Made by a program: the position numbers and the translations under genes. The notes below the pieces were generated by a model, which ran no database searches, was not told the DNA's origin, and worked only from the letters and a program-made list of their open reading frames with translations. Source: a virus. From it: a DNA stretch of 64,000 nucleotides. How positions within the stretch are numbered: the first letter of the stretch is position 1; each line of letters opens with the position of its first letter. The stretch covers positions 57,868 to 121,867 of the IMG/VR virus record IMGVR_UViG_3300028534_000013; one strand, 5' to 3'. This document shows, one piece after another, positions 1 through 64,000 of this stretch.

Positions 1-350
1 TTTTCAACAAGTCTGGTGCATACCATGTTGGCGTTAACCCTTGTCCACCTCCATTCTTTATGCCTCCCGAACACACTTTTAAGTCTGTTATGGAACACTC
101 CACAGCTTCCTCCGTCACCATCCCACATGTTAACTTTAGCAAGCCCGGCCATAGATTCTTTCCACGCTATGGCTGTAAGGGTATATTGTAAATCTACAAC
201 TTCACCCCTTTTGAATACTTCATATAAAAGTTTTTGCTGTTGTAAAGATAATGAGTTGAATGCTTTTACATAATCTTTTACAGAATAAACCCTGTACCTT
301 GATGCGAACACCAAAGACACCAACATTAAAATTGTTAAAATTTTTTTCAT
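1..350 (-). CDS. Signal-peptide lytic transglycosylase/lysozyme-like protein (3' end runs off the window; not in the ORF track)
   Basis: Manual translation from ATG at 350 (TAATG overlap with the upstream stop): MKKILTILMLVSLVFASRY...LTAIAWKESMAGLAKVNMWDGDGGSCGVFH. Hydrophobic N-terminus plus an SLT-like AIAWKES...SCGVFH motif; frame is open to position 1. Confidence 0.7.
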   Translation of the reverse strand, partial: MKKILTILMLVSLVFASRYRVYSVKDYVKAFNSLSLQQQKLLYEVFKRGEVVDLQYTLTAIAWKESMAGLAKVNMWDGDGGSCGVFHNRLKSVFGRHKEWRWTRVNANMVCTRLVE

Positions 351-496
351 TATATCTTCCTTGTTTTGTATACTTTGCCGTCTTTTATAAACAGCATCAC
401 TCTTTTAAACGTTAAAACCAGACTGTTTTCTGTCCTTTTAATTTTCAACGGAACTCTTCCGTTAAGCGTGTTTGTTAAAACATCGAAACCTTTCAT
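350..496 (-). CDS. Small hypothetical protein (48 aa, MKGFDVL...)
   Basis: The track ORF 350-532 has an internal ATG at 496 preceded by AAAGGAGAACAG, the likely true start. Confidence 0.6.
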   Translation of the reverse strand: MKGFDVLTNTLNGRVPLKIKRTENSLVLTFKRVMLFIKDGKVYKTRKI

Positions 497-529
497 CTGT
501 TCTCCTTTCATAGTATTAAAAACCGGGCT

Positions 530-549
530 CATATATATATAACATGAAA
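530..549 (-). promoter_or_regulatory. Phage-type promoter motif copy (TTTCATGTTATATATATATG)
   Basis: 17/20 match to the TTTCACGGTATGTATATATG motif repeated in the 51-56 kb region; lies upstream of a small gene. Confidence 0.55.
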
Positions 550-561
550 AACCTTTTTTTC

Positions 562-1167
562 CTAATCTATTCTGCTGTTTAATGTGGCGTTACTTATTGT
601 TGTTGTTATTTTTGGAGCTGTTGTTTTTGAGCTTATAGACATAGGTGATAAAAAGGACGAAGAATTTGGAGGTATAATACTAAAATTAAATATTTTGCTT
701 GTAAACGTATATTTGTTAAATCTTTTTGAATTATTCATATTAAATGGGGAAACAGTTTTTGATTTATCTATTTCTACAAAACCTATAGAGTCTATTTCGT
801 CAGCTTTAAAACAATACAGTTTATTATATATTTTTTCAGCGTTAAAAGTTAGATTTCTGCCATCTATAGTAAATACTGAAATTGGTATTGAATCAGGGTT
901 TTTATTTTTTACATCATATACGAACACATAGTATGGGATTGAACCTTTTATCATTACCTGAAACGACTTTGCTCCCATAACTATATAATACCCATCATTT
1001 ATGGCTAAAAATTTAAGAATATACTTTCCGTTATATTCTGATTGTTCTAAATTTAACTTTGTGGATGTGTTTCCATCAAAATATACAACTGTAATAGTTT
1101 CAGGGTATAAGGTTTTTACAAACCCGTATAACCCTGTAATAGGAACAAAAGTTTTTATATGCTTCAA
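562..1167 (-). CDS. Hypothetical protein
   Basis: 201-aa ORF tightly coupled to the upstream ORF. Confidence 0.75.
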   Translation of the reverse strand: MKHIKTFVPITGLYGFVKTLYPETITVVYFDGNTSTKLNLEQSEYNGKYILKFLAINDGYYIVMGAKSFQVMIKGSIPYYVFVYDVKNKNPDSIPISVFTIDGRNLTFNAEKIYNKLYCFKADEIDSIGFVEIDKSKTVSPFNMNNSKRFNKYTFTSKIFNFSIIPPNSSSFLSPMSISSKTTAPKITTTISNATLNSRID

Positions 1168-1168
1168 T

Positions 1169-2857
1169 TTACACCTGCTTGTAAGAATTTCCTATTTTAA
1201 GTATTCCGTGGTTGTTAGGATTTAAAACTACATACATTAGCCCTTCTTCACCGTAAGTTGCGGTTCCTTTTTCTAGTTCGTCGCCGTCTACGCTTTTTAA
1301 TACATAATTTAATGTTGTGTTTTCCGAATAATTAGGACTGTAAGCTATAACAATATTTTTAGAATCACCAACTTTAAATATTTTTATCGCTTTATCTATT
1401 TTAGCAATATATGCGCAATTGTTTAAGTCAGCCGTAAATTCTGTTCCATATATATTATCAAATAATTGGTTCATTCCGGCTACTTGTATTTTTTCAAATG
1501 TGCCATCTTGTTTAACTGCATATAGTTTATACACAGGAACAGCTCCGCTTTTAGATATAACGCTGAATGATATTTTATCTCCTATACTATATTCTCCAGT
1601 ATCATCACTTGCGTTTACAGACGTTATCTCTGTAGATAATTTTTTTGTATTTCCACCAGCGTCTATAAGGTATGTTTCAACCGTATACTTTCCTATTTGT
1701 TTCATTTCCATATCAATAGATATTGCATCGTTTCCAGCCAATTCTTCATATACTATATCAGTTTTTATATGTTCATCTTTTCCTGCAATATTTACAACGT
1801 TTTGAATTACGTATGAATCAAACACAACTCTCCATAAAATATTTGTTATATTTTGTAAAGCTCCGCTTTCGGACGATAAGTTAATAGTGTACACTCCTGT
1901 ATCCGAGTTATATTCAACTCCAAGTACGGCATTTATATCTTCTGACACAAATACCGTTTTAGTGTCTTCAAAAGATATTTGTTTTCCGTCTTCATCCAAA
2001 CAATTGAACACAAGTTTTATTTCGTTGTCTTGATAACTGTTACAAGTGGATATGTTTATGTTTTTTAAGGGAGTTGAAAAATCGTTTATAGTTTCTGTTT
2101 TCTGCGTGTTTATAAACACGTCCACACTCTGAGGTATTAAATTTTTAGATATGTATAAAGCGATAGGCATCATTGGTTTTACTGCGTTACTGTAAATAGG
2201 ACTAAAATATGCAAATTGATATTTTATTTGGTTAAGCGTAATAAACTCTTGCTCTTCATTTTCCCCCACTACTGTTATTTTTATATTTGTAGGCTCTGTT
2301 TGAGTTCCGTCAGCAAAAACAAGTCTTATGTTTAAGTCGTATTCGCCTTTTTTTAGTCCTGTAAAACCGTTGAAAGGAACTACACCGTTTTCTGTTGACT
2401 CTTCAACTGTGTACTTTCTTTGAGGGAAAATTGTTTTTCCTTTAAACTCATACATTACTTTAGATGTCGCTTGTATTTCATTTAATGTCTCATTTATTTT
2501 GATTGTGTATTCTTTTGTTATTTCCACACCTATTTCAGATTTGTTAAAAAGAGATACGGCGATATACTCTGATGTTTTGCTGTTGTCATTTTTAATTATT
2601 AAATTATTAAGATAATTATGTGTGTGTAGTCTGTTGTTGTCTCCAGACCATAAACATATTAATATATCACTTCCATCACCCCATGGTGTTTCAAAAGATG
2701 TTTTATTAGGTATTTTAACTTCTACAAGATTTGAAGTTATGTTAAAAACTTCACCTTCGTAACTATCTTCACCGTTTACATCAAAAATAAATAATTGACC
2801 ATATATTGACTCACCTATTTCGTTAAAATTTGAAATGTCGACAATTATGCTTTTCAT
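1169..2857 (-). CDS. Putative virion structural protein (beta-rich, Ig-like repeats)
   Basis: 562-aa acidic, beta-strand-rich ORF with RBS AAAAGGAAAAAAATG; function inferred only. Confidence 0.6.
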   Translation of the reverse strand: MKSIIVDISNFNEIGESIYGQLFIFDVNGEDSYEGEVFNITSNLVEVKIPNKTSFETPWGDGSDILICLWSGDNNRLHTHNYLNNLIIKNDNSKTSEYIAVSLFNKSEIGVEITKEYTIKINETLNEIQATSKVMYEFKGKTIFPQRKYTVEESTENGVVPFNGFTGLKKGEYDLNIRLVFADGTQTEPTNIKITVVGENEEQEFITLNQIKYQFAYFSPIYSNAVKPMMPIALYISKNLIPQSVDVFINTQKTETINDFSTPLKNINISTCNSYQDNEIKLVFNCLDEDGKQISFEDTKTVFVSEDINAVLGVEYNSDTGVYTINLSSESGALQNITNILWRVVFDSYVIQNVVNIAGKDEHIKTDIVYEELAGNDAISIDMEMKQIGKYTVETYLIDAGGNTKKLSTEITSVNASDDTGEYSIGDKISFSVISKSGAVPVYKLYAVKQDGTFEKIQVAGMNQLFDNIYGTEFTADLNNCAYIAKIDKAIKIFKVGDSKNIVIAYSPNYSENTTLNYVLKSVDGDELEKGTATYGEEGLMYVVLNPNNHGILKIGNSYKQV

Positions 2858-2903
2858 TTTTTTCCTTTTTGTACGAGTATTTTGATATTTCGTAATATTT
2901 TAT

Positions 2904-2909
2904 TATAAT
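2904..2909 (+). promoter_or_regulatory. sigma70-type -10 box (TATAAT) for the beta-prime C-half operon
   Basis: TATAAT with upstream T-tracts, about 30 nt before the start codon. Confidence 0.5.
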
Positions 2910-2937
2910 TGTAGCAAAAAGATTATTAAAGGGAAAC

Positions 2938-4680
2938 TTGATGGATGCCGTATCTGCTTTGAACAGTTTTCTTCCAAGCGAATTTCATGTTAAAAAAAGC
3001 GATTTACCACTAACAAAAGCCAAACTAAATAAACTGTTAACAGAATATGCTAAAAAATACCCGGACCATTACGCTAAAAATATACATAAAATAGGGGATT
3101 TGGGAGAAGAATTAGCTTATTTACACGGTCATCATGTTGGTATTGATGATTTACTGCATCCAAACAGAAAAAAAATAGAATCTCTTTTGGATAAAGAAAA
3201 TAAAAAATTATCTCTTTTAAGCACCGAAAAAAAGAAAGAGCATTTGTTAAACGTTTTTGATAAGGTTCAAAAACTAACAATGGAACCAGACGGAAACCAT
3301 TTAGTTGACCAAGGTAAATCAAGAAGCAGAGGAAACCCAGCAACAATAACAAGAACTATAGGAGCTTCAGTTTACACTGTGGACATGAACTCGGAACCAT
3401 TTCCTTTTCTTATTAAAAACTCATTATCGTCAGGATATAGAAGCCATGAAATGTTTGCCGCCGGTTCTCAGGCCAGATATGCCGCTGTACAAGCTGCTAC
3501 TTCAACATCTGAACCTGGAGCAATGAGTAAAGTATTAATAGCAAACACAGAACATTTGAAAATATGCTGCAAAGATTGCGGGACAAGAAACGGTATTGAA
3601 TATAAAGTTGATGACCCACAAATAATAGGAAGGTATGAAGCGGGCACCAATAGACTTATAACCAAAGAATATGTTAATCAATTAAAAAAACAAAAGAAAA
3701 AAACAATAATAGTTAGAGACCCTATTACATGTCAGGCTAAAAACGGGGTATGTTCAATGTGCTATGGGCATAATGCGATGGGTAAATTATATGAGCCTGG
3801 CCACAATATAGGAATACAGGCATCTCAAACGGTTGGAGAAAAAGCAACACAGCTTGTTTTGTCGGCAAAACATAATATTAAAGGTAAAATAACATCTAAC
3901 ATACCTACAGGTTTTGAAGCACAAAAAATTTTATTAAATACGCCTAAATCTTTTAAAGGGAAAGCTACTATATCGACTACTGACGGCAAAGTAGAAAGGA
4001 TTGAAAGATTGAGTACTGGTGGTTACAATATAGTAATAGCCGGAAAAACACACTACGTTTCTCCAGAAGTTAAACCTAAAGTTAAAGTTGGCGATGAAGT
4101 GTTTAAAGGACAAACACTAAGTACAGGACTAGCTTCTCCGAGAGAGATAATGGAGCATTCAGGAGTATATCAAGCTAGAAAATATACGGTTGATAAACTT
4201 TATGAAGCAAATGGTGGAGATATAGATAAAAGAGTTTTTGGGGTTTTGTCTAGAGGATATTTGGAATTGGCTAAACATAAAAATGACGATATGCATGAAT
4301 TACATAATTACGATGCGTTACTTCATACTGTTGAAATCCCAAACACGCACACGGTTAAAACTTCTGACAAACAGATTATGAATAAATATCTAGCACAACC
4401 GTTTTTACATTACAGTCCCGGAACCAAAATTACATCAGGAATAGTAAAAAAAATGAAACAACACGGATTGAAAGAAGTAAAAGTATCACACAACCCTCTA
4501 CCTGTTGTGCCTGTATATAAAACTTATGAGCAAAAACCGTTAGCTAACACAACAATTTGGCAAAAAATGAATTATAGAGGAATCAAGAAAGGATTGACTG
4601 GGGAGCTTCTGTACAACAATGAAACTGATATTGGAAAACTGCAAAGCGATAGAGCAAAATATACACTTGGAAGATTGTGA
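2938..4680 (+). CDS. rpoC: DNA-directed RNA polymerase beta-prime, C-terminal half
   Basis: Beta-prime motifs: SRGN, bridge helix FAAGSQARYAAVQAATSTSEPGAMSKVL, DCGT, Zn site RDPITCQAKNGVCSMCYG, trigger loop IGIQASQTVGEKATQLVL. Lacks the DxDGD motif. Confidence 0.92.
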   Translation: MMDAVSALNSFLPSEFHVKKSDLPLTKAKLNKLLTEYAKKYPDHYAKNIHKIGDLGEELAYLHGHHVGIDDLLHPNRKKIESLLDKENKKLSLLSTEKKKEHLLNVFDKVQKLTMEPDGNHLVDQGKSRSRGNPATITRTIGASVYTVDMNSEPFPFLIKNSLSSGYRSHEMFAAGSQARYAAVQAATSTSEPGAMSKVLIANTEHLKICCKDCGTRNGIEYKVDDPQIIGRYEAGTNRLITKEYVNQLKKQKKKTIIVRDPITCQAKNGVCSMCYGHNAMGKLYEPGHNIGIQASQTVGEKATQLVLSAKHNIKGKITSNIPTGFEAQKILLNTPKSFKGKATISTTDGKVERIERLSTGGYNIVIAGKTHYVSPEVKPKVKVGDEVFKGQTLSTGLASPREIMEHSGVYQARKYTVDKLYEANGGDIDKRVFGVLSRGYLELAKHKNDDMHELHNYDALLHTVEIPNTHTVKTSDKQIMNKYLAQPFLHYSPGTKITSGIVKKMKQHGLKEVKVSHNPLPVVPVYKTYEQKPLANTTIWQKMNYRGIKKGLTGELLYNNETDIGKLQSDRAKYTLGRL

Positions 4681-5231
4681 TGAGTTTTAGTAAAAAAATA
4701 AAAGCTCTTGAGTTAGAAATAAAAAAATTAAGGCAAGAAATAAACACTTTAAAACACGACCATTTAACAGGGTTGGGAAACAGACACAAGCTTTCTGACA
4801 CATTGCGTTTTTTATATTCAGAAAATAACCCTAAAACAAAATATAGAATTTGTATGATTGATGTGAATTGTTTACATGAAATAAATAGACAATTAAGCTA
4901 CAATGTCGGAGATGTTATTATAAAATATGTGGCCGAAGAAATAAAAAAAAGATGCAGCGGAACTTCAGCCTTAGCCTTCAGAATAGGAGGCGATGAGTTT
5001 GTTATAATAATGCATTCTTATGACAAATTATGCCTTAGAGATGTTAAATATATAACTTATAGCTGTGTAGAGTTTAATCCTAAAAAAGATAGTTTTAGAA
5101 AGATAATGGATGAAATTGATGAAAAAATAAAAGAAAATAAAAAAAAGGACAAGATATGCAAAATTGGAGAAATTCAAGAGAGTATCGAAAATGGAGAGCT
5201 AAGGTTATACGCAGAGATGTTAGATGTGTAA
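4677..5231 (+). CDS. Compact GGDEF (diguanylate cyclase-like) protein with N-terminal coiled coil
   Basis: DHLTGLGNR, MIDVN..EIN...VGD and FRIGGDEF motifs; start overlaps the rpoC-C stop. Confidence 0.85.
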   Translation: MMSFSKKIKALELEIKKLRQEINTLKHDHLTGLGNRHKLSDTLRFLYSENNPKTKYRICMIDVNCLHEINRQLSYNVGDVIIKYVAEEIKKRCSGTSALAFRIGGDEFVIIMHSYDKLCLRDVKYITYSCVEFNPKKDSFRKIMDEIDEKIKENKKKDKICKIGEIQESIENGELRLYAEMLDV

Positions 5232-5458
5232 TATGTGGAAGCATTAAAAACAGAGTCGCACATCACTTAAATCATGCAACATATTTTGTAGAAGAAAGAT
5301 TTGACGTAGAAAACGGAGTATGTCTATGTAAAGAGTGTCATATACAATTTCATAACAATTTTAAAAGAAGTAATCGTGTAAAATGCACAAAGTATGATTT
5401 TAACAATTTTACTGAATTACTAAAATATGCAAAGGAGAAATTATGTTCGACAAAATAA
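5156..5458 (+). CDS. HNH endonuclease
   Basis: CxxC...AHH...NGVCLCKECHIQFH; N-terminal WRNSREYRKWR typical of small phage HNH proteins. Confidence 0.9.
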   Translation: MQNWRNSREYRKWRAKVIRRDVRCVICGSIKNRVAHHLNHATYFVEERFDVENGVCLCKECHIQFHNNFKRSNRVKCTKYDFNNFTELLKYAKEKLCSTK

Positions 5459-5751
5459 AATTAATTATAGTAGGTATAGGAAGTGTTTTAGTCGCATTTT
5501 TGGGTTTGTTTATTAAGCTTAAAATAACCGAACATCACGCCGAAAACCTCGAAAACGAAAATGAAAACATAAAACATCAAAACGAAGCTTTAAAACAAAA
5601 TGTAGAAGTTCAAAAAGAAGAATTGGATTTATCAAACGTGCAACATAAGATAGAAAAAGAATTTGATACAGCTCAAAAGAAAAAAGAATCTGAAATTGAA
5701 GAAAAAATAACGGAGGCTGAAAATGGCAAAAAAACTACTATTACTATTTAG
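5443..5751 (+). CDS. Putative i-spanin (Rz-like)
   Basis: Single N-terminal TM (IIVGIGSVLVAFLGLFI) followed by a coiled coil; overlaps a lipoprotein gene. Confidence 0.7.
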   Translation: MFDKIKLIIVGIGSVLVAFLGLFIKLKITEHHAENLENENENIKHQNEALKQNVEVQKEELDLSNVQHKIEKEFDTAQKKKESEIEEKITEAENGKKTTITI

Positions 5752-6019
5752 TTTGTTGTTTTTTGTAGGTTGTACACAAAAAGAAATTGTGTATATAAAA
5801 AGTAGATGCCCGTCTTTTAGGTATGAGCCTGCAATTCCAGAAAGTAAAACTTTTACTTTTTCAAACAAAAATGATAAAATTGTCTTATCGAAGCAAGATT
5901 TTAAGGAAATCTTAGAAAATTATTCTTTTATGAAAAATGAATTAAACCAAACAAAACAATACATAAAAGAATACAATAAAATGATACAAAGGATTAACGA
6001 TGCCGGATATAGTAACTAA
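5723..6019 (+). CDS. Putative o-spanin lipoprotein (Rz1-like)
   Basis: Signal peptide with lipobox FFVGC; Pro-containing segment CPSFRYEPAIP; 29-nt overlap with the i-spanin. Confidence 0.7.
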   Translation: MAKKLLLLFSLLFFVGCTQKEIVYIKSRCPSFRYEPAIPESKTFTFSNKNDKIVLSKQDFKEILENYSFMKNELNQTKQYIKEYNKMIQRINDAGYSN

Positions 6020-6560
6020 ATTGGAAAAGATAGCTGAAGAGCTTCCTAAAATAGAGGACGCTATTGGAGCTAAAGAAACTTTAGAGAAAATAGCTTTCGC
6101 TGTTAAAGCTTTAGAGGTTATAGACAAAGGTGGTATGAATAAAGAAGCCGCAATATCAACAGCTTCACTGAGTCAAATAGGCGGAACGATGGCTAAAGCT
6201 TTAGTTGCTGGACTTGGAATAGGTCTTGCAGGAGAAACGTTGGATATTGGACATCAAAAAGTAAAAAAAATATTTTTTGAGAGAAAATTAAACTCTTTGG
6301 CCAAAGCGGTAAAAAAAGAAGCTCCTGAACTAAAACACACAGATGACGGAAAAATTAAAAAAATGTTAGAAGCTGGGTATCAGTTGGCTCCTGAAGTAAT
6401 GGAGAATCCTACTCTTGCGGCAAGTTTCGTAAGCATAGGAAACAGCTTGGGAGGAAAAGTTGACCCTAACACAATGAAAACTTTCGCTGATATACATTCA
6501 AAACTAAACGGAAGGGGAAGGCTCTCTGACAGTTTGAGCTCAGGAATGGGTCTTATATAA
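6000..6560 (+). CDS. K-x-A motif protein with Gly-rich hydrophobic segment (putative internal head/ejection protein)
   Basis: EKIAE, EKIAF, NKEAA, then GGTMAKALVAGLGIGLAG. Confidence 0.65.
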   Translation: MPDIVTKLEKIAEELPKIEDAIGAKETLEKIAFAVKALEVIDKGGMNKEAAISTASLSQIGGTMAKALVAGLGIGLAGETLDIGHQKVKKIFFERKLNSLAKAVKKEAPELKHTDDGKIKKMLEAGYQLAPEVMENPTLAASFVSIGNSLGGKVDPNTMKTFADIHSKLNGRGRLSDSLSSGMGLI

Positions 6561-6569
6561 GGTGATAAA

Positions 6570-7115
6570 ATGGGAACTTACAAAGTAAAGCAAAAAAACA
6601 AAAAAACAAAATTTAGCATTTTCAATTTACCTAAAATAAAAACAAATGTTGATTTAGCTAAATATGACCCTATTACCGGAGAAAAAATAGCTCTTGATTC
6701 TGGCTCAGACAATATCCAAAGCGGGGCCCAACAAAACATTCCTGCTGCCTTATCCGGAAGAAGACAAATAAACAAAAACGATTATTACAATTTAAGAAAA
6801 ATAAAAATGGAAACTATGGCTGATGCTCTTCAAAGCAGAAAACAACCAGTAGACTTGTTTGAAGCTATAAAAAACGGCACAGTTGGAACTACTGCCGGAG
6901 TTGCTATAGGGAATATTTTAAATACTTCAAACAGAGCAAAAGGATTGTTAGGGATAGGGCTTGGTGGAGCTATTGCGGCAATGGATGTCAATAGACAACT
7001 AAGAAAATACAACAACCAAATGGCAGCTAGAGAAGCTTTAATAGGACAGCCTACTGACAGAGAGAAAGCCTATATGAAACTATTAAAAGAAAAATATTCA
7101 CAAGGTAAAAAATAA
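6570..7115 (+). CDS. Hypothetical protein with two Gly-zipper segments
   Basis: GTVGTTAGVAIG and GLLGIGLGGAIAA. Confidence 0.65.
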   Translation: MGTYKVKQKNKKTKFSIFNLPKIKTNVDLAKYDPITGEKIALDSGSDNIQSGAQQNIPAALSGRRQINKNDYYNLRKIKMETMADALQSRKQPVDLFEAIKNGTVGTTAGVAIGNILNTSNRAKGLLGIGLGGAIAAMDVNRQLRKYNNQMAAREALIGQPTDREKAYMKLLKEKYSQGKK

Positions 7116-7639
7116 TGGATATTTTTAATTATTCGGACACAGATTATTCTGCTGTTCTATATAAAGACTTTTTTGTTGTTTATATGGATTTGATAAAATC
7201 TAAACTTAGAGACAAAAATGTAGACGATACTATAGTAAGGCTTATGGATGCAGATACAATAAATGTCAATAGAGCGCCTTTGATAATTTTAAAAAGGACT
7301 CATAGCCCACAGCCTCCTACAGCAGCGCTTTTAAACGAAAGACTTAACACAATAAACGACAAAAACATAATTAATAGCGTTTCATACCAAATGTTTAACC
7401 TGTTGATAACCAGCTATGGAAATACATATTTAGAAGCTGAAAGACTTGCAAGTTTAGTGATAGAAGCAATAATATTGTCATCAATAAATAAAATAAGAAC
7501 TTTAAGCGAAGATAGAATTATAGGACATGAATTTCTAAACTGGTCCGAAACAGGATTGGTGTCTCAAGATACAAAATTATTTGCTAGTTCTATAGAAATA
7601 AGAATAAGCACGATGTTTGAAACATCAACAGTATTATAA
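7115..7639 (+). CDS. Hypothetical structural protein (tail completion-like)
   Basis: 174 aa, TAATG-coupled; ITSYGNTYLEAERLA resembles tail terminator proteins. Weak call. Confidence 0.45.
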   Translation: MDIFNYSDTDYSAVLYKDFFVVYMDLIKSKLRDKNVDDTIVRLMDADTINVNRAPLIILKRTHSPQPPTAALLNERLNTINDKNIINSVSYQMFNLLITSYGNTYLEAERLASLVIEAIILSSINKIRTLSEDRIIGHEFLNWSETGLVSQDTKLFASSIEIRISTMFETSTVL

Positions 7640-7651
7640 AAAGGATTTAAC

Positions 7652-8620
7652 ATGAATTTATACCCTTTGTTTTTAGGAAGCGGAAACTCTGCCGTAGCAG
7701 GTCAAGGTTCTTTCATATTGGCTATTAAAGCCGCATTCACTACAACAGAAAAAGTAACTAAAAAATATGAGCTTAATGGAAAGGCTATAGGCGAAGAAAT
7801 AAATTTCACTGCTAATTTTATCTCCAATTTACGTACTTACACAGGCTCCATAAGCGGTTTTATTGTTGAAGGGCTTCCTTATTATGCTATATGGATGCAA
7901 CTAATAAATGACTCTGTTACGTTAAATATGTCCCTTTTGTCAGAAGAATATAAAATAGCCACTATAACTCAAGAGATAAATATACAACAGCCAAATGTGA
8001 TATTTACTTTTGAAGCGCTTCCTGGTTCTGTGGAATTAAACTGCATTTTAGAAGAAAAAGATTTCACTTCAACTATATCAATAGGTGAAAATAGAATCAT
8101 AGAAATTACAAACAACGTTATCGAGCTCAACGAGAACAATGTAACTTTTAACACTCAAGCAGGAAATATTTACAGTGATATTTTAGAAGAAACAATATAT
8201 CCAACAAATATAAACGCAGAAATTTTAAATAACAACATTACTATATTAGGATATGTAAATGGAGAATTTGTAAGCATTAATACAAATATAGATAAAAATT
8301 ACGTAATCGAAATTAAGGAAGGGTGGAACAATATTATAGTGCCGACCCCTATAGCAAACAATAAAGAAATGAAAGTTTTTGATTTTATAAATATATTATC
8401 TAATTATATAGATAAAGAGCCTTATGAGGTATTTGAAATTGCTTCGTTTGTTGAAAATGATACAGAAAACAACTTTATTATCACAAAAGAGTTTATGTCT
8501 GATGTTAATGGACCAAATAACTTTAATTTATTTAAGCAAGTTGGTAACGAAATGTATCCTGTTCCGTTTTTAATTAAATCTTTAGTAGATGCAACTATTC
8601 CGCTAAAAGAAATACTATGA
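7652..8620 (+). CDS. Hypothetical structural protein
   Basis: 322-aa beta-rich ORF with RBS AAAGGA. Confidence 0.65.
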   Translation: MNLYPLFLGSGNSAVAGQGSFILAIKAAFTTTEKVTKKYELNGKAIGEEINFTANFISNLRTYTGSISGFIVEGLPYYAIWMQLINDSVTLNMSLLSEEYKIATITQEINIQQPNVIFTFEALPGSVELNCILEEKDFTSTISIGENRIIEITNNVIELNENNVTFNTQAGNIYSDILEETIYPTNINAEILNNNITILGYVNGEFVSINTNIDKNYVIEIKEGWNNIIVPTPIANNKEMKVFDFINILSNYIDKEPYEVFEIASFVENDTENNFIITKEFMSDVNGPNNFNLFKQVGNEMYPVPFLIKSLVDATIPLKEIL

Positions 8621-8850
8621 CCTGTGTAAGAATTGATAACATTGGGGTTATTCAAGAGATAGTAAGATACATGAGAGAAAAAGTTTTTGTTTGCAAAAAA
8701 AGATATGTATGTTTAAAAGCTAAAGATTTCGCTACCGAGAAAGTGTATCTTAATGAACTAATGGATATTTTAAGAAATGTTCCAATAAAAACAACTTTTG
8801 AAATAATGTACAACTACATAAGAGATGAAGGAGAATGTGATGCTCACTAA
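8617..8850 (+). CDS. Small hypothetical protein
   Basis: 77 aa, ATGA overlap with the upstream gene. Confidence 0.6.
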   Translation: MTCVRIDNIGVIQEIVRYMREKVFVCKKRYVCLKAKDFATEKVYLNELMDILRNVPIKTTFEIMYNYIRDEGECDAH

Positions 8851-10141
8851 ATATATAGACGCACAAATCGAATATGCTGAAGCTGAAAAAGAAATATGTC
8901 CCAATGGAAGATGTTCAATTGTTAAAACAGCGTCCGAAAGACCAGAAATATTTAATGATATTAAAATCAAAAAAAACCATGCATATTTGTATGTTATAGC
9001 TATGGGGGCAGGTGATTTTTATGGCGAAAATAAGAACGGAGATTTTTTTTGGGAAAAAGATTTAAAACAATATTACACTAAATTTTTGACTTCCGGGGTA
9101 TTTATTCAGCATGATAACAAAGACCCTTCAAAAAGCATTGGTAAAGTACTCAAAGCAATTTATAATGATGATATGCATAGAGTAGAACTGCTTATAGAAA
9201 TAAAAAAAGAATTGGCGCCTGATATTTATTACGCTATAGAAAATGGAGAAAGAATAGCGGTCTCTATGGGGACCAAAGTTACCGAAGAGCATTGCTCTTA
9301 TTGCGGACATGTAACAAAAGATAGCCTGGCAAACAGATGTGAGCACTTAAAATATATGATGCACCAAATTATGCCAAATGGTGTAAAAGTTTTTGCAGTC
9401 AACCATCCGCCTTTGAATTTTTTTGATATCTCTGTAGTTAGAAAACCGGCCGACACTCAAGGATATGCCTTGTTTCAAAAAGTTGCATCAGATAACAACG
9501 AGAGTCAAAAATCAAAAAAAATGGCTCTTTCTAAAATAGCTGAGCTTAAAAAAAGAATTGACGCATGGTCAGTTTCAAATCCTCTTAGCCATTCAGATGT
9601 TAAGGAAATGAAGCAAATACCAATGCCTGTTTTAAGTAATTTTGTCAAAGCTAATGATATTTTATTGAGACCGTCAGAGATAATAAGCTTATTAAGCAAT
9701 ATAGACGAACATACATATTATTCTATAACCAAACACGACACTCTTGAAACTATGATTAAATTATTGTCTTTACTTGAGGGTTGCGACCAACGTCCTACAG
9801 GGCCAGTTATAAAGCTTGCGTCAGAAGACAAATACCCGGTTTTAAATAAATTAAAACATAGAGAAATTTTAATAAAAGAAGCAATGAATCAAATGGAAGC
9901 AGAAAATATGGATGCATTTGGAAATAAAAGAATAAGGCTGACTAAAAAACATAAAACTACATCATACCCATACAATGAATATGCCGGAATAAGAATTAAC
10001 TTAAACAATGGAGATAGTGTAACCGTTCAAGAACACATATTTAATGATGTTTTTGACGCTTTCAAAGATAGCGGAGCAATTGATTCCGTGTACGGTATAT
10101 TGCCTAATGGAACTGAAAAAATAATAGCTGTTCAAAGGTAA
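8825..10141 (+). CDS. Phage prohead (head maturation) protease with Zn-binding insert
   Basis: GENKNGDFF, FIQHDNKDP, AVSMGTKV, CSYCG...CEHL and FFDISVVRKPAD motifs, matching the HK97/assemblin-like phage protease layout. Confidence 0.75.
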   Translation: MKENVMLTKYIDAQIEYAEAEKEICPNGRCSIVKTASERPEIFNDIKIKKNHAYLYVIAMGAGDFYGENKNGDFFWEKDLKQYYTKFLTSGVFIQHDNKDPSKSIGKVLKAIYNDDMHRVELLIEIKKELAPDIYYAIENGERIAVSMGTKVTEEHCSYCGHVTKDSLANRCEHLKYMMHQIMPNGVKVFAVNHPPLNFFDISVVRKPADTQGYALFQKVASDNNESQKSKKMALSKIAELKKRIDAWSVSNPLSHSDVKEMKQIPMPVLSNFVKANDILLRPSEIISLLSNIDEHTYYSITKHDTLETMIKLLSLLEGCDQRPTGPVIKLASEDKYPVLNKLKHREILIKEAMNQMEAENMDAFGNKRIRLTKKHKTTSYPYNEYAGIRINLNNGDSVTVQEHIFNDVFDAFKDSGAIDSVYGILPNGTEKIIAVQR

Positions 10142-10144
10142 TCA

Positions 10145-11320
10145 GTGGGTAAAAAGATTGGTTTAGGAAAAATAGTAAATATATTTATAGACCCTACAAA
10201 CACAATAAGAGCTAAAGTGAAGTTAGATAGCGGCGGATATATAAAGGTTGCGCTAGGGTCTGAGAAAATAAATGAAGGCGATATAGTATATGTTTTAAAA
10301 GATAACCTTGGTAGGTATTACATTACACATAAAGCGTCCTATAGTCAAACATTGTTTACTTATATAGAATCCCCATTTTATACAACTGTCGCCGGTGATT
10401 TTGTTACAGGTGTAACTTTACTTGATATAGGAAATGACAGTTTTGTTATAAATTTTGATTTGTTAAATTCCGGTTCTTTAGTGGTAGGTTCGGATATTGC
10501 GTACTTAGGCGTTGACTATGCCAATTATATAGTAATGAAAAGCGATTTGACTATTAGAAAATTTGAAAATGGAACGTTGATAGAGGGCCCTTTAGTGAAG
10601 GGTTTTTCCTTTGATAAAAAAATTTCATTTGAATTCTTAATAGGAAAAGTCAGGGACGACTTGCTACACTTGGATGCTATACAAGATATTGGAAAAATAA
10701 TATTCAAATCAACAACCCCTTTTGCTGAAATAATGGGTAGATACGGGGCTCAATTAATATCGGTATCTGATATATACAAAATAAAAGGAACTGGAGTAGG
10801 CTCTTATATTGAATTAATAACAATAAACCCATCTTTCGCATCAGATTATTTAGATGATGTTAAAACCAGCTTTTCAATGTTAACTGAAAAGTTAAGCATA
10901 TTCGGAATAAAAACTGATATGATAATTGAATTTGATATGGTGTTATCAGAAAAAACTTATGATTCAAATATTTTAATTTCATTTTTTGGAAAAAATTATT
11001 ATATTACATATTTTAAAGCTATAACTATTGACGGAAATATTATTGAAATAACGACAAAACATATTAAATTAAACAATACAGATGTTTTAAAAACAAATAC
11101 CGCCGAAATGAGATTTGATAAAATTTTTGTAAACAACGCTTTCTATGTTAACGAAGGAGAAACTTCTTTAGCAATATTAAACCCAAAACTAACATTACTG
11201 TTAAGAGATGCAGTATTGTCAGTTGATAAATATGAAATCACAGCTACAGATTATATAGACATGCATGTGGGCAACAAAGGTTTTTATATAGATATATATG
11301 GTACTAGCTCTCATCATTGA
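10145..11320 (+). CDS. Putative baseplate protein (N-terminal OB-like, beta-rich)
   Basis: GKIVNIFID...RAKVKLDSGG N-terminus; structural neighbourhood. Confidence 0.45.
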   Translation: MGKKIGLGKIVNIFIDPTNTIRAKVKLDSGGYIKVALGSEKINEGDIVYVLKDNLGRYYITHKASYSQTLFTYIESPFYTTVAGDFVTGVTLLDIGNDSFVINFDLLNSGSLVVGSDIAYLGVDYANYIVMKSDLTIRKFENGTLIEGPLVKGFSFDKKISFEFLIGKVRDDLLHLDAIQDIGKIIFKSTTPFAEIMGRYGAQLISVSDIYKIKGTGVGSYIELITINPSFASDYLDDVKTSFSMLTEKLSIFGIKTDMIIEFDMVLSEKTYDSNILISFFGKNYYITYFKAITIDGNIIEITTKHIKLNNTDVLKTNTAEMRFDKIFVNNAFYVNEGETSLAILNPKLTLLLRDAVLSVDKYEITATDYIDMHVGNKGFYIDIYGTSSHH

Positions 11321-11404
11321 TAATTCACTTATTTTATAAAAAAATTTTACTTTCTTTTTTTATATCTATAAAATAATAATGAAAAACAAACCAAAGGAGA
11401 TATT

Positions 11405-12091
11405 ATGAGTGAAATTCAAACACTTTTACAACTTGTTGCAAAGCATTTCGGTTGGCAAGTTGGGGACAAAATAAGAACCGAAATAAACAATGTCCTTTCA
11501 TTGGAAAATGTAGACATTCAAGAGCTTCAAAATAGAATTAAAACAATTGAAAGCATTCTTGACGCAGACCCGGACACAGAAGAGTTTGATGTTGCGCAAA
11601 ACATTATAACTCAAATTACAAACATCTTAACAAGACTTACAAACGTTGAAAATGACGTTTCAGACCTTAAAACAAGAATGTCAAACGTCGAATCTAAAAA
11701 CCAAGAACAAGACGGTAGATTAGACAACATAGAGAACCAATTGTCAAACCTAGCATCAAATGACGCAATTTCAAGTCTTCAGCAAGACGTTGACAACCTT
11801 GAAACGGAAGTTACAAATATAAACAATAACCTTACAGATGTAACTAACAGAGTAGACGCTATAGAAAGCGGCAAAGCTGATAAATCTTATGTTGATGAAA
11901 CGTTTGTAACAAAAGCAAGTATTACAGCTGTTGATGCAGAAGCTTTGGCGAACGTGTTCAGAGCGGCAATGGATTGCGGATATGCGGGAACAGCTTTAGA
12001 TGATTGCAATACTAACTCAAGTTCTTCATCTTCAACTGGAAGCTCAAATGGAAGCTCTGACGGTTCTACAGGAGACGGGGCAGTAATCTAG
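11405..12091 (+). CDS. Long coiled-coil protein with Ser/Gly tail (fibre/fibritin-like)
   Basis: Heptad repeats (LTNVENDVSDLKTRMSNVE...) and C-terminal SSSSSSTGSSNGSSDGSTGDG. Confidence 0.65.
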   Translation: MSEIQTLLQLVAKHFGWQVGDKIRTEINNVLSLENVDIQELQNRIKTIESILDADPDTEEFDVAQNIITQITNILTRLTNVENDVSDLKTRMSNVESKNQEQDGRLDNIENQLSNLASNDAISSLQQDVDNLETEVTNINNNLTDVTNRVDAIESGKADKSYVDETFVTKASITAVDAEALANVFRAAMDCGYAGTALDDCNTNSSSSSSTGSSNGSSDGSTGDGAVI

Positions 12092-12140
12092 TTGATTTTC
12101 CCCTTTCTTTTTTTGTATAATGCCTTTAAAAAGGCAGCCT

Positions 12141-12566
12141 ATGAAAATACCATCTAAAAAACCTCTTACTGAAAAACAAATTCAAAACATGATTATCAGG
12201 TATCTTGAATGGAGAAAAGATATATTTTTTTGGAGACAAAACTCTGGCTCTTTCACTGAAAAAGCAAAATCTGTGCTAAGTAAAATAATAAATTCAACAC
12301 CAGGATTAACGCCTGCTATAAAAGCGAGACTCATAGGTTCTTTTTATAGACAAATAGGACACTATGATTGTGCGAGCGTTAAGGGTCTCCCTGATATTGT
12401 TGCAATACAAAACGGAAAATTTATAGGGTTTGAAGTAAAAACTAAAACAGGTAGACAAAGAGAAACTCAGAAAAATGTTCAAGCTAAGATAGAAAAAGCC
12501 GGTGGTAAATATTATATAGTGAGAAGTGTAGATGAAGTAAAGGAGATATTGGACAAAAGCGAATAA
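12141..12566 (+). CDS. VRR-NUC family nuclease
   Basis: EKQIQNMII...WRQNSG...GLPDI...FEVKT..GRQRETQ...GGKYYIVRSVDEV. Start moved to the second ATG (AAAAGG RBS; the first ATG overlaps a TATAAT box). Confidence 0.88.
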   Translation: MKIPSKKPLTEKQIQNMIIRYLEWRKDIFFWRQNSGSFTEKAKSVLSKIINSTPGLTPAIKARLIGSFYRQIGHYDCASVKGLPDIVAIQNGKFIGFEVKTKTGRQRETQKNVQAKIEKAGGKYYIVRSVDEVKEILDKSE

Positions 12567-12569
12567 ACT

Positions 12570-12578
12570 TGTTACAAT
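12570..12578 (+). promoter_or_regulatory. Extended -10 promoter TGTTACAAT
   Basis: TG-n-TACAAT about 25 nt upstream of the 12603 start, followed by an AAGGAG RBS. Confidence 0.6.
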
Positions 12579-12602
12579 TAAAAAAAATTACAAGGAGCAT
12601 CT

Positions 12603-13241
12603 ATGAGTTTTATAGAAAAAGTGGCTAGTTATTTTCAAACTTATGAAAATTCTTCAGCTAAAGAAGGTTTGTTGAAAATAGCAGCTGAGGATGGAGTTAC
12701 AGCTGACGATTTAGTTGCGTATCATAATTTGGTATATGGCAACATTTTTACTGGTAAAAACCTTTTAAAAACAGCAAGTGAAAATCCGGAAAGTAAAATC
12801 ATTGCTATCGGAACAGCGTTCGATAAAGTGGCAAGTGGAGAAATGACTCCAGAAGAAGTGGTGGCCTATGCAAACGAATTAGGTATGACAAAAGAAGATG
12901 TTGATTTTATCTATGCACAGATAGAAAAACAAGCGCAAGAGGCAGGAGTTATTGAATCTGAATCAAATGAAAACGATGAAGAGTTGACTGATAAAGTGGC
13001 TGAAGCAATGGATTTTCTTGATGCGAACGGAATTGACCCTATCAGCGGATTAATAATCGCTGCTAATGTTAATGAAGAAGGGTTGATTGCTGACGAGAAA
13101 GTTGCAGAAGAGGCAGTTGAAGCTGGTTTTACTGAGGAAGATTTAACAAAAATTGCAGAAGTGGTTGAGTTTTTAGGGTCTGTAGATGAAAAAGTTCTAG
13201 CTACCGCTGAAGAATTATTTGCAGCAGCGCACCAGGAATAA
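12603..13241 (+). CDS. Acidic K-x-A repeat protein (scaffold/internal head protein candidate)
   Basis: 8 of its 13 lysines are in K-x-A (KVA, KIA, KTA, KVA, KQA, KVA, KVA, KIA). Confidence 0.7.
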   Translation: MSFIEKVASYFQTYENSSAKEGLLKIAAEDGVTADDLVAYHNLVYGNIFTGKNLLKTASENPESKIIAIGTAFDKVASGEMTPEEVVAYANELGMTKEDVDFIYAQIEKQAQEAGVIESESNENDEELTDKVAEAMDFLDANGIDPISGLIIAANVNEEGLIADEKVAEEAVEAGFTEEDLTKIAEVVEFLGSVDEKVLATAEELFAAAHQE

Positions 13242-13322
13242 TCTACTCCCTCTCTTTCTTTTTTACTATCAAATTTCACTTATCTATCTTTTTTTAGTAT
13301 AATTAACAAAAAAAGGACTGTT

Positions 13323-14285
13323 ATGTATCCAATAGAGGAATTAGCAAGTCAAATAGTAAACTCAGATGATGTTGTTGCAGAATTTGCAAAAGTTGCAAGC
13401 GACATGGATGATAGATGGAAGGTTACTTTAGCTAGAGAGGTAAACAAACAAAATTTTTTAAAAAAATTGCAAGAATCCGATTTGAATTCCGATATAAAAT
13501 TTGATGTTGTTGAGACACCTGAGATGTCTAAAATAGCTTGTGATAAAGAAAAAAAAGAGTCACAAAAAATAACTAAAACAGCTTCAGTTAATAAACAAAT
13601 AAGCATTGAGAAAAAAGCACAAATATTGCCTTCTATGTTCGTTATCAAACAAAATGAATCACTATACAGAGAAAAAATTTCTTCAGGATACGTGTGTAGA
13701 GAGTCTCTAACAAAAGAAGCTGAGGAAGCTATCAATGATGAACTTGCTTATGAAATTAAAGATAAAATAGCTGAAGAAGAAAAAGAAAAGAACAGGTTGT
13801 TGTTTGAGGCAAATATGGCAAAAGAAAAACTTCTTGACAAAATAGCCTCTTTAACGGATATGGAATCTGAAATGAGAACTGTAATAAAAGCGTTAGTCAA
13901 GTCTAATATGGAAAAATATGCCGAAGATATTTTGATGAGGAGCAATATAAGAACAGATATGCTGTCAAAAGTGGCAAGTGAAAATTTGCATCTTGAAAAA
14001 GAAGCCAAACTATATGATGCTATAGATAAATTAGCTAAAATTGATGAGCTTATTGAGAAAAAAGCTTTCGGGCCTTTAGCTAGAATTGTTACAACCATAA
14101 TAGGTAAAGGGTTGAATTTAGCAGGGACAGGGATTGCTTATGGAGCAAAAGGTGCAGCAACAGTCACCAAAGGGTTGGCTAGAACAGCAGTTAAACACCC
14201 TATCGCAACATCTGCTGTTATGGCAGGCTTTAAAACATCAGATAAATCTACTGACCACGTAAAAAATATAGTATTAGGATATTAA
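13323..14285 (+). CDS. K-x-A repeat protein with Gly/Ala-rich C-terminus
   Basis: At least 12 K-x-A motifs, then KKAFGPLARIVTTIIGKGLNLAGTGIAYGAKG. Confidence 0.7.
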   Translation: MYPIEELASQIVNSDDVVAEFAKVASDMDDRWKVTLAREVNKQNFLKKLQESDLNSDIKFDVVETPEMSKIACDKEKKESQKITKTASVNKQISIEKKAQILPSMFVIKQNESLYREKISSGYVCRESLTKEAEEAINDELAYEIKDKIAEEEKEKNRLLFEANMAKEKLLDKIASLTDMESEMRTVIKALVKSNMEKYAEDILMRSNIRTDMLSKVASENLHLEKEAKLYDAIDKLAKIDELIEKKAFGPLARIVTTIIGKGLNLAGTGIAYGAKGAATVTKGLARTAVKHPIATSAVMAGFKTSDKSTDHVKNIVLGY

Positions 14286-14286
14286 G

Positions 14287-15522
14287 ATGTTGGAAAGTTT
14301 TAATTCTTTAATTTCTACACAATTTAAGGAAGCGGTTTTAAATACCACCAGAAAAGAGGTTAATAATATTGTGGATACCTCAACTATGACAGATGAACAA
14401 AAAGAGGCAATAGAAACTTTTTTTGTCCAACCTCTGTTTTGGTCTAAATTGTATTTTTTTTCAGGAATATATTTTCAGTATAACGAGACTGATATTACAT
14501 CAACAATCATGAATCCAAATATTTCAGATGAAGACAAAAAGTATTTTATTGACACGTTGTTAATAAAACTTGGCATTGAAAGTACCGGCGACATAAACAA
14601 AGACGCCCAATTGATTTTAAATAAACTTTTTTATACCAATGAAGTAAAAACAACAGAAATTTCTTCACTGCTTTCAAATAGTGAAATAAAAACAATACAA
14701 TTTAGTCCAAACCTTATTCATTTTTGCAATGAATTGTCGCAATATGCATATGATAATTTTAAAGATTTATATTTAGCTGAAAATTTAAAAAGCTTATTTT
14801 TCATATCAGAAATAGCAGACGGAGCTGTATCTTTTGACAAAATAAATGAATATTTCAGCACAAAACAATCTACTCATCATTATAATTCAGCAGCACTATA
14901 TACTAGCAATAGTACCATAGTAAAAGATTCTCAAACTATTTATGTATCAGATGGTGATGTTAAAACTGTTTCCATTGACGGAATGTTTTTTGATATTAAA
15001 ATTACAGCCGACAATAATGAAAATCTAAAAATAAGCTTTACTGATAACAATTTTATAGGAAATGAGAAAAAGGAATATTTATTAACATTAATAGGACCTA
15101 TAAATATAACTATAGACTTATATGGAAGTAAAATTTCTGATAATACAGCATCTGAAATAAATTCAGTTCTTAAAGAATACGATTATAAAATAATGGCTCC
15201 TTTTAAAATAGAAGCTGAAATAACAGTAACCAATGAAAATAACTTAGAAAATTTATACGAATTGACTAATTTTAATAATTATAATGATTTTTTTGAAAAA
15301 ATAAAAACTTGTGCCAACGAATTAATTTTAAACAAAAACATGATTACAGATTATGTTGCAAATATATTTTTGAATCCTTTTGTATTTAAGTCTATTAACT
15401 TTAATTATTTAGGAATTCCTTTTGATAAAACTAAAATAACATCAAATATAAACAAAGACAATTGTTTAATTAAAATTAGTAAAATAACAGTCAAGGAAAC
15501 AGGCAATGTTTACTCCTTTTAG
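14287..15522 (+). CDS. Hypothetical structural protein (baseplate-like)
   Basis: 411-aa ORF coupled within a structural operon. Confidence 0.55.
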   Translation: MLESFNSLISTQFKEAVLNTTRKEVNNIVDTSTMTDEQKEAIETFFVQPLFWSKLYFFSGIYFQYNETDITSTIMNPNISDEDKKYFIDTLLIKLGIESTGDINKDAQLILNKLFYTNEVKTTEISSLLSNSEIKTIQFSPNLIHFCNELSQYAYDNFKDLYLAENLKSLFFISEIADGAVSFDKINEYFSTKQSTHHYNSAALYTSNSTIVKDSQTIYVSDGDVKTVSIDGMFFDIKITADNNENLKISFTDNNFIGNEKKEYLLTLIGPINITIDLYGSKISDNTASEINSVLKEYDYKIMAPFKIEAEITVTNENNLENLYELTNFNNYNDFFEKIKTCANELILNKNMITDYVANIFLNPFVFKSINFNYLGIPFDKTKITSNINKDNCLIKISKITVKETGNVYSF

Positions 15523-16213
15523 CATTGTGTATGGCAGTTACTCTGATAACATAGAACTTGATGGGGATATATCAAAAATATCACAATTGTATAATTCTCT
15601 AACAGAGATACAATATATTAATTACTCAAATAATGATTTTTTTATTCTGCCAACATATATAGAAGATATTGATACAGATAACTTTACTTTAAAAGACGCT
15701 TTTGGAAATGAAATAGATTCAGTTACGGGATATTTTAATGAAAATAACGTTTTAGTTGAATCAAACATAACTTTTCCTGCTAATAAAAACGATTATCCAG
15801 ATTTTTACAGCTTAAAAGGATTTGTTGCATATGCGAAAATACCAAATAATAAACAATTAAAAATAATTCCAATTTTTAAAAACAAAGAACAATATTGTGT
15901 TTTTGACAAAATTCTTCTCAATAGAATGGAATTGTTTTTAAATTATTTATTTGGGTGTGTTTATTCAACATTAGATGATAAAATCACAGAAATAGGAGAC
16001 GGTTATATTAAAGTAGGAGAAACTGCTTTTAATGTTGACAACGATTTAATATGCGTAAATGTTGATGACATAGTTAATAAAGGCGATTTGCTTGAAAAAA
16101 ATTTTTCATTTTCAAAACATGAAGGAATCATAGTTTTATCATATAAAAAAGATTTCACTTTCCCTATAAACATGGTGTTGCCTTTTGAGAAAATAAAAAT
16201 TGTTAAGGAATAA
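15506..16213 (+). CDS. Hypothetical structural protein
   Basis: 235-aa ORF overlapping the upstream gene. Confidence 0.6.
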   Translation: MFTPFSIVYGSYSDNIELDGDISKISQLYNSLTEIQYINYSNNDFFILPTYIEDIDTDNFTLKDAFGNEIDSVTGYFNENNVLVESNITFPANKNDYPDFYSLKGFVAYAKIPNNKQLKIIPIFKNKEQYCVFDKILLNRMELFLNYLFGCVYSTLDDKITEIGDGYIKVGETAFNVDNDLICVNVDDIVNKGDLLEKNFSFSKHEGIIVLSYKKDFTFPINMVLPFEKIKIVKE

Positions 16214-16215
16214 GA

Positions 16216-19200
16216 ATGTATTCTCCGTTTGCGTATGACCCATATGAAACCACAGGAAGCTCTTATTATTCTCCTTTATCCGGTTATTTAGCCGCCCCTC
16301 ACGTATTTAATCCGTCTACTTATGGACAATACGCTCCTGACACAATGGCTATGATGAGAACTCCTTACGGAGGAGCTTTCCAAACTCCTATGTCAAACAA
16401 CTATTACGGGACCATGATTGCTCATCCGTTTAAATCGTTTTTAACTTATAAGCTGCCTATATTTATGGCGCCCGCAGGATTAAATCCGGTTCTATTTAAT
16501 AATTATGAAAGCGAAGCTAAAGCTCAAGGGGCTATGGGGGCTACCGGATTTGCTGTAGGAACAGGAATGTCTATGGCTTTAGGTGCTGTAGGGGCTTCTT
16601 TTGGTGGTCCTATCGGAGCTATTGCTGGGTCTTTGCTAGGGGACGCTTTAGGAAGCACTATAATGGCCCCTCTTAATACTGCAGCCGGAAGAATTATACA
16701 AACTCATGAGGCTGCTAATTTACTTAATGTTGTTGGGGCAGGCAACAATGGTTTTGGAATAAGCATGGGACAAGCTACTAAACTATATAAAGATTTTACA
16801 TCTTCAGCTGTTGACCACCCTAGATTTTCACCAGAAGAACAACAGCTCACATTCAATGAGTTAGCAAGAAATTCAATGATAGATGATAGCGGAGATTTTG
16901 GTGAAGTTGAAATGAATGTTAAAAAAATGAAAAATATTGTAGAAAAATTAAGAGATTTATTTAACGGTAGCATAAAACAAACCATTCAAGCTTTAAGACA
17001 ATTAAATTTAACAGGAATAAGTTCTGAAGATTTTGTTCATGTTACAGCGGCTGCAGGAGTAGCAGCTGCAAATAAAGGACAAACTACAGCTGATTATATT
17101 AACAATGCAGTAAACACATCTCAAATAACTGCTGGTCAAACAGGATTTTCCAAAGGAACGATGTTTGAATTAAAAACAATGCTTGATAGTACTACAGATA
17201 TTGTTGGTAACGCTGTAGAACAATATTACAAAAAAGGTCTATCCAATAAAGATAGGGTTGAAAAATTTCAAACAGATTTTGTAAGAAGTATGTCCGTATT
17301 AGGTATGCACGGAGATATTTTATTAGCAAACAAATCAATGTCTCCTCAACAATATGTTTTAACAGCACTAGAAGCTGGCATACAAAAGTACAATAAAGAC
17401 ACAGGTGAACATTTAACCTTAAGAGATGTAATCAATAATAAACAGCTTCAAGAAAAGATAATGGATAGATACGGGGTTAAAGAGCTTCGAAAACTAGAGC
17501 AACAATACAATGGAGATTATAGTAAAATTTTTAAACATTTGGCAGACAAAGACAATAGTTATTATTACGATGTTTTAGATTTTCGTAGAACAGCCAACGA
17601 TTTAAAAAGAATGGACAGTAAAAAAGTATTAAACCTTATAAGTGACTATTGGCCCCATATGAGTAGTAAATTAAAAGACTTATTAGTACATAAAAAACTT
17701 GGAATGCTTAACCCAGAAGAATATGATTCTACGTTAAAAATGTTAAATATATACAACAATAATCCAGATTTGTTTGGAAAAATATTCAACACAAGCGAGC
17801 AAAGAACTGAAAACGCAATAGCTAAAGATAGATGGCAAAGACTAAAAGCTGAAAACAGTTTTCAAGCTGTATTTAGAAGAGTGAAATATAAATTTCAAGA
17901 AACTATGGCGGATATGGTTTCTTGGATACCTGGATTTGGTGACGATGAAACATTTAAACCGTTAAACACAAAAGTGGCACAAGGTAAAATAAGTAAATAC
18001 TATAATGTTTTAAACAAAATGGGTACCGCTAAATTGGATGATATGTTAGTGCAAGGATATTTTCCTAGTTCTTTTGAAGGAAATGTGTTTAGTGCGTTAA
18101 GAAGAACGTTTATCGGTAGCGGAAATGAAAGAGATGTAAGTAACAGAATGCAAGATTTACTAGGCGGACAATGGTTTTCTTACAATAGAGAAGATTTTCC
18201 TCACATATGGGCTGCAGCCAAACACAGAAGAAGGGCAATGGAAGATATGTATCACACAGTTGAATTATGGTCAAAAGGAGATATTGGAGCAACTGCAAAA
18301 TTGGCGACATATTTTTCTAAAAAAAGAACTGAAGATGAAACCAATCTAGCTTTTACAGGCATTGGGGCTACTGATGAATTTAAAAATTATTTTAAAAAAT
18401 TAACACAAACAATAACAGAAATAAATAACGCAATGAAAGAAGCTAAAGCAAAAATAGGTGAAGCACAATTCAACATTATGAATAGTAACGATGTAAGAGA
18501 AGATTTACTTAAAAAATTAAACTATAATGGCTCTTATGAGGAAATGATACAAAAAGCGCATGAAGATAAAAAATTAAAAAATAAAATAATAAAAACATAT
18601 GAAGAAGTTGGACTTAGTCAGGAGCAAGCAAACGCTTTATATAATTATGAATATAGTAAAATAAAAAAACAAAAAACCGTTAACGAGATGAAAACTATAT
18701 ATACAGCTGACGAAGCCGGAACAGTTGGTATACTTAGGCAAATGGGATATAAGGAAGATATAAAATACGATGATGTTAAAGATATATCAGAAGCATTAAA
18801 AACAAACCCTGTTTTTAAGAAAAAATTTATAGAATCATTAATGAAAAGCAATCATATAAGCAAAGAAGTAGCTACCAAAGTAGTTAATTATTTGGGTGAA
18901 TACGGAAATAAAGACTCCAATATTAGAGCTGATGTTTTATCGTTTAATCAAATTTCACAAGAAGATTATATGGAAGTATTCAAAAAAGACAACATTATTT
19001 CTAATATGTTTAAAAAGGGAGCAGCAGTAGAAACATTAAAAGCTATGCAGACCTATAAGAACAATTTTAATAAATTCTATAAAGGGATTAAAGTTTTGCA
19101 AGAGAATGAGGAATCAAACGATTATTATGGAAGTAGTGAAAACTCTAAAAAAATAATGAGTTTTATAACATCCGGAAAATATTTTGACAATAAAGAACAG

Positions 19201-19704
19201 CTTAGTGCTACACGTAAAGTATATGAGTCATTGAAAGAATATTTTGATAAAAACGGTAAGCTTGAATTTGGCGGCCGCACATACATGTCATTAAAAGAGT
19301 TTGTTTCAGATGAACGTGCTTTTAAATTATATACTAAAAAAATATTAAGTGCCGGATTTGCGTCTCAGATAAGCAAAAAACTTGGTATAGACGCATATAA
19401 AGACCCTGAAGATGTTATGAAGCTAATAAAGGGCGCTTTTAAATATGATGAACAGACAGGTAAATTTACACTTAAAAGCAAGGAAGAGTTAGATAAAAAT
19501 TTTAAAGATTTGCCAGGGTTGCTAAAAAAATTACATCTGGGAGATTCATACGCTGATTTAGGTAGAATAGAAAATCAATTAAATGGCGATAATAGTTTAA
19601 AACAGACAAATTCTTGGCTACAATCAATATACAGAGTATTGGAAGAAATCAAAAATGGAGACGATAAGAATTTAAAAATTAAAAATCCCCACATGAGACG
19701 TTAA
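16216..19704 (+). CDS. Tape measure-like protein
   Basis: 1162 aa, helical and low complexity, with a Gly/Ala-rich TM-like stretch (GMSMALGAVGASFGGPIGAIAGSLLG); close to a tail chaperone gene. Confidence 0.6.
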   Translation: MYSPFAYDPYETTGSSYYSPLSGYLAAPHVFNPSTYGQYAPDTMAMMRTPYGGAFQTPMSNNYYGTMIAHPFKSFLTYKLPIFMAPAGLNPVLFNNYESEAKAQGAMGATGFAVGTGMSMALGAVGASFGGPIGAIAGSLLGDALGSTIMAPLNTAAGRIIQTHEAANLLNVVGAGNNGFGISMGQATKLYKDFTSSAVDHPRFSPEEQQLTFNELARNSMIDDSGDFGEVEMNVKKMKNIVEKLRDLFNGSIKQTIQALRQLNLTGISSEDFVHVTAAAGVAAANKGQTTADYINNAVNTSQITAGQTGFSKGTMFELKTMLDSTTDIVGNAVEQYYKKGLSNKDRVEKFQTDFVRSMSVLGMHGDILLANKSMSPQQYVLTALEAGIQKYNKDTGEHLTLRDVINNKQLQEKIMDRYGVKELRKLEQQYNGDYSKIFKHLADKDNSYYYDVLDFRRTANDLKRMDSKKVLNLISDYWPHMSSKLKDLLVHKKLGMLNPEEYDSTLKMLNIYNNNPDLFGKIFNTSEQRTENAIAKDRWQRLKAENSFQAVFRRVKYKFQETMADMVSWIPGFGDDETFKPLNTKVAQGKISKYYNVLNKMGTAKLDDMLVQGYFPSSFEGNVFSALRRTFIGSGNERDVSNRMQDLLGGQWFSYNREDFPHIWAAAKHRRRAMEDMYHTVELWSKGDIGATAKLATYFSKKRTEDETNLAFTGIGATDEFKNYFKKLTQTITEINNAMKEAKAKIGEAQFNIMNSNDVREDLLKKLNYNGSYEEMIQKAHEDKKLKNKIIKTYEEVGLSQEQANALYNYEYSKIKKQKTVNEMKTIYTADEAGTVGILRQMGYKEDIKYDDVKDISEALKTNPVFKKKFIESLMKSNHISKEVATKVVNYLGEYGNKDSNIRADVLSFNQISQEDYMEVFKKDNIISNMFKKGAAVETLKAMQTYKNNFNKFYKGIKVLQENEESNDYYGSSENSKKIMSFITSGKYFDNKEQLSATRKVYESLKEYFDKNGKLEFGGRTYMSLKEFVSDERAFKLYTKKILSAGFASQISKKLGIDAYKDPEDVMKLIKGAFKYDEQTGKFTLKSKEELDKNFKDLPGLLKKLHLGDSYADLGRIENQLNGDNSLKQTNSWLQSIYRVLEEIKNGDDKNLKIKNPHMRR

Positions 19705-19730
19705 TTTTTTTGCTTTTTTTATTGATTTTT

Positions 19731-19739
19731 TGGTAAAAT
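19731..19739 (+). promoter_or_regulatory. Extended -10 promoter TGGTAAAAT with periodic upstream T-tracts
   Basis: TTTTTT-GC-TTTTTTT-ATTGA-TTTTT precedes TGGTAAAAT; no -35 hexamer. Confidence 0.6.
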
Positions 19740-19757
19740 ACAGAAAAAAGGAATTGT

Positions 19758-20024
19758 ATGGTTATTCCAATGTATGATAATATTTGCTGTGAAAGGCTCG
19801 GAGACGATAAAAAAACATCGTCAGGAGTGATAAGGGGAATCTCGAAAGAGAAACCGCTAATTGTAAAAGTTATATCTGTAGGCGATGAAATAAAAGAAAT
19901 AAGCCCAAACGATGTTCTCTTAATAAACAAATATTCTGGAGTTGAAATGGAAATTGATAAAAAAACAATGCTTTTCATAAAACCTACAGATGTGTTGGCA
20001 AAATTAAAACAAAAGGATAAATAA
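19758..20024 (+). CDS. groES: Co-chaperonin GroES/Cpn10 homolog
   Basis: PMYDNI...KKTSSGVI...KVISVG...DVLLINKYSGVEMEID...FIKPTDVLAKL follows the Cpn10 consensus; 88 aa. Confidence 0.9.
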   Translation: MVIPMYDNICCERLGDDKKTSSGVIRGISKEKPLIVKVISVGDEIKEISPNDVLLINKYSGVEMEIDKKTMLFIKPTDVLAKLKQKDK

Positions 20025-20596
20025 TGGCACTAGACTTAGAACAGCTTGCAGAAGAATCAACTGAAGCAACAGAAAAAAAGAACGAACAATCTGAAAACAA
20101 CAAAGAGGAAACAAAAGAGAAAAAAACTATTTTTGATGAAGCATCTCAAATACTTGAATTGCCTTTTGAGGTTGCAATGCAAAATTTAAAAGTAAGTGAA
20201 GAAGATATACTGGACGCAGGAAAACAATTATTTATTAACGGCAATTTTGAATATAAACTAAAGCTTCCTTTCGGTATGGAAGTAATTTTGAAAAGCAAAA
20301 AAGCGCTTGACGAAGTAGATTATTATACTTTTTTATATGACGCAATGCAGAAAGAGTTGAGCATGGAAGAGTTTAGGTACATGCTCAACATAAGAAACCT
20401 TGCCCATTGTATTGTTAAATTAGGGGATAAAGATATGTCTGATATGTCTTTTGACGATAAAGTAGATTATCTGTTATCATTACCTTCTCCGTTAATAGCG
20501 TCAATATTAAACCAAACTCAAAAATTTTGGAGTTTAATGTTGTTAATGATGCATAAAGATTTTGTGGGTTTTTTAATGGAAAAAGGGGAGCAGTAA
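20024..20596 (+). CDS. Putative tail assembly chaperone
   Basis: 190-aa acidic protein next to the tape measure gene, ending in a slippery heptamer. Confidence 0.6.
   Translation: MALDLEQLAEESTEATEKKNEQSENNKEETKEKKTIFDEASQILELPFEVAMQNLKVSEEDILDAGKQLFINGNFEYKLKLPFGMEVILKSKKALDEVDYYTFLYDAMQKELSMEEFRYMLNIRNLAHCIVKLGDKDMSDMSFDDKVDYLLSLPSPLIASILNQTQKFWSLMLLMMHKDFVGFLMEKGEQ
20566..20572 (+). other. Programmed -1 frameshift site G GGT TTT
   Basis: In-frame X XXY YYZ heptamer; the -1 frame is open from 20557 to 20841. Confidence 0.7.
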
Positions 20597-20841
20597 TATA
20601 CTGGGCACTAAAGCGTTTAGACAGAATGGACTCCCCTCCAGATGACGCTTTAGAAAATTTGGTTTTTGAGCAGCTAATCTATCTAAAAAAATATTCTAAA
20701 TTTTTGGAAATAATAATCCCAACACGTTTAATAGAAAAAGCTATAATTGCGCCTAACGTAAAAGAGGAATTCCGAAAAGATTTAGAAGAAGAATCACAGG
20801 AAAATGTAAAAGAACTAATTAAAGGATTGATAGTTGATTAA
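20572..20841 (+). CDS. Frameshift extension of the tail chaperone (contains track ORF 20626-20841)
   Basis: The -1 frame reads FNGKRGAVIYWALKRLDRMDSPPDDALE...; a fused product would be about 272 aa. Confidence 0.6.
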   Translation, partial: FNGKRGAVIYWALKRLDRMDSPPDDALENLVFEQLIYLKKYSKFLEIIIPTRLIEKAIIAPNVKEEFRKDLEEESQENVKELIKGLIVD

Positions 20842-22681
20842 ATTTGACAGATACTCTCCACTGGCCGAAGTTTTTAAAAACGAATTCAACGTTAAACCGT
20901 TTGATATTCAATATTGTTTTGATAGGCATTTAATTTTATACAAAGACAAATATTGGTTTGATACGGTTACTTCATTCGTTAATTTTATTAAACCTAAAAC
21001 AGACATTAATTATTTTATAGAAGAACACAGAAAAATAATTTCCCCTCTTGAAACTTTAAGAATTGAAGAGTATAAGCAAAACTTGGTTAATATAGATAAA
21101 ATTATGTCTCAAATACCTCACCAAGATAAAGGGAAAGATTATTTAATAGTTACAGAACCGGTTGCCGTTGTTTTTGGTGATAAAACCATAAAAGTTCCAA
21201 AATATGGAAGATTATATTTTGAGAAGAATTTCGCCAAACAGACTACCGGCCTTTTTGTTACAAACAAAAATGGACAAACTTTATTTTATGTTAGAGCCGC
21301 ATCTTTGTTGTCTAAACCTTTAAATTTTGATTCAAAAAAAATAAATAAAATATACTTTGATTACAATATGGATATAAATCAATTTAATAAAGATGATGAC
21401 ACTATTGTAGTGAAACCAAATCAGTTTATACTGCTTGAAGATATTGTTAAAAAAAATAAAAGAATAATAAAATTTTTTATGAGGGGCAAATTAACTGGCA
21501 AATTTTTATTAAAACATCAGGACATTATGTGGGCTATGTATAGAAACTCTCCTGTTAACGGGGAATTGATTTATGATGCAATTTTATCTGGCGATTATAC
21601 ACCTAATGAAATTACTCAAATAAAAAAAATGTTATATGATTTGGATATAACAAGATATATACACCCTAACTATTATAATGATTTTAGAAATTTAATTGTA
21701 TCTCTTCAAAGAAAGATAAACGAAAAAAAACAAATATATAAATTGACAAACAAATATATTATAGTTAGAGATTTTAAAACCATTAAAGAAAATAAAGCTA
21801 AATATCTGTTTGATGCTTTTTTTGATTACAAACATCTCTCAAAAGACGCAATTTTAATAAAATCAAAAACGCTAAAATTCAAACAAGAGCTAACCCATGC
21901 CAACATTCCCCAAGTTGCTTTTAAAATTATGCAAAAGGTGTCTCATACAGAACTTTTTAATGAAATTCGTGAATATGTGTCTGAATCTTTCAAAATACAA
22001 TACGGAATGGAAATAGTGTTATTAAAACTTTTAAATAAACACAAACCTTTCTTCTTTGGCAATTTTAACAACACTTTTCATATGGTGGGCAAAAATGGAA
22101 CATTAAAAATTGTATACGATAAAAAAGTAGAGCTAATAAAGGATGTTAAAAACCAAAAACAATGGGTTAAATTTAACAATTTTAGAAGTTTTTATATTTA
22201 TAAAACAGACTTATCTTTTAACTTAAATAAATTACTTAATTTTGTTAAGCAAGCAGTGTACATTAAAACACCCGCTATTGTAGATAATGTTTTAAAACTG
22301 ATTATTGGAGGACCTACTTATCATTTATTTAATATTGGTTTTGATTTTCCTTTATATGTAAAAGAAGGGTGGCACTCTAAAAAAATGTATAATTTGTTAA
22401 ATGCAAACGGAATAATAGATATTCCTTATCATAAAACATCTTACAGCAATGTGCATCCGTTTTATACAGACCACAGGTTTGGCGTCTACAAAAACAAAGA
22501 GCTAGAAAAAAAAGCTAAAAGAACTTATAGGGAAGTAAAGATGGAAGACGTCAAAAATGCGCAAATAAGGTTTTTATTACAAAGTATAAAAAATGGGCCG
22601 GAAGAATTTGATAAAGAAAAATGGAAAGAGGCTCTTGAAAAAACTTGGGTTTCTATTTTAGAAGAGGGAATAACGGTTTAA
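20834..22681 (+). CDS. Large hypothetical protein (basic)
   Basis: 615-aa ORF; no motif recognised. Confidence 0.75.
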   Translation: MIKFDRYSPLAEVFKNEFNVKPFDIQYCFDRHLILYKDKYWFDTVTSFVNFIKPKTDINYFIEEHRKIISPLETLRIEEYKQNLVNIDKIMSQIPHQDKGKDYLIVTEPVAVVFGDKTIKVPKYGRLYFEKNFAKQTTGLFVTNKNGQTLFYVRAASLLSKPLNFDSKKINKIYFDYNMDINQFNKDDDTIVVKPNQFILLEDIVKKNKRIIKFFMRGKLTGKFLLKHQDIMWAMYRNSPVNGELIYDAILSGDYTPNEITQIKKMLYDLDITRYIHPNYYNDFRNLIVSLQRKINEKKQIYKLTNKYIIVRDFKTIKENKAKYLFDAFFDYKHLSKDAILIKSKTLKFKQELTHANIPQVAFKIMQKVSHTELFNEIREYVSESFKIQYGMEIVLLKLLNKHKPFFFGNFNNTFHMVGKNGTLKIVYDKKVELIKDVKNQKQWVKFNNFRSFYIYKTDLSFNLNKLLNFVKQAVYIKTPAIVDNVLKLIIGGPTYHLFNIGFDFPLYVKEGWHSKKMYNLLNANGIIDIPYHKTSYSNVHPFYTDHRFGVYKNKELEKKAKRTYREVKMEDVKNAQIRFLLQSIKNGPEEFDKEKWKEALEKTWVSILEEGITV

Positions 22682-23441
22682 TTCTTGCGTCGTTCGAAGG
22701 AATTATTTGGGCGGTTATTTGTGTAGATGTCCTAACCCCTCCTATTGATGCTTCATTTGCGTTTTTTATTTCGAAAAATTCTCTTGTTGTTAAATCAAAC
22801 ATTATACTTCCTAGAACAAAATCGAGCCTACTAAATGTTGTGTATACAGCCAAATTATAAAACGTGATACCTTTGTCAGTAACAACCTGTTGCGATTGTG
22901 TTTTTATTCTTCTTGCTTTAAAATAAATAGGGATATAATGGTTTATCTGCCCTGTTCCGTTGCACATTGGACAATTTGTTGATATTCTTTGCCCCAAGTC
23001 CTCATCATAACATTCAGGGCAAGGCTGGCTTTCTAAATTTTTCACAAATAAAGCACATTCTGTTCCTGATATAGACCAAAGTCTTTCAAAGTCAAACATT
23101 AATTTGCTTACTATACCATATAAGTCTTTTCTTCCTTTTGGTTCCAGTTTAAATGTTGAAGACGTTTCTACAACATTGCCATCTTTTAATAATTCGAAAT
23201 AAAAATCTTTATAAAAAATAAAGTCAAATTCAATCATATTTACTTCAACTTCGTATATATTGTCATCTTTTTTTATTAAAATATTGTTTTTAGATTTGTC
23301 ATTTGTCAAATCATAAGAATCCATTTCTATTACCGCATTTTCAGTCATCATTTTCAAAACAATAGTATCATATTCTGAATCTGTAACAATTTCAAACTCA
23401 AGATTTCCTGCTGTAATTAGTAATATTTTAATATCAATCAT
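22653..23441 (-). CDS. Putative neck/head-closure protein with Zn finger
   Basis: CPECYD...CPMCNGTG, followed by a beta-rich domain. Confidence 0.5.
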   Translation of the reverse strand: MIDIKILLITAGNLEFEIVTDSEYDTIVLKMMTENAVIEMDSYDLTNDKSKNNILIKKDDNIYEVEVNMIEFDFIFYKDFYFELLKDGNVVETSSTFKLEPKGRKDLYGIVSKLMFDFERLWSISGTECALFVKNLESQPCPECYDEDLGQRISTNCPMCNGTGQINHYIPIYFKARRIKTQSQQVVTDKGITFYNLAVYTTFSRLDFVLGSIMFDLTTREFFEIKNANEASIGGVRTSTQITAQIIPSNDARIKPLFPLLK

Positions 23442-23881
23442 AATGAGATACTTTCATCGTTGTAATTTATCTCACTGGAAGTTATTTTAATGTTATTTTT
23501 ATCTTTTGGTATTACTGTTATGTTGTCTCTATAGATTGATATAGTGCCTTCTATTTGGTCTGTTTTATATTTGATATTAGACACATCAGATGCAGCGTTT
23601 ACAATTAAAGGCGTTTCAGAGATTTTGTTGTTCAAATCTACAAAAAAACTGTTGATAAGTTTAATATTTTCATTTATAGTTGGAATTATGTTTTCTATAT
23701 TATCTACTTTTTTTAACTCTATTATAGGCATTTCAAATCCTTTTTCTTTTATTTTGTTAATAAAATAATTTATTGATAATTCTATATCATTAAACACAGA
23801 ATTGATGCTGTTTAAACTTAGGGCGTCTATTGAGTTTATTTTTTTAAAAAACACCTTTAATTCAGCTATTATCGATACCAC
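23438..23881 (-). CDS. Hypothetical protein
   Basis: 147 aa, overlapping both neighbours. Confidence 0.6.
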   Translation of the reverse strand: MVSIIAELKVFFKKINSIDALSLNSINSVFNDIELSINYFINKIKEKGFEMPIIELKKVDNIENIIPTINENIKLINSFFVDLNNKISETPLIVNAASDVSNIKYKTDQIEGTISIYRDNITVIPKDKNNIKITSSEINYNDESISL

Positions 23882-24482
23882 CGTAATCCCTTAATGTTTT
23901 AATGTATGCTTGTTTCATTTTGTCTTGCAATTCTTTTCGTTTAGAATAATATGTTGTTTTTGGTAGCCCTGTATACTTATATGCTTTTTCAGGGGTCATA
24001 TTTTGAGATATTGTATGCAACACTTTTTCCTCTTCTTTAGAAAGCCCATGCAACAAATCTTTAGGATTAATATCTATTTTAGAAGTATCTACCCCATGAA
24101 CAATAGCTACATGCTGATTGTTTTCAAGTACACTTTTTACTTTTGATTCTGGTATTTTTAATTTTTTAGCAATATCATATGTGGTTGGGGTTATATGTTT
24201 GTAGGTTTTCATTTCTTTGTAAGTGTTAATTATTTTGTTTTCAATACCTTTAGAATATTCTGTGGTTTTTATTAAGCCCCCTTTTGCTTGGGCCGCTCTA
24301 CTCATTTTATTCATATATGTTGCTAAATGGGTTTGAAATTGGGATTTATTAGGGTCGTAAGTTTTTACGGCTTGATTGTATAATCTTTCAACATGGAAAT
24401 CCAACATAGCCGGGGAAAAATGTCCCTCATATCTGGTCTTATAATAAGATAGCAGTTTGTTTTTTTGTTTTTCATCCAGCAC
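23862..24482 (-). CDS. Phage sigma70-family-like factor
   Basis: Region 2-like QAVKTYDPNKSQFQTHLATYM, region 3-like PTTYDIAKKLKIPESKV, region 4 HTH-like LSKEEEKVL...AYKYTGLPKTTYYSKRK. Confidence 0.75.
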   Translation of the reverse strand: MLDEKQKNKLLSYYKTRYEGHFSPAMLDFHVERLYNQAVKTYDPNKSQFQTHLATYMNKMSRAAQAKGGLIKTTEYSKGIENKIINTYKEMKTYKHITPTTYDIAKKLKIPESKVKSVLENNQHVAIVHGVDTSKIDINPKDLLHGLSKEEEKVLHTISQNMTPEKAYKYTGLPKTTYYSKRKELQDKMKQAYIKTLRDYGGIDNS

Positions 24483-24483
24483 T

Positions 24484-25458
24484 TTACATCCTTATGGCCA
24501 TATCTCTATATGATTCCATTTTGTTGTGGTTGTGGTATCTGTCGTACATTATGCCTCCAGCCAATCCAACGCCTATTGTATCGTACACCATATTGCTTTT
24601 ATGTTTATCTACTGCTTTTGTCAATTTTTTATAATCAGGATGGTTTTTAGCTAAATCACCGTATTCTTTTTCAAGTTGCTTTAAACCTTTAATGGCCCCT
24701 CTATATTTTTTAAAGCTGGTTACTATAGGCACATATGCTGCTTTTTTTTGCAATAAATTAGGAATATTTGCAACATCATCAATATATGGGGCATATTTTA
24801 AAGCCGCTTGATTTATTCCATTATTTTTATTCGCTTCCTCTTCCTGGTGCTGTTTTCTTTTATGTAAATAATAAGAAATTGCAGGAATAGCTGACAATCC
24901 CAGCCCAAGTAAATTGCTGCCTCTTAAAAATCTACTAAATTTACTCATTTTTGCAGCCGGGTTAAAAGCTTTAAAACCTTCCCCAATCTCTTTAACTCCT
25001 CTCTTTAAATGTTCGACAGGATTAAATGCGTGTTTTAAATTTTTAAACAATTCGGCTTTATTTTTTGAATTAACCATTTTTTTACCGGCATCCATTCCAT
25101 GCATCATAGCTCCAAACGAATAAACACTTCCGGCAGCAGCGGGAGCATATATCATTCCTGCGTGCAGTAAACTTGGCTTATCGTCTTCTTTTATGTATTT
25201 TTCTTTTAACGCATTGGCGGCTTTATTTCCTGCATAAGAAGCTGCGGCACCGGTAACGCCTCCCGCAAATCCTCCAGCTAGACCGCCGCCTATATTTTTA
25301 GCTATTCCTTTTACTTTACTTACATTTTTATCAATTTTGTCGAAAGCTCCTATAGCTCCAGTAATAGCGGTATTAGTTAATGTATCATTTTTTATTTGCT
25401 GGTAAGCGTTTTTTTTATTTGTTTGCTGTATATTGTCATATTGCTGAATTGCTGGCAT
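24484..25458 (-). CDS. Gly/Ala-rich multi-helix protein with K-x-A (putative ejection protein)
   Basis: Several Gly-zipper segments (GGGLAGGFAGGVTGAAA, GLGLSAIPA, GVGLAGG) and QKKAA. Confidence 0.6.
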   Translation of the reverse strand: MPAIQQYDNIQQTNKKNAYQQIKNDTLTNTAITGAIGAFDKIDKNVSKVKGIAKNIGGGLAGGFAGGVTGAAASYAGNKAANALKEKYIKEDDKPSLLHAGMIYAPAAAGSVYSFGAMMHGMDAGKKMVNSKNKAELFKNLKHAFNPVEHLKRGVKEIGEGFKAFNPAAKMSKFSRFLRGSNLLGLGLSAIPAISYYLHKRKQHQEEEANKNNGINQAALKYAPYIDDVANIPNLLQKKAAYVPIVTSFKKYRGAIKGLKQLEKEYGDLAKNHPDYKKLTKAVDKHKSNMVYDTIGVGLAGGIMYDRYHNHNKMESYRDMAIRM

Positions 25459-25469
25459 TTTTGCTCCTA

Positions 25470-25763
25470 TTAATATTGTGCTTTTATTTTATAATATGTG
25501 TTAATTATAACACCATTGTTGTTAATTGTAAACCACCCATAATATGTGGTTGGTCTAGTTAAAAAATCATTAGTATTATATATAAATGTTATCTTGTTTC
25601 CGTCTATAGATTGAGGGGGAACTTCTTTTATTTTATCAGTTAATCCTTGCGCCATATTTCTTTTATAGAGAGTTAGCTTAATGTCAGACGCATTAGAGGA
25701 CAAATTATCCACTTCAACGTTTAAGGTTACCGTATCCCTGACTTTATGTTTAAATATTATCAT
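25470..25763 (-). CDS. Small beta-sandwich structural protein (BppU N-terminal-like)
   Basis: 97 aa; RDTVTL...ITFIYNTNDF...YYGWFTI. Weak call. Confidence 0.4.
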   Translation of the reverse strand: MIIFKHKVRDTVTLNVEVDNLSSNASDIKLTLYKRNMAQGLTDKIKEVPPQSIDGNKITFIYNTNDFLTRPTTYYGWFTINNNGVIINTYYKIKAQY

Positions 25764-25772
25764 AATATCTCC

Positions 25773-27599
25773 TTATTTTCCTATTTTTTTAATATCAATA
25801 ACTTTTCCGCTTTTATCTTTAATTGTTAGCGTTCCGGTATTTGAATTATCGTTTGATAGATTTCCACTATATACCGTTCCCCCGTTTTTATTGCTTATTG
25901 TTATATTTCTGCCACTTGATTGGTTGTTAAGCTCGTCTAGTAAATTTGTTCTTGATACAATATTCCCATTTTTGTCTTTGATTGTTAAAACGTTTGAATC
26001 AGGGTCGTTATTTATGTCTCCGGCTCTTGTTTTGCTTATAATGTTTCCATTTTTGTCCTTAATTATTAATACTCCTAAGTCAGGATTATTATCTTTATGG
26101 GCCAAAGGACCGTCATACACAATATTTCCATCTTTATCTTTTATAACTAAATGTCCGCCTGGATATTTTTCATAGCCTATATCAGGAGCGCTATCATCCG
26201 CTCCGCTTCCTCCGTCGCTTGAGTTATTGTCGGATGTTTCTTTGTTAACCTCTTTTTCTATATCAGCTAATGTTATTTTAACAATATCATCTTTTAATTC
26301 TGTACATAATAAATTTGAAATAGTTTCCACCCCTTCTGATGTTGGTATGAATTGTACGCTGGTGGACAATACCAGTAAATCAACCTGGTTTATTTCCAAT
26401 TGTTTAATTTCTTCGTAATTAAAATCTTTGTATTTTTCTAAAATAAAATCGTCTCTAGGAATTACATTAACCACAGAATATGCAGGAGCAATACCGACCA
26501 CTGAAACATTTGTAGATACTGTGTTTATTCTGTTTTTTAAACTTGATATATATTTTAAATAAGCCAACAGTAAAGAGCTTCCTTTGTATTCAGAATTAGC
26601 TGAAGAATTGTCTTTTTTTGCTTTTAACTTTAAAATTTTACTTTTCGCCACTTCTAACGGAGTTTCTTGCTTTTTATCTTTTGTTTTAACTTCTACATTC
26701 GTAAAAAAAGACATTAAAGGAGAGGCTATTGAATATTGATAATTACCCCCTATCGCAGTTGAGTGACTTAAATTTGTGTCCTTTAAAAAAGACACCACAT
26801 GTTTGTTTGCCCAGTCATCGTATTTTATAGAACCATTAAACGGATTAGCGCTTGAAATTCCACCTTCATTATCTAATGTATAACTAATAAACGTAATATT
26901 TCTTGAATAGTCAACAGTTTCATTTAAAGAAAGTACAGAATCAACATTACTTTGAATGCCATTATCTTGAGAAAATAATTCTTCTAAAGTATACATAGTA
27001 AAGGACGGTTGTGCCATATCCAACCCAACCGGAAAATCTTGCACTATTCTAAGACCCATATTCTGATATAATACATTTAATATTTCATTAACATTAATGT
27101 ATGAGTTAATCATGTTGAAAAGCATTTTTACAGAATTTGGATTTATAGTTAATTTATTCAAAATAAAATTATCGGTATCTTGAAGCGTTTTAGATTTGCT
27201 TATAAAAACCTTGTCTCCGTCTTTAACTCCTTCTGCCTTGTAAACCAAATTAAGAAGTTGATTCATTAGGTCAACCGGCGATAAAACAATATCTGTATCT
27301 ACAGTAATTATTTTTAAAAAATCGGTAGAATTTATTATAGGAATATCAGTAGTTTTGGAGACAGCAGAAATTGGATAGTTTCTGTTCATGTATACGAACA
27401 ATTTAGGTATCAAAACAGAAGTTGTACCTATGTTTGATGAACTAACCTGAGAAATACCTTTGGTCTCAATCCATCCTGTTTCTTGAAAATCATCTGGTTT
27501 TGATATGTATGTTTTTGATATGGAATAAAATGTAGTTATTTGCGCATTAAAACTACTAATAGAAAGTTGTGTTAAGTTTTTAAAATATCCTAAATCCAT
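25773..27599 (-). CDS. Putative baseplate/tail protein with C-terminal IKDKxG repeats
   Basis: 608 aa with five C-terminal repeat units. Confidence 0.55.
   Translation of the reverse strand: MDLGYFKNLTQLSISSFNAQITTFYSISKTYISKPDDFQETGWIETKGISQVSSSNIGTTSVLIPKLFVYMNRNYPISAVSKTTDIPIINSTDFLKIITVDTDIVLSPVDLMNQLLNLVYKAEGVKDGDKVFISKSKTLQDTDNFILNKLTINPNSVKMLFNMINSYINVNEILNVLYQNMGLRIVQDFPVGLDMAQPSFTMYTLEELFSQDNGIQSNVDSVLSLNETVDYSRNITFISYTLDNEGGISSANPFNGSIKYDDWANKHVVSFLKDTNLSHSTAIGGNYQYSIASPLMSFFTNVEVKTKDKKQETPLEVAKSKILKLKAKKDNSSANSEYKGSSLLLAYLKYISSLKNRINTVSTNVSVVGIAPAYSVVNVIPRDDFILEKYKDFNYEEIKQLEINQVDLLVLSTSVQFIPTSEGVETISNLLCTELKDDIVKITLADIEKEVNKETSDNNSSDGGSGADDSAPDIGYEKYPGGHLVIKDKDGNIVYDGPLAHKDNNPDLGVLIIKDKNGNIISKTRAGDINNDPDSNVLTIKDKNGNIVSRTNLLDELNNQSSGRNITISNKNGGTVYSGNLSNDNSNTGTLTIKDKSGKVIDIKKIGK
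25785..26150 (-). repeat. Five imperfect protein-level repeats, 25-27 aa each (IKDKDGNIV, IKDKNGNII, IKDKNGNIV, ISNKNGGTV, IKDKSGKVI)
   Basis: Read directly in the translation. Confidence 0.85.
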
Positions 27600-27606
27600 A
27601 ATTCAC

Positions 27607-29184
27607 CTAAAATAAATAAGTTTTTTCAGCAGCTATATTAATTCCGCTGTTAATATTTATAGCTTTGCAAGGTAATTCGTTGTTTACACATATAGGAGAT
27701 GTAAAAGAATATTCATCATCATCTAAAAACGATACTTTATTGTTTAGAATGTTTAAAAACTCCGAATTTGAAACAAGAACTTCTGCATTTACATGGTTAA
27801 ACAAAACAACAAGTAAATTTATGTTCGCCAGAGTAGCAGGAATTCCAGGGACAGGTTCAACAAAAGAATAAAAAATATCGTTACAATATTTATTAAACCT
27901 TCTGGATGTTATTATATATATAAAAAGTTCGGTATATGTTTTTTCCACATTAAACTCAGTTAATCCGGTGTCTTTTAAATAGTCGTTTAAAGTGGATTCT
28001 CCATGTGCGCCTTCACTGTTTGATAATAAATCTTTAATATAGTCAAAAATATTTGAACTAACTTTAGTGGTTATAGTTTTATAAATGGGAGTGGGGACGC
28101 TATCGCTTGAATAGCCATCAAACTGTTTACTATACCTATTCCATTCACTGTCTTTAAAAACCACATTTCCGTCTTGAACCATTTTTTCAAATAAAGACTC
28201 AAAAGAATCAATACTTAGAATTAATCTATAAAAATAGTCCATATATTTACCTACAAAAGTATCGTTTTTGGTTAAAAAGTTTTTAGCATCCGTGTCTATT
28301 TTTAACATTTCTTGTTTTGTAGGTTTATACGCTCCCATTTTCGCTAAAAAAACCGGATAAGATATGACGGAGTTTAATTCTGTTGAATCAATTACCGTCA
28401 ACTGTTTTAGATTGCTTAAATTTTTAAGAATTACTTCGTTAGATATTGCACTGTCTGTAATTATTGAATTTAAGCCTTCTAATGAGAATGTTTTTATATT
28501 TGAAAACTCAATAACAATATTAGTATCCAATAAACTAAAAGATGTTTCAGATACAGAAAAAATATTATTATTTATGTTTTTTGAAACATTTATGCTTATA
28601 TTTTTGTTTTGTTTGTTAGCAGACGATAGAGAGTTTCCTATTTCAATATTAACAACATCAGTATCGTTTAAACCGTTTAAATCTTGAGAGTATATTTTAA
28701 ATTTTACGGTTTTATCATTTATTGTATAAAAATTATTTGCAAACCATTCAAAGGACGGTATCTGGGAATCTTCAAAATCAGAAGAGCTTACCGTATCCGA
28801 ATATGTAAATTCAAATTCATTTACTTGCGACAGTTGGGCAAATGTTTTTGAGAGTTCTGCAATTAATTTATCTGTACTATCAGTAAGAATAACGGTATTA
28901 TCTTTAATGTGTAAATAACTACATTCTATTTCGTTGTTAAACAGTTTCATTTTTATATCTGTTAAAGCTGTCCAAGTGTTATTTTCAGGGATTATTTTAA
29001 GACCTCCACCTATCTGCATTTCTTCAACTGAAGAGGAAAATACAGGCACAGGCATTATTGTTTTCTTCCTACTTTCAAGATAATTGTTTACAAAATCCTG
29101 CAACGTCTCATCGATATAAGTAGTGGAAGTGTCCATGTAGTCTATTATAGATTTGTAATAATCAAAATCAAAAGTTATATCCAT
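27607..29184 (-). CDS. Hypothetical structural protein
   Basis: 525-aa ORF with RBS. Confidence 0.7.
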   Translation of the reverse strand: MDITFDFDYYKSIIDYMDTSTTYIDETLQDFVNNYLESRKKTIMPVPVFSSSVEEMQIGGGLKIIPENNTWTALTDIKMKLFNNEIECSYLHIKDNTVILTDSTDKLIAELSKTFAQLSQVNEFEFTYSDTVSSSDFEDSQIPSFEWFANNFYTINDKTVKFKIYSQDLNGLNDTDVVNIEIGNSLSSANKQNKNISINVSKNINNNIFSVSETSFSLLDTNIVIEFSNIKTFSLEGLNSIITDSAISNEVILKNLSNLKQLTVIDSTELNSVISYPVFLAKMGAYKPTKQEMLKIDTDAKNFLTKNDTFVGKYMDYFYRLILSIDSFESLFEKMVQDGNVVFKDSEWNRYSKQFDGYSSDSVPTPIYKTITTKVSSNIFDYIKDLLSNSEGAHGESTLNDYLKDTGLTEFNVEKTYTELFIYIITSRRFNKYCNDIFYSFVEPVPGIPATLANINLLVVLFNHVNAEVLVSNSEFLNILNNKVSFLDDDEYSFTSPICVNNELPCKAININSGINIAAEKTYLF

Positions 29185-29196
29185 ATCAAATCCTTA

Positions 29197-29886
29197 TCAC
29201 ACATATTTGAGCGCATGTTTTTTTACATCAAAATTACCGTATTCTAAATCGCTAACCGCTTCATCGTAAAGTTTTCTGTCCAACCCTGGAAATGGAAGTT
29301 TTTCTTTTAGAATGTCTTTTGCCGCTATATTATTATCATAATCGTAAAGTTCTATTTTAGAGCTGCCCGGTCTTAAAGTAAACCAATTGTTTTTTTTGAA
29401 GTCACAGACAAAATAAAAGCCGGCTTTATTCTTTACTATAAATTTTTCTTTAGCGGTTCCAACGGCCAGGTATATATCTACTTTTTTAGGATTGATAGCA
29501 ACAAGTCCTTTTGTTACTGGCTGAACTTCGTCAGAATCCTCTTCATATCCTCCTATGTCCCTTTTATAGCATACTGAGCTAACCTCTACGCCTACATTAA
29601 ATTTTTCATGTATAAACAACTTTCCGTCTACCAATTCAATTGGGTATGTGGAAATAAAAACCCCTATGTTTTTATTTGAAGACATTTGTTCTTCTGTCAT
29701 CATTAACAGTCTTTTTTTGTCATCCCATTTAACTCCAACATAAAACAAATGCTGGTTCTCATAAGTTACTCTTCTATTATCTATTACCCCTATATCCATT
29801 CTGCCTTTTACCGTTAAAGCAATACCTGACGGAATGTTTTTTTCTTTTTTGCTTAATTGTGCGTTAAAAATCACCTTAGCCATCAA
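29197..29886 (-). CDS. Hypothetical protein
   Basis: 229-aa ORF. Confidence 0.7.
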   Translation of the reverse strand: MMAKVIFNAQLSKKEKNIPSGIALTVKGRMDIGVIDNRRVTYENQHLFYVGVKWDDKKRLLMMTEEQMSSNKNIGVFISTYPIELVDGKLFIHEKFNVGVEVSSVCYKRDIGGYEEDSDEVQPVTKGLVAINPKKVDIYLAVGTAKEKFIVKNKAGFYFVCDFKKNNWFTLRPGSSKIELYDYDNNIAAKDILKEKLPFPGLDRKLYDEAVSDLEYGNFDVKKHALKYV

Positions 29887-30190
29887 TGTCCTTTGTAAAA
29901 TTATATATTTTAAAATCTCTTAAATACATCAGCTGATATATTAACCCTGTGTCTGTCTTTGTTGCGTTTTCATATTGAAAATTGTATTGGTTTAAATATG
30001 GATTTATTTTATTTTTTTTTGTATTTAAAGAAAATATATCACTTTTTGCGGCTATATCAAATTCAGTTTCTTTTGCATCAAAAAAATTATCTATTTGAGA
30101 ACTTTTTTTATACAAAAAGCCGTCTCTATGTAATTGGTTTACGTTTTTAAAAAAACCGCTTTCTATTAAATCTAAAACATTACTCAGCAT
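29876..30190 (-). CDS. Hypothetical protein
   Basis: 104 aa, overlap-coupled. Confidence 0.65.
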   Translation of the reverse strand: MLSNVLDLIESGFFKNVNQLHRDGFLYKKSSQIDNFFDAKETEFDIAAKSDIFSLNTKKNKINPYLNQYNFQYENATKTDTGLIYQLMYLRDFKIYNFTKDIDG

Positions 30191-30443
30191 TTTCTTCCTC
30201 TATTATTGGATTTTCCTCTATGTTAGATTTTTTTACAATTACGGAATATGTAATTATTCTTGTTATTGTGCCCTGCATATCGGTACTCTCAATAGTCTCG
30301 ATATGTTCGTATCTGCTATCCGTCAAAAGTTTTTGCATAAATTCTTCATATAAGTCTGTCACCGAAAAATCGGCGAAGATGAACATTTTTGTTTTTATTA
30401 TCTTTTTGTATCCATCAAGACCGAAAGTTCCGAAAACGTCCAT
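30180..30443 (-). CDS. Hypothetical protein
   Basis: 87 aa, TAATG-coupled. Confidence 0.65.
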   Translation of the reverse strand: MDVFGTFGLDGYKKIIKTKMFIFADFSVTDLYEEFMQKLLTDSRYEHIETIESTDMQGTITRIITYSVIVKKSNIEENPIIEEENAE

Positions 30444-30658
30444 TATTTTCTTCTGTCTCTAGCCATAATGGCCGATTTAACCATTTTTAAATACGGGGCA
30501 ACCTTACTTGCTACTTCTCCACTGCATTCTCTTAATTTTAATTGAAGAGCTGAAACTTGTTGTAAATCCAGGTTATCAGCCATCCAATTTGGACTTTTGC
30601 TTTCAAAAAAATGTCTTAATTTGGTGCAACTCCATCTTCCAATATCACCTACATTCAT
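30443..30658 (-). CDS. Hypothetical protein
   Basis: 71 aa with a GGAG RBS. Confidence 0.6.
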   Translation of the reverse strand: MNVGDIGRWSCTKLRHFFESKSPNWMADNLDLQQVSALQLKLRECSGEVASKVAPYLKMVKSAIMARDRRK

Positions 30659-30883
30659 TTACTCTCCTTTGTAAAAAATTCCGATATTTTGCAACAATCT
30701 TACATTAAAAGCCTCAACCGTTTTAAATCTTTCAAAATTTCTTACTTCAGCCGTAGATACAATAAAATCATCCATAAACTTAGGGCAGCTTTTTGCACTA
30801 ACGTTATAAAAATAATTTTTTTGCTGTGAAATCTTTTCCAATTTCTCGGTTGTAAGCTTATCGAATATTATAGCATTTTTCAT
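30659..30883 (-). CDS. Hypothetical protein
   Basis: 74 aa, TAATG-coupled. Confidence 0.6.
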   Translation of the reverse strand: MKNAIIFDKLTTEKLEKISQQKNYFYNVSAKSCPKFMDDFIVSTAEVRNFERFKTVEAFNVRLLQNIGIFYKGE

Positions 30884-33800
30884 TACGATTCCTTAGTATA
30901 ATTTATTAAAATTAAATTATTTTTATCATTATATGTTAATTTTAAATCTGTTTCACTTATGATTATATCACAATTTATACCAGCTGCTGCCTGTTCAATA
31001 TTTGCTTTAAAGTCAAATTTTGACAAATCTATATCAGTAACATCACCTTCAGCTATATCATTCATTGCGCCTATGCCGCATAAAAATATGTGAAACAATT
31101 CATAAGGTAATATATCTGTCATTGTGTCGTCGTTCATAAAAACAGTTCCAACGCATCCGTTAAAATAACTCTCATAATCTGATGAGGCAATACCGTTTCT
31201 TTTTATTGACTCGTAAATTCTAACGAATAAATTCATTAAAGCGCTTTCTGATGAATAAATATTTCTGGTAGGGCCTAATAATGCCGCAAAATCCCAAGGG
31301 TCAGCTCCGTTAAATCTGTCGTATAATATTTTGATTTGAGAAACCGAATCCTGTACACCTATAATGTTGTCTTTATCTTTTATAAAAAATGTTTTAATTA
31401 AGGCGTTCCATACTGTGTCTTTATATTTTAAAGAAACTCCGCTAGTACATCTATTAGATAAAAATCCCCCTATAGTGGCAAAATAACCATTTCTCACAAT
31501 GTCGATAAGCAACATATCATCATATATTGATAAAGTTTCTATAAGTTTGACATTAGAAGTAGACAAAGGAAGCACTACAGCTCTGCTGATATTGTCACCA
31601 TTAAGCGTCTCTTTAAGCGTTGCGTTTATAGCGGAAGGTAGTATTCTTAATGCAAGAGCTTTTTCGTTTGTGGACATGTTTTTATATTCTTGTGTTGTTA
31701 GTTTATCCAAGTCTAAATCAGATGTTTTGTTTATTTCTGTTTTGTATTGTCTTATATAAAGAGTTGAAAAAGTTACTACCGCCTCTTCCGGAGTTCCATC
31801 CAAGCCATAATCCATTGCTGGAGCTGATTCTGGAGTATCAAGCTCTAAAACTACATTCCTAAATGTATCGCTATGTAAATGAACTATTACATCATTAAGG
31901 TCAAAAAAGAATACTTCTAATAAATCAGTAATTTGTTCAAGCATATTAGGTGCGTTCTGCGCAAGAAATAAATCCATTAGGGCATGTTTTAAAACATATT
32001 CGTCTATTTGTGTTTCATTTCCGCTGTCATCTATTAAAGTATCGTTTTTAAACAGCTTAATCAACTCAGGATTTCTGGATAAATCGTTTAAAGTTACTTT
32101 TCCGTAATTTTTAAAATTAAACTCTTTAATATTTAACATGCCGTAAAAAGGTTTGAACACTTCTTTTAAATCCGTTTCTTTAAACGCATAAGACCCTATA
32201 ATATTTATGTTTTGTTTGGTTAGTAAATCGTGTGGCGTATATACATTTTCTTCTTGCATATAGTTGCTAAGCGTATTTTGCATTGTCGAAAAATATGTAT
32301 CACTCATTCCCAAGAACACTTTCTGAATGTCGTCTAACGATATTTCGTTGAAATAATTTAATTGAACAGAAGGAATAAATTGATTTTTTGGAGCAGTAAA
32401 TATCCCGTATTTTTCTACCATTGAGGTATTTTGGAAATAAAAATCAGCATCTACAACACTGTCATATATAGATATATATTTTAATTTCTTTTGCAATAAT
32501 AAATTCTTGTTAACAAGGGTGAGATTTTTTATTTCATCCACACATTCATACAAAGTTGAAACATCATTATCGTCTATTGAGTTATATTTATAATTATCTT
32601 CATCAGATTTCAATCTAACATCCGATATAGCTTTTGGAGTAAAGATAACTCCTGTTTGCATTATGTCATCGGATTCTTTTAAGCTGATTGGAGAATTTGA
32701 CGAATTAACACTGTTTTGAGGCTTGAACAGTTTTAAACTTGCACCTTGAAAAGCGTAATTTCTAACGTCATATTTAACCAGAACGTTTCTGCTAACAGGT
32801 TCTACATAATCCTGTTCCCCGCTTGTTGAAATAGTATGCTCTGAGTAATCTTTTAGAGTAAGTAGGATTTTGCTTGAGCTATTAGTGGCTGTACTTAACG
32901 TATCTGCGTTTATTAGCTCTACAAACTTGGAAGCTAAAGCTACTTCAGTATTTATATCAGGATTGTTTTCGTTAGTTGTATCAACGGTGTATTGAGTGTC
33001 GTCTATTTTTATATAATACACATATCCTCTTCTAAACTTAACAACCTCTACATTTCCGGTTTGATGTTTTCCATCTACATAAGACTGTGTTTTATTTATG
33101 TCAAACAAATCCGTAGGGGCTCCTGTTACTGTTAAATCAGTTTTTGTCGAAGTTAATATTATTTTACTGTCTGTTTGGTCTAAAGTAAAGTCCATTTCGT
33201 AAGGGTAATCATCATCAGTAGTATACGACGAGTTAACAAGTTCCACTTTAATAGGGCTGTCTGAATTGTTTACTCCGTCTAATATATCTCCTATAGTTGG
33301 ATACATTGTATCGCTTCCGTCTGATGCATACACTACCTCAAGAGTGTGATTGTCAGCATCCCAATTTACTTCCAAGTCATGTTCGCTTGAGTTGTCTTCA
33401 GTAAGAGATACGTTTACATCTAAACCTGTTTCCGTTGTAGGATAATACCATGCAAGTTTTATCTCGTTATCATCATCCTGAGGAGCTGCAGAATAATAAC
33501 CTGCTTCAGTTGTATAACTTACTCCGTCTATTCCTCCCGCAATATTACCTCCAAGTGTATCGGCCACTATGTCAGGGGTGTCATCTGTGGTAGGCGTATA
33601 TGAGTAATCTGCTCCATTTACATTTAGTGTGTTGGATTGTCCCGGAAATAAATATTTTACATATATTTCCACTATTGCGCTTTGTGCGCTTTGTGCGGCT
33701 TGCGTTTCTACAAAATCGCTTATTTTGCATCCGCTTCCGGTAATTTCAGAATCTGTAAGATTTAACTTGATTTCTTTAAATGATGAATTACTTAAAAATA

Positions 33801-34392
33801 AACCGTCTATATTGTTGAATGTTAAAAACAAATAATCTAAAACTTCATCTTTGTTATAGAACACAGTTTTAAAAGCTTTAACGTTTAAAATTGAATTACT
33901 TTCAAACGAGACATATGATACGGTTCCTGAGTTTACTGTTAGTGATTCAGTGGCTTTTGATAAAGTATTTATTTTTTCTTGCTGTTTTATTTCCCTAACA
34001 CTTAAAGCGTTGGTGTTAAAGTTATTTTTTTCTTGGGCAGCGTCCCATGTTTTATTCTTTTTCAAAAAATTAGCTTCAAGAAAATTATAAAAATCTAAAT
34101 ATTTTTTAATAGACGTATCGTCTGAAACTAAGTTATCGCATTTAATTTTAAAAACATCTGATTGCAATTCATACTCAATCCCAAGTAAATCACCTGATGT
34201 TTGTTTTAAATAACCGTCTATATTATTGGTAAATACTTTATTCAAAGTCACTCCTAATAAATTGTTTTTAATATCGTTGCTGTTTGTTAACAATGTAAAA
34301 ATTTTATCATATTGATTTACGGCATCAGAGAGAGCCAGTTTTAGCTCCTCTAAAGTATAATTGCCGCTTAATAACAATTCAACATTAGTCAT
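30883..34392 (-). CDS. Large virion structural protein (baseplate/tail) with central acidic Ig-like domains
   Basis: 1169 aa; central DNEIKL...LEVNWD...LEVVYASDG domain of the kind seen inserted in tail proteins. Confidence 0.55.
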   Translation of the reverse strand: MTNVELLLSGNYTLEELKLALSDAVNQYDKIFTLLTNSNDIKNNLLGVTLNKVFTNNIDGYLKQTSGDLLGIEYELQSDVFKIKCDNLVSDDTSIKKYLDFYNFLEANFLKKNKTWDAAQEKNNFNTNALSVREIKQQEKINTLSKATESLTVNSGTVSYVSFESNSILNVKAFKTVFYNKDEVLDYLFLTFNNIDGLFLSNSSFKEIKLNLTDSEITGSGCKISDFVETQAAQSAQSAIVEIYVKYLFPGQSNTLNVNGADYSYTPTTDDTPDIVADTLGGNIAGGIDGVSYTTEAGYYSAAPQDDDNEIKLAWYYPTTETGLDVNVSLTEDNSSEHDLEVNWDADNHTLEVVYASDGSDTMYPTIGDILDGVNNSDSPIKVELVNSSYTTDDDYPYEMDFTLDQTDSKIILTSTKTDLTVTGAPTDLFDINKTQSYVDGKHQTGNVEVVKFRRGYVYYIKIDDTQYTVDTTNENNPDINTEVALASKFVELINADTLSTATNSSSKILLTLKDYSEHTISTSGEQDYVEPVSRNVLVKYDVRNYAFQGASLKLFKPQNSVNSSNSPISLKESDDIMQTGVIFTPKAISDVRLKSDEDNYKYNSIDDNDVSTLYECVDEIKNLTLVNKNLLLQKKLKYISIYDSVVDADFYFQNTSMVEKYGIFTAPKNQFIPSVQLNYFNEISLDDIQKVFLGMSDTYFSTMQNTLSNYMQEENVYTPHDLLTKQNINIIGSYAFKETDLKEVFKPFYGMLNIKEFNFKNYGKVTLNDLSRNPELIKLFKNDTLIDDSGNETQIDEYVLKHALMDLFLAQNAPNMLEQITDLLEVFFFDLNDVIVHLHSDTFRNVVLELDTPESAPAMDYGLDGTPEEAVVTFSTLYIRQYKTEINKTSDLDLDKLTTQEYKNMSTNEKALALRILPSAINATLKETLNGDNISRAVVLPLSTSNVKLIETLSIYDDMLLIDIVRNGYFATIGGFLSNRCTSGVSLKYKDTVWNALIKTFFIKDKDNIIGVQDSVSQIKILYDRFNGADPWDFAALLGPTRNIYSSESALMNLFVRIYESIKRNGIASSDYESYFNGCVGTVFMNDDTMTDILPYELFHIFLCGIGAMNDIAEGDVTDIDLSKFDFKANIEQAAAGINCDIIISETDLKLTYNDKNNLILINYTKES

Positions 34393-36131
34393 TAATTATT
34401 GCCTTCAAGTTGACTTAGTCTGTTTTCAATGTCTTCAAATTTAGTTTTGTTGTTTTGGTTTTGTGTTTTAAATTTGTTTGCTAAAGCAAGTAGTGCATTT
34501 GAGATTGAATCAATAGCTTCTACGTGTTTATTCATGGATTCGGCAACTTTAGTTTGAAGCACAGCTGTATCTATATCTCTGTAAATTATTTCTTCCGGCA
34601 ATAATGTCGTGTTAAGCTCGTCTGTAATTTCAGCTTCAAGAAGCTCAAAACTTGATGCCCCTTTAACGTAAATAGCCAATTTACCAGTTTCAAAAGGAGG
34701 TTCTTCTACCGACAACATTTTTGTTTTTATTTCAATAAAATCTCCGTTTACGCTTTTAAACAGTCTCAAGCTTTTCCCGAACGGAGTAAAAGAAATAACA
34801 AGTTTGTAAATATTATTATCAAAAGATAGAAATTCTTCAGGAATTACAGTAAAACCGTCCACTAAGAAATTGTTTTTAGGCTGAGCTTTGAAATTGTAAG
34901 TAAGGTCCGCTCCGTTAGGATGTTTAACTACACAGTATCCTTTAACATTGTTTGCCAATGTTTCAAATACAGTGTTTTTTTCTGTAGAACCAGTAATTAC
35001 TGAAGTTTGCTCACCAAGAGAATTAACTCCATACACCACATCAGGAGAAGTGTTATATGTTTGTACCCCGAATATCACATTAAAAATATCATTTCTTGCC
35101 AATTCCGGATACTTTGAAAAAGCCGATTCAGTGTTTGCACTTTCTTGATAGGTTACCACATCTAAAACAATTCCTATACGCTGATTATCTCTGTCCACAA
35201 AAAGATAATTTCCGTTTTCATCAATAAATGACCATACAGGATATTTTAATGAAAGCTCGTTTTCTTCTGTTCCGTCAAAAACTTTTATTGTCCCGTTTAA
35301 AGAGACAATGTAGTATCTTCCGTTGGCAAGTTGTGCGTTTTGTACTTCGCTTTCGGTATTTACTGTACCGTCAACAAAATTAAAGAAATATAAATTGTTA
35401 TCAATGTCTATTAGCGTCAAAGAATCTTGAAAAGCTTTAACTGTTTTATACGTTAATGTAGTATCAACAGCTGAATAGTCTCCATCTCCCCAAATTGATA
35501 TTTTTCCATTTGCTTTTTTTATTACAACAAAATTGCTTCCCGCAAATATTCTTACCGGACTATCCGTTGAACTGCTATAATCATTTACAGCATCAGGAAC
35601 CGAAACTTTATCATCAGCGCTTTTACCGTTTACAACTACTATATTTTTATTTTCATTCGTATCTTTATAGATGAAGGCCACAAATCCGTCTCCAGCCGCT
35701 ACATCCACTACGTTGCTTGGTTGATTATCCGTTTGCCCATTAGTGTTGTCTCCATAAATATAAACATTTCCGTTTACTAACGCTGTTTTATTGGTTGAAC
35801 TTCCGTCTATTTTTATATTTTTAAAATCTATTTCATCAAAAGACGCTTTTTCTTCCCCGTTAACAATTAGTTTTTTTTCACTGTTGATATAAATTTTCTC
35901 ATCTCCGTTAAACCAATATGGAGCAGGTAATTCTGTTTCAACATAAGGGTCGGCCTTAAATAAAAATACAACACTTTTGTTTACAGACAAATCAAACGCT
36001 TCATTCGAAACAATTCCCGTGTTATAGTCTTGATTTTTTACATTATTTAGATAAATTCCGCCATCTTCCGTTAATGTAGCAGTGGCCCCTACTACGGAAA
36101 AATCACTACTGGTTAATTTTTGTGTTGCCAT
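34392..36131 (-). CDS. RCC1-like beta-propeller tail protein with C-terminal coiled coil
   Basis: GNVYIYGDNTNGQ...VVDVAAGDGF and IFAGSNFVVIKKANGKISIWG. Confidence 0.65.
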   Translation of the reverse strand: MATQKLTSSDFSVVGATATLTEDGGIYLNNVKNQDYNTGIVSNEAFDLSVNKSVVFLFKADPYVETELPAPYWFNGDEKIYINSEKKLIVNGEEKASFDEIDFKNIKIDGSSTNKTALVNGNVYIYGDNTNGQTDNQPSNVVDVAAGDGFVAFIYKDTNENKNIVVVNGKSADDKVSVPDAVNDYSSSTDSPVRIFAGSNFVVIKKANGKISIWGDGDYSAVDTTLTYKTVKAFQDSLTLIDIDNNLYFFNFVDGTVNTESEVQNAQLANGRYYIVSLNGTIKVFDGTEENELSLKYPVWSFIDENGNYLFVDRDNQRIGIVLDVVTYQESANTESAFSKYPELARNDIFNVIFGVQTYNTSPDVVYGVNSLGEQTSVITGSTEKNTVFETLANNVKGYCVVKHPNGADLTYNFKAQPKNNFLVDGFTVIPEEFLSFDNNIYKLVISFTPFGKSLRLFKSVNGDFIEIKTKMLSVEEPPFETGKLAIYVKGASSFELLEAEITDELNTTLLPEEIIYRDIDTAVLQTKVAESMNKHVEAIDSISNALLALANKFKTQNQNNKTKFEDIENRLSQLEGNN

Positions 36132-36143
36132 AATTTTTCCTTA

Positions 36144-36473
36144 TTATTTGTTTTTTTCAATTGCTTTTATAACCTTGCTGGCTATTTTGTCACCTAAAAC
36201 ATCAGCTATTTTTACCAAGTTTGCAATGTCTGTATTTCCCGCTTCTTCAGCTACTTTTATTAAGCCGCTAAGAGAATCAACCTTATCCAGTTCTGAAGCA
36301 ATTTTTTCAATTGATTGACTTACCTTATTTACAGCTTCAACTTCTAGATTTAAGTCATCCAGCTCAGCTGTGTTTTTTTCTGAAGCTTCTTTTTGCAGGT
36401 TTGTATCTGGTTTAGTTTCTTCCGTTTTCACTTCTTCTTTTACGCTTTGGATAAATTCTTGAAAAGAATGCAT
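36144..36473 (-). CDS. K-x-A repeat protein
   Basis: KEA, KIA, KVA, KIA, KIA in 109 aa; own TGATATTAT promoter at 36495-36503 and an AAGGA RBS. Confidence 0.75.
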   Translation of the reverse strand: MHSFQEFIQSVKEEVKTEETKPDTNLQKEASEKNTAELDDLNLEVEAVNKVSQSIEKIASELDKVDSLSGLIKVAEEAGNTDIANLVKIADVLGDKIASKVIKAIEKNK

Positions 36474-36547
36474 AACAAATCCTTTTTTTGTTAAATAATA
36501 TCAAAAAACAAGGGTATTAGCAAGAAAAAAAAGGGAGAAAGAGATTA

Positions 36548-38497
36548 TTAGAGGTTTGAAAGGTAATTGTATTTTCTGATTTTACCGCCAAAAATAACGT
36601 AAATATATTTACTTCCATCAGTAGTTTCTACGTTGATTGCATCGTTACCAAGCTGAATATCGTTTATATTCGCCACCGTTACTATACTGCCGTCAGCATC
36701 TTTATACCATAGAGTGTGTGTTTTATCTAAAACAAATAAATTTTCACCTAAAGAAAGAGTTTTTACAACTCCGTTAGATACTGCTGAAGAGGTAACATTA
36801 TTATCGTCATCAACAAGTTTGTAATCATCAAACACATTTGAATCCACCAATTCGCTGTCCGTAATTTCTTTTACGGCGTTACTGTTTAATACCGCAATAA
36901 TTTTATTTCCTACAGGGAATACATTGGCAATGTCAGTCAGATTCGCTGTTGCAATAGTTGAAACTGATTTAGAATCGTAAGCTGTTTCTCCAAGAACCAC
37001 GATTTTGTCTTCCGCTTGAATTAATGTTACAGTGTTATACAGGATTACAGATTTGATTTTTTTAATATCAAATTTTTCTTCCGTATAATATTTGTTGTCT
37101 TTTAGTTCTCCGTCTACAGTTATGATAACCATGTGGTTTTTATTTGTTCCGGCATAGCTCACATTAACATTTGAGGCCATTGTAAAATACAAATACATGT
37201 CGCTGTTGTTAAATTTAATTTTTCTGTCCATTGAGATTGCGCCGAATTTATCATCACTGATATACATAGGCGCAACTACATATTCTCCAAAATCGATAGC
37301 ATTTCCTGTAACACTGAATGTGTCACTTGTTTCGTCTGGGAAAACAACGTCAAAATATTTTGCGTTACCGCTGTCATCTACAGTCACTATTCTCACTTTG
37401 TCATCATATTGTTGCCCATACACAATGTTTTTGAAAATTGAAACCGCATAATATGTTCTTATAAAATCTTCATAAATAAGCCCCATAATAGATGAATCTT
37501 TCACAAGATTAAGTAAATCTGGATTATTAACAAGAGATTCAAAATATTCCCTGTAGCTGTCTTCATACACAAATTGAGAAAATGTTAAATTTACATCCAG
37601 ATGGTAATATTGGCTGAGTAACAAACCTAAAAATGCATCATTGTTAACAACAGCTGTATATAGCTTACTATCTTTTCCGGCTTTATTTACAACTTCAAAT
37701 ACGCATAGAGCTTCTCTTATCTCGCTGTCGTTGCTCATTTGAGCAATAAGCTCTTCATTATTGGCTATAGCTGCTATATCTGATTCTCCGGAAAGGAACA
37801 TTGCTCTACCGATTAAACCAAACGGGCTGTCAAGTGTAATATTTCTACTTGCGTCTTCTGATAGTACAAGAGAAAACGTAGTCGCTCTTGAAACCAATTC
37901 TTCAAGAGTTGAAAATTTATTATACGTTTCAAGGCCCGCTTCTTTCACTGCTATTTTAACGTATGCAAGCTCAACATTTTTGTAAGCGTCTTGAACTTTG
38001 TTAGGATATGTGCTTTTTACATATTCCCATAACTCATTGTTGACTAAAAGATTATCCCAAAAAGTATCAACATTGTACAATGCTCTTTCAAAGAATAAGT
38101 CGTTTTGCTTAAACACCTCATCCATAACATCTTGCGTAAAGAATACTTCGTTAAAATGTGTATTTGTAAAAATACTGTCCCCGAACTTTTTGATTGAAAT
38201 AATGTACAGCTTGCCGTTAATTTCAACTTCAGTATCGCTTTTCTTGTTAACAGTGGTTCCTTCAGGTTGACTTGCTATGAAAGCGTCCATTAGGCTTTGT
38301 TGCAATTTTGCAATTACATCATCAGACATTTGAAATTCAAGCAATTGCTGTAGTTTTTTTCTCAAGACCGAAGAATCAATAAAATTCTTTACATCCTCAA
38401 CAGTCGAATTTTCGTTATATAGATTGTCCAAAACAGACATATCAGGTAATTGGTTTATTACGTCGTTATCCGTAATGGTTGTTGTGAAATCTGCCAT
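36548..38497 (-). CDS. Putative tail fibre/adhesin-associated protein
   Basis: 649 aa; helical N-half and beta-rich C-half. Confidence 0.55.
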   Translation of the reverse strand: MADFTTTITDNDVINQLPDMSVLDNLYNENSTVEDVKNFIDSSVLRKKLQQLLEFQMSDDVIAKLQQSLMDAFIASQPEGTTVNKKSDTEVEINGKLYIISIKKFGDSIFTNTHFNEVFFTQDVMDEVFKQNDLFFERALYNVDTFWDNLLVNNELWEYVKSTYPNKVQDAYKNVELAYVKIAVKEAGLETYNKFSTLEELVSRATTFSLVLSEDASRNITLDSPFGLIGRAMFLSGESDIAAIANNEELIAQMSNDSEIREALCVFEVVNKAGKDSKLYTAVVNNDAFLGLLLSQYYHLDVNLTFSQFVYEDSYREYFESLVNNPDLLNLVKDSSIMGLIYEDFIRTYYAVSIFKNIVYGQQYDDKVRIVTVDDSGNAKYFDVVFPDETSDTFSVTGNAIDFGEYVVAPMYISDDKFGAISMDRKIKFNNSDMYLYFTMASNVNVSYAGTNKNHMVIITVDGELKDNKYYTEEKFDIKKIKSVILYNTVTLIQAEDKIVVLGETAYDSKSVSTIATANLTDIANVFPVGNKIIAVLNSNAVKEITDSELVDSNVFDDYKLVDDDNNVTSSAVSNGVVKTLSLGENLFVLDKTHTLWYKDADGSIVTVANINDIQLGNDAINVETTDGSKYIYVIFGGKIRKYNYLSNL

Positions 38498-38508
38498 TTT
38501 ATCTCCTT

Positions 38509-38898
38509 TTATACTGCATAATGTATTTCACCAGAATCGCTTGGATATTCTGGGTTATCTTCTCTACCTGTAGTTCCGTCCCAATCATTGCTTGGATTGT
38601 AAGAACCGTCAAGATTGTTGTCCGGTATTTGCTCATAAGTTCCCAACACATCATCGCTTACTGCCGCTGGGGAAACTGTCCCAAAAGTATTAAACAAATT
38701 ATATTTCAATATTGCAATATCTTGATTGATAGCCATAATTTGCTCTTGGTTTGCTATGCTTCTTTTTTCGCCGTCGGGAGTTTCGTAAATGAACGTATCC
38801 CCTTTTCTAAGGTCTATAACCATACAAGGATAAAGAAGAGAATCTCTATCCAATTCGTAAGAAGACTCTACGTTAGCCCCTATTAAATATATTTGCAT
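38509..38898 (-). CDS. Hypothetical protein
   Basis: 129 aa with a GGAG RBS. Confidence 0.7.
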   Translation of the reverse strand: MQIYLIGANVESSYELDRDSLLYPCMVIDLRKGDTFIYETPDGEKRSIANQEQIMAINQDIAILKYNLFNTFGTVSPAAVSDDVLGTYEQIPDNNLDGSYNPSNDWDGTTGREDNPEYPSDSGEIHYAV

Positions 38899-38908
38899 AT
38901 TAAGCTCC

Positions 38909-39517
38909 TTATCCGACTACTTCAAAGTCGCTGTCATCGCTTGTACTTATTGCCTGTTTGATTTCTTCAATTTTTCCGTCAAGATATGTTGTGCTGTCTT
39001 CTATTTTTGTGCCTAAGTCATCTGTTGTATATTGCACAACTTCCACAAACGCTGCAAGGTTTCTTAGGTCGATAGAAGGATTGCTTATTACAACATTATA
39101 TTTTCCTGGGTTAGGAATGTTAACAGGAATTTTGTATATACCTGTGTTACCAACCTGAGTTAAGGTGCTGTTGTAAGCAATATCTGCAACTAATTCTTTT
39201 CTAACCTTAATAATTCCACTGTCTACACTTTCAATGTAGTACATGTTGCCGTTTTCATCTTTAAACACCATTCCATCAGTAAGCGTACTGTCATCCGAAA
39301 CTTTAATAGTTTTAGTTCCTTTAGGCGCTTCTTCTGCAACTGTTGCTGTAGCTGGGCTGTCAACAGCCTCTATTACCTCTGTTACACTAACATTCGCTTG
39401 CGATACACTTCCATCTGCAAGATTGATTGTTTTAACAACAAAGTTTTCTATCCCGAAATACTTTTGTTTACTATTTATTGTTAATTCAAAATCTTGTCCT
39501 GCTTTTGCTAGAATCAT
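38909..39517 (-). CDS. Putative virion protein
   Basis: 202 aa, beta-rich, with a C-terminal coil. Confidence 0.6.
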   Translation of the reverse strand: MILAKAGQDFELTINSKQKYFGIENFVVKTINLADGSVSQANVSVTEVIEAVDSPATATVAEEAPKGTKTIKVSDDSTLTDGMVFKDENGNMYYIESVDSGIIKVRKELVADIAYNSTLTQVGNTGIYKIPVNIPNPGKYNVVISNPSIDLRNLAAFVEVVQYTTDDLGTKIEDSTTYLDGKIEEIKQAISTSDDSDFEVVG

Positions 39518-39544
39518 TTGTGCTCCTTATTTATTTTTTTTGGT

Positions 39545-39988
39545 TTATCCTGAAATTGTCCAACCGTCATCACTGTCTTCGATAACTGTGGTTGAGCCAG
39601 TTCCGGTTCCTGTCTCTGTAATGTTATTATACACAGTAGTTGGAACAATGTCTATAATGTTGGATACAACTGATTTTATTAACACGTTATAATTCCCTAA
39701 AGTTCTTGTAAACGGAGAACTCTGGTCATCGCTGTATAGATTACCCTTTACCGTTAGCGTATGGTTGGCTTCGTAAGGCCTTATCTTCCAACCGTTCATA
39801 AGAAAATACGTTATTCCCAATTTAGTATCACCTATAGGGTCGCCTCCAACATATCTCATTGCAAGAGGGTATTTTAGATTTTGAGGATTTGATAACCATA
39901 TTTTCCAATTATAATATAGTTTTCTTGTGTCCACAAAATCTTCACCATTATCCATGATAATTAATTTGTTTTGTCCATCAAACGTCAT
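39545..39988 (-). CDS. Phage tail-associated hypothetical protein
   Basis: TFDGQNKLII...AMRYVGGDPIG...YFLMNGWKIRP...GNLY pattern, recalled from phage tail loci. Confidence 0.6.
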   Translation of the reverse strand: MTFDGQNKLIIMDNGEDFVDTRKLYYNWKIWLSNPQNLKYPLAMRYVGGDPIGDTKLGITYFLMNGWKIRPYEANHTLTVKGNLYSDDQSSPFTRTLGNYNVLIKSVVSNIIDIVPTTVYNNITETGTGTGSTTVIEDSDDGWTISG

Positions 39989-39999
39989 TTTATCTCCTT

Positions 40000-42471
40000 T
40001 TAAAAGTATGTTACTTTAATGTTTTTTAAATATCCTGTAGCATAATCATACCAACATCTGGTATCTAAAACAATTTTTATTGTAGCCTTGTCGTTTATAT
40101 CGAGACTAACTTTACCCATATTTGAAACAGTCCAATAATTTGGTCCGGTTTTGTTGTATTTTAATTCATCATTTACGTATATATACAAATGTCCGCAGTA
40201 ATGAAGATAGACATCTGCCTCAAAAGTTTTGATTTTTTTAAACTCATAATGACACTCGCCTTTCAGTCTTCCACGATATGGAGGTCTGGCCGTTAATTTA
40301 ATCTCATCCTCACTATTCCAAACAGCGTATGAGTTGTGCTCCCACTTTTCATCATATAACTCTTTAGTTTCAGCAAAACTGGAGATTACCGGATAACTTC
40401 CGTAAAAAATGCCGTCATATTTAGGAGTTAATATTTTTTTATTTAAAAAAACATCTTTTAACCCATATTTAAGTGATAAATATTTAACCAGTTTCCCATC
40501 TTTAATTCTAGACATAAATTCGTATTTAGAAACAGAGCTCAAAATATGATTCCATACTTTACCTTTATGCTCAGGAAAATATAACCAAAATATTTCATCC
40601 AATGTCATATTTTCATAGTCTAAATTTTGGGTATCTATCGCCCAAGGTGCTACAGTTGTTTTGCTCACATCTGTTGATACAATTATTTTTTTATCAGAGT
40701 TTAGTCCTTGTAAAACGGTTTCTTTATCAACAACAGACATTTCATCAATATTGTTGTAATCTTTAACCGTATTTACCGCATTTGTTTTGCACAAAGTGCC
40801 GTATAAAACACTTTGTTTGTTTAAACATAAGTCTTTTTCGTCTATAAAATCAAGAACTTTGTTGTCACCGAATTTTTTAATATTCTGCCAAAAAAATTTA
40901 CTTTTAAATAAAGGTAACAATTCTTGTTTATAATTTTCGTATAAAAATTTCAATATATCATAAGAGAAAATATTTTTAAACTCTATATCTTCTATTACCA
41001 ATTGGTCAGATATGATGTTTATCAAATTCTTGGCAAACACATAAAAAGCTTCTCCAAAATGTGAATAATCATCGGAAAGATACCAAAATAAACGAATTAA
41101 TGCCCCTTTCCCATAATTAGCTGCGCTTATCATGCTTTCAGGACTTGTCCAATAATAATTGTAAGTTTCTCTAAAACCATAGCCTACAACTTTAAACGGT
41201 ATTGAATAAACCATACTTTCTAAATAATATGTTTTTAAACTGTCGTTTGAACGAATAGCCTCACAAGGGGCTTTACCGCTCCAAATATTTATCCCAGAAT
41301 TTTTTATATCTGGGCACATTTCTACACCAGAAAATAAGGTTGAAAACTTACCAACATTATTCACTTCATAATCTGTAACAGATGTCATTAAATATACTTT
41401 TTTACTGCTCATATTAAAACCGTAGCTATATCTAGCAATTCCCATATCGATAAAAACCCTGTGAGCCAACCCTCTGTCAGTAAAAAAACAAACAAGGCCG
41501 TCATCGTGTATAGCGCTTTTGATTTTGTTTGCAAGAGCCGTATTGGCAGGATAAGAATTTCTTGTCCCTACCCCTACAATAAACAAAAAATAAAAATCAG
41601 ATAATCCATGTGTATTTATATAATTTTCATCTATAAAAATAATTTTATCAGTATAAGCACCTGCAAAATCAATATTTTCAAAAACTTTTTTCATCGCTAA
41701 AGAACCTGCATCAGGGTTTTTTATATCTTTAACCAAAAAGCCTATTTTATTTTTATGGCTTTTTACACTGATTGTTCTCATAGGCCAATAGTTTTCTTCA
41801 TAAATATCGCCATCCGCATCATCCGAATGAAAAAAATATTTCGGGGGGATTACTTCAAAATTGCTGTCGCCAGGTTTTTTCCATAGTAATCTCCAGTTAT
41901 CTCCCCCAGTCATTTCTTCCTGTCTAAATTTGAACTTATAATATCCCGGTTTATCAAAATGAAATACTTTATGGTGGCTGGTGCATTTACACCATCCATG
42001 TCCGCCATACCACCCTACAATGTTTCCATTGCACGTAAAATCTACTGCATCGTCTCCATCTATAGCAATATCATAATCACCGGCTTTAGGTATATATAAA
42101 AATCCTTCAAAAATAGTCATATAATAATCGCTTGACCCAAAAGGGTTGTTACCAGAATCTTTTGTACAAATTATATTGGGAACTATTTTGGAGCTATATT
42201 TTTTAGATGAACATTTTTCTTCTAGTGAGTCTAGCCCGCTTTTGTTTGTAGGATGAGAGCTAATAAGTCCGTGGGTGTCGTATGTGCTCATTTTCACCCC
42301 AGGAATTAGGGCGACATCTGTATCGCTTAATTGTGGTTTCAAATTATACAGTGCGTCTAAAATCTGAGTTCTTATGTTTTTATCATTTAAAATCGAAACA
42401 ATTTCATCTTTACTTTTTTTATCAAGCGCCTTAAGCGCTGAAATAATTTTTACCGCTTTATAATTATGCAT
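40000..42471 (-). CDS. PA14-domain receptor-binding/adhesin protein
   Basis: FEGFLYIPKAGDYDIAIDGDDAVDF...YKFKFRQEEMTGG...LLWKKPG is PA14-like. Confidence 0.75.
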   Translation of the reverse strand: MHNYKAVKIISALKALDKKSKDEIVSILNDKNIRTQILDALYNLKPQLSDTDVALIPGVKMSTYDTHGLISSHPTNKSGLDSLEEKCSSKKYSSKIVPNIICTKDSGNNPFGSSDYYMTIFEGFLYIPKAGDYDIAIDGDDAVDFTCNGNIVGWYGGHGWCKCTSHHKVFHFDKPGYYKFKFRQEEMTGGDNWRLLWKKPGDSNFEVIPPKYFFHSDDADGDIYEENYWPMRTISVKSHKNKIGFLVKDIKNPDAGSLAMKKVFENIDFAGAYTDKIIFIDENYINTHGLSDFYFLFIVGVGTRNSYPANTALANKIKSAIHDDGLVCFFTDRGLAHRVFIDMGIARYSYGFNMSSKKVYLMTSVTDYEVNNVGKFSTLFSGVEMCPDIKNSGINIWSGKAPCEAIRSNDSLKTYYLESMVYSIPFKVVGYGFRETYNYYWTSPESMISAANYGKGALIRLFWYLSDDYSHFGEAFYVFAKNLINIISDQLVIEDIEFKNIFSYDILKFLYENYKQELLPLFKSKFFWQNIKKFGDNKVLDFIDEKDLCLNKQSVLYGTLCKTNAVNTVKDYNNIDEMSVVDKETVLQGLNSDKKIIVSTDVSKTTVAPWAIDTQNLDYENMTLDEIFWLYFPEHKGKVWNHILSSVSKYEFMSRIKDGKLVKYLSLKYGLKDVFLNKKILTPKYDGIFYGSYPVISSFAETKELYDEKWEHNSYAVWNSEDEIKLTARPPYRGRLKGECHYEFKKIKTFEADVYLHYCGHLYIYVNDELKYNKTGPNYWTVSNMGKVSLDINDKATIKIVLDTRCWYDYATGYLKNIKVTYF

Positions 42472-44872
42472 TGTTTTCTCCCTCTAAAACATATAACAAA
42501 TACACTTCTTCTTCTGATAACATTGTATTATATATTTTAAGGTTTTTCAATTTTCCATTATAATAAGACTCATAATCCCATACTCTGCTTCCACCTGCTC
42601 CGTGTTCAGCTCCAAGTATTGTGTAACGCTTGTTTGTTCCGGCCGCTTTATTAGCTGTTTCACCCTTATAAATACCGTCTATATAAAATTTAATGGTTTT
42701 GTTATCTCCTGTTATAATTACGTGATGCCATTGTTTAGAATCTACATTGTATGAGCCTCCATGTCCACCTTCATACCAACTGTTTGGCCTTACCGAAAAA
42801 CCTAATTTATTTACAGCCGCACTTATCATAATGTAATCAACATAATAGCCGGTTTCAAAAATTACACCGCTTGAGAAATCTTTAACCCATAAAGACACGG
42901 CAAAACTATTATTGTAAATATTTGTAGGAGTATTAAGAAAACAATAACCGTTCCCTTTAAACAGCAAGCTTCTTTCTGTAATTGAAACATTTGTAGGAGA
43001 AGCGGTATATCTGTTTTTAAACTCTTTAAAATCTTTTGTAAAAGGGAAAAATGCTATCTCTTTTTCTTTATTTATTACCCCTATTGAGGGATTATATATT
43101 TTTGAATAACTAACGTTTTTAATGTTTAAATCATTTGTTACAAATTCCTTATAATCAAGCATCCCGTTTCCGTAATTTGTTTCAATTAAGTTTTCAGATT
43201 TCCAAGTATATTTATTTGGAGACTCTTTAATTATAAATTTATATTTTTTAGCTACATCAACAAACAAAGCCAATTCAGAATCTTTAATGTCTTTATTTGT
43301 TAAAGATTTTAAATAGCCGTTTGCATCAAGATAAATGTAATCTTTTATTTTTTTGTCGTAACATACCGGTAAAATTTCTTTAAACGAAGCCACAATGGTT
43401 TTATTGTAACCGTTTACGTCATCGCCTTCCAGTGTAAAAACATTATCCATGTCTCTGGTGATAGTTTTTTTTGTATTGCCATCTGTTGTCCAATATGGAT
43501 GATGATGAAAACTAAATATGTTTAAAAATTTTAAATTATCACATACTTTGCAAGTGGAAAATATTTTTTTTGTAGGGAAAAAGTGCTTAGGGATAAAACT
43601 GCTTTCAATTTCATAAATGTTTTTATTTGAAACCCCTTCCACTTTTTTTAGATATTCTGTGCTTAAATTTAAGAATCCAAACAAAGATACTATATCCTCA
43701 TATGCCATATCTTCAATATATCCGGGCGTAAGCACATATTCGTAATATTTTTTATCGTTTCTGTTTAAAACAAAATCGGCAATTAATCTCAAGTTGTTTA
43801 TGTTGAAAATATCTCTTAATAATTCCTTGCCTGATTCATATTTTTCTATTGTTTTAAATAAATCTTTTGAGGCATCGGTTTTTAAAAAGTTTTTTAAATC
43901 AACAATATCGTCAGTAATAAATTCTAAATTATTTTCATAAAAAGCATATTGAAACAGCACGTGCTCATTATTGTTTGCAGCTTCTTCGATTAAATCTTTA
44001 TTTGTAGCAAAAAAATCATCTATTCCGTTATCTTTTAAACTTTTCCAAAATCCATACAATTTTAAAAAATCAACAGCTAAATCATTGTCAAGAAGCCAAT
44101 CCACAAACTCATTGGTTATAAAATGTTTATTTTTAACAAGAATCAAGCTTATATTGTTTAAACCGCTGTTTATCTCAATTTCAATTTCATTTTTCATTTT
44201 TATAATTGTTTCTTTTGTAAACCTTTTGTATTTGTCCAGATTTAAAAATAATACATAATCTTTGCCAACGTTTTTGTTAAATAATGCCACAATTTCATTC
44301 TGTTTCAATTTTCTATTAAAAATTAAAAACTCGTCAATTTCTCCTGTTAAAAAGCTATTAGGACTTCCTGATTGAGTATCATATCTAGCTCCTATCCCTA
44401 TTTTATTAGACGGATATCCCCATGGCCTATATGATGAACGGCTACCGGTCCATTTTAATTCTGTATCAATATACATTTCGGTTTCACCTGTTTTTTTATT
44501 GTAATACAAAACATAATGGTGAAATTCGTTTTTAGGAGGAGTGTAAACATTAATCCAGGTCCAATTGTTTCCTATCGCTATCTGTAAATAATTTCCATTA
44601 TGCTGGACTTCTATCAATTCTTGACCCAAATTAAACAAAATACCGCTAGCATGAATATTTGCCCAAAAAGAAATTGTTATTTCATTTCCCAATCCTATAT
44701 CAGACGCTTTGAAGCTAACTGAAGAAGAACCGTTGAAATGAGCAGCTTTTCCTACTACCCCATTAGTATAAGATTCGGTTCCATGCCAAGAAGGACGCAA
44801 GTCTTTAACTAACTCTATACCGCTTCCATCAAAAGGAACGTTAAAAACAGGTTTCAAATATCCATATTTCAT
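42464..44872 (-). CDS. Two-LamG (concanavalin A-like) domain adhesin
   Basis: N- and C-terminal modules: GKAAHFNG...TISFW...FHHYV...GEIDEFLIFNRKL and FAVSLW...WHHV...GKLKNLKIYNTMLS. Confidence 0.8.
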   Translation of the reverse strand: MKYGYLKPVFNVPFDGSGIELVKDLRPSWHGTESYTNGVVGKAAHFNGSSSVSFKASDIGLGNEITISFWANIHASGILFNLGQELIEVQHNGNYLQIAIGNNWTWINVYTPPKNEFHHYVLYYNKKTGETEMYIDTELKWTGSRSSYRPWGYPSNKIGIGARYDTQSGSPNSFLTGEIDEFLIFNRKLKQNEIVALFNKNVGKDYVLFLNLDKYKRFTKETIIKMKNEIEIEINSGLNNISLILVKNKHFITNEFVDWLLDNDLAVDFLKLYGFWKSLKDNGIDDFFATNKDLIEEAANNNEHVLFQYAFYENNLEFITDDIVDLKNFLKTDASKDLFKTIEKYESGKELLRDIFNINNLRLIADFVLNRNDKKYYEYVLTPGYIEDMAYEDIVSLFGFLNLSTEYLKKVEGVSNKNIYEIESSFIPKHFFPTKKIFSTCKVCDNLKFLNIFSFHHHPYWTTDGNTKKTITRDMDNVFTLEGDDVNGYNKTIVASFKEILPVCYDKKIKDYIYLDANGYLKSLTNKDIKDSELALFVDVAKKYKFIIKESPNKYTWKSENLIETNYGNGMLDYKEFVTNDLNIKNVSYSKIYNPSIGVINKEKEIAFFPFTKDFKEFKNRYTASPTNVSITERSLLFKGNGYCFLNTPTNIYNNSFAVSLWVKDFSSGVIFETGYYVDYIMISAAVNKLGFSVRPNSWYEGGHGGSYNVDSKQWHHVIITGDNKTIKFYIDGIYKGETANKAAGTNKRYTILGAEHGAGGSRVWDYESYYNGKLKNLKIYNTMLSEEEVYLLYVLEGENNA

Positions 44873-47388
44873 GACACTTCCTTATCTTCTTTATAAGGGA
44901 AGCCTAACAATCCGGCAGCGCCAATTATTTTTAAATTCTTAACATACCCGCAGTCATCTCCTCTTGTAACGCTTCCGTCTTTAGTGTATAAAAACTTAAT
45001 ATCTGCCGGGCCGTTTACTTCATAAGAATAATGGTTCCAGTTCGTGGTCCCGCTAATATACACTTTTTGTACGCCGTTTAAATAAAATCTCATATAATCA
45101 TAACGATATTCAGAGGAGACTTTCATGTCAAATTCAATAGTTTTAACAAAATCAAAATGAGCTGAGACTCCAGAGCTTTGTCTATCCCCGATGGACGGGT
45201 CGGTATGGAACGCACAGCATCCGTCCCAAATAGGCCTTTTATTACCTTCTGTTTTCCACTTTGAATCAAACGATTCTTTAGTTTCTGTATAAGAAATACT
45301 TGAACCTGAGCCTTTCCCAAAAGTGTATTTAACTATATTGCTTACCACCTTAGAAACCTCGGTTTTATTTCCTATTGCAACAATTATGCTGTTATCATCA
45401 TTAAGACCAAACTGATATAACAAATACAAATTTTTATCATCAGGTTGGATTTTACAATAATTTTCATCATCCACCTGTTCATCCACATTCACATATAACT
45501 TTTCAGCCCTGTATGAAACAAACCCTAGCAAAAGAGCTCCGGATACAGTTTCTGAAGGTTGACCATCAATCAAATCTTTCAAATAATTAACTTTTGTAAA
45601 ATCTTCATATAAATTGTTGCCTGCAATTATAAATTCATAAGGCATATAAGCAGTTTCAACTCCAACACCGGCATCTTCCAATATTGATAATATATTTTCG
45701 TTCACAATAATTGAATCATCCCTGTCGTTGTATATATCATCGCAAGGAAAAGATATATTATCTAGAAGATAAAACCCATTTCTTTTGTTTTTGCCATTCT
45801 CAATTTCAGCGGTAAAAGTGTTTCCGTTAAAAAACATCCCGTCTGGTTTTATATAAAAACACGGAACAGATTTTCCATTTGTAATTTTTTTATTAGATAG
45901 TGTGTATATTTCGTCAAGTATTTTTCCATTACTTTCTAAAACGGCATATGAGTAATCTTTCAATCCGTTTACCGGTTTTCTTTTTATAAAATTTGCATTA
46001 AGAATTTTAACTTGATTTTTATAAATTACTTTATCAAAAAGATATATACAGTCAACATCAAAAGTTAATGAATTTTTAAACCAGTGATTTCCTATATACA
46101 TAGTATTGTCATTCACGATAAAAATTGAAGATTTAACAATGGCAAACAAAATTATTTTATCGTTATAGTAGGCTTTTATGTAAGTATTGCTTGAGTCGCT
46201 ATTTATTACAAAAAATAAATTCTGAAATCCGTTTTCTTTTTTAAGTTGAACAGACTTAACTACCTGGTTGTTTGGAAGAGTAATATTCACAGTGTAATAA
46301 TTTTCATCTACAGTTTCTATTTCAGCTTTAAAAGTATCAGGTTTAATATTTACAGTTTTTTCTAAAGAAAATAAGCGCCCGTCATCAGCTTCCTTTATTC
46401 TCATCATTAACGATATTCCATTTGAGTTTACTTTTCCTAAGTTTAAAGCTGAGCTACCTTTTTTTAAAAATTTAAAATTATTATTTTCTTCAAAAATTAA
46501 ATCCGAATTGCTGCTTACGTTTTCACCGTTTATAGTATTTATTGTGTTTCCATTAAATTCAAGTAATATGATAGGTTTTATGTATAATGGGTTTAAGTTA
46601 TATTCTTCATTAAATTTAACTTCGATGTTTTCTTGTCTTTTAATTTCAACGTTTGCCACAGAGCATTCGGCCAAACGTTTTATTTCTTCTTCATAAACAA
46701 GTTGCTTTTGTTGAGGTAAATTGGTTATTCTATCTTTATATAACTTAAATACGTTTTCCTCTGAAAGATAATCAAATATATAGCAAAATTCATCTACTAT
46801 ACCGCAAAAATTAACTCCTCCTCCCGATTCTATTCCTATATAAATTTCATTTAAAGGCATTTCTTGTATAACCGATACATTAGAAGTTCCTTTTATTTTT
46901 GCTCCATTTACATACACATCAAAAACATTTCTATAAACATTGAAAGTGATTGTAAGATGATAAAATTTTCCAATTTCAAATATTTGTCTATCTGAAACAA
47001 AAACGTTTTTTTTGCCAGTATGTATTACAAGCTTATTATCTTCAGTTGTAGATATAGGCCTTATAGCTATTTTAGAATCATTAGAATTGCCTATAGTAAC
47101 AACGGCATAATTTCCATCATTGTAGCAATCTTGCTTAAACCAAAAAGCAACAGTTTGTTCCCCTTGTTGATGTGTATCGGTTCCTCCTGGTATTTTAATA
47201 TAGTTTTCACCGTTCAGTTTAACGCCTTGGCCTATTTTAGCATCACAATATAGTTCGTTTCCAACCCACTGTGCAGGCACGTTGTTTTTGGAAACATCTT
47301 TAATGTTGCCGTCAAAAGGAAAACGACAAACCACGTATCCATTATAAGAATCAAAAAAAGAAGAAGGTTTGTTTTCAGTAAATAACAT
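44869..47388 (-). CDS. LamG-domain adhesin with C-terminal beta-sandwich
   Basis: RFPFDGN...GQGVKLNG...TVAFWF...FYHL...GIVDEF; C-terminal EFDMKVSSEYRYDYMRFYLNG. Confidence 0.75.
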   Translation of the reverse strand: MLFTENKPSSFFDSYNGYVVCRFPFDGNIKDVSKNNVPAQWVGNELYCDAKIGQGVKLNGENYIKIPGGTDTHQQGEQTVAFWFKQDCYNDGNYAVVTIGNSNDSKIAIRPISTTEDNKLVIHTGKKNVFVSDRQIFEIGKFYHLTITFNVYRNVFDVYVNGAKIKGTSNVSVIQEMPLNEIYIGIESGGGVNFCGIVDEFCYIFDYLSEENVFKLYKDRITNLPQQKQLVYEEEIKRLAECSVANVEIKRQENIEVKFNEEYNLNPLYIKPIILLEFNGNTINTINGENVSSNSDLIFEENNNFKFLKKGSSALNLGKVNSNGISLMMRIKEADDGRLFSLEKTVNIKPDTFKAEIETVDENYYTVNITLPNNQVVKSVQLKKENGFQNLFFVINSDSSNTYIKAYYNDKIILFAIVKSSIFIVNDNTMYIGNHWFKNSLTFDVDCIYLFDKVIYKNQVKILNANFIKRKPVNGLKDYSYAVLESNGKILDEIYTLSNKKITNGKSVPCFYIKPDGMFFNGNTFTAEIENGKNKRNGFYLLDNISFPCDDIYNDRDDSIIVNENILSILEDAGVGVETAYMPYEFIIAGNNLYEDFTKVNYLKDLIDGQPSETVSGALLLGFVSYRAEKLYVNVDEQVDDENYCKIQPDDKNLYLLYQFGLNDDNSIIVAIGNKTEVSKVVSNIVKYTFGKGSGSSISYTETKESFDSKWKTEGNKRPIWDGCCAFHTDPSIGDRQSSGVSAHFDFVKTIEFDMKVSSEYRYDYMRFYLNGVQKVYISGTTNWNHYSYEVNGPADIKFLYTKDGSVTRGDDCGYVKNLKIIGAAGLLGFPYKEDKEVS

Positions 47389-47398
47389 TTTATTCCCC

Positions 47399-49600
47399 TT
47401 AATTGTTTAATAATTCTAATGCCAAGGCATAAGCTTTATCTGCTTTTGATATTACATTAAACACAGCATCGGATTCTTCTGAAACGGTAGATGACATTTC
47501 CACAGGTTCGGCAATTGATTTACCGGTTACAACCAACACTACGTCAAACGGCTGATTAGGTATTCTTCCATTTTCGTCGTTATACAGATAATCGTATTCA
47601 AAAGTGAGTTTCTCGGCTCCGTTTACTTTGCCCACTATAGGATTTCCGTCTTTATCTCTTACAATATATCCTTCTCCGTTCATATAGCTGTCTTTATACA
47701 TTAACGCATATGTGGCATCAGGGTCTGATTGTAATAATGCGTCAAACATAATAGTTATAGGTTTAAAATATACAGGGTAAGCAAATCTTGTATCATTTGT
47801 TGCTATTTTGATTTCAGTTAAAGTTAACGTTGTGTTATCGTCTAAATCAGACGCATCTATTTTTAAATAGAACTCAAAAGATTCTCCATCAATTATGCTG
47901 TTTACCGAAGTTAATTTTTCGGCGTTAAACAACATATAATCTGTTTCTGTATCAGCTGTTTTTACTTTAAATAAAAATCTTAAATCAGAATTGCTTCCCC
48001 CAATTTGAGGCTCCTGGTCTTTAAAAGTTATTCCTCTTAATGAGAAAGGAGCTTTATATTCAATAGCATCACCTTTTTTTAAATGTAAACCGGTTCCATA
48101 TTCGAATTTAGGGTCACCGTTTAATACTGTAGAGGTTTTATTTTTTGTGAGGTGTATTAACAGTTCGCCTTCTCCGTTGTCTTTATATATTTCAAATAGG
48201 GTTGTGTTTTCAGCTCCGTTATTGATAGTTACATCAGAGGCATATATACCTTTAACCTGTGTGTTTTTTGAATATATGGAATATTCTCTAGGTGCATCTG
48301 ATACAAAATTTTGGACAAGCAAATCATCACTCATATTGTCCATTTTTACAGTTGCGCTGCTTCTACAGCCCTTAAACCTAGCGTTTACAAATTTACAGCT
48401 ATAAGCAACATCACATCTAACAACATAATTAGCATAATCGTCATCAGCCTCCATTGAAAGCATATCGATTTTAGATGAGTTAAGAACTCTTAAAAATGAA
48501 TCGTAAGAACCCCCTCCCGCAGGGATTTTAATTTTATCAAGCCTAACATGTGAACATCCCTCAAGAAAAACATTTGGCTGTGAATTGCTTGACGAGTTTT
48601 GTAAGTTTACGGTATTGGAAGAGTTTACTATTCCTATTTCTGTGTTGTTAATGTTGTTTAGTTTAAGAGCTCCTCCGACATTGTTTATATTGTCTGTTAC
48701 AAGATTCTGTACCGTGTCAAACATTACGGCATAATCAGTTCCGGAGTCTCTTTTAATTAAATATCCAAAAATATTTTTAGCAATAACATTATTGCAGTAA
48801 GATAAAGCAAATCCATAACTTTTAACGCTTTGAGAAACCAAATTGTCTATTTCCATATCATTACTGTATCTTATGCTGATACCGCTTGAATAAGTACTGT
48901 CGCATGCAAATATTGAATTTTTAACGTTTACATTACTACAATAGTTCATGTATGTAGGCTTTTTAACGGTTACATAATTCATCTTTAAATACGTTAAATC
49001 CGAAAGGTTCATACTAACATTAGACATAGCCACATTGTTTAACGAAATAAAACCGCCCAGTCCAGTATAAAATCTCACACTAGAAGAATTATTGTCTCCG
49101 TCTGTAGTTGACATAATGATGTTAGGAACGAAAATTTTACATCCGTTTGCGGGAACTAAACCTCCGTCGGCAGTATCTGTAAATTTAATTTTTCCGTCTT
49201 CTACCCTAAATACTCTTCCCGTCAATTCATTTGCTGCAAAATCTGTAAACTGATAATCCACAGCCCCTGCATTGATACATCTCCATAACTCATATTCGCC
49301 GCTATCAGGAGCAGTTTCAACAAACACCCCTCCAAGAGTATGGTCTGGAAAAGGCAGGTCTATTTCTTGACCGAGACTTCCATCAGAAGTTCCAATAGCA
49401 ACAAGTTTACCGCTAATATTTAATTTCCCCAAAGAGTATACTTTGATATAAATTTTATCAAATTGTAAGAGTTTAATTTCGTCAGTATTGTTTGCAACGT
49501 TAAAAGAACCGTCCTGTATTTCCAGCTTAGTTATTAAATCAGGCCAATTATCAGGAGTTATGCTTACCACATCCCCGTTGGTAATAGTAAAATCTGCCAT
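47399..49600 (-). CDS. Right-handed beta-helix (pectin-lyase-like) tail spike/fibre
   Basis: Repeating Asn/Val/Cys-rich coils (YCSNVNVKNS, YCNNVIAKNI, GCSHVRLDKI). Confidence 0.7.
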   Translation of the reverse strand: MADFTITNGDVVSITPDNWPDLITKLEIQDGSFNVANNTDEIKLLQFDKIYIKVYSLGKLNISGKLVAIGTSDGSLGQEIDLPFPDHTLGGVFVETAPDSGEYELWRCINAGAVDYQFTDFAANELTGRVFRVEDGKIKFTDTADGGLVPANGCKIFVPNIIMSTTDGDNNSSSVRFYTGLGGFISLNNVAMSNVSMNLSDLTYLKMNYVTVKKPTYMNYCSNVNVKNSIFACDSTYSSGISIRYSNDMEIDNLVSQSVKSYGFALSYCNNVIAKNIFGYLIKRDSGTDYAVMFDTVQNLVTDNINNVGGALKLNNINNTEIGIVNSSNTVNLQNSSSNSQPNVFLEGCSHVRLDKIKIPAGGGSYDSFLRVLNSSKIDMLSMEADDDYANYVVRCDVAYSCKFVNARFKGCRSSATVKMDNMSDDLLVQNFVSDAPREYSIYSKNTQVKGIYASDVTINNGAENTTLFEIYKDNGEGELLIHLTKNKTSTVLNGDPKFEYGTGLHLKKGDAIEYKAPFSLRGITFKDQEPQIGGSNSDLRFLFKVKTADTETDYMLFNAEKLTSVNSIIDGESFEFYLKIDASDLDDNTTLTLTEIKIATNDTRFAYPVYFKPITIMFDALLQSDPDATYALMYKDSYMNGEGYIVRDKDGNPIVGKVNGAEKLTFEYDYLYNDENGRIPNQPFDVVLVVTGKSIAEPVEMSSTVSEESDAVFNVISKADKAYALALELLNN

Positions 49601-49626
49601 ATCAATCCTTTAATCATTTTTTACAA

Positions 49627-49635
49627 ATTGTATCA
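49627..49635 (-). promoter_or_regulatory. Extended -10 promoter TGATACAAT driving the fibre operon
   Basis: The same 9-mer occurs at 51311-51319 and 54435-54443; followed by an AAAGGA RBS. Confidence 0.65.
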
Positions 49636-49657
49636 TATTTGAATAACATACACAATT

Positions 49658-50623
49658 TTAAGAAGTGTACTTCCCTAATAAATACGATATTGAAGCCGAT
49701 AAGTTTCTTTTTTGAATGAAATAGTTTTCATCAATATAAGTATCCTCAACCGCTCCGTTTGCAAAGAAATTATCCAATGAGTTTTTAAGAATGTTATAAT
49801 CTTGCTCCACAGGCATTTCCATTACAATAGAATCGTTTAATTTTTTGTAATCAGAGTTTAAAATATCCCCGATTAAAACCATGTTATGTTTTGCTGTTTC
49901 TGGAATTTTAACTTTTTTATCTAAAACACCGTCCAAAGCTAAATAAGATTCCTGTAATTCATCTAGATTTACCTGACCGTAAGGAAAAGACGAGTCTTTA
50001 CTTACTACTAAAACACTTTCCTCAGCTTTTATGTTATCAATTGATATTTTGTTTTTGTTGCCGGATATAGTTATTGTGTTCAATTTTAACAAAAGAGTCC
50101 AAGACGACAAATCATCAATCACAATAGGCTCTGATTTTAAATAAAAATAATCCGATAGTATAGAGTACGGCGCAACAAAAGTACGCTCATTTTTATCGCT
50201 ATCAGTGAAAACAACACTATCATCGTACAACAACTGGGAAGCTTTAATTTTTGAGCTATTTAAAATACTCTCATCATCCAAAAGCTCTTTAAACATTAGG
50301 GAGTTGTTTTTATTAACAGGTGTTTTTAGCTTTATGTAATACATAGAGGAAAAAACATTGTTGGCCGGAATAAAATATTTACTCCAGAATTCCAGACTTA
50401 AATCTTGAAATATTTTATCAGTAGGTATATTAGAAGCATTTACTTCAAAACAGGTTATTTCGGTTCCGCTTGGCGGGAACATAGTAACCGTTTCCACATA
50501 GTCATATTCTTTTAAATAGTTCAACACCATTTCTACGTTATTTTTTGTGTTTTGAATCATCCCTGACGCATATTTTAACGCATCAGCTAAACTGTCTATC
50601 GTAACAGCCATAACTATCCTCAC
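49658..50623 (-). CDS. Hypothetical protein
   Basis: 321 aa; true start is probably the ATG at 50611 after GAGGA. Confidence 0.7.
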   Translation of the reverse strand: MRIVMAVTIDSLADALKYASGMIQNTKNNVEMVLNYLKEYDYVETVTMFPPSGTEITCFEVNASNIPTDKIFQDLSLEFWSKYFIPANNVFSSMYYIKLKTPVNKNNSLMFKELLDDESILNSSKIKASQLLYDDSVVFTDSDKNERTFVAPYSILSDYFYLKSEPIVIDDLSSWTLLLKLNTITISGNKNKISIDNIKAEESVLVVSKDSSFPYGQVNLDELQESYLALDGVLDKKVKIPETAKHNMVLIGDILNSDYKKLNDSIVMEMPVEQDYNILKNSLDNFFANGAVEDTYIDENYFIQKRNLSASISYLLGKYTS

Positions 50624-50697
50624 ATATCAGGCCAACCGAAAGGCGGCCACTCTATTTTATCTATTGGTTTTGGTCCAACGTCACCTTTTAAAATCAT
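50620..50697 (-). CDS. 25-aa micro-ORF MILKGDVGPKPIDKIEWPPFGWPDM
   Basis: AAAAGGA RBS; fills the gap between two genes; stop overlaps the next start. Confidence 0.45.
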   Translation of the reverse strand: MILKGDVGPKPIDKIEWPPFGWPDM

Positions 50698-50708
50698 AGC
50701 TTATCCTT

Positions 50709-50981
50709 TTATAATGGTTTAATTACGTCTTTGATAGCATCTACGTATAAATCCACCTCTTGTATAAATTGAGGGTTCTTTTTTTCTTCACGAACTTCTC
50801 TTATAGCTTTGTTTAGTGCCCTTACCGAGAGACCCGCATCCTTGACGTTTTTTACAATCTCTTTTCTTTCGCTTTTCAAAGCGTCTATTCTTTCATCTAT
50901 TAATTGAATTTGGTTTGCTGCTTGAGACAATATTTCTTTTGCTTCCGCCTCAGATATTACTTTTTGTGTTTTTTTTGCCAT
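50709..50981 (-). CDS. GapR/DUF2312-like (T4 DsbA-like) DNA-binding protein
   Basis: IQLIDERIDALKSERKEIVKNVKDAGLSVRALNKAIR pattern. Confidence 0.7.
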   Translation of the reverse strand: MAKKTQKVISEAEAKEILSQAANQIQLIDERIDALKSERKEIVKNVKDAGLSVRALNKAIREVREEKKNPQFIQEVDLYVDAIKDVIKPL

Positions 50982-50990
50982 ACATACTCC

Positions 50991-51290
50991 TTAGCAATGT
51001 GTTTGCATTAATTTATCTGCTTTTTGTAGCACGTTTTGATAACCGTGTTGAGCTGCCCTTATTTTGGCCGCTTTTAACATTTTGCAACTTATTTTACCTG
51101 TGTTTGGGTTTACGATAGGGAATTTTTTCTCACCAGGAAGAAGAAAAGCATTTGGACCATGTTTTTCCAACAAATGTTCCCTCACACTGGTTTTGTGAAT
51201 TTTTTCTTTAAGCGTTTGTCCAAACTTTAAAGCCTTAGGGCTTCTAGGGTTTTGAAATGCTATTTTTTCTACGGCTATTTTGTACAACAT
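50991..51290 (-). CDS. Small basic K-x-A protein (MLYKIAVEKIAF...FLLPGEKKFPI)
   Basis: Start moved to the ATG at 51290 (AAAGGAAATGTT RBS; TGATACAAT promoter at 51311-51319). Confidence 0.7.
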   Translation of the reverse strand: MLYKIAVEKIAFQNPRSPKALKFGQTLKEKIHKTSVREHLLEKHGPNAFLLPGEKKFPIVNPNTGKISCKMLKAAKIRAAQHGYQNVLQKADKLMQTHC

Positions 51291-51359
51291 AACATTTCCT
51301 TTTTTTGATAATTGTATCATTTTTACAGACAAATGGCAAAGTCGGGAAAAATAACCACG

Positions 51360-51379
51360 TTTCGTGGTATGTATATATG
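51360..51379 (+). promoter_or_regulatory. Phage-type promoter motif TTTCGTGGTATGTATATATG
   Basis: Repeated 20-mer upstream of a plus-strand cassette gene. Confidence 0.7.
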
Positions 51380-51442
51380 AAAGAGAGATTTTGGGCTTAC
51401 TCTCTATAATAAAAAAGTCGATTTTAATTAAAAGGCAAAGCT

Positions 51443-51592
51443 ATGAGAAATATTCTAGTAGTGAACGGTGTAGTGTATGTAAGTACAAGAGAAAATTTGA
51501 AAAAGTTGCAAAAAAAATTAGGCGGAGTCATCAATCCTCCTAAATGGGTGTGTAACCCGTTTAAAGGTGGATGGAAGATAGTTTCCGTCTAA
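51443..51592 (+). CDS. 49-aa protein MRNILVVNGVVYVSTRENLKKLQKKLGG... (not in the ORF track)
   Basis: AATTAAAAGG RBS module, downstream of the promoter motif. Confidence 0.7.
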   Translation: MRNILVVNGVVYVSTRENLKKLQKKLGGVINPPKWVCNPFKGGWKIVSV

Positions 51593-51615
51593 TCTTTTCT
51601 CTCTATTTTTTTTGG

Positions 51616-51939
51616 TTACTGTTTTTTTCTTAATTTTTTTAAAACTTTTTTATTTTTTTCATATTCTTTGTCAGTCCATCCGGTGAAAGGGTTAATTGCG
51701 TTCTCATTTTTTGAATGTTTGGCTGCTGCGTGCGCCATTCTGTTTCTGTGTAGCTCCATATTGAATCTTGTCAAAGGGTCATTCCCCATAAATGCATATC
51801 CTAAAAAAGGGTGTTTCTCGCCGTATTGTTTTCTAGCTTTTAACATTCTTTCTGTTTTTTCGCTTTCAGCGGCATAATCATGTGCATCTAATTTATGTCC
51901 AGCTCTTGTAACTGCAAACGCCAATTTATATAGCCCCAT
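51616..51939 (-). CDS. Small basic K-x-A protein (MGLYKLAF...)
   Basis: AAAAGGA RBS; TGGTTTAAT promoter at 51964-51972. Confidence 0.7.
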   Translation of the reverse strand: MGLYKLAFAVTRAGHKLDAHDYAAESEKTERMLKARKQYGEKHPFLGYAFMGNDPLTRFNMELHRNRMAHAAAKHSKNENAINPFTGWTDKEYEKNKKVLKKLRKKQ

Positions 51940-51992
51940 TTTAATTCCTTTTTATTTTTTATAATTAAACCATTTTTTAAAAAAAAAATCAA

Positions 51993-52012
51993 TTTCACGG
52001 TATATATAAATG
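51993..52012 (+). promoter_or_regulatory. Phage-type promoter motif TTTCACGGTATATATAAATG
   Basis: Repeat copy upstream of the radical SAM gene. Confidence 0.7.
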
Positions 52013-52051
52013 GAGCAGGCCATAATCCTGTAAAAAATTAAAAGGACGAAA

Positions 52052-52867
52052 ATGAAAACAAAAATTTTAAAATACGGGAAAAAAATATGTGGAGAAACAA
52101 GAAAAGCCGACTTCCTGAGAGCTTTCGAAAGAGAAGTTGAAACTACTAGAATTTTTAGCTTTGGGGCGTGCAATTTTCACTGCCCGTATTGCAAAAGAGA
52201 TTGTCAGCTTGTAGATACAAACGGCAACCCAATTCGTGCAGAAGAGGTCCCATTTGAAGAGGTGCTAGCTGTGGTTGATGATGCTGTAGCAAAAGAGCAA
52301 AGAGTGAGGTTGTCAGGAGGGGACCCAGTTATGTTTCCAAAAGAGAGCCTTGCCATAGCTAAATATGCTATAGATAAGTATGGGCAAAAAATTAGCATTG
52401 CCCACAATGGTTCAGGTATGAGATATGTTAAATCTCTTGCCCCTTACCTGGACTATGCGGCAATTGACCTTAAGGGGCATGACGGAGAGGAGCTTGCAAT
52501 GAGAGCAGGTATACCTGAAAAGACTGGAGATAAAATGCTGAAAAGCACTCTTGCGGTTCAGGATTACCTTGCATCTCAAGGGGTACTGGTGGACGTAAGA
52601 ACACCAGTGTTCGACACAACCACTCTTGACAATCTACATAGTATGGCAGAACAAATTGTCAAAGGGGGAGTAGAGAATAAGTTCTGGACCCTCAGAAAAT
52701 ATAATCCGGTTCGCTGGATTGACTGGGGGACAATTCCTCAGGAGACTCTGCTCCAATACGCTGAAATTCTCAGCAAGGAGTTCCCAGAGCTTCCTATAGG
52801 GCTTCGCCTAAAATGGAGTGGGGGAGCAAAAGAATTTATAATTTTAAAAGGAGGCAAAAGAATATAG
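52052..52867 (+). CDS. Radical SAM protein (PflA/NrdG-like activase family)
   Basis: CNFHCPYC [4Fe-4S] motif, RLSGGDP, IAHNGS, AIDLKG, DVRTP; GC content visibly higher than the flanks. Confidence 0.9.
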   Translation: MKTKILKYGKKICGETRKADFLRAFEREVETTRIFSFGACNFHCPYCKRDCQLVDTNGNPIRAEEVPFEEVLAVVDDAVAKEQRVRLSGGDPVMFPKESLAIAKYAIDKYGQKISIAHNGSGMRYVKSLAPYLDYAAIDLKGHDGEELAMRAGIPEKTGDKMLKSTLAVQDYLASQGVLVDVRTPVFDTTTLDNLHSMAEQIVKGGVENKFWTLRKYNPVRWIDWGTIPQETLLQYAEILSKEFPELPIGLRLKWSGGAKEFIILKGGKRI

Positions 52868-52878
52868 CCTCTTTTTTT
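52846..52878 (+). terminator. Intrinsic terminator after the radical SAM gene
   Basis: GAGGC/GCCTC stem followed by T7. Confidence 0.55.
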
Positions 52879-52880
52879 GT

Positions 52881-53102
52881 TTACAATAATTGACTACCGG
52901 CTATTCCACCAACAAGGCCAGCAATCCCACTTTCTAATCCAGTTGTATGTGTTCCCCTAAAACCTAATTTGTGTGCCCCAGCTACAGCTAAGCCTGACGC
53001 AACACCTTTAAACAACTTAGACTTAAAAAACGAATTCTTGTTTTTGTTTTGCTGTATTTTTTCTGCAGCTATTTTATATAATTTTAGCAAAGAATACTCC
53101 AT
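52881..53102 (-). CDS. Small K-x-A protein with Gly-zipper C-terminus, cut off from its promoter/RBS
   Basis: LYKIAAEKI...GVASGLAVAG...GIAGLVGGIAG; no RBS immediately upstream. Confidence 0.65.
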   Translation of the reverse strand: MEYSLLKLYKIAAEKIQQNKNKNSFFKSKLFKGVASGLAVAGAHKLGFRGTHTTGLESGIAGLVGGIAGSQLL

Positions 53103-53164
53103 CTAAAATACGAAGTAATTAGGTGGAGATGAATTTGCTATACACGAAGTGTATTATCTATTAC

Positions 53165-53193
53165 TTGACACTTTAGATAAAATTTAGTAATAT
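53165..53193 (+). promoter_or_regulatory. Canonical sigma70 promoter TTGACA-17-TAATAT for tnpB
   Basis: TTGACA at 53165-53170, 17-nt spacer, TAATAT at 53188-53193; ATG at 53200. Confidence 0.65.
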
Positions 53194-53199
53194 ACCAAT

Positions 53200-54297
53200 A
53201 TGTATTCCTACAAATTCAGAATATACCCAAAGAAAGAAATAGCAGAGTTGTTAATAAAATGGTTTGGATGTAGTAGATATGTGTGGAATTGGGGATTAGA
53301 CAGAAAAACTCAACACTATAAAGAAACAGGAAAATCCCTCTCATATCTACAATTAGCCAATGAATTAACTCTTTTAAAGAGGGAACAAACTTGGCTAAAA
53401 GAAGCACCATCTCAACCATTGCAACAGGTGCTTAAACAACTTGAAACTGCATTTGCAAAATTTTTTGAAAGGAAGGCTGGGTATCCTAAATTCAAATCCA
53501 AGAAGAACTCAACTCAATCCTTGCAAATTCCTCAGGGATTTAAAATTGAAGAGAATAAATTATATCTTCCAAAATTAAGAAAAGAACCTATAAAAATAAA
53601 ATTACATAGAAAAATCAAAGGCAATATCAAACGCATTGTAGTGTCTATGAATAAGATAGGTCAGTTTTTTGTATCAATTATAACTGACTATACTCCTGAA
53701 AAACTTCCTAAATCTAACAAAAAGATAGGGATAGATTTGGGATTAAAGCATTTTCTAATAACAAGCGACGGTAGAAAAATTCCACTACCTAAATGGTTTA
53801 AAAAAACTGAAATTCTAATTAAGAGAGTTCAAAGAAAGTTATCAAGAAAACAGAAAGGAAGTAAGAGATATGAAAAGGTTAGACAAAGATTAGCTAAACT
53901 TCAATTAAAAGTATCTAATCAAAGATTAGACTTCTTGCACAAACTTTCAAAACAGCTGATAGACGAAAACCAAGTCATAGCTATTGAGAGTTTGTGTATT
54001 AAAGGAATGATTAGAAATCATAAACTAGCTAAATATATTGCAAATGCAAGCTGGGGTAAATTCACTGAACTACTTAAATATAAAGCTAAATGGTATGGTA
54101 GAACTGTAGTGTCAGTAGATAGATTTGCCCCAACTTCAAAAATGTGCAACAAATGTGGATACATCAAACAAGACCTTAAACTCTCTGATAGAGCTTGGAC
54201 CTGCCCAAGATGTGGAACTTTCCACGATAGAGATATTAACGCTGCTCAAAACATTCTTGAGTTAGCGTTAACTACCGCTGGAACAGCGGGAAGTTAG
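53200..54297 (+). CDS. tnpB: TnpB RNA-guided endonuclease
   Basis: N-terminal HTH YKFRIYP...FGCSRYVWN; RuvC triad GIDLG / AIESL / DRDINAA intact; CNKCG...CPRCG Zn ribbon. Confidence 0.95.
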   Translation: MYSYKFRIYPKKEIAELLIKWFGCSRYVWNWGLDRKTQHYKETGKSLSYLQLANELTLLKREQTWLKEAPSQPLQQVLKQLETAFAKFFERKAGYPKFKSKKNSTQSLQIPQGFKIEENKLYLPKLRKEPIKIKLHRKIKGNIKRIVVSMNKIGQFFVSIITDYTPEKLPKSNKKIGIDLGLKHFLITSDGRKIPLPKWFKKTEILIKRVQRKLSRKQKGSKRYEKVRQRLAKLQLKVSNQRLDFLHKLSKQLIDENQVIAIESLCIKGMIRNHKLAKYIANASWGKFTELLKYKAKWYGRTVVSVDRFAPTSKMCNKCGYIKQDLKLSDRAWTCPRCGTFHDRDINAAQNILELALTTAGTAGS

Positions 54298-54427
54298 GCT
54301 CGTGGAGGTAGCTCTGACGGGGTTAACCTCTTAGGTTGGCTAGTCATCTACCGATGAAGCGAGAAGCTCCCTCTATAACTAGTTAGAGTTTAGAGGGAGT
54401 AGTTCACATAACACACGTCTTCCTTTT
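54265..54427 (+). ncRNA. Predicted TnpB omega/reRNA scaffold plus guide (guide about 54408-54427)
   Basis: Typical ACCGCTGGAACAGCGGGAAG...GCTCGTGGAG...GATGAAGCGAGAAGC...TCAC right-end sequence; boundaries approximate. Confidence 0.7.
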
Positions 54428-54434
54428 TTTAATA

Positions 54435-54443
54435 ATTGTATCA
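54435..54443 (-). promoter_or_regulatory. Orphan TGATACAAT promoter with AAAGGAAG RBS pointing into the tnpB right end
   Basis: Near-identical to the module upstream of 51290; the adjacent ATG is immediately followed by TGA inside the element end. Confidence 0.65.
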
Positions 54444-54471
54444 TTTTTCAAAAAAAAGGAAACTATTAACG

Positions 54472-54491
54472 TTTCACGGTATGTATATATG
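54472..54491 (+). promoter_or_regulatory. Phage-type promoter motif TTTCACGGTATGTATATATG
   Basis: Repeat copy. Confidence 0.7.
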
Positions 54492-54541
54492 AGTGAAAGA
54501 GTTTACGGTCTCTAAAATCGTAAAAAATTAAAAGGATTAAA

Positions 54542-55000
54542 ATGTTTGAAGTAATAGCAAATTCTTTAGATTTCACGGTAAATCTTATGGCTTTTACAGC
54601 AGCGGTTGTTTATGGTTTTAAATATTTTAAAGCAAAAAAAGCGAGATTAAGTCTAGCTCAAGATGGGTATGTTTGGGTTGTAATTCAGGTAGGACATCCA
54701 GTGGTGGCGGTTTTCAAAGAACAATTCAAAACCGAACCGGATTACATAATTGACCCTGAAATTGAACTTGGTCATTTAGTTATATCTGGAACAAAAGATT
54801 ATCAAAAGATAATTAAAAGATTCAGGGATATACTAAAAGCCAACCAGGATAAAGAAATCAGGGTCATCACATCTGGGCCTACGGCTTTAAATGCGTTGCT
54901 TGGGCAAGCCGCAGGACCTCAATATGATGTAGTATGGTATCAATGGGATTTGGCTACGAAAAATTATAACCCCATTCCCCCATATGCAGGTTTACTGTAA
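54542..55000 (+). CDS. N-terminal TM plus SAVED/CARF-like single-lobe domain
   Basis: TM LMAFTAAVVYGF; C-terminal EIRVITSGPTALNALLGQ...VVWYQWD...YNP resembles the SAVED C-terminal signature (H-h-F..P..LA..LG...h-Y...Y.P). Confidence 0.5.
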   Translation: MFEVIANSLDFTVNLMAFTAAVVYGFKYFKAKKARLSLAQDGYVWVVIQVGHPVVAVFKEQFKTEPDYIIDPEIELGHLVISGTKDYQKIIKRFRDILKANQDKEIRVITSGPTALNALLGQAAGPQYDVVWYQWDLATKNYNPIPPYAGLL

Positions 55001-55024
55001 ATAAAAAAATTAAAAGGATAAAAA

Positions 55025-55099
55025 ATGTTAATAGGTGGAATATGTTTTTTTGGCGGAATGTTTATATTTCTTATGTGGAATTTAACGAGAGAGGTGTAG
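55025..55099 (+). CDS. 24-aa hydrophobic micro-ORF MLIGGICFFGGMFIFLMWNLTREV
   Basis: AATTAAAAGGA RBS module; ends 1 nt before the next ATG. Confidence 0.6.
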   Translation: MLIGGICFFGGMFIFLMWNLTREV

Positions 55100-55100
55100 C

Positions 55101-56051
55101 ATGAAAGTATTTTTAGCAAAAAACCTGAAAGAGGCAATTAGTGTAGCAGAGGAAGAAAAAACAAAAGGAGCTTTCGTTGTGGCTGTTGAAGCAGAGTGGG
55201 GAGATGAAGCGCTGGAATCACCTTACGCAGATATAGCTCTAAACCATCACGGGTCAAGGGCGTCTAACCCGTGTCCAAGCGAAATTGGAATTGTAGCACC
55301 ACAAGTGGTTGAGCTATGTAAAAAACATAAAAACAAAACTTACATAGTAAGCCACATAGACGCCGATACAATATTTGGAATTATGTGGTGCGAGGGGCTG
55401 TTTGACGCTGAAAAAGGATACGCTCCCGATTTAGTTCAAATAGCCAAAATGGTGGCGTTTACAGATAAGAACGGGCGTCACATAGCGATGAGTGAATTAG
55501 AAGCTTTAAACGATACAGATGCTTTTAAAAAGTGGCTCTCACTCGGGTTACTATTTAGCAGAAACGCCATATCATTTAAAGGGGATATATCTGAACATGT
55601 GGCTAAAATAATATATGCCGCATCTCAGATTATATTCTCAAAAAACATCAAAGAGAGCCAAATATACAAAGAGGCTCTCGAATGGGAAGCAGGCAAAGCT
55701 AAAAGCGCAAAAGAGGCAATCACATACAAAGACGATATTTTATTGGGGTTTGCCTCTAAAAAATTTATGTGCGACAATTATGCGTTGTTTGCGGATGAAG
55801 ACGGTATTGTAAGAAAAATAATCATCCAGTATGACTTGCATAATAAATCCATATTATTGGCCGCATATGACGCAAAGACGGCACAGGATTTTTTCGGTAA
55901 AAAAGGAGTAGTAGGGCCACTACAAGATTTTTTTGGAAATGAGGCAGGCGGCCATATCGCTATCGGAGGAAGCCCTAGAAATAAGCCTATGAAATGGCAA
56001 GATTATAAAAAATTTCTCAAATTCATTAAAAGCAAAATTTGGGAAAAATAA
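55101..56051 (+). CDS. Putative circularly permuted DHH-like phosphoesterase
   Basis: LNHHG precedes VSHIDADT (reverse of the usual RecJ/DHH order); later D..G; C-terminal AGGHIAIGGSP resembles the DHHA1 GGGH motif. Confidence 0.55.
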   Translation: MKVFLAKNLKEAISVAEEEKTKGAFVVAVEAEWGDEALESPYADIALNHHGSRASNPCPSEIGIVAPQVVELCKKHKNKTYIVSHIDADTIFGIMWCEGLFDAEKGYAPDLVQIAKMVAFTDKNGRHIAMSELEALNDTDAFKKWLSLGLLFSRNAISFKGDISEHVAKIIYAASQIIFSKNIKESQIYKEALEWEAGKAKSAKEAITYKDDILLGFASKKFMCDNYALFADEDGIVRKIIIQYDLHNKSILLAAYDAKTAQDFFGKKGVVGPLQDFFGNEAGGHIAIGGSPRNKPMKWQDYKKFLKFIKSKIWEK

Positions 56052-56056
56052 CTACA

Positions 56057-56076
56057 TTTCGTGGTATGTATATATG
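56057..56076 (+). promoter_or_regulatory. Phage-type promoter motif TTTCGTGGTATGTATATATG
   Basis: Part of a 48-nt repeat (56041-56088 vs 51344-51391, 3 mismatches). Confidence 0.72.
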
Positions 56077-56079
56077 AAA

Positions 56080-56185
56080 GGGAGATTTGCGACCTATGGC
56101 GCCCGTGAGGGGTAAAACAAATTTCCCTAAGCAAGGCAAGAGCCATAGGCAGGGTATGCCCTAACCCTGATGCCAAATAGGGTAA
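56080..56185 (+). ncRNA. Structured, pseudoknotted 5' leader RNA of unknown class
   Basis: Stems 56080-89/56118-27, 56093-100/56142-49, CCC-GTGA-GGG and 56150-55/56164-69. Confidence 0.45.
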
Positions 56186-56207
56186 AAATCAAATTAAAAG
56201 GACGAAA

Positions 56208-56411
56208 ATGAAATACACATTAAAAAATCTAAAAGTAAACTTCGGTGTAGATAATGGTGACAACAGTGTAATTACAGGTGCTAAAAATGAACTACATGGC
56301 GAGTTACTTATTGAAGAGTTGGAGATTGAATATAGTGCGGAAGAGTTTAAAGAGCTTATTGGAGTCGCAAAAGACGCAATCTCAATCATAAAAGAGCTAC
56401 GCAATCTTTAA
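56208..56411 (+). CDS. Small acidic hypothetical protein
   Basis: 67 aa with an AATTAAAAGGACGAAAATG start module. Confidence 0.75.
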   Translation: MKYTLKNLKVNFGVDNGDNSVITGAKNELHGELLIEELEIEYSAEEFKELIGVAKDAISIIKELRNL

Positions 56412-56415
56412 GATT

Positions 56416-56562
56416 GCTGCTCTGCTTTGAGTTCATTAAGGTGAATTGAAAGCAGCGTAAACGCCCGCCCGAGCCTATAATCGGGTCTGACCGCCAACCG
56501 GAGCGGGTTAATCCGGTCCTTGCACAGAATTCATTGCGGTGAATTGTATGCAGGGAAACCTG
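56416..56562 (+). ncRNA. Structured intergenic RNA with twin related hairpins
   Basis: GAGTTCATTAAGGTGAATTG (56429-48) and GAATTCATTGCGGTGAATTG (56527-46) cap two long stems; CAGG-GAAA-CCTG hairpin. Confidence 0.4.
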
Positions 56563-56586
56563 TAAATAAAAATTAAAAGGACGAAA

Positions 56587-56922
56587 ATGAAATTTGTAAA
56601 TCTAACGCCACATACAATAAAAATTGTAGCATTAGCTACAGACGGAAAAGAAATAGTAGTAGAACCAAGTGGAACAATTGCAAGAGTTGAAACTATTGAA
56701 AAAGTTATAGCAGAGGTTGACGGAATTCCAATCGTTAAAAGAACTTTTGGTGAAGTTAAAGGAATTCCTGCTCCGGAAGAAGGAGTGGGGTATATTGTCT
56801 CAGCTATGGTATTATCAGCTGTAAAAGGGCGCATAGATGTTTACGCCCCTGACACTGGTAGTACAGCTATCAGAAATGATAAGGGACAGATTGAAGCGGT
56901 GACCAGACTAGTAAGAGCTTAA
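56587..56922 (+). CDS. NLTPH-family protein, candidate Crn4-like ring nuclease/anti-CRISPR
   Basis: VNLTPH.I...PSG.IARV...IP.P.EG..YIVS...R.DV.APDTG..AIR..KGQI; family link recalled, not searched. Confidence 0.55.
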   Translation: MKFVNLTPHTIKIVALATDGKEIVVEPSGTIARVETIEKVIAEVDGIPIVKRTFGEVKGIPAPEEGVGYIVSAMVLSAVKGRIDVYAPDTGSTAIRNDKGQIEAVTRLVRA

Positions 56923-56924
56923 GC

Positions 56925-57262
56925 CTATGGGAAGGAAAACCCAAAAAACCCGTTTATGTGAGGTCGTTAAACATTTGGTAAGAAAAAGGTTATCGTCTTT
57001 CCGATGCGGGTAGGAAAGAGAATGAACGTTGTAATAATTCCCGTCTGCTATGCGGCAGCAGAGTGTAGAAGAGGTGCCTAGGTTTCCTCGGTTAGTTAGG
57101 CTGCACAGATGTTTATATTTAATAAGAAACCGAGGGTTAAATATATTTTAAAATATCTCTCCTGCCGCCATTGAGGGCACACATCAATGAGGAGAGACAA
57201 GGAGTTTATTATGTTAGCTACAGGGAGAAAGGGAGTGTGCATTTCCCCTTTCATTAGCACCT
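56925..57262 (+). ncRNA. About 340-nt densely base-paired region, possibly with a 24-aa ORF (57211-57285)
   Basis: At least six stems, including long-range AGGTGC/GCACCT pairing and a pseudoknot (see findings). Confidence 0.4.
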
Positions 57263-57292
57263 GTTTATTTTTTTGCTTACCTTAAAAGCAAC

Positions 57293-60200
57293 CTATTTCT
57301 TTTTCATCCCGTTTGGATATTTTGTCGCATGATAGAATCCTACATAAGGGTCAAGGTCTATTTTCATTTGTAAATTTTCATTGTTTCTGGCACCAAAAAG
57401 CTGTTTTGATGCAAGCATTTTATTTTTCACATCATCAATCGCTTTTTGAGTTAATGGTGCATGAATTGCCAATTGGTCACCGTCATAATCTGCGTTTTGC
57501 GGATTTTCGTGTAACGGGGAAATCCTCATAGCATTATCAGGACTAATCTTTGCGTATGCTCCAATCATGTTATGTTTGTGTAATGTAGGAGCTCTGTTTA
57601 TAACAACAGGTACCTCTTTCATTGTGTCTTCAAGAAATCTTTTTGCTGTATGCGTTCTTTCCTCTAAATGTTTTTGTATATCAGTAGAACTAAGACCGGC
57701 TTGTGACATTTTTCTTGTTACATGCGGTTCGAAAATCTTCCATGCAACTTCTTTAGGCAGCTCTACCTGGTCCATAGGCAAATATTTTTCTTTAGGAATA
57801 ATGACTGCTCTTCCGGATGTAAACACTTTGTTTTGTAATACGTTTTGTTGCCATAAACTTTCTTTAGGTTTTTTGCCAGCTATAATTTCCTGAACAGATT
57901 TAACACCTTTTCTTTTTAATACAGGGTCAGGGGAATCGTTAACTCCATACATTGCTCCTACGTGTTTTTGTAGTTCCGTTTTTAACTTGCCCGTTATAGG
58001 GTGGTTATCGCCAAATTCTTTTTTTGCTTCCTTTAAGGCGTTAGCGGCACTAATTATGGTTGAATAATGATTGTTTATATCGTGGTCAACCACTGTTCCG
58101 TTAGGCAATTTGCTTACCGGCCTATATTTAGTTGGAATTACAGGTATTTTGCTTATAAAAGCTACGTCTTTTAAGTGCATATCATTTTCTTTAAGTTTTT
58201 TTATAGCTTTTACAACTCTCACCCCCTGGTTTATTTTGTTAGGGTCATTTGTTTTTTTAATAGCCTGTTTGTATGTTTTTTCTACAGTGTTAAGATTTAC
58301 TTTGTTTAACTGTTTTTCTATTTCAGAAATTTTTCCTTCTTCTATTTTTTTATCCAATTGTTTTTCCGACATTCCAAGCACTTTGGCTACTATAGGCTTA
58401 TAGTTTGGATTAATTATTTTGTCGCCCAGTTCTATATGTCCATAATAGTTTCCATCACCCCCGAATATTTTAGGGTCATAAAAACCGTGAGGCACTTCGT
58501 TTAAAGTCCCATGTTTTAAACCAAAAGGAGACTTAACCTCACCATTGGACATTTTTTTAATATCTTTATCGGTCATAGGGACTACTTTTATTTTATCTCC
58601 TTCTTCCACTACATTCATATGCATTTGATGTAAAAGAGATTTGAACTTTTTAAGTGATGTTTTTTCTTCGGGCATAGGTAGAATGCTGTCTCCTCTCATA
58701 AAAGCATTGAACCAATCTCTGTTTTTTTGAGACCTTATTTTAAAAGTTTCCCTTAAGAAATCTTTTGCTCCGTGGGCGAGAAGCGCATTGACTTCCATGT
58801 TTGAAATAGAGCTTGCAGAAGTTTTACCGCCTTTTTTAGGCTGGTCCAATCCGTCTGTTGCCCCGTATCCTACTGCGCTCCAAGCACTGTCCCCTTGTTT
58901 AAATAATTTTTGAACATGATAGTTGCCTATAAAAACAGGGTTTTTTAAATAGGTTTTTCTAACTGGGTCATAAACCTTGTGATACAGTTTTACACCATGT
59001 TTTTCGGCCTCTTTTTTTGCAAATTCAGCAAGATTTTCATCCGTAAAATGAGGAATAACATACTGTTTTCCGGTCTTTTCTGAAACAGCTCCCAAGGTAG
59101 CCTCTATAATCTGCGCCGGATTTTGTCTTGATGCTACACCTGCACCGCCCATTATTACATCTATCGGTTTACCGTGTTCATCGTGAGGCATTTCTTTATC
59201 AGGTATAATTTTAGAAATTATCCCTTTATTACCTGAACGTCCGGCAATTTTATCTCCCACTTTTAAAGGAGCTTTGTATGTAAGTATCATTCTCACTTTA
59301 CTTCTGCTGTCGTCTATTTTGTCTAACTTTGTAGGATAATCGTACTTCCATTCTTCCATAAAAGGAGCATATCCTCCATATAACAGTTTTTTTACTTTTT
59401 CATTTGAAAATTTAACTTCATTTTCGTCTAGTTTTTTTACGCCCAAATAAACAGGTTCTCCTTTATGTAAATGGACGCCAGGTTTTAAAAAACCTTTTTC
59501 ATCATATTTGTTCAAATCTATTTTTTTGGCTATATCCGGAAACAGGTTTACAAACTTTTGCTTATTGAATTCTATGTTTTTATCTTTATCAATGTCTTTT
59601 TTGTGATAATGTAAAGATGTCATTTTTTTGGCGGCACTTTCACTAACTACAAAAGCGTCATTTCTTGTCCCGGGATACATCATAAAACCTACTCTTAAGT
59701 TTTTACCTAAAGCATATTGACCGTCTTTTGTATAGTTGCTGTCTGCAAGATGTTGTCCTGCTTTCACTTTATCTCCAACTTTAACGGTTGGGTAATGTTT
59801 GATATATGTTTTAGTGTTAAGAGGGGTTTTGTATGCTGAATAAGGAACCTTGTGTGTTTTTCCATCTTTATCCTTAACGTAAATCATGCCTTCTTTTTTG
59901 TCCATTTTTACAATTGTTCCGTCAACCGGAGCAACAGGGAGATGTTGTTTCGCATACTCAGTAAGAGGAACGTTTCCTTTGCTGTCTCCTATTACAACAT
60001 GTGGCCTATCTCTTTCGGCAAGAGGGAGTGCCTGTAAAATATGTTTTGAGGCCATTAGATTTCTGGTAGGGTCATTGCTGCTTAGCGCTCCCAATGAGTT
60101 CATTGCAGGACCAAACATTAACGATGCATCAGGAATCTGATAATCAGCCTGATGTATTTTGCCTTCAAACAAATTGTTTCCATGTCTTATCCCAACAGTT

Positions 60201-61549
60201 CCTTTTTTGTCCACATCAGGAAAAGCTACTTTTTTGTCCCATAAATCTTTTAATCTTTTTACTTCAAGCTTCCCTGTTTTCAGATTTTTTACTAACATTG
60301 CGGGATTGTTGTGTTTATCTACATATGCGTTTTCGGTTAAAGACAATGTTATGCCGGTATTAGACCCTTCTGGAGATTTAATCGGGTCTATATATCCTAA
60401 TTGTGACAAATGCAACCCTCTCATTGATGGAGTTATCACTTCACTTGATTTAACCCCTCCTTCACCCAATGGTGTTACGTCTGCGTTTATTTGCTGAATC
60501 TGTAAAGGGTTATATCCTTCCGGCATTCTTGAAATAGCAGACGTTGTTACGAAATTTTTACTGGCTTTATTTAAAAGAGGTTCATTCCATACATGTTCCA
60601 CTTTTGCTGGATTAAAACTGTTAAGTGGAGCTCTTTTTTTCCATATCTCTTTGTTTAGATTTCTTTTAACGCCTTCAACAATCAAATCTTCGGGCTTCAT
60701 TACTTTTTTATAAATTAAATTTTCCTTATCGTCAGCCTCAGCTTCACCCCTTTTAACTTTTACCACTTTTTTTGTAGCCGCCAATAATGCATCTTTATTT
60801 ACATGGTCAGTATTAACACCTAAAGTGTGTTTGGTTGCCTCCGGGTCTAGCTTTCCGCTTTGAATAGCTTCTTTTAATTGCGCCATTCCTTCAGGCGTAT
60901 TAGCTTTATCAGCTGAAACAACACCGGTTACTTCGGCTAATGATTTTAAAGTTTTATTCAAGTCGCTTTTTGATTTAGTCAAAACGTACAGCTTATCACC
61001 TAATTTTTTCTTAATTTCATCATCGGACGCTCCAAGTAATTTATAGATATCATAAGCGTTATATTTTCTGCTGCCTACTTCCACCCATAAATCATCCTTA
61101 GATTGAGGTGTAACTACTTTCATACTTTGACCGCCCGCTGTATTAAACATTGTTTCAACGTTTCCGTTATTTTTAACCATCGTGTATCCGGACGGCTTCA
61201 ATCTAAATTGATGAGGAATAACATAATGTGACCCTTCCACTAAATATGTCCCCAGTTTGTTTTTATATGGTATAGAGCCGACATACACTTTTTTTTCATC
61301 TTCCACTTTTCCAGTATGTTTGTTTACTACTTTAGCTGTGGCATATACTTTTGTGTGAACCGATTTTTTCTTTTTTAGCGCTTCCTGCATGGAGTGCCAA
61401 TCATCTTTAGGGTCTTTAAATTCTATGTTTTCAAAATGTAAAACTTTATGTGCCCCGCTAATAGGATTATTTTCTAGGTGTTCTTTTATTTTTTGTTTTA
61501 TATCTTCATTGTGTTTCTCAGGGCTAGTTATAAGTTTTTTAAATTCCAT
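57293..61549 (-). CDS. rpoB: Fused RNA polymerase beta plus beta-prime N-terminal (catalytic) half
   Basis: Beta motifs GSIPY...GTYLVEG, YIDPIKSPEGSNTG, DPTRNLMAS..LQALPL, GDKIAGRSGNKG, SRQNPAQIIE, GG...SNMEVNAL; then beta-prime motifs GFYDPKIFG, GHIEL, IPVIPTKYRP, SGRAVI, NRAPTLH and NADYDGDQ. Confidence 0.95.
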   Translation of the reverse strand: MEFKKLITSPEKHNEDIKQKIKEHLENNPISGAHKVLHFENIEFKDPKDDWHSMQEALKKKKSVHTKVYATAKVVNKHTGKVEDEKKVYVGSIPYKNKLGTYLVEGSHYVIPHQFRLKPSGYTMVKNNGNVETMFNTAGGQSMKVVTPQSKDDLWVEVGSRKYNAYDIYKLLGASDDEIKKKLGDKLYVLTKSKSDLNKTLKSLAEVTGVVSADKANTPEGMAQLKEAIQSGKLDPEATKHTLGVNTDHVNKDALLAATKKVVKVKRGEAEADDKENLIYKKVMKPEDLIVEGVKRNLNKEIWKKRAPLNSFNPAKVEHVWNEPLLNKASKNFVTTSAISRMPEGYNPLQIQQINADVTPLGEGGVKSSEVITPSMRGLHLSQLGYIDPIKSPEGSNTGITLSLTENAYVDKHNNPAMLVKNLKTGKLEVKRLKDLWDKKVAFPDVDKKGTVGIRHGNNLFEGKIHQADYQIPDASLMFGPAMNSLGALSSNDPTRNLMASKHILQALPLAERDRPHVVIGDSKGNVPLTEYAKQHLPVAPVDGTIVKMDKKEGMIYVKDKDGKTHKVPYSAYKTPLNTKTYIKHYPTVKVGDKVKAGQHLADSNYTKDGQYALGKNLRVGFMMYPGTRNDAFVVSESAAKKMTSLHYHKKDIDKDKNIEFNKQKFVNLFPDIAKKIDLNKYDEKGFLKPGVHLHKGEPVYLGVKKLDENEVKFSNEKVKKLLYGGYAPFMEEWKYDYPTKLDKIDDSRSKVRMILTYKAPLKVGDKIAGRSGNKGIISKIIPDKEMPHDEHGKPIDVIMGGAGVASRQNPAQIIEATLGAVSEKTGKQYVIPHFTDENLAEFAKKEAEKHGVKLYHKVYDPVRKTYLKNPVFIGNYHVQKLFKQGDSAWSAVGYGATDGLDQPKKGGKTSASSISNMEVNALLAHGAKDFLRETFKIRSQKNRDWFNAFMRGDSILPMPEEKTSLKKFKSLLHQMHMNVVEEGDKIKVVPMTDKDIKKMSNGEVKSPFGLKHGTLNEVPHGFYDPKIFGGDGNYYGHIELGDKIINPNYKPIVAKVLGMSEKQLDKKIEEGKISEIEKQLNKVNLNTVEKTYKQAIKKTNDPNKINQGVRVVKAIKKLKENDMHLKDVAFISKIPVIPTKYRPVSKLPNGTVVDHDINNHYSTIISAANALKEAKKEFGDNHPITGKLKTELQKHVGAMYGVNDSPDPVLKRKGVKSVQEIIAGKKPKESLWQQNVLQNKVFTSGRAVIIPKEKYLPMDQVELPKEVAWKIFEPHVTRKMSQAGLSSTDIQKHLEERTHTAKRFLEDTMKEVPVVINRAPTLHKHNMIGAYAKISPDNAMRISPLHENPQNADYDGDQLAIHAPLTQKAIDDVKNKMLASKQLFGARNNENLQMKIDLDPYVGFYHATKYPNGMKKK

Positions 61550-61559
61550 GTCGGTCCTT

Positions 61560-62156
61560 CTATAGGGTATATGTTTTAATTTGTTTTGTAGAATCTACGA
61601 CTCTTGCCGATTGCCAGTTAATACTATCTGTTTCCGTAATTTTTAAACCAATAAGGTCTTTACTTTTAACTTTATCATAATAACCGGTTACCTCTAATAT
61701 TAACGATGGAATAGGAGCTTTTGCTACCGCTTTGGGCTCTCCTGATATTGGTATAAAAAACATTGGTTCATACACCATCGTTTTGTTTTGATATGTGATA
61801 AGTTGAGCGTCAGGAGCTTGAATGCCGGCTTCTGTTTTGTTTATTTTCCCTGGTTTTTCTATTTTCACATACGCAGTTGTGTAAAAAGTATAGGGAATGC
61901 CTTTTATGCTTTCCTGCCCTTCCATAATAATAGTTCCGTTGTCGTCAACATCTCCAGAGCTACCGTCGCTCGAACCAGTTGAGCTTCCACTTCCTGAGCT
62001 ACTATCTGTTGAAGCTGGAGCGCTTCTCTCTACATTATCAGTTATAACTGTTGTAGTTGTTTTTATTGCTACAGGTATTCTGTATAGTTCCCCGCTTAAT
62101 GTCATAAATCTGGCCGCAATCAACTCTTTAGATGTTGATTTTTTAATTATACTCAT
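61560..62156 (-). CDS. Hypothetical protein with Ser/Gly linker
   Basis: 198 aa; SSSGSGSSTGSSDGSSGD. Confidence 0.7.
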   Translation of the reverse strand: MSIIKKSTSKELIAARFMTLSGELYRIPVAIKTTTTVITDNVERSAPASTDSSSGSGSSTGSSDGSSGDVDDNGTIIMEGQESIKGIPYTFYTTAYVKIEKPGKINKTEAGIQAPDAQLITYQNKTMVYEPMFFIPISGEPKAVAKAPIPSLILEVTGYYDKVKSKDLIGLKITETDSINWQSARVVDSTKQIKTYTL

Positions 62157-62599
62157 TAATAGTTTCCTTCAAAATCGTAAGAGTTTGAACTTACTTCTCC
62201 CCACATCTCTTTATAATAATTAGCAGCTGTTATAGACTGAAATATCTCCATCGCTTTTTGTTTATATGTGTTTGCTAAACTCAAATATTGACTTGCTTTG
62301 TTTGAATAGTCAATATTTCCGACATTGTCGTCGTTAATTTGCATTTGGTTTCTATTTTCCTGATTAGCAACCGCTTCAAGTAAGTACGATATAACCATAA
62401 AATGGATAGCCACCACAGGAATTCTATCAAAAGTGGCTAACGCAGGGTATCTAGCAAACGCTTCATCTTCCGCATCCTGAGCAGCATCAAATATTTCACT
62501 ATCTTCGAACTGCTCTTCGTATGACAATATAACATTCAACTCGTCAACATCTCTTATCATCTGCCTAACCCTTTCCGGGTTAACTAAATCTACAAACAT
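62156..62599 (-). CDS. Putative head-tail adaptor/neck protein
   Basis: Helical 147 aa; ENRNQMQINDDNVG.IDYSNKASQY pattern. Confidence 0.5.
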   Translation of the reverse strand: MFVDLVNPERVRQMIRDVDELNVILSYEEQFEDSEIFDAAQDAEDEAFARYPALATFDRIPVVAIHFMVISYLLEAVANQENRNQMQINDDNVGNIDYSNKASQYLSLANTYKQKAMEIFQSITAANYYKEMWGEVSSNSYDFEGNY

Positions 62600-62608
62600 T
62601 TTGTGCCT

Positions 62609-62974
62609 TTACTGATTATTTTGATTGTTGTTTCTCCCGAACATTAAATGGCCTGCTCCATATGTTGCCAAACCTCCTACGGCCAATCTTCCAGCTCCTC
62701 TTGCAGTAGCCATATTACCTCGTAACAATTTACCTTTATTGTTTCCGTAATTAAATCCCATTCTCATATTTTTGCCTATTTGCTTAGAAAAACTTAAGCC
62801 TTTTTTTAAAGCTGTTTCACCCTCGGCTTTTGCTAAATTTGCACCAAAATTTCCAACAGTTTGAAGCGCAGCATTCCCTGAATTTAACAATCCTTTACCC
62901 ACATTTAACATGGTCCCAAAAATACCAGCTTCTTTATCTTCAATATACATTTCAGCTATTTTTTCTAACGCCAT
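62609..62974 (-). CDS. K-x-A protein with Gly-rich amphipathic body
   Basis: MALEKIAEMYIEDKEAGIFGTMLNVGKGLL...GRLAVGGLATYGAG. Confidence 0.7.
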   Translation of the reverse strand: MALEKIAEMYIEDKEAGIFGTMLNVGKGLLNSGNAALQTVGNFGANLAKAEGETALKKGLSFSKQIGKNMRMGFNYGNNKGKLLRGNMATARGAGRLAVGGLATYGAGHLMFGRNNNQNNQ

Positions 62975-63006
62975 ATTACTTCCTTTTTTTTAATTATTAT
63001 ACCTTA

Positions 63007-63579
63007 TTATTGCTCTTTTGTCATATATGTAACGATAGCTTCTTTGCCAGTTAAATCATCTGTTGCCCCTAAATCTATTGTGTTTCCGTCTATTGTTACC
63101 ACAAACTCATCAAACACATTATTGTCTTCATCTACTTTTACTAAAGCAATGTTGTTAATAATATCTCCTTCCGGCCTATCATCAAGTTCTATTTTAGAAC
63201 CGTTTATAATAGTTTTAATTACAGTTTTTATTTTATATGCACCAAAAGCAAAATAACTCCTTAACGCAGTTACAATATTAGATATATTATCTGTAAAAAC
63301 ACTCATAAAATTAGACCTGGTGACAATTCCTTGCGGAATAATGTCATATCTGTTTTTAGATAGGCGGTAAACAGATTTAGCTTGATTTGAATAGTACAAA
63401 TAGTATTCTCCACTTCTTGAGTCAAACACGGCAGCATATCCGAGTAACGTACTTCCGTCATCCGTGTCTGTATTATATATATTATTAAACATTCTGTTTA
63501 AAAAATTAACAATATCTTGATAAGTTGCTGTTGACTGCTCCCTCACAAGAACATCAACTTTTTTTAATTTATACCCCAT
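63007..63579 (-). CDS. Hypothetical structural protein
   Basis: 190 aa; GGAG RBS; TAGTATAAT promoter at 63610-63618. Confidence 0.65.
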   Translation of the reverse strand: MGYKLKKVDVLVREQSTATYQDIVNFLNRMFNNIYNTDTDDGSTLLGYAAVFDSRSGEYYLYYSNQAKSVYRLSKNRYDIIPQGIVTRSNFMSVFTDNISNIVTALRSYFAFGAYKIKTVIKTIINGSKIELDDRPEGDIINNIALVKVDEDNNVFDEFVVTIDGNTIDLGATDDLTGKEAIVTYMTKEQ

Positions 63580-63697
63580 ATCGTCTCCAAGAAAATATTA
63601 TTTAGCTAAATTATACTAAAAAAGACCAAAAAATCAAACAAATATTTGACTGAACTCCCTTTTTTTGTTATTATATGTAATAAAAAAACAAAAAGGA

Positions 63698-63976
63698 GAC
63701 ATCGTGAAATACGAACAGCTTATCGCAGAAGTAGCTAAAAAAACAAACAACACTAACAGTTACGTAAAAGAAGTGCTTAATGCGTTTCAAGAAATTATCG
63801 TAAAACAAGTTAAAAATGGCGAAAAAATCAGACTTCCTAAACTGGGAACTTTTGAAAAAGTAGAAAGAGCGCCAAAAATTACAATTCTTAAGGATAAAAC
63901 TTATAACGTCCCTAAAAGAGCGGCTCTCAAATTTACTGCTACAGCACCAGTAAAAAGACTTTTCAGGGGTGAATAA
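63698..63976 (+). CDS. HU/IHF-like DNA-binding protein
   Basis: LIAEVAKK...GEKIRLPKLGTFEKVERAPK...VPKR..LKFTA; likely start GTG at 63704 after AAAAGGAG (track ORF 63665-63976). Confidence 0.9.
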   Translation, partial: DIVKYEQLIAEVAKKTNNTNSYVKEVLNAFQEIIVKQVKNGEKIRLPKLGTFEKVERAPKITILKDKTYNVPKRAALKFTATAPVKRLFRGE

Positions 63977-63993
63977 CCTCTTTTCTTTTTTTT
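63965..63993 (+). terminator. Weak intrinsic terminator after the HU gene
   Basis: AGGGG/CCTCT stem followed by a T-run. Confidence 0.4.
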
Positions 63994-64000
63994 AATTCAA

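Follow-up and report, generated by a model that had tools for sequence, protein, structure and literature searches.

The locus studied here raises the question of whether a phage can encode a bacterial-type RNA polymerase (RNAP) as one gene that unites beta with the catalytic half of beta-prime and a second gene for the rest of beta-prime, how such an enzyme would be assembled and used, and how it arose. The window, a stretch of 64,000 nucleotides, derives from the complete genome (176,653 bp) of an uncultured tailed phage, in which the two genes lie among structural genes, 53 kb apart and on opposite strands (Table 1). An initial annotation, made from the sequence alone, had proposed a two-polypeptide core with a different cut point; the two chains are upheld by the analysis below, whereas the position of the cut matches the start of RpoC2 and is not new.

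Anatomy of the two chains

The fusion chain, P0001, is translated from a single ORF with zero internal stops. That its beta motifs continue into beta-prime N-terminal motifs, as first noticed, agrees with the Pfam domain order (Rpb2_3, Rpb2_6 at 1.9e-41, Rpb1_1, and Rpb1_2 at 8.6e-16) and with phmmer, which aligns residues 35-972 with cyanobacterial beta 50-1046 (4e-63) and residues 1066-1416 with beta-prime 186-533. The HMM map places the beta module on Salmonella beta 419-1342. In the structure model (pLDDT 87.6) the matches are to beta up to model residue 284 and to beta-prime from 283-288, with model residues 1-284 superposing on X. oryzae beta 912-1382 (Z 10.5) and 288-703 on M. tuberculosis beta-prime 10-581 (Z 21.2). 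Pfam, phmmer and the model superpositions all put both double-psi barrels in one chain, as had been proposed. At the junction, an LGINIE-type strand of the beta C-terminus passes directly into the beta-prime IKxxxxSPD strand in the alignment, and the model shows a beta-hairpin with a pLDDT of 87-95 throughout.

The chain ends 59 residues past NADYDGDQ, in keeping with the early remark on its end and on the Y variant, and none of D1354, D1356 and D1358 varies among 21 homologs. In alignments of bacterial beta-prime, a CxC...CxxC ribbon sits between IFGP and GHIEL; the suspected deletion of this N-terminal Zn finger is borne out by the alignments, and no cysteine occurs at the ribbon site of P0001 or in the whole 1418-aa chain. 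According to the clade consensus, the Y in NADYDGD, the ribbon loss and KLFK are typical of the whole phage clade. Of the two beta substitutions already pointed out, GRSGNKG and KLFKQ, both of which could be located, the former (for GRHGNKG) is a deviation of P0001 at otherwise conserved residues, as is SAWSAV for KMHARS; both count against the reading put forward below. The rifampicin pocket carries Q513R, F514M, D516E, H526I, R529D and S531T (E. coli numbering), substitutions from which insensitivity to rifampicin would be predicted.

For the second chain, P0002, the earlier assignment of the bridge helix, Zn site II and trigger loop stands, but the start of the gene was probably placed one codon too early, as ATG 2941 gives 579 aa and matches the homologs (60 proteins of 574-652 aa). 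Its Zn site II cysteines show a conservation of at least 90%. The AlphaFold model (pLDDT 85.3) superposes on M. tuberculosis beta-prime 666-1257 (Z 27.8) and on cyanobacterial RpoC2 5-1229 (Z 26.8).

Table 1. Positions of the polymerase genes, their domains and motifs, and associated features in the window
Feature	Residues	Window position	Strand	Basis or remark
Promoter-like site, sigma70-type, near-consensus (TTGATA, 16 nt, TATAAT)		2882..2909	+	Consensus match only
Gene for beta-prime C-terminal chain (P0002)	579/580 aa	2938..4680	+	Pfam Rpb1_5
Bridge helix	P0002 179-207	3472-3558	+	
Zn site II	P0002 C214, C265, C272, C275	3571-3585 and 3730-3762	+	
Trigger loop	includes P0002 His312	3835-3885	+	
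SBHM/jaw and C-terminal module		within 2938..4680	+	
Sigma-like protein	206 aa	23862..24482	-	Pfam Sigma70_r3, 26.4 bits (cut-off 25.3)
Gene for beta/beta-prime-N fusion chain (P0001)	1418 aa	57293..61549	-	Single ORF, Pfam order
Beta module	P0001 1 to about 984	58598..61549	-	phmmer, HMM map, model superposition
GEGGV fork region	P0001 362-366			
GRSGNKG	P0001 770-776			
KLFKQ	P0001 881-885			
Beta to beta-prime junction	P0001 about 970-996	58562..58640	-	Seamless, ordered, without flexible linker
Beta-prime N-terminal module	P0001 about 985-1418	57296..58597	-	Clamp, clamp helices, catalytic double-psi barrel
IFGG/GHIEL site, IFGGDGNYYGHIEL	P0001 1028-1041	58427-58468	-	Zn ribbon missing here (alignments)
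NADYDGDQ	P0001 1352-1359	57473-57496	-	

Assembly and use of the enzyme

The two chains align end to end on fused relatives with neither gap nor overlap, P0001 residue 1416 and P0002 residue 8 matching residues 1404 and 1406 of the fused homolog P0120. Structure prediction of the pair, suggested in the initial annotation as a check, gave a complex score of 0.68 against 0.00 for the best control; of 78 solved complexes, 51 reach the mark applied, as against 2 of 108 mismatched pairs, although the pass may partly reflect model memory because RNAP structures have already been solved. Alpha, reported as missing from the window, is like omega not encoded anywhere in the 176,653-bp genome, and no alpha was found in 19 related phage records. 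The data thus support a catalytic core of two polypeptides that has no alpha subunit and in which a single chain holds both double-psi barrels. The genome holds only this one RNAP set.

In the proposed enzyme, chain 1 would supply a complete minimal beta running straight into beta-prime and, because it holds both double-psi beta-barrels, the active centre in full (three Asp, beta lysines) together with the clamp and clamp helices, ending in the region between domains that follows the beta-prime barrel. Chain 2 would provide the bridge helix, second Zn site, trigger loop, jaw/SBHM and C-terminal module, and would dock non-covalently, with its first ~65 residues and the ~40 residues at the end of chain 1 as the main contact. 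The role of the alpha-dimer assembly platform probably falls to the covalent bond between beta and beta-prime. Promoter specificity would probably come from the compact sigma-like protein, the sole Sigma70_r3 match in the genome and likely the specificity factor of the phage RNAP; a comparable small sigma-r3 ORF is present in 18 of the 19 related records. Sigma70_r2 was not detected in this protein and it has no sequence match in the PDB, while a weak similarity (E 0.004) connects it with a region-2 stretch of gp10 of Salmonella phage Arash.

The reading that we consider probable is that these genes specify a catalytically active, autonomous, sigma-directed RNAP of bacterial type, which arose by secondary fission and is carried in the virion. 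By analogy with Arash, the enzyme would probably be packed in the virion and would initiate transcription of the phage genes with no need of the host polymerase. Mass spectrometry of Arash ranks gp206, gp216 and the sigma gp10 with the most abundant proteins of the virion, a finding that, as its authors concede, might instead stem from carry-over of proteins present in large amounts (PMC10585845); Arash, at about 29% identity, is the only member of the family for which packaging is known. The absence of cysteine from P0001 (P about 5e-6 given 0.86% Cys in the genome) may be a further hint of packaging, and 74 of 103 chain-1 homologs are likewise cysteine-free.

An alternative of lower probability, yet the one to be taken most seriously, is that the polymerase is not injected but produced in the infected cell under host-type promoters, and then transcribes phage genes of the middle or late class, like the non-virion RNAPs of phiKZ and AR9. 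The near-consensus promoter-like site before the beta-prime-C gene, which is followed by AAGGG and ATG 2941, would fit late or host-driven expression and favours this alternative, while being neutral on packaging as such; the single RNAP set also favours it, as known injectors of multisubunit RNAPs usually encode a second (PMC7598289). The virion abundance of the orthologous Arash chains and sigma, the avoidance of cysteine by chain 1 across the family and the location of the genes in the structural region argue against it. It is rather improbable that the phage chains instead join a host alpha dimer, omega and/or host sigma in a non-autonomous hybrid. P0001 retains bacterial-type clamp helices and beta/beta-prime architecture, with E values down to about 1e-63 against cellular enzymes, and the phage lacks both alpha and omega genes, points in favour of such a hybrid; however, the fusion would remove the main need for alpha, phiKZ/AR9 enzymes function without it (PMC7598289), and nearly all relatives keep their own small sigma-like gene in habitats and hosts that have little in common (Salmonella, Vibrio, vent epibionts).

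Integrity of the fusion and origin of the split

Rejoining of P0001 and P0002 into a ~2000-aa polymerase by split-intein trans-splicing after translation is very improbable: although homologs often carry inteins and homing endonucleases (PF14528, PF14890, PF05204) and Vibrio phages D148/D181 possess a homing endonuclease, Pfam detects no intein domain in either chain, and there is no room for intein halves because the chain ends abut exactly where fused relatives are continuous. Mis-assembly, a frameshift or a decaying gene, considered only because the source is a metagenome assembly, has nothing in its favour and is scarcely credible, since a 25-kb contig from another run spans 57200-61600 with 6 substitutions and 0 indels, a 93%-identical ortholog of the same length gives a dN/dS of 0.029, the catalytic residues are invariant, the genome contains no second beta-prime-C copy and no remnant of one adjoining the P0001 gene, and the junction is common to hundreds of homologs. 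At least 391 IMG/VR contigs encode P0001 relatives, and the best 150 homolog clusters (50% identity) all cross the junction in one stretch. The fusion is genuine.

The fusion with a separate beta-prime-C defines a large phage family and is not unique to this genome. The beta-prime-C gene lies 1-8 kb downstream of the fusion gene in most relatives, and 7 of 19 long IMG/VR relatives have a single-ORF form in which beta and beta-prime are fully fused (~2000 aa; ~1980-2250 aa). The 53-kb separation is real, and distances of 47-64 kb are confined to the subclade of this phage, in which relatives at 51% and 70% identity also have the genes on opposite strands, a further point against an artefact.

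In a FastTree phylogeny (n=185), fused forms constitute a basal grade with split forms nested within, and parsimony reconstructs the root state as 'fused'; the polarity is tentative because no more than two bacterial sequences, set off by a long stem (1.40), root the tree and because the homologs were picked for their resemblance to the query. Tentatively, the split may be seen as a secondary fission in a beta-beta-prime phage polymerase that was ancestrally a single chain. P0001 is better read as part of a fully fused protein that was later cut, because the two parts abut in the ~2000-aa relatives and those relatives are basal. After the fission, rearrangements in this subclade would have moved the genes about 50 kb apart.

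Comparison with known polymerases

The same layout is found in Salmonella phage Arash (gp206 and gp216) and Vibrio phages D69/D148/D181, which have a fusion ORF of 1525-1527 aa, a beta-prime-C of ~606-609 aa and a small sigma-like protein, and share the Zn-ribbon loss and the NADYDGD variant; tblastn of P0001 covers 94-98% at 28-29% identity. Arash gp206 has about 35 extra C-terminal residues. In these phages only 1-5 kb separates the two genes, which share a strand and adjoin the portal gene, whereas in the phage studied here the portal gene is elsewhere. The Arash paper labels gp206 simply 'beta', without mention of fusion (PMC10585845), and the Vibrio genes are annotated as hypothetical. 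Fully fused single-chain relatives belong to the same family but differ from the present phage, whose first chain breaks off behind the beta-prime barrel and whose remaining part is specified by a distant gene.

The phiKZ and AR9 RNAPs are likewise phage-encoded, lack alpha and break beta-prime behind its catalytic barrel: AR9 beta-prime-N 3-426 matches P0001 987-1411 (Z 14.9), beta-prime-C 66-596 matches P0002 1-538 (Z 14.2), and P0002 starts 40-65 residues from the phiKZ/AR9 beta-prime-C start. However, their beta is also split and not fused to beta-prime, they use a non-sigma fifth subunit, and they have virion and non-virion sets (PMC7598289, PMC7824862), in contrast to the intact fused beta, one set, sigma-like gene and far higher similarity to cellular RNAPs of this phage. 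The mReC phages (Weinheimer and Aylward 2020) are also uncultured tailed phages with RNAPs readily alignable to bacterial ones, but the beta (about 900-1560 aa) and beta-prime (about 900-1390 aa) tabulated for them are separate proteins, usually encoded side by side, with no fusion mentioned, and the filter applied demanded an independent beta-prime that has 800 aa or more and contains NADxDGD (PMC7481178).

Among cellular enzymes, none matches the sequence of the beta module over its full length better than cyanobacterial beta, and cyanobacterial/plastid RpoC2 begins within about 10 residues of the P0002 start (P0002 residue 13 equals Synechococcus RpoC2 residue 5, and residue 15 equals tobacco beta-double-prime residue 6). 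Unlike the phage, cyanobacteria have a separate beta, keep the Zn ribbon, alpha and omega, and carry a large trigger-loop insertion; by our alignment reading, the phage lacks a segment of roughly 45 residues before the cut (near E. coli beta-prime 520-565), and plastid RpoC1 extends past the point equivalent to the P0001 end. In the RpoBC of Helicobacter and Wolbachia, a cellular enzyme with full-length continuous beta-prime, alpha, omega and both Zn sites, the beta C-terminus is also covalently joined to the beta-prime N-terminus, whereas at the phage junction the first ~15 beta-prime residues are deleted and there is no linker. No paper describing a two-chain layout of beta plus the catalytic half of beta-prime and the rest was found in the literature. 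What is new is not the cut position itself but the combination of a beta to beta-prime fusion with an RpoC2-type cut, together with the P0002 N-terminus near the RpoC2 start, the exact abutment of P0001 and P0002 in fused relatives, the basal position of fused forms in the rooted tree and the restriction of the wide gene separation to one subclade.

Architecture of the two chains and reality of the fusion

For P0001, the β/β′-N fusion chain, the reading frame runs through 1418 codons without a stop, and its Pfam domains follow one another along the single chain in the order Rpb2_3, Rpb2_6, Rpb1_1, Rpb1_2 (see the table). In a search of solved structures, residues 35-972 matched cyanobacterial β 50-1046 (E 4e-63) and residues 1066-1416 matched β′ 186-533; β is continuous over residues 1-984. 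When mapped by HMM onto Salmonella RpoB and RpoC, the end of β (LGINIE...) continues straight as the first conserved β′ strand (IKxxxxSPD...), with no linker and with the first ~15 residues of β′ missing. The chain ends 59 residues beyond the catalytic NADYDGDQ, whose D1354, D1356 and D1358 are invariant in alignments of 21 and of 71 homologs, as are K775 and G776 of the β barrel and many structural glycines and prolines among the homologs. The four-cysteine N-terminal Zn ribbon of β′ is absent, the sequence there being IFGG-DGNYY-GHIEL with five residues in its place. In fact P0001 contains no cysteine at all (P ~5e-6 at the genome background of 0.86% Cys), as is also the case for 74 of 103 split-type homologs, and the six cysteines of the enzyme all lie in P0002, the β′-C chain, four of them forming Zn site II. 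One might speculate that a chain free of cysteine is adapted to an exit from the cytoplasm inside the virion. Six positions of the rifampicin pocket differ (Q513R, F514M, D516E, H526I, R529D and S531T, E. coli numbering), from which insensitivity to rifampicin is predicted.

P0002 carries Pfam domain Rpb1_5 and aligns with the C-terminal halves of bacterial β′, and its homologs are 579-580 aa long. An AAGGG motif precedes ATG 2941, which suggests that translation would start there and not at TTG 2938. The start of a stand-alone GGDEF-domain protein overlaps the stop of the β′-C gene, an arrangement that suggests co-transcription with the polymerase subunit.

Features of the two polymerase chains and of neighbouring loci (residues of P0001 or P0002; nucleotide positions in the window)
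Feature	Location	Position	Remark
β/β′-N ORF	window, minus strand	57293-61549	P0001
Rpb2_3	P0001	346-410	Pfam
Rpb2_6	P0001	556-903	Pfam, 1.9e-41
GRSGNKG	P0001	770-776	β double-psi barrel, GxxGNKG lysine motif
KLFKQ	P0001	881-885	
Rpb1_1	P0001	1086-1227	Pfam
Rpb1_2	P0001	1292-1376	Pfam, 8.6e-16
NADYDGDQ	P0001	1352-1359	β′ double-psi barrel
β′-C ORF	window, plus strand	2938-4680	P0002
Bridge helix	P0002	179-207	
Zn site II	P0002	C214/C265/C272/C275	each at least 90% conserved
Trigger loop	P0002	300-316	K311 and H312 invariant
GGDEF-domain ORF	window, plus strand	4677-5231	184 aa, Pfam 6.7e-18
Head maturation protease-like ORF	window, plus strand	8825-10141	phrog_18299, 6.5e-11
Sigma-like ORF	window, minus strand	23862-24482	Sigma70_r3, 26.4 bits (cut-off 25.3)
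TnpB/IS200-605-type transposase-like ORF	window, plus strand	53200-54297	phrog_506, 4e-131
Possible structured RNA or terminator	window, minus strand	56925-57290	~370 nt, directly downstream of the P0001 stop

The initial annotation had described a fused β/β′-N reading frame with a separate β′-C gene, and this description is confirmed by the single ORF, by an independent contig and by a junction common to hundreds of homologs. The window corresponds to bases 57868-121867 of a single IMG/VR virus record of 176,653 bp (CheckV completeness 100%), which is present in runs of an epibiont metagenome and, for a small part, of a hydrothermal-vent metagenome. One contig of 25,150 bp, which comes from another run and another study, spans 57200-61600 unbroken and differs by six substitutions and no indels; the probable source run is identical over 57579-61600. 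An ortholog of 93% identity, located on a further IMG/VR contig, also has 1418 codons, with a dN/dS of 0.029. An assembly error was rejected in view of the second contig and the selection on the ortholog, and a second copy or remnant of β′-C adjoining the first chain was likewise rejected. When residues 700-1418 of P0001 were compared with 1.84 billion cluster representatives, all 150 matches listed (E≤3e-91) ran from the β part into the β′ part, and 1189 proteins fell below 1e-30; in a search of 5.8 billion sequences, 120 homologs among the matches listed carried both Rpb2 and Rpb1 domains. The family comprises 150 or more clusters (50% identity) and at least 391 encoding IMG/VR contigs, a count that required an alignment-based search, as a single-protein search of IMG/VR found 2 loci only.

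The polymerase gene is also a hotspot for selfish elements: inteins or LAGLIDADG/homing-endonuclease domains (PF14528, PF14890, PF05204) lie within it in many family members, among them P0043, P0048, P0057, P0064-P0066 and P0121, and a homing endonuclease gene interrupts it in Vibrio phages D148 and D181.

A probable single enzyme from two chains and the cut in β′

Alignment with P0120, a fully fused relative of ~2000 aa, places P0001 residue 1416 opposite residue 1404 and P0002 residue 8 opposite residue 1406, so that nothing is missing between the chains. As the chains abut in fused relatives and leave no room for intein halves, trans-splicing by a split intein was rejected. AlphaFold models were obtained for P0001 700-1418 (pLDDT 87.6, pTM 0.81), in which the junction forms an ordered hairpin, and for P0002 (pLDDT 85.3). 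Residues 1-284 of the former model superpose on X. oryzae β 912-1382 and residues 288-703 on M. tuberculosis β′ 10-581 (Z 21.2), and the P0002 model superposes on M. tuberculosis β′ 666-1257 (Z 27.8). Complex prediction for P0001 985-1418 with P0002 1-560 gave a score of 0.68, whereas the highest of three controls scored 0.00; 51 of 78 solved complexes attained this level, as did 2 of 108 mismatched pairs. As RNAP structures are already solved, this score measures likeness and is not a proof of binding. The predicted interface would involve P0001 1380-1414 and P0002 3-65. The proposal of a two-polypeptide core with a different cut point, in which both double-psi barrels reside on one chain, is supported by the fused relatives, the models and the motifs.

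Judging from the models, the second phage chain starts where the corresponding cyanobacterial and plastid chain does: P0002 residue 13 coincides with residue 5 of Synechococcus RpoC2 (model 13..580 against 8syi_Z 5..1229) and residue 15 with residue 6 of tobacco β″ (15..580 against 8w9z_c 6..1321). The β′-C chains of AR9 and phiKZ begin 65 and 38 residues earlier, respectively, in the same inter-domain region, and the archaeal A′/A″ break lies ~190-235 residues further on. With the cyanobacterial, plastid and jumbo-phage cuts so near, the site is a recurrent and permissive one, and what is new is not the cut site itself but its combination with a fusion of β to β′. About 45 residues at the cut, roughly E. 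coli β′ 520-565 as read off the alignment, are absent from the subclade of this phage and from the fused P0120, and the Salmonella phage Arash keeps ~35 of them.

Gene layout varies among 19 long IMG/VR relatives: in 11 the β′-C gene follows downstream at 1-8 kb, on one strand with its partner, a single ORF of 2056-2244 aa is found in seven, and in the remaining one (51% identity) the genes occupy opposite strands, as in this phage, with ~64 kb between them. A relative of 70% identity also has them on opposite strands, ~47 kb apart. In another relative (G009:C1:159887-161662, found via L050) the region homologous to β′-C is part of an open frame of 1397 aa and so is fused to ~800 aa of something else. 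In a FastTree phylogeny of 224 homologs (1399 columns), rooted with Salmonella and Staphylococcus β and β′, the fully fused forms constitute a basal grade, in which the split forms nest as a clade of 185. There is one apparent re-fusion, and parsimony, with three changes, assigns the root the fused state. The polarity, fusion followed by splitting, is tentative, given the thin rooting and a set of homologs chosen for their similarity to the query.

Partner subunits, genomic context and significance

The earlier remark that no alpha subunit occurs in the window holds for the complete genome, where profiles for alpha (PF01000, PF01193) and omega (PF01192) gave no match at E≤1 and controls were detected in every one of 14 genomes; the 19 relatives likewise all lack alpha. 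Less probably, the two phage chains would draw on host alpha. The genome encodes one RNAP set (a single Rpb2_6 locus and a single Rpb1_2 locus) and one sigma-like gene, of which the Sigma70_r3 match, like that of Arash gp10, is just above the cut-off, and comparable ORFs of 208-404 aa were found in 18 of the 19 relatives. No Pfam Sigma70_r2 match was obtained in the genome, tblastn of gp10 against it returned nothing significant, and a PDB sequence search with the 206-aa sigma-like protein gave no match. The clamp helices of β′ bind sigma region 2; in the P0001 model they are retained as a long helical hairpin (1157-1201), which maps to E. coli β′ 265-309. The sigma-like protein is a predicted specificity factor with putative docking on this hairpin.

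For the genomic neighbourhood, PHROG annotation of 20 large ORFs yielded only the protease, the sole clear morphogenesis annotation, two weak structural or tail matches and the TnpB-type transposase; with annotation nearly empty, a 'structural module' context has only loose support, and most of the window resists annotation. The region downstream of P0001 has no long ORF on its strand, a GC content of 0.42-0.44 against ~0.31-0.37 around it and in the window, and a predicted RNA fold of -85.5 kcal/mol (z = -2.5). This region, which matches no Rfam family, may represent a structured RNA or else an elaborate terminator. Rfam and tRNA scans of the 64-kb window gave no matches.

Among bacterial-type RNAP cores of near-cellular sequence, this one would be the simplest, consisting of two chains without alpha or omega, with one Zn site, a cysteine-free catalytic chain of 1418 aa and its own compact sigma-like factor. 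It would offer a tractable model for core assembly without an alpha platform, could tell which peripheral elements a core can do without, for instance the Zn ribbon or the stretch near E. coli β′ 520-565, and bears on the reasons for independent cuts at one β′ site in cyanobacteria and plastids, jumbo phages and this lineage. As cultured family members exist, direct testing is possible. If the enzyme is indeed virion-borne and rifampicin-insensitive, it would give large phages a third way of freeing themselves from host transcription.

Comparison with known polymerases

The enzyme of this phage belongs, as a split member, to a large and essentially undescribed family of phage polymerases in which β is fused to β′. 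In public records the P0001-type gene goes under 'beta subunit' or 'hypothetical protein'. Both polymerase genes of Vibrio phage D69 are annotated 'hypothetical', and in Arash gp206 (1525 aa) and gp216 are both annotated 'beta' and gp10 'sigma factor RpoS'. Three Arash-type features are found here, namely one ORF from β to just past the β′ barrel, a β′-C of ~580-610 aa and a small sigma-like protein. By spectral count gp206 is the most abundant Arash virion protein, with gp216 and gp10 also present and no fusion mentioned (PMC10585845), and such chains are known from virions only in Arash, by mass spectrometry (PMC10585845). Reviews of jumbo-phage RNAPs describe nothing beyond split subunits, an HD-domain fusion and single-chain enzymes like YonO, and no description of a phage β/β′-N fusion was found in the openly accessible literature searched, including the reviews and the mReC and Arash papers.

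Among other systems, the phiKZ/AR9 type shares the split of β′ after the catalytic barrel but differs in having β divided into at least two polypeptides and two paralogous sets, virion and non-virion; with β unsplit and a single set, membership was rejected. Identity with the mReC clade was rejected as well, since separate full-length β and β′ proteins are listed there (Supplementary Data 2, PMC7481178), and the filter of that study would exclude a fused and split architecture (PMC7481178). One mReC contig, 3300000243 SA_S2_NOR18_50mDRAFT_1000001 (Supplementary Data 1, PMC7481178), apparently has two RNAP sets (_40 β, _47 β′-C-like and _50 β′-N-like, plus _76 and _78), and in some phages split and unsplit polymerases may occur together. 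Cyanobacterial and plastid enzymes have a separate β and a large trigger-loop insertion, whereas the phage lacks both, with β fused and P0002 of 580 aa against ~1220-1390 aa for RpoC2. YonO, crAss gp66, QDE-1-like enzymes and P23-45 gp96 carry both barrels on one chain without a recognisable full β/β′ complement; the P0001 model superposes across both barrels on QDE-1 (Z 11.2) and crAss phi14:2 (Z 7.6), yet P0001 keeps the full β and β′-N domain set, at E 4e-63 to cellular β.

Taken as a whole, the analysis points to an enzyme that is most likely autonomous, sigma-guided and probably virion-borne. A broader reading, to which we would give slightly under even chances, is that of a third major lineage apart from phiKZ/AR9 and mReC, ancestrally a single cysteine-poor, alpha-independent, virion-borne β-β′ chain with its own minimal sigma, of which the present enzyme would be a natural fission product at the site used by cyanobacteria and plastids; β plus the catalytic half of β′ and the mobile half of β′ could then form a functional core alone.

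What the first reader, a model, noticed from the sequence alone, without database searches (positions are those of the whole stretch)
6000..62974. A K-x-A motif marks about 10 scattered proteins: candidate protease-recognition/head-sorting code
Seen: K-[IVTLEKQ]-A is strongly enriched in ORFs 6000 (3), 8825 (5), 12603 (8 of 13 Lys), 13323 (12 or more), 36144 (5), 50991 (2), 62609 (2), and occurs near the N-terminus of 51616 and 52881 or internally in 24484. It usually has an acidic or polar residue before K and S/E/A/F after A. No comparable enrichment was noticed in the tail, adhesin or enzyme ORFs. The carriers are dispersed on both strands and several have their own TGnTAnAAT promoter. Known: T4 gp21 and phiKZ gp175 cleave head proteins at short motifs ending in E. 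Inference: this lineage uses a different, Ala-P1 signal read by protease 8825 to mature or sort internal head proteins. I do not recall it being described as a system.
Basis: partly seen in the sequence, partly recalled or inferred. Interest (0 to 1): 0.85.

Follow-up and report, generated by a model that had tools for sequence, protein, structure and literature searches.

The report
K-x-A cleavage code in phage heads
A short Lys-x-Ala motif is packed into the head-assembly proteins of this 177-kb phage and its relatives, and is most likely the cutting signal of their head-maturation protease, a signal that differs from the glutamate-based one known for the T4 and phiKZ enzymes.

Summary
After composition-matched shuffles, K-x-A is strongly enriched in window ORFs 12603, 13323, 36144 and the protease 8825. 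ORF 6000 has three conserved sites. ORFs 24484 and 34392 are chance, and 50991, 51616, 52881 and 62609 have only a weak N-terminal-leader signal. More carriers lie outside the window, including the major capsid protein, where F29, K31 and A33 are invariant in 28 orthologs.

The motif is Φ-[E/D]-K-[V/I/T/E]-A-[S/E]. Its enrichment and its alignment columns are conserved in orthologs about 30% identical. It recurs in cultured Salmonella phage Arash, Vibrio phage D181 and Bacillus phage G gp19.

ORF 8825 has the T4 gp21/herpesvirus assemblin fold. K-x-A sites bracket its catalytic core in 45 orthologs, and K-x-A follows the core in 114 of 118 diverse family representatives. The T4 and phiKZ Glu-ending motifs are not enriched.

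Best reading (about 0.7): K-x-A is the protease's recognition site, probably cut after Ala. Cleavage itself is not shown, and the cut position is inferred. I found no paper describing it. This scan's first readers noted the same motif in several other genomes; those notes are unchecked.

The parts
8825..10141 (+). Prohead protease zymogen (438 aa). It has an N-terminal propeptide with site 1 (IVKTAS, K34), a catalytic core of about residues 40-220, site 2 (FQKVAS, K219) at the core's end, and a C-terminal extension of about 215 aa with sites KIA (237), KLA (330) and KEA (351).
   Evidence: PHROG head maturation protease, E 6.5e-11. The AF2 model has pLDDT 81. Fold match to T4 gp21 5jbl: Z 11.0, rmsd 2.6 over 128 residues; herpes assemblins Z 7-9.7. 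H91, S142 and H169 are invariant or nearly so. K and A are conserved in 39-45 of 45 orthologs at all five sites while neighbouring residues vary.
12603..13241 (+). Acidic (pI 4.1), scaffold-like repeat protein of 212 aa in which 8 of 13 Lys are in K-x-A. Predicted to be cut into peptides of about 8-74 aa.
   Evidence: 8 observed vs 0.96 expected. Orthologs in G001 and G002 are also enriched (19 vs 8.5; 10 vs 3.7) with sites in aligned columns. K in motifs is conserved 75% vs 0% outside. It has a paralog with internal repeats at genome 34178-35194.
13323..14285 (+). 320-aa protein with 13 K-x-A sites in its first 250 residues, followed by a Gly/Ala-rich hydrophobic C-terminal segment of about 70 aa. 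Predicted multi-site propeptide or scaffold.
   Evidence: 11-13 observed vs 2.3-4.3 expected. Orthologs about 30% identical have 10 vs 3.5 and 10 vs 3.1. Sites are aligned.
36144..36473 (-). Small acidic 109-aa protein with 5 K-x-A sites, located upstream of an RCC1-like virion gene.
   Evidence: 5 vs 0.9, p=0.0015. Orthologs have 6 vs 1.3 and 4 vs 0.6. Two central sites lie in aligned columns.
6000..6560 (+). 186-aa protein with three conserved N-terminal Φ-x-K-x-A sites (K10, K30, K48) ahead of a Gly-rich hydrophobic segment. Homolog of Arash virion protein gp221.
   Evidence: Not enriched by count (p 0.03-0.25). Sites 10, 30 and 48 are conserved in both relatives and site 106 is not. phmmer E 1e-8 to Arash gp221, which was detected in virions (PMC10585845).
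62609..62974 (-). 121-aa Gly-rich protein that starts M-A-L-E-K-I-A. Candidate short N-terminal leader ending in the motif (weak).
   Evidence: 2 sites, p=0.06. No ortholog was found in G001 or G002. Supported only by the roughly 2-fold genome-wide excess of N-terminal motif placement.
51616..51939 (-). 107-aa protein that starts M-G-L-Y-K-L-A. Candidate N-terminal leader (weak).
   Evidence: Single site. It is conserved as K-N-A in the one ortholog found, in G002. N-terminal excess.
52881..53102 (-). 73-aa Gly-rich protein with L-Y-K-I-A at residues 7-11. Candidate N-terminal leader (weak).
   Evidence: Translation. Listed among the N-terminal hits.
50991..51332 (-). Small protein. If it starts at the internal Met (nt 51290) it begins M-L-Y-K-I-A-V-E-K-I-A. 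Candidate N-terminal leader (weak).
   Evidence: 2 sites, p=0.17. A TGATACAAT match at 51311-51319 would sit just upstream of a start at 51290. No ortholog found.
24484..25458 (-). Not a carrier. Its K-x-A count is at expectation.
   Evidence: K.A 6 vs 5.4, restricted motif 1 vs 2.2. No ortholog found.

Best explanation
K-x-A, in full Φ-[E/D]-K-[V/I/T/E]-A-[S/E], is the substrate-recognition motif of the phage's head-maturation protease, ORF 8825, an enzyme with the T4 gp21/herpesvirus assemblin fold.

Proposed mechanism:
1. The protease is made as a 438-aa zymogen and incorporated into the procapsid, probably through its C-terminal extension.
2. Once activated, it trims itself at sites on both sides of its catalytic core.
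3. It removes about 33 residues from the N-terminus of the capsid protein, after F-V-K-E-A.
4. It cuts the acidic scaffold-like proteins (12603, 13323, 36144, and genome ORFs 34178 and 123451) at many sites, giving peptides of roughly 10-70 residues.
5. It removes N-terminal propeptides or leaders from internal head proteins: ORF 6000, the 830-aa protein at genome 38100, and possibly several small Gly-rich proteins.

The scissile bond is most likely after Ala, which puts K at P3, A at P1 and S at P1'. That is the same P3-x-P1 layout as T4 (L/I-x-E) and phiKZ/SPN3US (S/A/G-x-E), but with the Ala/Ser junction used by herpesvirus assemblin.

What is shown: enrichment of the motif, its conservation, its positions, and the protease fold. 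What is inferred: cleavage, its register, and the fate of the fragments.
For: - **Enrichment and specificity.** K.A is enriched after composition correction and tops unbiased pattern scans in three genomes. Arg does not substitute for Lys, and G or S do not substitute for Ala.
- **Purifying selection.** In six families, K inside motifs is 64% conserved against 28% outside, and A is 67% against 36%. Sites fall in aligned columns at about 30% identity.
- **Protease autoprocessing geometry.** Five K-x-A islands are conserved in 39-45 of 45 orthologs, in otherwise variable, gap-rich sequence. They bracket the catalytic core, as SPN3US gp245 and phiKZ gp175 autocleave C-terminally (PMC5694885).
- **Breadth across the protease family.** In 143 diverse representatives of the family (4,660 at E<=1e-3), K-x-A follows the core in 114 of 118 (28% for random windows) and precedes it in 93 of 100. 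Their extensions carry 679 K.A against 291 expected.
- **Capsid protein.** It has an HK97 fold. Exactly F29, K31 and A33 are invariant in 28 orthologs, and the site is shared with Arash and D181.
- **Cultured relatives.** The same code appears in Arash gp220, gp222, gp223 and gp225, in D181, and in phage G gp19. The Arash proteins are virion-associated.
- **Fold.** T4 gp21 Z 11.0; assemblins Z 7-9.7.
- **Shape of the motif.** The logo is compact, with information only from -2 to +4. The sites occur in disordered, strand-end, loop and helix contexts of the protease model, as expected of a linear motif.
- **Classical motifs absent.** [LI].E, [SAG].E and A.E outside K.A.E are not enriched.
Against: - No cleavage has been observed. 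There are no N-terminal or semi-specific peptide data for any phage with this protease. The Arash study used tryptic searches on a preparation containing 116 of 252 proteins.
- There is no proteome-wide avoidance of K.A in non-carriers: observed/expected 0.94, 0.99 and 1.14.
- Site 2 overlaps the last strand of the conserved fold (model range to residue 216), so its invariance may be partly structural.
- Part of the count in 12603 and its paralog comes from internal repeats.
- Phage G's capsid protein has no K.A.
- Co-folding of the protease core with the capsid N-terminus gave no verdict.
- The register (after Ala or after Lys) cannot be decided from sequence.
Confidence: 0.7

Rival explanations
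1. K-x-A is recognised and cut by the same protease, but the scissile bond is after Lys (P1 = K, A at P2', Φ at P3), as in a trypsin-like specificity.
For: K is as invariant as A. In an extended strand the alternating Φ, K, A side chains face the same way in either register. An earlier follow-up in this scan on a related (K/R)(L/M)AASE linker favoured a cut after Lys (unchecked).
Against: Arg never substitutes for Lys (R.A 5 vs 5.2), which is unusual for a basic-P1 enzyme. Ser is strongly preferred right after Ala (36%, x4.8 overall; 41 of 45 at protease site 2). That matches P1' = Ser in SPN3US (PMC10052503) and in herpes assemblin (from memory). Characterised family members specify P3 and P1.
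Confidence: 0.2
2. K-x-A is not cleaved. It is a docking or capsid-targeting motif that binds scaffold-like and internal proteins to a common partner (capsid interior, portal, or the protease's C-terminal domain) during procapsid assembly.
For: The motif occurs in many copies per protein and at N-termini (about 2-fold excess, p 0.01-0.04 in three genomes), like the T4 capsid targeting sequences. K-x-A-rich Arash proteins are still detected in virion preparations. No avoidance is seen in other proteins.
Against: The sites precisely bracket the protease's catalytic core, where relatives autocleave. The motif tracks this protease subfamily across unrelated carrier proteins. The P3-x-P1-like architecture with a preferred small residue and Ser is typical of cleavage sites. 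In T4, targeting and cleavage are coupled, so this reading need not exclude cleavage.
Confidence: 0.15
3. The enrichment is a by-product of repeat duplication and of the helical, acidic, Ala/Lys-rich composition of scaffold-type proteins, with no function of its own.
For: 12603, its paralog and the Arash/D181 analogues contain internal repeats that each carry the motif. The carriers are Ala- and Lys-rich.
Against: Shuffles control for composition. Spacing of i,i+2 is not a helical periodicity, and KA and K..A are flat. The motif occurs in non-homologous proteins, including the capsid protein and the protease. It is more conserved than its surroundings and sits in varied secondary-structure contexts.
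Confidence: 0.05
4. The real signal is the classical A-x-E (Glu at P1) of phiKZ/SPN3US-type proteases, and Lys is only an upstream preference (K-V-A-x-E).
For: V at +1 and E at +4 are moderately preferred (20% and 21%), echoing the SPN3US V-A-x-E logo. Protease site 1 has E at +4 in 27 of 45 orthologs.
Against: E at +4 is present in only about a fifth of sites. It is variable at protease sites 2-5 while K and A stay fixed. A.E not preceded by K.x is at expectation (22 vs 23.5). The capsid site has Q, E, D or A at +4.
Confidence: 0.05

Closest known systems
T4 gp21 prohead protease and its L/I-x-E sites (MEROPS S77)
   Same: Same fold (Z 11.0). A P3-x-P1-type short motif. Substrates include the capsid protein's N-terminus, multi-site scaffold proteins degraded to peptides, internal proteins with N-terminal leaders, and the protease itself (PMC5694885).
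   Different: Here the specified residues are Lys and Ala, not a hydrophobic residue and Glu, and [LI].E is not enriched. The enzyme has a C-terminal extension of about 215 aa and an invariant Cys-x2-Cys...Cys-x-His insert. There is no detectable sequence match to Pfam or PDB entries.
phiKZ gp175 and SPN3US gp245 (MEROPS S80), motifs S/A/G-x-E and A-x-E
   Same: Jumbo phages with a virion multisubunit RNAP. Many head proteins are processed, there are extra sites inside propeptides, the protease autocleaves C-terminally, and Ser is preferred at P1'.
   Different: All characterised members cut after Glu. Here [SAG].E is at expectation, and A.E is enriched only as part of K.A.E. The capsid protein is a small 325-aa HK97-type protein with a leader of about 33 aa.
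Herpesvirus assemblin (MEROPS S21) release and maturation sites, (V/L/I)-x-A|S
   Same: Same fold (Z 7-9.7). If the cut is after Ala, P1 = Ala and P1' = Ser are shared. The domain layout is also shared: protease core, then a release-type site at the core's C-terminal boundary, then a long scaffold-like extension with further sites. The herpes consensus and layout are from my own knowledge and were not checked here.
   Different: P3 is Lys here, not a hydrophobic residue, and there is an extra hydrophobic position at P5. There are many more sites and substrates. The host is a bacterium.
T4 capsid targeting sequence of internal proteins IPI-III
   Same: Several small proteins start with a 5-10-residue leader that ends in the motif (M-x-L-Y-K-[IL]-A, M-A-L-E-K-I-A, M-S-F-I-E-K-V-A). 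N-terminal placement is about 2-fold enriched.
   Different: The signal is statistically weak, most of these small proteins have no detectable orthologs, and nothing shows packaging.

Membership tests
gp21/gp175/assemblin-fold prohead serine proteases (clan SH) | Assemblin-like beta-barrel fold of the catalytic domain | tested here: met
   AF2 model residues 41-216 match T4 gp21 5jbl_A at Z 11.0, rmsd 2.6 over 128 residues. Eight herpesvirus proteases match at Z 7.4-9.7.
gp21/gp175/assemblin-fold prohead serine proteases (clan SH) | Ser-His-His catalytic triad | tested here: inconclusive
   S142 and H169 are invariant (48 of 48) and H91 is in 47 of 48. The H91-S142 spacing of 51 resembles that of family members (from memory). 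The residues were not mapped onto the triad of a solved structure residue by residue.
gp21/gp175/assemblin-fold prohead serine proteases (clan SH) | Encoded in the head-assembly module of a tailed phage | tested here: met
   PHROG 18299 head maturation protease. In Arash and D181 the homolog lies between structural genes, upstream of the capsid gene. Phage G gp19 is annotated as the head maturation protease (PMC12484599).
T4/phiKZ-type specificity (cleavage after Glu at x-x-E) | Substrates carry L/I-x-E or S/A/G-x-E sites, with Glu at P1 | tested here: not met
   [LI].E 32 vs 40.5, [SAG].E 63 vs 58.6, and A.E outside K.A.E 22 vs 23.5 in the carrier set. K.A is 74 vs 25.6. This is sequence inference only; no cleavage was mapped.
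Prohead-protease substrate set | Motif present at the capsid protein's N-terminus, in scaffold-type proteins (multiple copies) and in the protease itself (autoprocessing) | tested here: met
   Capsid protein: F29, K31 and A33 invariant. ORFs 12603 and 13323 have 8-13 sites. The protease has five conserved sites.
Prohead-protease substrate set | The sites are actually cleaved during head maturation | not testable with these tools
   Needs N-terminomics or non-tryptic MS of virions, or in vitro cleavage. The published Arash MS used tryptic searches only.
Herpesvirus assemblin-type sites (x-A|S) | Ala at P1 and Ser at P1' | tested here: inconclusive
   Ala is invariant by definition of the motif. 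Ser follows it in 36% of 260 sites (x4.8) and in 41 of 45 orthologs at protease site 2. The scissile bond is unknown.
T4-like capsid targeting sequence | Short N-terminal leader ending in a protease site on packaged proteins | tested here: inconclusive
   ORFs with Φ-x-K-x-A within the first 14 residues: 10 vs 5.4, 11 vs 4.6 and 9 vs 4.6 in three genomes (p 0.036, 0.012, 0.036).

The most novel reading that the evidence does not exclude
Φ-x-K-x-A|S is the cleavage code of a very large, experimentally untouched branch of the gp21/assemblin protease superfamily. The branch has thousands of cluster representatives, including Bacillus phage G, cluster C mycobacteriophages, Salmonella phage Arash and Vibrio phage D181. 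It shares the Ala/Ser scissile junction of herpesvirus assemblin rather than the Glu-P1 rule of all characterised phage members. If so, the processed and packaged head proteome of these phages, including candidate ejected proteins, could be read from sequence alone, and the Ala|Ser specificity would link phage and herpesvirus maturation more closely than is known.
Probability: 0.45. Interest if true: 0.8.

Novelty: new variant of a known kind. Interest (0 to 1): 0.68.

Why it matters
- **A second specificity class.** Proteolytic head maturation is well understood for only a few phages, and all of them cut after glutamate. A second class in the same fold, spread over thousands of lineages, would widen that picture.
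- **Prediction from sequence.** It would give a sequence-only way to predict which proteins of uncultured jumbo phages are scaffold, propeptide-bearing, internal or ejected head proteins. Most of these have no annotation: almost no PHROG or Pfam hits here.
- **Link to herpesviruses.** It would connect phage and herpesvirus protease specificities.
- **A practical caution.** Standard tryptic proteomics is nearly blind to cuts next to a Lys-containing site, which may be why the motif has gone unreported.
- **Easy to test.** Three cultured phages carry the system.

Tried and rejected
- **Co-folding** of the protease core (residues 36-218) with the capsid N-terminus (1-60) gave no verdict: score 0.00, partner pLDDT 31-37. 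This is no evidence either way.
- **Proteome-wide avoidance** of K.A in non-carriers was not found. The RNAP beta-prime half has 0 vs 4.0, which is suggestive but not significant.
- **Sequence-family searches** were mostly empty. PHROG and Pfam gave nothing for nearly all carriers and large structural ORFs. The PDB profile search with the protease alignment gave no hit. megablast of the head region and tblastn of the 733-aa ORF against GenBank phages gave no match.
- **ESM Atlas** gave a portal lead for the 583-aa ORF and nothing usable for the 830-aa and 411-aa ORFs.
- **Profile searches** from the carrier families into Arash and D181 gave only weak, motif-driven cross-hits, except the 830-aa protein to gp218. 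The K-x-A-rich proteins of different clades are therefore mostly not demonstrably homologous.
- **A-x-E as the true motif** was rejected.
- **Literature** searches for K-x-A, Lys-x-Ala, or Ala-Ser with prohead protease found nothing relevant.
- **Not readable.** The phage G capsid paper (JMB 2020, PMC7316594) is not held, so I cannot exclude that it reports cleavage sites.
- **Cluster look-up** gave no names for the NCBI-sourced orthologs.


Full report
**What the window is.** The window is bases 57868-121867 of a 176,653-bp IMG/VR virus record that CheckV rates complete. It is about 31% G+C. It encodes split multisubunit RNA-polymerase subunits (Pfam Rpb1 domain 5 in ORF 2938; PHROG RNAP beta in ORF 57293). 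Most of its proteins match no PHROG or Pfam family.

- K-[IVTLEKQ]-A is significantly enriched in 12603 (8 vs 0.96), 13323 (11 vs 2.3), 36144 (5 vs 0.9) and 8825 (5 vs 1.4).
- It is marginal in 6000 and 34392.
- It is at expectation in 50991, 62609, 51616 and 24484, and in every tail-size, fibre-like or enzyme ORF.
- On the whole genome, the tighter pattern K[IVTL]A[SE] gives 45 hits in only 15 of 231 ORFs. Further dense carriers lie outside the window at genome 34178-35194 (338 aa, a paralog of 12603), 38100-40592 (830 aa), 123451-124437 (328 aa) and 169521-170021 (166 aa).
- In a scan of all 1600 two-residue patterns with gaps of 0-3, scored by how many ORFs carry a significant excess, K.A ranks first in this genome at p<1e-3. 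At p<0.01 it is third by count with the highest summed score here, and first in two relatives analysed independently.
- The signal is narrow. In the carrier set K.A is 74 vs 25.6, while R.A, K.G, K.S, A.K, KA and K..A are flat. The carriers were selected on K.A, so that z-score is inflated; the flat controls are the informative part.

**The motif.** I pooled 260 K.A sites from 30 carrier proteins of five phages.
- Position -2 is hydrophobic: L 36%, I 13%, F 11%, M 9% (0.94 bits).
- Position -1 is E or D.
- Position +1 is V, I, T or E.
- Position +3 is S (36%, 4.8-fold over background) or E.
- Position +4 is weakly E (21%).
- Information is at background beyond -2 and +4.
The motif is therefore a compact linear one: Φ-[E/D]-K-[V/I/T/E]-A-[S/E].

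**Conservation.**
- The protease has about 40 full-length orthologs at 39-62% identity, many on contigs of 150-190 kb.
- I fetched two full relatives, G001 (187.7 kb, terminal repeats) and G002 (165.4 kb), whose proteases are about 44% identical.
- Orthologs of 12603, 13323, 36144, the 328-aa protein and the 830-aa protein are only about 27-35% identical, yet almost all are significantly enriched. The exception is the G001 copy of the 830-aa protein (p 0.075). The sites fall in the same alignment columns while their surroundings vary.
- Across six families, K inside motifs is conserved in 64% of comparisons against 28% for other K. For A the figures are 67% against 36%.
- ORF 6000 is not enriched by count, but its sites at residues 10, 30 and 48 are conserved in both relatives.
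- The sites in 34392, in the portal and in the 256-aa ORF next to it are not conserved, and I treat them as chance.

**The protease.**
- ORF 8825 matches a PHROG head maturation protease but nothing in Pfam or, by sequence profile, in the PDB.
- An AlphaFold2 model from 48 homologs (pLDDT 81) has a confident core at residues about 40-216.
- That core aligns with T4 gp21 (5jbl, Z 11.0, rmsd 2.6 over 128 residues) and with herpesvirus assemblins (Z 7-9.7).
- S142 and H169 are invariant and H91 nearly so. C152, C155 and C167 are also invariant.
- In 45 full-length orthologs the K and A of five K-x-A sites are conserved in 39-45 sequences each. The flanking positions and the surrounding C-terminal half are highly variable and full of gaps.
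- Site 1 lies in the disordered N-terminal 30 residues. Site 2 (F-Q-K-V-A-S) lies at the end of the last strand, just before a low-confidence hypervariable linker. Sites 3-5 lie in the C-terminal extension, in a helix, a loop and a helix respectively.
- This is the geometry expected for autoprocessing. SPN3US gp245 and phiKZ gp175 remove their own C-termini at their cleavage motif (PMC5694885).
- Caveat: site 2 overlaps the conserved fold, so part of its invariance may be structural.

**Breadth.**
- A profile search of 1.84 billion cluster representatives found 4,660 relatives at E<=1e-3 and 2,150 at E<=1e-30.
- Of the 143 new sequences among the top 150, 118 have a recognisable end-of-core motif. 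Of those, 114 have K-x-A within the next 22 residues, against 28% for random windows.
- 93 of 100 have Φ-x-K-x-A ahead of the core.
- Their extensions contain 679 K.A against 291 expected.
- tblastn against GenBank phages found the protease in Vibrio phages D181, D148 and D69, Salmonella phage Arash, Bacillus phage G (gp19), cluster C mycobacteriophages (as a 1,240-aa fusion), and Erwinia and Dickeya phages.
- In Arash, gp220 (10 vs 3.1), gp223 (8 vs 3.0), gp225 (7 vs 1.8) and the protease gp222 (7 vs 3.2) are enriched. D181 shows the same pattern (11 vs 3.9, 10 vs 2.9, 6 vs 1.7, protease 8 vs 3.0). For phage G gp19, K.A is the top pattern (8 vs 2.4), with I-L-E-K-V-A-S at the end of the core.
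- Profile searches show that the K-x-A-rich proteins of Arash and D181 are mostly not demonstrably homologous to those here. The motif follows the protease, not the carrier families.

**The capsid protein.**
- Homology to Arash's annotated genes places the portal at genome 35257-37008 (E 1e-58) and the major capsid protein at genome 125332-126309 (E 3e-33), just beyond the window's end.
- The capsid model has an HK97 fold, with 161 PDB matches at E<=0.001.
- In 28 orthologs down to 53% identity, exactly F29, K31 and A33 are invariant near the N-terminus. Residues 30, 32 and 34 vary, and the upstream 28 residues are variable with gaps.
- Arash and D181 have L-V-K-E-A-G and L-T-K-E-A-G at the same place.
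- A leader of about 33 residues ending in the motif is what a prohead-protease substrate would look like. It could also be a conserved N-arm element.

**Which bond, and which rivals?**
- All characterised relatives specify P3 and P1 and cut after Glu: T4 L/I-x-E, phiKZ S/A/G-x-E, and SPN3US A-x-E with V at P4 and S at P1' (PMC10052503 and PMC5694885).
- Here the two fixed residues are two apart and are followed by a preferred Ser. The simplest mapping is K = P3, A = P1, S = P1'. From my own knowledge, this is also the Ala|Ser junction of herpesvirus assemblin sites.
- A cut after Lys fits the alternating-side-chain geometry equally well and cannot be excluded. What argues against it is that Arg never replaces Lys, and that Ser is preferred right after Ala.
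- The classical A-x-E reading fails. E at +4 is present in about a fifth of sites and is variable at protease sites 2-5. A.E outside K.A.E is at expectation.
- A pure composition or repeat artefact is excluded by the shuffles, by the flat KA and K..A controls, by the excess conservation, and by the motif's presence in unrelated proteins.
- A non-cleaved docking motif remains possible and is not exclusive of cleavage. N-terminal placement of the motif is about 2-fold enriched in all three genomes (p 0.012-0.036), which recalls the T4 capsid targeting sequences. This evidence is weak, and most of the small proteins concerned have no detectable orthologs.

**What is missing.**
- No experiment shows cleavage.
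- The Arash virion proteome detects gp218 and gp220-226, but it lists 116 of 252 proteins and used tryptic searches (PMC10585845). It therefore cannot show processing, and trypsin itself cuts after the motif's Lys.
- There is no proteome-wide avoidance of K.A.
- Co-folding gave no verdict.

**Novelty.**
- Searches of the held literature found no description of a K-x-A or Ala-P1 code for a phage head protease. The phage G capsid paper could not be read.
- Notes from this scan show that first readers flagged K-x-A saturation of head proteins in at least six other genomes, and the bracketing of this protease in this genome. Those notes are unchecked leads, not independent evidence, but they agree with the breadth measured.
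- I rate it a new variant of a known kind. The process (prohead proteolysis by a gp21/assemblin-fold enzyme) is known. The specificity and the subfamily's substrate code appear undescribed.

Noticed in passing
window 9290-9350 (protease residues about 152-169 in ortholog numbering): An invariant Cys-x2-Cys ... Cys-x-His cluster (C152, C155, C167, H169; 48 of 48 sequences) sits inside the protease core. It may be a zinc site. H169 is also the candidate third triad residue, so the two roles need to be separated.
   Followed up: partly
protease homologs P0042, P0045-P0048 (other contigs): Several orthologs of the protease are 600-625 aa long and carry intein and LAGLIDADG domains (PF14890, PF14528). 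These are inteins inserted in a prohead protease gene.
   Followed up: no
window 12120-12566 (+): An HNH/endonuclease-like ORF (PHROG 93, E 6e-20) is inserted between head-module genes, just upstream of 12603. It is probably a homing endonuclease.
   Followed up: no
window 13323-14285, 6000-6560, 62609-62974, 52881-53102, 24484-25458: Several proteins have Gly/Ala-rich hydrophobic segments of the glycine-zipper type. In 13323, 6000, 62609 and 52881 these follow a K-x-A-bearing N-terminal part. Arash gp224 looks similar. They may be membrane-active internal or ejection proteins that are released or activated by processing.
   Followed up: no
window 2938-4680 (+): The RNAP beta-prime C-terminal-half protein has no K.A at all against 4.0 expected. 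Orthologs have 0 vs 4.1, 0 vs 3.9, 1 vs 3.8 and 3 vs 4.5. In Arash the RNAP subunits are the most abundant virion proteins by MS. This would fit avoidance of the motif by a packaged enzyme, but it is not significant on its own.
   Followed up: partly
L069 (Mycobacterium phage Pier gp101): In cluster C mycobacteriophages the protease domain is the N-terminus of a 1,240-aa protein (PHROG 2774) with 15 K.A vs 7.2 expected. This looks like a protease fused to a long extension that may be self-processed.
   Followed up: no
window 50991-51332 (-): The listed TTG start at 51332 is probably wrong. A TGATACAAT match at 51311-51319 and an internal Met at 51290 suggest a shorter protein that begins M-L-Y-K-I-A.
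   Followed up: partly
genome 33481-40592 (outside the window, upstream): A second head module lies 17-24 kb before the window. It holds the 830-aa Arash gp218 homolog, a 256-aa ORF, the portal (583 aa), the 338-aa paralog of 12603 and a 222-aa ORF. The capsid gene lies about 3.5 kb after the window's end. The head genes are thus split over at least three loci.
   Followed up: partly
whole window: TGnTAnAAT (an extended -10-like pattern) occurs 42 times against 28.4 expected from shuffles (0 of 100 shuffles reach 42).
   Followed up: no

Follow-up and report, generated by a model that had tools for sequence, protein, structure and literature searches.

A tnpB-only, ISGst2-like insertion sequence within a small gene of a large phage: its ends, predicted guide and possible roles

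The 64,000-nucleotide stretch analysed here (the window, positions 57,868 to 121,867 of IMG/VR record IMGVR_UViG_3300028534_000013) contains a TnpB gene that appears to separate a small phage gene from its expression signals. The locus raises the question of where the TnpB element begins and ends, what exactly it interrupted, and which DNA its nuclease would recognise. An earlier note had drawn it as a solo TnpB element lying precisely between the ribosome-binding site (RBS) and the start codon of the small gene. Comparison with other copies leads to a different anatomy: the locus very probably holds a tnpB-only, ISGst2-like insertion sequence (IS), apparently functional, that was inserted after TTTAT within a 67-aa phage gene.

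Extent and ends of the element

The insertion sequence and its left-end features are as follows.
53073–53077, plus strand: TTTAT, the transposon-adjacent motif (insertion target and predicted TnpB TAM), directly 5′ of the left end
53078–54407, plus strand: the whole insertion sequence, tnpB-only, IS200/IS605 family, 1330 bp
53085–53140, plus strand: left-end subterminal hairpin (outer stem 53085–53091/53134–53140, inner stem 53097–53106/53119–53128)

Similarity among copies of the element begins directly after TTTAT and ends after TTCAC, and removal at exactly these limits yields a 67-aa open reading frame (ORF). The left end is set by nine other copies. TTTAT directly precedes it in the window and in L006, L007, L008, L054, L055, L056 and L057, as well as in the more distant L059 and L060, that is, at all ten readable left junctions. 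This motif replaces the ACTCC or TCCAT that the earlier note had proposed as TAM. At the right end, TTCAC (54403–54407), conservation among seven aligned copies halts exactly at 54407 and six further ends concur. The boundary first placed at this TCAC is thus shown by 12 other copies, which lie in unrelated contexts; with the window counted, the terminal motif is TTCAC, TTCAT or CTCAC in 13 of 13 readable right ends. The left-end hairpin (DNA fold of −10.6 kcal/mol, z = −4.05) is present in other copies with different stem letters, and both it and the right-end hairpin (54366–54400, z = −4.89) are retained through compensatory changes across the other copies.

The left boundary at 53101 or 53103 in the earlier note is displaced by 25 bases, as bases 53078–53102 correspond to left-end sequence in other copies and contribute to the left-end hairpin. 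Because the left end follows TTTAT, the minus-strand ATG at 53100–53102, which had been taken as the start codon of the small gene, and the first seven codons assigned to that gene (53082–53102) lie inside the transposon hairpin. The left end opens with A in the window but with C in the nine other copies. At this locus the start of the left end and the right flank have the four bases ATAA in common, and the cut point was therefore fixed through the other copies and not from the window locus alone. The other copies share no bases between left-end start and right flank; a target-site duplication was accordingly rejected, and by this comparison the four-base overlap is an ambiguity, not a general duplication. 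Insertion without target-site duplication and restoration of the empty site by exact removal were both found, as is characteristic of IS200/IS605 elements.

The whole 176,653-bp virus genome contains a single copy of the element and a single TnpB, and no Y1 transposase (PF01797) was found in it, control genomes being positive. Only 122 nt separate the left edge from the tnpB ATG, and the Y1 (HUH) transposase gene of an autonomous IS605 element is absent; tnpA is likewise absent from all close copies. The reading as a solo TnpB element thus holds, and the element is a non-autonomous, tnpB-only IS of the IS1341 group of the IS200/IS605 family with ISGst2-like ends, an ordinary member of a known family. 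Two of the other copies, L054 and L055, carry the same element behind different left flanks, a comparison that indicates mobility.

The interrupted gene and its stranded signals

The remains of the small gene lie on both sides of the element, and a related module is found nearby.
52881–53077, minus strand: remaining coding part of the interrupted 67-aa gene, codon 3 (second base onward) through the stop (from homologues and reconstruction)
54412–54443, minus strand: orphaned signals of the interrupted gene (from the module repeat and the register with homologues L003, L012, L013 and L014)
54443–54442 and 54440–54435, minus strand: orphan extended −10 (TG and TACAAT)
54425–54420, minus strand: orphan RBS, AAGGAA
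54414–54412, minus strand: native start codon, GTG
51296–51319, minus strand: sister promoter–RBS module, upstream of a 99-aa MLYKIA gene (50991–51290)

With the element removed, the minus strand reads RBS, 5 nt and GTG TTA T/AT AAA ATA (the slash marks the insertion point) and encodes a 67-aa protein whose register agrees with that of its homologues (P0122 and P0123, 67 aa, beginning MLYKIAA). The element therefore entered the ORF itself, 7 nt in and after GTG TTA T, and does not part the RBS from the start codon. The reconstruction aligns base for base with four loci in relatives across promoter, RBS, start and LYKIA codons. The predicted element-free junction, …TATTTTAT/ATAACACACG…, is a reconstruction supported by these homologues; on the plus strand the empty site is predicted to read …CAGCTATTTTAT/ATAACACACGTC….

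The 24-nt promoter–RBS module at 54420–54443 (minus strand) is a copy of that at 51296–51319 save for one difference, at a degenerate Y position, with two matches against none expected. It now opens solely into an 11-codon ORF that stops inside the right end. On the other side, the present 73-aa ORF (52881–53102, minus strand) takes 25 nt and its ATG from the transposon left end and has no purine-rich RBS upstream. These results bear out three observations of the earlier note, namely the likeness of the orphan module to that upstream of 51290, the lack of an RBS before ORF 52881–53102, and the parting of a small LYKIA-type gene from its own promoter and RBS. Silencing of the small gene by the insertion is plausible; its dN/dS against relatives is 0.07, a value that cannot separate the periods before and after insertion.

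The anatomy originally drawn, an element from 53101 or 53103 to 54407 between the RBS and an ATG at 53102, draws on the shared reading frame of this ATG and the gene body and on the RBS module standing just right of the element. It is nonetheless extremely improbable. The homologues of 67 aa begin MLYKIA and lack the seven extra codons, and the ATG would follow AGGA by 11 nt, where relatives and the sister module have a spacing of 5–6 nt. Bases 53078–53102, assigned there to the gene, are homologous to the left ends of other copies, and TTTAT stands before every copy with a readable left junction. The corresponding junction, AAGGAAGACGTGTGTT(AT)ATGGAGTAT, rests on the wrong left boundary. Its author had named a different junction in relatives as the observation that would speak against it, and for the junction as drawn this is what the homologues have. 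The same anatomy would imply ATGGAGTATTCTTTGCTAAAA in an element-free allele, an expectation of an arrangement already refuted by comparison.

In the preferred reading of an ISGst2-like insertion after TTTAT, a Y1 transposase (TnpA) supplied in trans, from the host or from another element, would have pasted the single-stranded element directly 3′ of TTTAT, which in the minus strand corresponds to codons 3–4 of the 67-aa gene (GTG TTA T/AT AAA). Promoter, RBS and GTG start would thereby have been stranded to the right of the element and the gene body to its left, where it would now follow 25 nt of the left end and a chance in-frame ATG lacking an RBS.

TnpB, its predicted RNA and its guide

The coding and RNA features lie within the element, and the predicted guide directly beyond it.
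53165–53193, plus strand: predicted tnpB promoter, sigma-70-like (TTGACA, 17 nt, TAATAT; 10 of 12 consensus positions)
53200–54297, plus strand: tnpB, 365 aa, with RuvC residues D179, E263 and D345 and zinc-ribbon residues C316/C319/C335/C338
54237–54407, plus strand: omega-RNA-like scaffold over the tnpB 3′ end and the right end, including the hairpin at 54366–54400 and TTCAC at 54403–54407
54408–54423, plus strand: predicted 16-nt guide, ATAACACACGTCTTCC, in right-flank DNA, positioned from the right-end boundary and the ISDra2 rule

TnpB contains the three Pfam domains HTH_OrfB_IS605, OrfB_IS605 and Cas12f1-like_TNB (E-values of 4e-27, 1e-25 and 4e-17; PF12323, PF01385 and PF07282), all above their curated cut-offs and together defining a helix–turn–helix, split RuvC and zinc-ribbon architecture. 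The protein matches the ISDra2 TnpB structures 8exa/8h1j over its full length (E = 2.5e-75). The RuvC triad, already described as intact, is present as D179/E263/D345, which align to positions 191/278/361 of a chain derived from ISDra2 whose length and match range equal those of 8exa; D191 and E278 are essential in ISDra2 TnpB (PMC8612924). Measured against seven copies, dN/dS is 0.06–0.13, and by these ratios TnpB is under strong purifying selection. TTGACA and TATAAT-like boxes occur at the equivalent place in other copies, and the position of the predicted promoter, 6 nt before the tnpB ATG, suggests a nearly leaderless mRNA. No candidate host or donor of the element emerged from genome_contigs (one-per-species bacterial and archaeal genomes), in which no TnpB exceeded 44% identity.

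The scaffold comprises 47 consensus pairs, 15 of them with compensatory changes, and 96.4% of its cells are paired. None of 500 shuffles reached the observed value in four of five measures, 24 of 500 did so for further pair types, and slid controls gave 0–5 compensatory pairs. Searches with Rfam at gathering scores returned no omega-RNA family in the whole window or in L003/L004, and at a permissive threshold the interval 52500–55000 gave a chance 23-nt match alone (E = 0.98). Taken at the level of sequence, its own predicted promoter, the intact TnpB with its RuvC triad, the covarying scaffold and both hairpins are all signs that point to a working RNA-guided nuclease.

By the rule established for ISDra2, in which the guide derives from the first 16 nt or so beyond the right end (PMC8612924), the RNA would carry about 16 nt from the right of the element. 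In the interrupted gene this predicted guide takes in the native GTG, the spacer and some of the RBS. TnpB would cut DNA in which ATAACACACGTCTTCC follows TTTAT, as it does at this locus when the element is missing. The earlier note had this guide position right, and pointed to its match with the empty site; as IS605-family guides are defined as right-end flanking DNA, that match is true by construction and is not evidence. No further TTTAT-plus-guide site with four or fewer mismatches occurs in the genome, and a second self-target was rejected on this ground. Within the phage, cutting would retain the element after excision; a co-infecting sibling that is free of the element could also acquire it in this way or be damaged.

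Roles in the phage and comparison with known systems

That TnpB is kept specifically as a weapon or gene drive, for cutting element-free or competitor phage genomes in co-infection, is unlikely, although several findings fit it. Every functional part is intact in a phage that has no tnpA; TnpB alone drives the spread of an IS through plasmid populations (PMC11870625); and a 2026 review names co-infecting phages as expected targets (PMC13565253). Purifying selection on TnpB also agrees with such a role, but would equally be expected for an ordinary mobile TnpB. Either repair would then copy the element (‘non-restorative homing’) or the rival phage would be excluded, much as happens with the free-standing homing endonucleases of T-even phages. 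Against it, no allele free of the element and bearing the TAM with a matching target turned up in IMG/VR, in metagenome contigs of JGI or in a 5.8-billion-cluster protein set, collections in which the phage lineage is very sparsely represented, by two relatives. In the relatives sampled, the site reads CTTAT plus a mismatched target, so that they would not be cut, and the small gene lies at another position.

Exact-pattern scans of IMG/VR for the junction of the earlier note and for the right flank gave no matches, and a BLAST search of the locus against 50,697 phage records returned distant tnpB and radical-SAM pieces only (66–74% identity), with no syntenic relative. The two genomes related through flanking genes, L003 and L004, are rearranged at the locus and hence give no direct empty site, and apart from the element itself the other TnpB-bearing contigs have nothing in common with the genome of the window. 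When metagenome contigs were scanned for the 20-nt right flank, a single match appeared, in an unrelated 178.9-kb contig (L058). This was read as a chance match: 22 nt match but TACAT occupies the TAM position, and the match count is about that expected by chance. In-frame stops kept the gene at that place from being named.

One copy, L010, also fits the weapon or gene-drive reading. It is 78% identical and keeps an intact TnpB and RNA scaffold but has lost the left-end hairpin, and for that reason is probably immobile. Its right flank resembles that of the window over about 48 nt, with none of 2000 shuffles as good, and seven other copies tested alike show no such resemblance. The likeness is a single case in AT-rich promoter DNA, and none of the 14 L010 ORFs matches the window genome. 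A fuller version would make this TnpB lineage a resident drive or exclusion weapon between phages of vent-type samples, its guide locked on the LYKIA promoter–RBS–start cassette and retained there without a left end in L010, with the small gene alive through a hairpin ATG that arose by a compensated substitution; this is quite unlikely.

It is very unlikely that the element is an inert relic that landed once and is now neither expressed nor mobile, inactive in the phage. Such a fate would suit a single copy in a genome without tnpA, and no identical copy exists elsewhere, the nearest other TnpB copies being 89–90% identical in protein. The 365-codon frame is nevertheless open with all catalytic and zinc residues, the predicted promoter is intact, as are the two hairpins and the RNA scaffold, and truly decayed copies look different (the right end is truncated in L057, and the genes in L061 and L062).

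TldRs are nuclease-dead. Domestication into a TldR-like RNA-guided repressor, binding the promoter–RBS region without cutting, is exceedingly improbable and is rejected because the RuvC triad is intact, without the loss of catalytic residues of TldRs: the guide does lie over the RBS and start codon in the orphaned module, and domesticated TnpB repressors are known, but the guide target in the element-bearing genome follows the element's own TTCAC and not TTTAT, and the genome has no other site with TAM and guide.

The preferred reading, an apparently functional ISGst2-like insertion, thus describes a cleanly delimited natural TnpB element of this type inside a large phage. It is a ready test substrate, since everything from TAM and guide to RNA scaffold and empty site can be spelled out. 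The wider question concerns homing or exclusion by RNA-guided transposon nucleases when phages co-infect; to this the locus gives no answer and is a candidate only. We know of no demonstration of TnpB homing or exclusion between co-infecting phages. The idea has already been proposed in print, and the process was shown for plasmids. Two lessons of method follow from the locus: a transposon end can mimic a start codon, and a match of guide to empty site is circular in the IS605 family.

The closest known system is ISGst2 with TnpB2 of Geobacillus stearothermophilus (Meers et al., bioRxiv 10.1101/2023.03.14.532601, later Nature), which is likewise tnpB-only and non-autonomous with subterminal hairpins at both ends, and has the identical TAM, TTTAT, and terminal motif (TEM), TTCAC. 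Its omega RNA overlaps the tnpB 3′ end, as predicted here; TnpA in trans mobilises it, and TnpB cuts the TTTAT-flanked donor joint (10.1101/2023.03.14.532601). The proteins are distant, to judge by the best Bacillaceae matches in genome_contigs (41–44% identical), and ISGst2 resides in a bacterial chromosome, whereas the window copy is in a large virus genome from vent-type metagenomes. ISDra2 TnpB of Deinococcus radiodurans (8exa, 8bf8, 8h1j; Karvelis et al. 2021, PMC8612924) belongs to the same fold family by sequence and follows the right-flank guide rule applied here, but ISDra2 is autonomous, carrying tnpA, and its TAM is TTGAT in place of TTTAT.

In a tailed phage, a TnpB-bearing IS that is absent from close relatives is known from cyanophage A-1(L) (bioRxiv 10.64898/2026.02.14.705889). 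That tnpB is a recent host acquisition, as it is identical to host chromosomal copies, whereas no close host copy was found for that of the window. In the IS605-family gene drive of multicopy plasmids, where TnpB-driven spread was shown experimentally (Mears et al. 2025, PMC11870625), a TnpB whose target is reset by the insertion site cuts those copies of the same replicon that lack the element and biases inheritance (‘transposon non-restorative homing’; PMC11870625, PMC13565253). This is the mechanism that the earlier note had proposed, there in plasmids and here in a phage; co-infecting phages are among the possible targets listed in the review (PMC13565253). The T-even free-standing homing endonucleases SegF, SegB and Mob (PMC13565253) offer the phage parallel, in that a phage nuclease cuts the allele lacking it in a co-infecting relative and flanks are co-converted. 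Those enzymes are protein-guided, unrelated in sequence and placed between genes without disruption, in contrast to the RNA-guided transposon of the window.

Ends and insertion point of the element

The element, a tnpB-only insertion sequence of the IS200/IS605 family, was delimited from further copies of this TnpB lineage and their surrounding DNA, rather than from this locus alone. The copies compared share 78–90% protein identity with it (P0001–P0009 and fragments), plus two at 58–59%, and lie between flanks that are related neither to this phage nor to one another. On the right side, every copy can be aligned as far as GTTCAC (two copies read GTTCAT, and the distant pair GCTCAC) and diverges completely beyond; the right end at 54407, as placed in an earlier note made from the sequence alone, is thus borne out. 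On the left side, similarity among copies starts directly after TTTAT, 13–14 nt ahead of a conserved GAA.AC motif, as read in the window, in L006, L007, L008, L054, L055, L056 and L057, and in the distant L059 and L060. The left end therefore lies at 53078, not at 53101 or 53103 as first proposed, giving an element of 1330 bp; the ‘ATG GAG TAT TCT TTG CTA AAA’ picked out earlier is made up of the 5′ arms, outer and inner, of the left-end hairpin. Mobility is directly evidenced by L054 and L055, which share one element but differ in their left flank.

Features of the element and of the interrupted small gene (window coordinates)
53085–53140, left-end hairpin, fold z = -4.05
53165–53193, plus strand, sigma-70-like tnpB promoter (TTGACA, 17 nt, TAATAT; 10/12), ending 6 nt ahead of the ATG
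54366–54400, right-end hairpin, fold z = -4.89
54414–54412, minus strand, native start codon of the small gene (GTG)

Homologues of the interrupted ORF are confined to two among 5.8 billion protein clusters, both 67 residues long, starting MLYKIAA and lacking the first 7 residues of the present 73-residue ORF. The coding strand in the homologues’ loci (L003, L012–L014) reads −10 box, A-run, AAGGAA, 4–5 nt, ATG, a leucine codon and TAT AAG ATA GC; the window without 53078–54407 reads TACAAT, A-run, AAGGAA, GACGT and GTG TTA TAT AAA ATA GCT. This reconstructed empty site is an open 67-residue frame, aligning column for column both with the relatives’ loci and with the sister copy of the module, upstream of 51290, a match that places the insertion seven bases into the ORF (GTG TTA T/AT, the slash marking the junction). 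The target TTTAT is the reverse complement of codons 3–4, (T)AT AAA.

The junction drawn earlier, between the RBS and the start codon, differs from that in relatives without the element; it leaves 11 nt from AGGA to the start codon, compared with 5–6 nt in every comparable module. With the junction and left edge corrected, the claim that the gene was separated from its promoter and RBS stands, as does the orphan module to the right of the element, where promoter, RBS and GTG now run into an 11-codon ORF that ends inside the right end.

TnpB gene and predicted RNA scaffold

The window spans bases 57868–121867 of a virus record of 176,653 bp that is rated complete and has a G+C content of 33%. 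The 365-residue ORF at 53200–54297 (plus strand) contains the three TnpB domains, HTH_OrfB_IS605, OrfB_IS605 and Cas12f1-like_TNB, and aligns along its whole length with ISDra2 TnpB structures (E = 2.5e-75). Residues D179/E263/D345 align to positions 191/278/361 of an ISDra2-derived chain with the same length and match range as the structure match, and four zinc-ribbon cysteines are present. As this triad aligns, the element is present in a single copy, and neither a Y1 transposase nor a second TnpB was found in the whole virus genome, the earlier description of a solo TnpB with an intact triad and without tnpA is correct. Across copies, TnpB has a dN/dS of 0.06–0.13 (dS near 1), indicating strong purifying selection.

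The position of the tnpB promoter is conserved in other copies. Its −10 box ends only 6–7 nt ahead of the ATG, with no RBS (window 53165–53200; L006, L007, L054–L057), which suggests that the tnpB mRNA is leaderless, or nearly so, throughout the lineage. The last ~170 nt of the element (54237–54407) have a conserved structure of 47 pairs, 15 of them with compensatory changes and with 96.4% of cells paired; on four of five measures, none of 500 shuffles equalled the real alignment, and slid controls of the alignment gave just 0–5 compensatory pairs. No Rfam model was found for this region, which has the appearance expected of an omega-RNA scaffold. Owing to the promoter, the scaffold structure, the purifying selection and the contrast with decayed copies (L057, L061 and L062), the element is regarded as competent, and we infer RNA expression and cleavage.

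The interrupted small gene

The body of the small gene is intact. Its dN/dS against relatives is 0.07 (dS 1.3–1.4), no more relaxed than the 0.10 of the relatives against each other, which argues against long silent decay but gives no date for the insertion. An ATG supplied by the transposon, inside the hairpin stem and without an RBS, now begins the ORF. This ATG (53100–53102, minus strand) arises from a C-to-A stem change found only in this copy and matched by a compensating G-to-T in the opposite arm (53123); it may be due to chance, since in AT-rich DNA it is not unusual to find an in-frame ATG with no stop across 8 codons. The gene may be silenced, weakly translated, or read via antisense transcripts crossing the element from the orphan promoter.

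In four relatives’ loci (L003:5004–5623 and L012–L014) the 67-residue gene lies directly upstream of a 99-residue MLYKIA gene. Here (50991–53102) the two are 1.6 kb apart, the former being convergent with a radical-SAM gene, and the upstream module of the 99-residue gene (51296–51380) is the counterpart of the relatives’ region upstream of the 67-residue gene. This arrangement suggests that duplication and deletion took place between repeats of a promoter and MLYKIA cassette.

Two contigs of relatives also contain a non-coding stretch of ~1.2 kb whose G+C content is 50%, against ~31% for the phage (L003:8020–9270 and L004:1–800; IMGVR_UViG_3300026484_000402 and _000528). It lies just upstream of a tRNA array, with its 3′ part repeated at the start of L004, matches no Rfam family, has no homologue in the window’s genome, and is perhaps a large structured RNA or an intron-like element. 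The only stretch of that genome above 47% G+C in 400-nt windows lies outside the window (G000:C1:161600–162600).

Guide, target motif and proposed homing between phages

In the IS605 family, the ~16 nt flanking the right end serve as guide and the target motif on the left side as TAM (PMC8612924). The guide is as the earlier note wrote it (ATAACACACGTCTTCC, 54408–54423); its match to the empty site carries no evidential weight because this is true of every such insertion by definition. The proposed TAM, ACTCC or TCCAT, gives way to TTTAT, which directly precedes the left ends across copies. No second guide site with ≤4 mismatches was found among the 1,694 TTTAT sites in the genome.

The element had been proposed to home into, or destroy, co-infecting sister phages. 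A search for empty-site alleles found no guide-cuttable, element-free allele in IMG/VR (0 matches), in JGI metagenome contigs (one match, in unrelated DNA without a TAM, approximately the number expected by chance) or in protein clusters (no additional 67-residue cluster). That one metagenome match, 22 nt identical to the guide and flank at L058:1607–1628 (BNJU01004745.1), lies in a 178.9-kb contig and is preceded by TACAT rather than TTTAT. In the relatives sampled, CTTAT takes the place of the TAM, the target has mismatches, and the small gene lies elsewhere. These findings speak neither for nor against homing or exclusion between co-infecting phages. The idea itself has been published: TnpB has been shown to drive IS605-family elements through plasmid populations (PMC11870625), and a review from 2026 includes among its categories ‘transposon non-restorative homing’, with co-infecting phages or plasmids as the targets (PMC13565253).

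In the most divergent close copy, L010 (78% protein identity), the left-end hairpin is lost and the DNA to the left is unrelated, while TnpB and the RNA scaffold are intact. Its right flank (L010:5209–5257) resembles window 54408–54455 over ~48 nt, with a global score of 12 against -2.3 ± 3.8 for shuffles, none of 2,000 being as good. None of the other right flanks resembles that of the window (seven tested in the same way and two compared by eye), and 0 of 14 L010 ORFs match this genome. This single case has three readings: the two may share an old insertion, with later rearrangement on the left; the element may have been transferred along with its flank; or promoter-like AT-rich DNA may look alike by chance. 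Flank transfer could proceed via co-conversion or via a downstream TTCAC used as an alternative end; in ISGst2, such copies can act as alternative excision boundaries, capturing flanking DNA (bioRxiv 10.1101/2023.03.14.532601). A TTCAC occurs at 54472–54476, 65 nt past the right end, within the phage’s repeated promoter motif (TTTCACGGTAT...).

The element is a real, well-delimited ISGst2-type tnpB-only insertion sequence in a phage, and is probably active; it would serve mainly as a candidate substrate on which to test RNA-guided homing from one phage to another. Its TAM, TTTAT, and terminal motif, TTCAC, are the exact pair of the experimentally characterised ISGst2/TnpB2, in which TTTAT is needed for cleavage and TnpA acting in trans moves tnpB-only elements (bioRxiv 10.1101/2023.03.14.532601).
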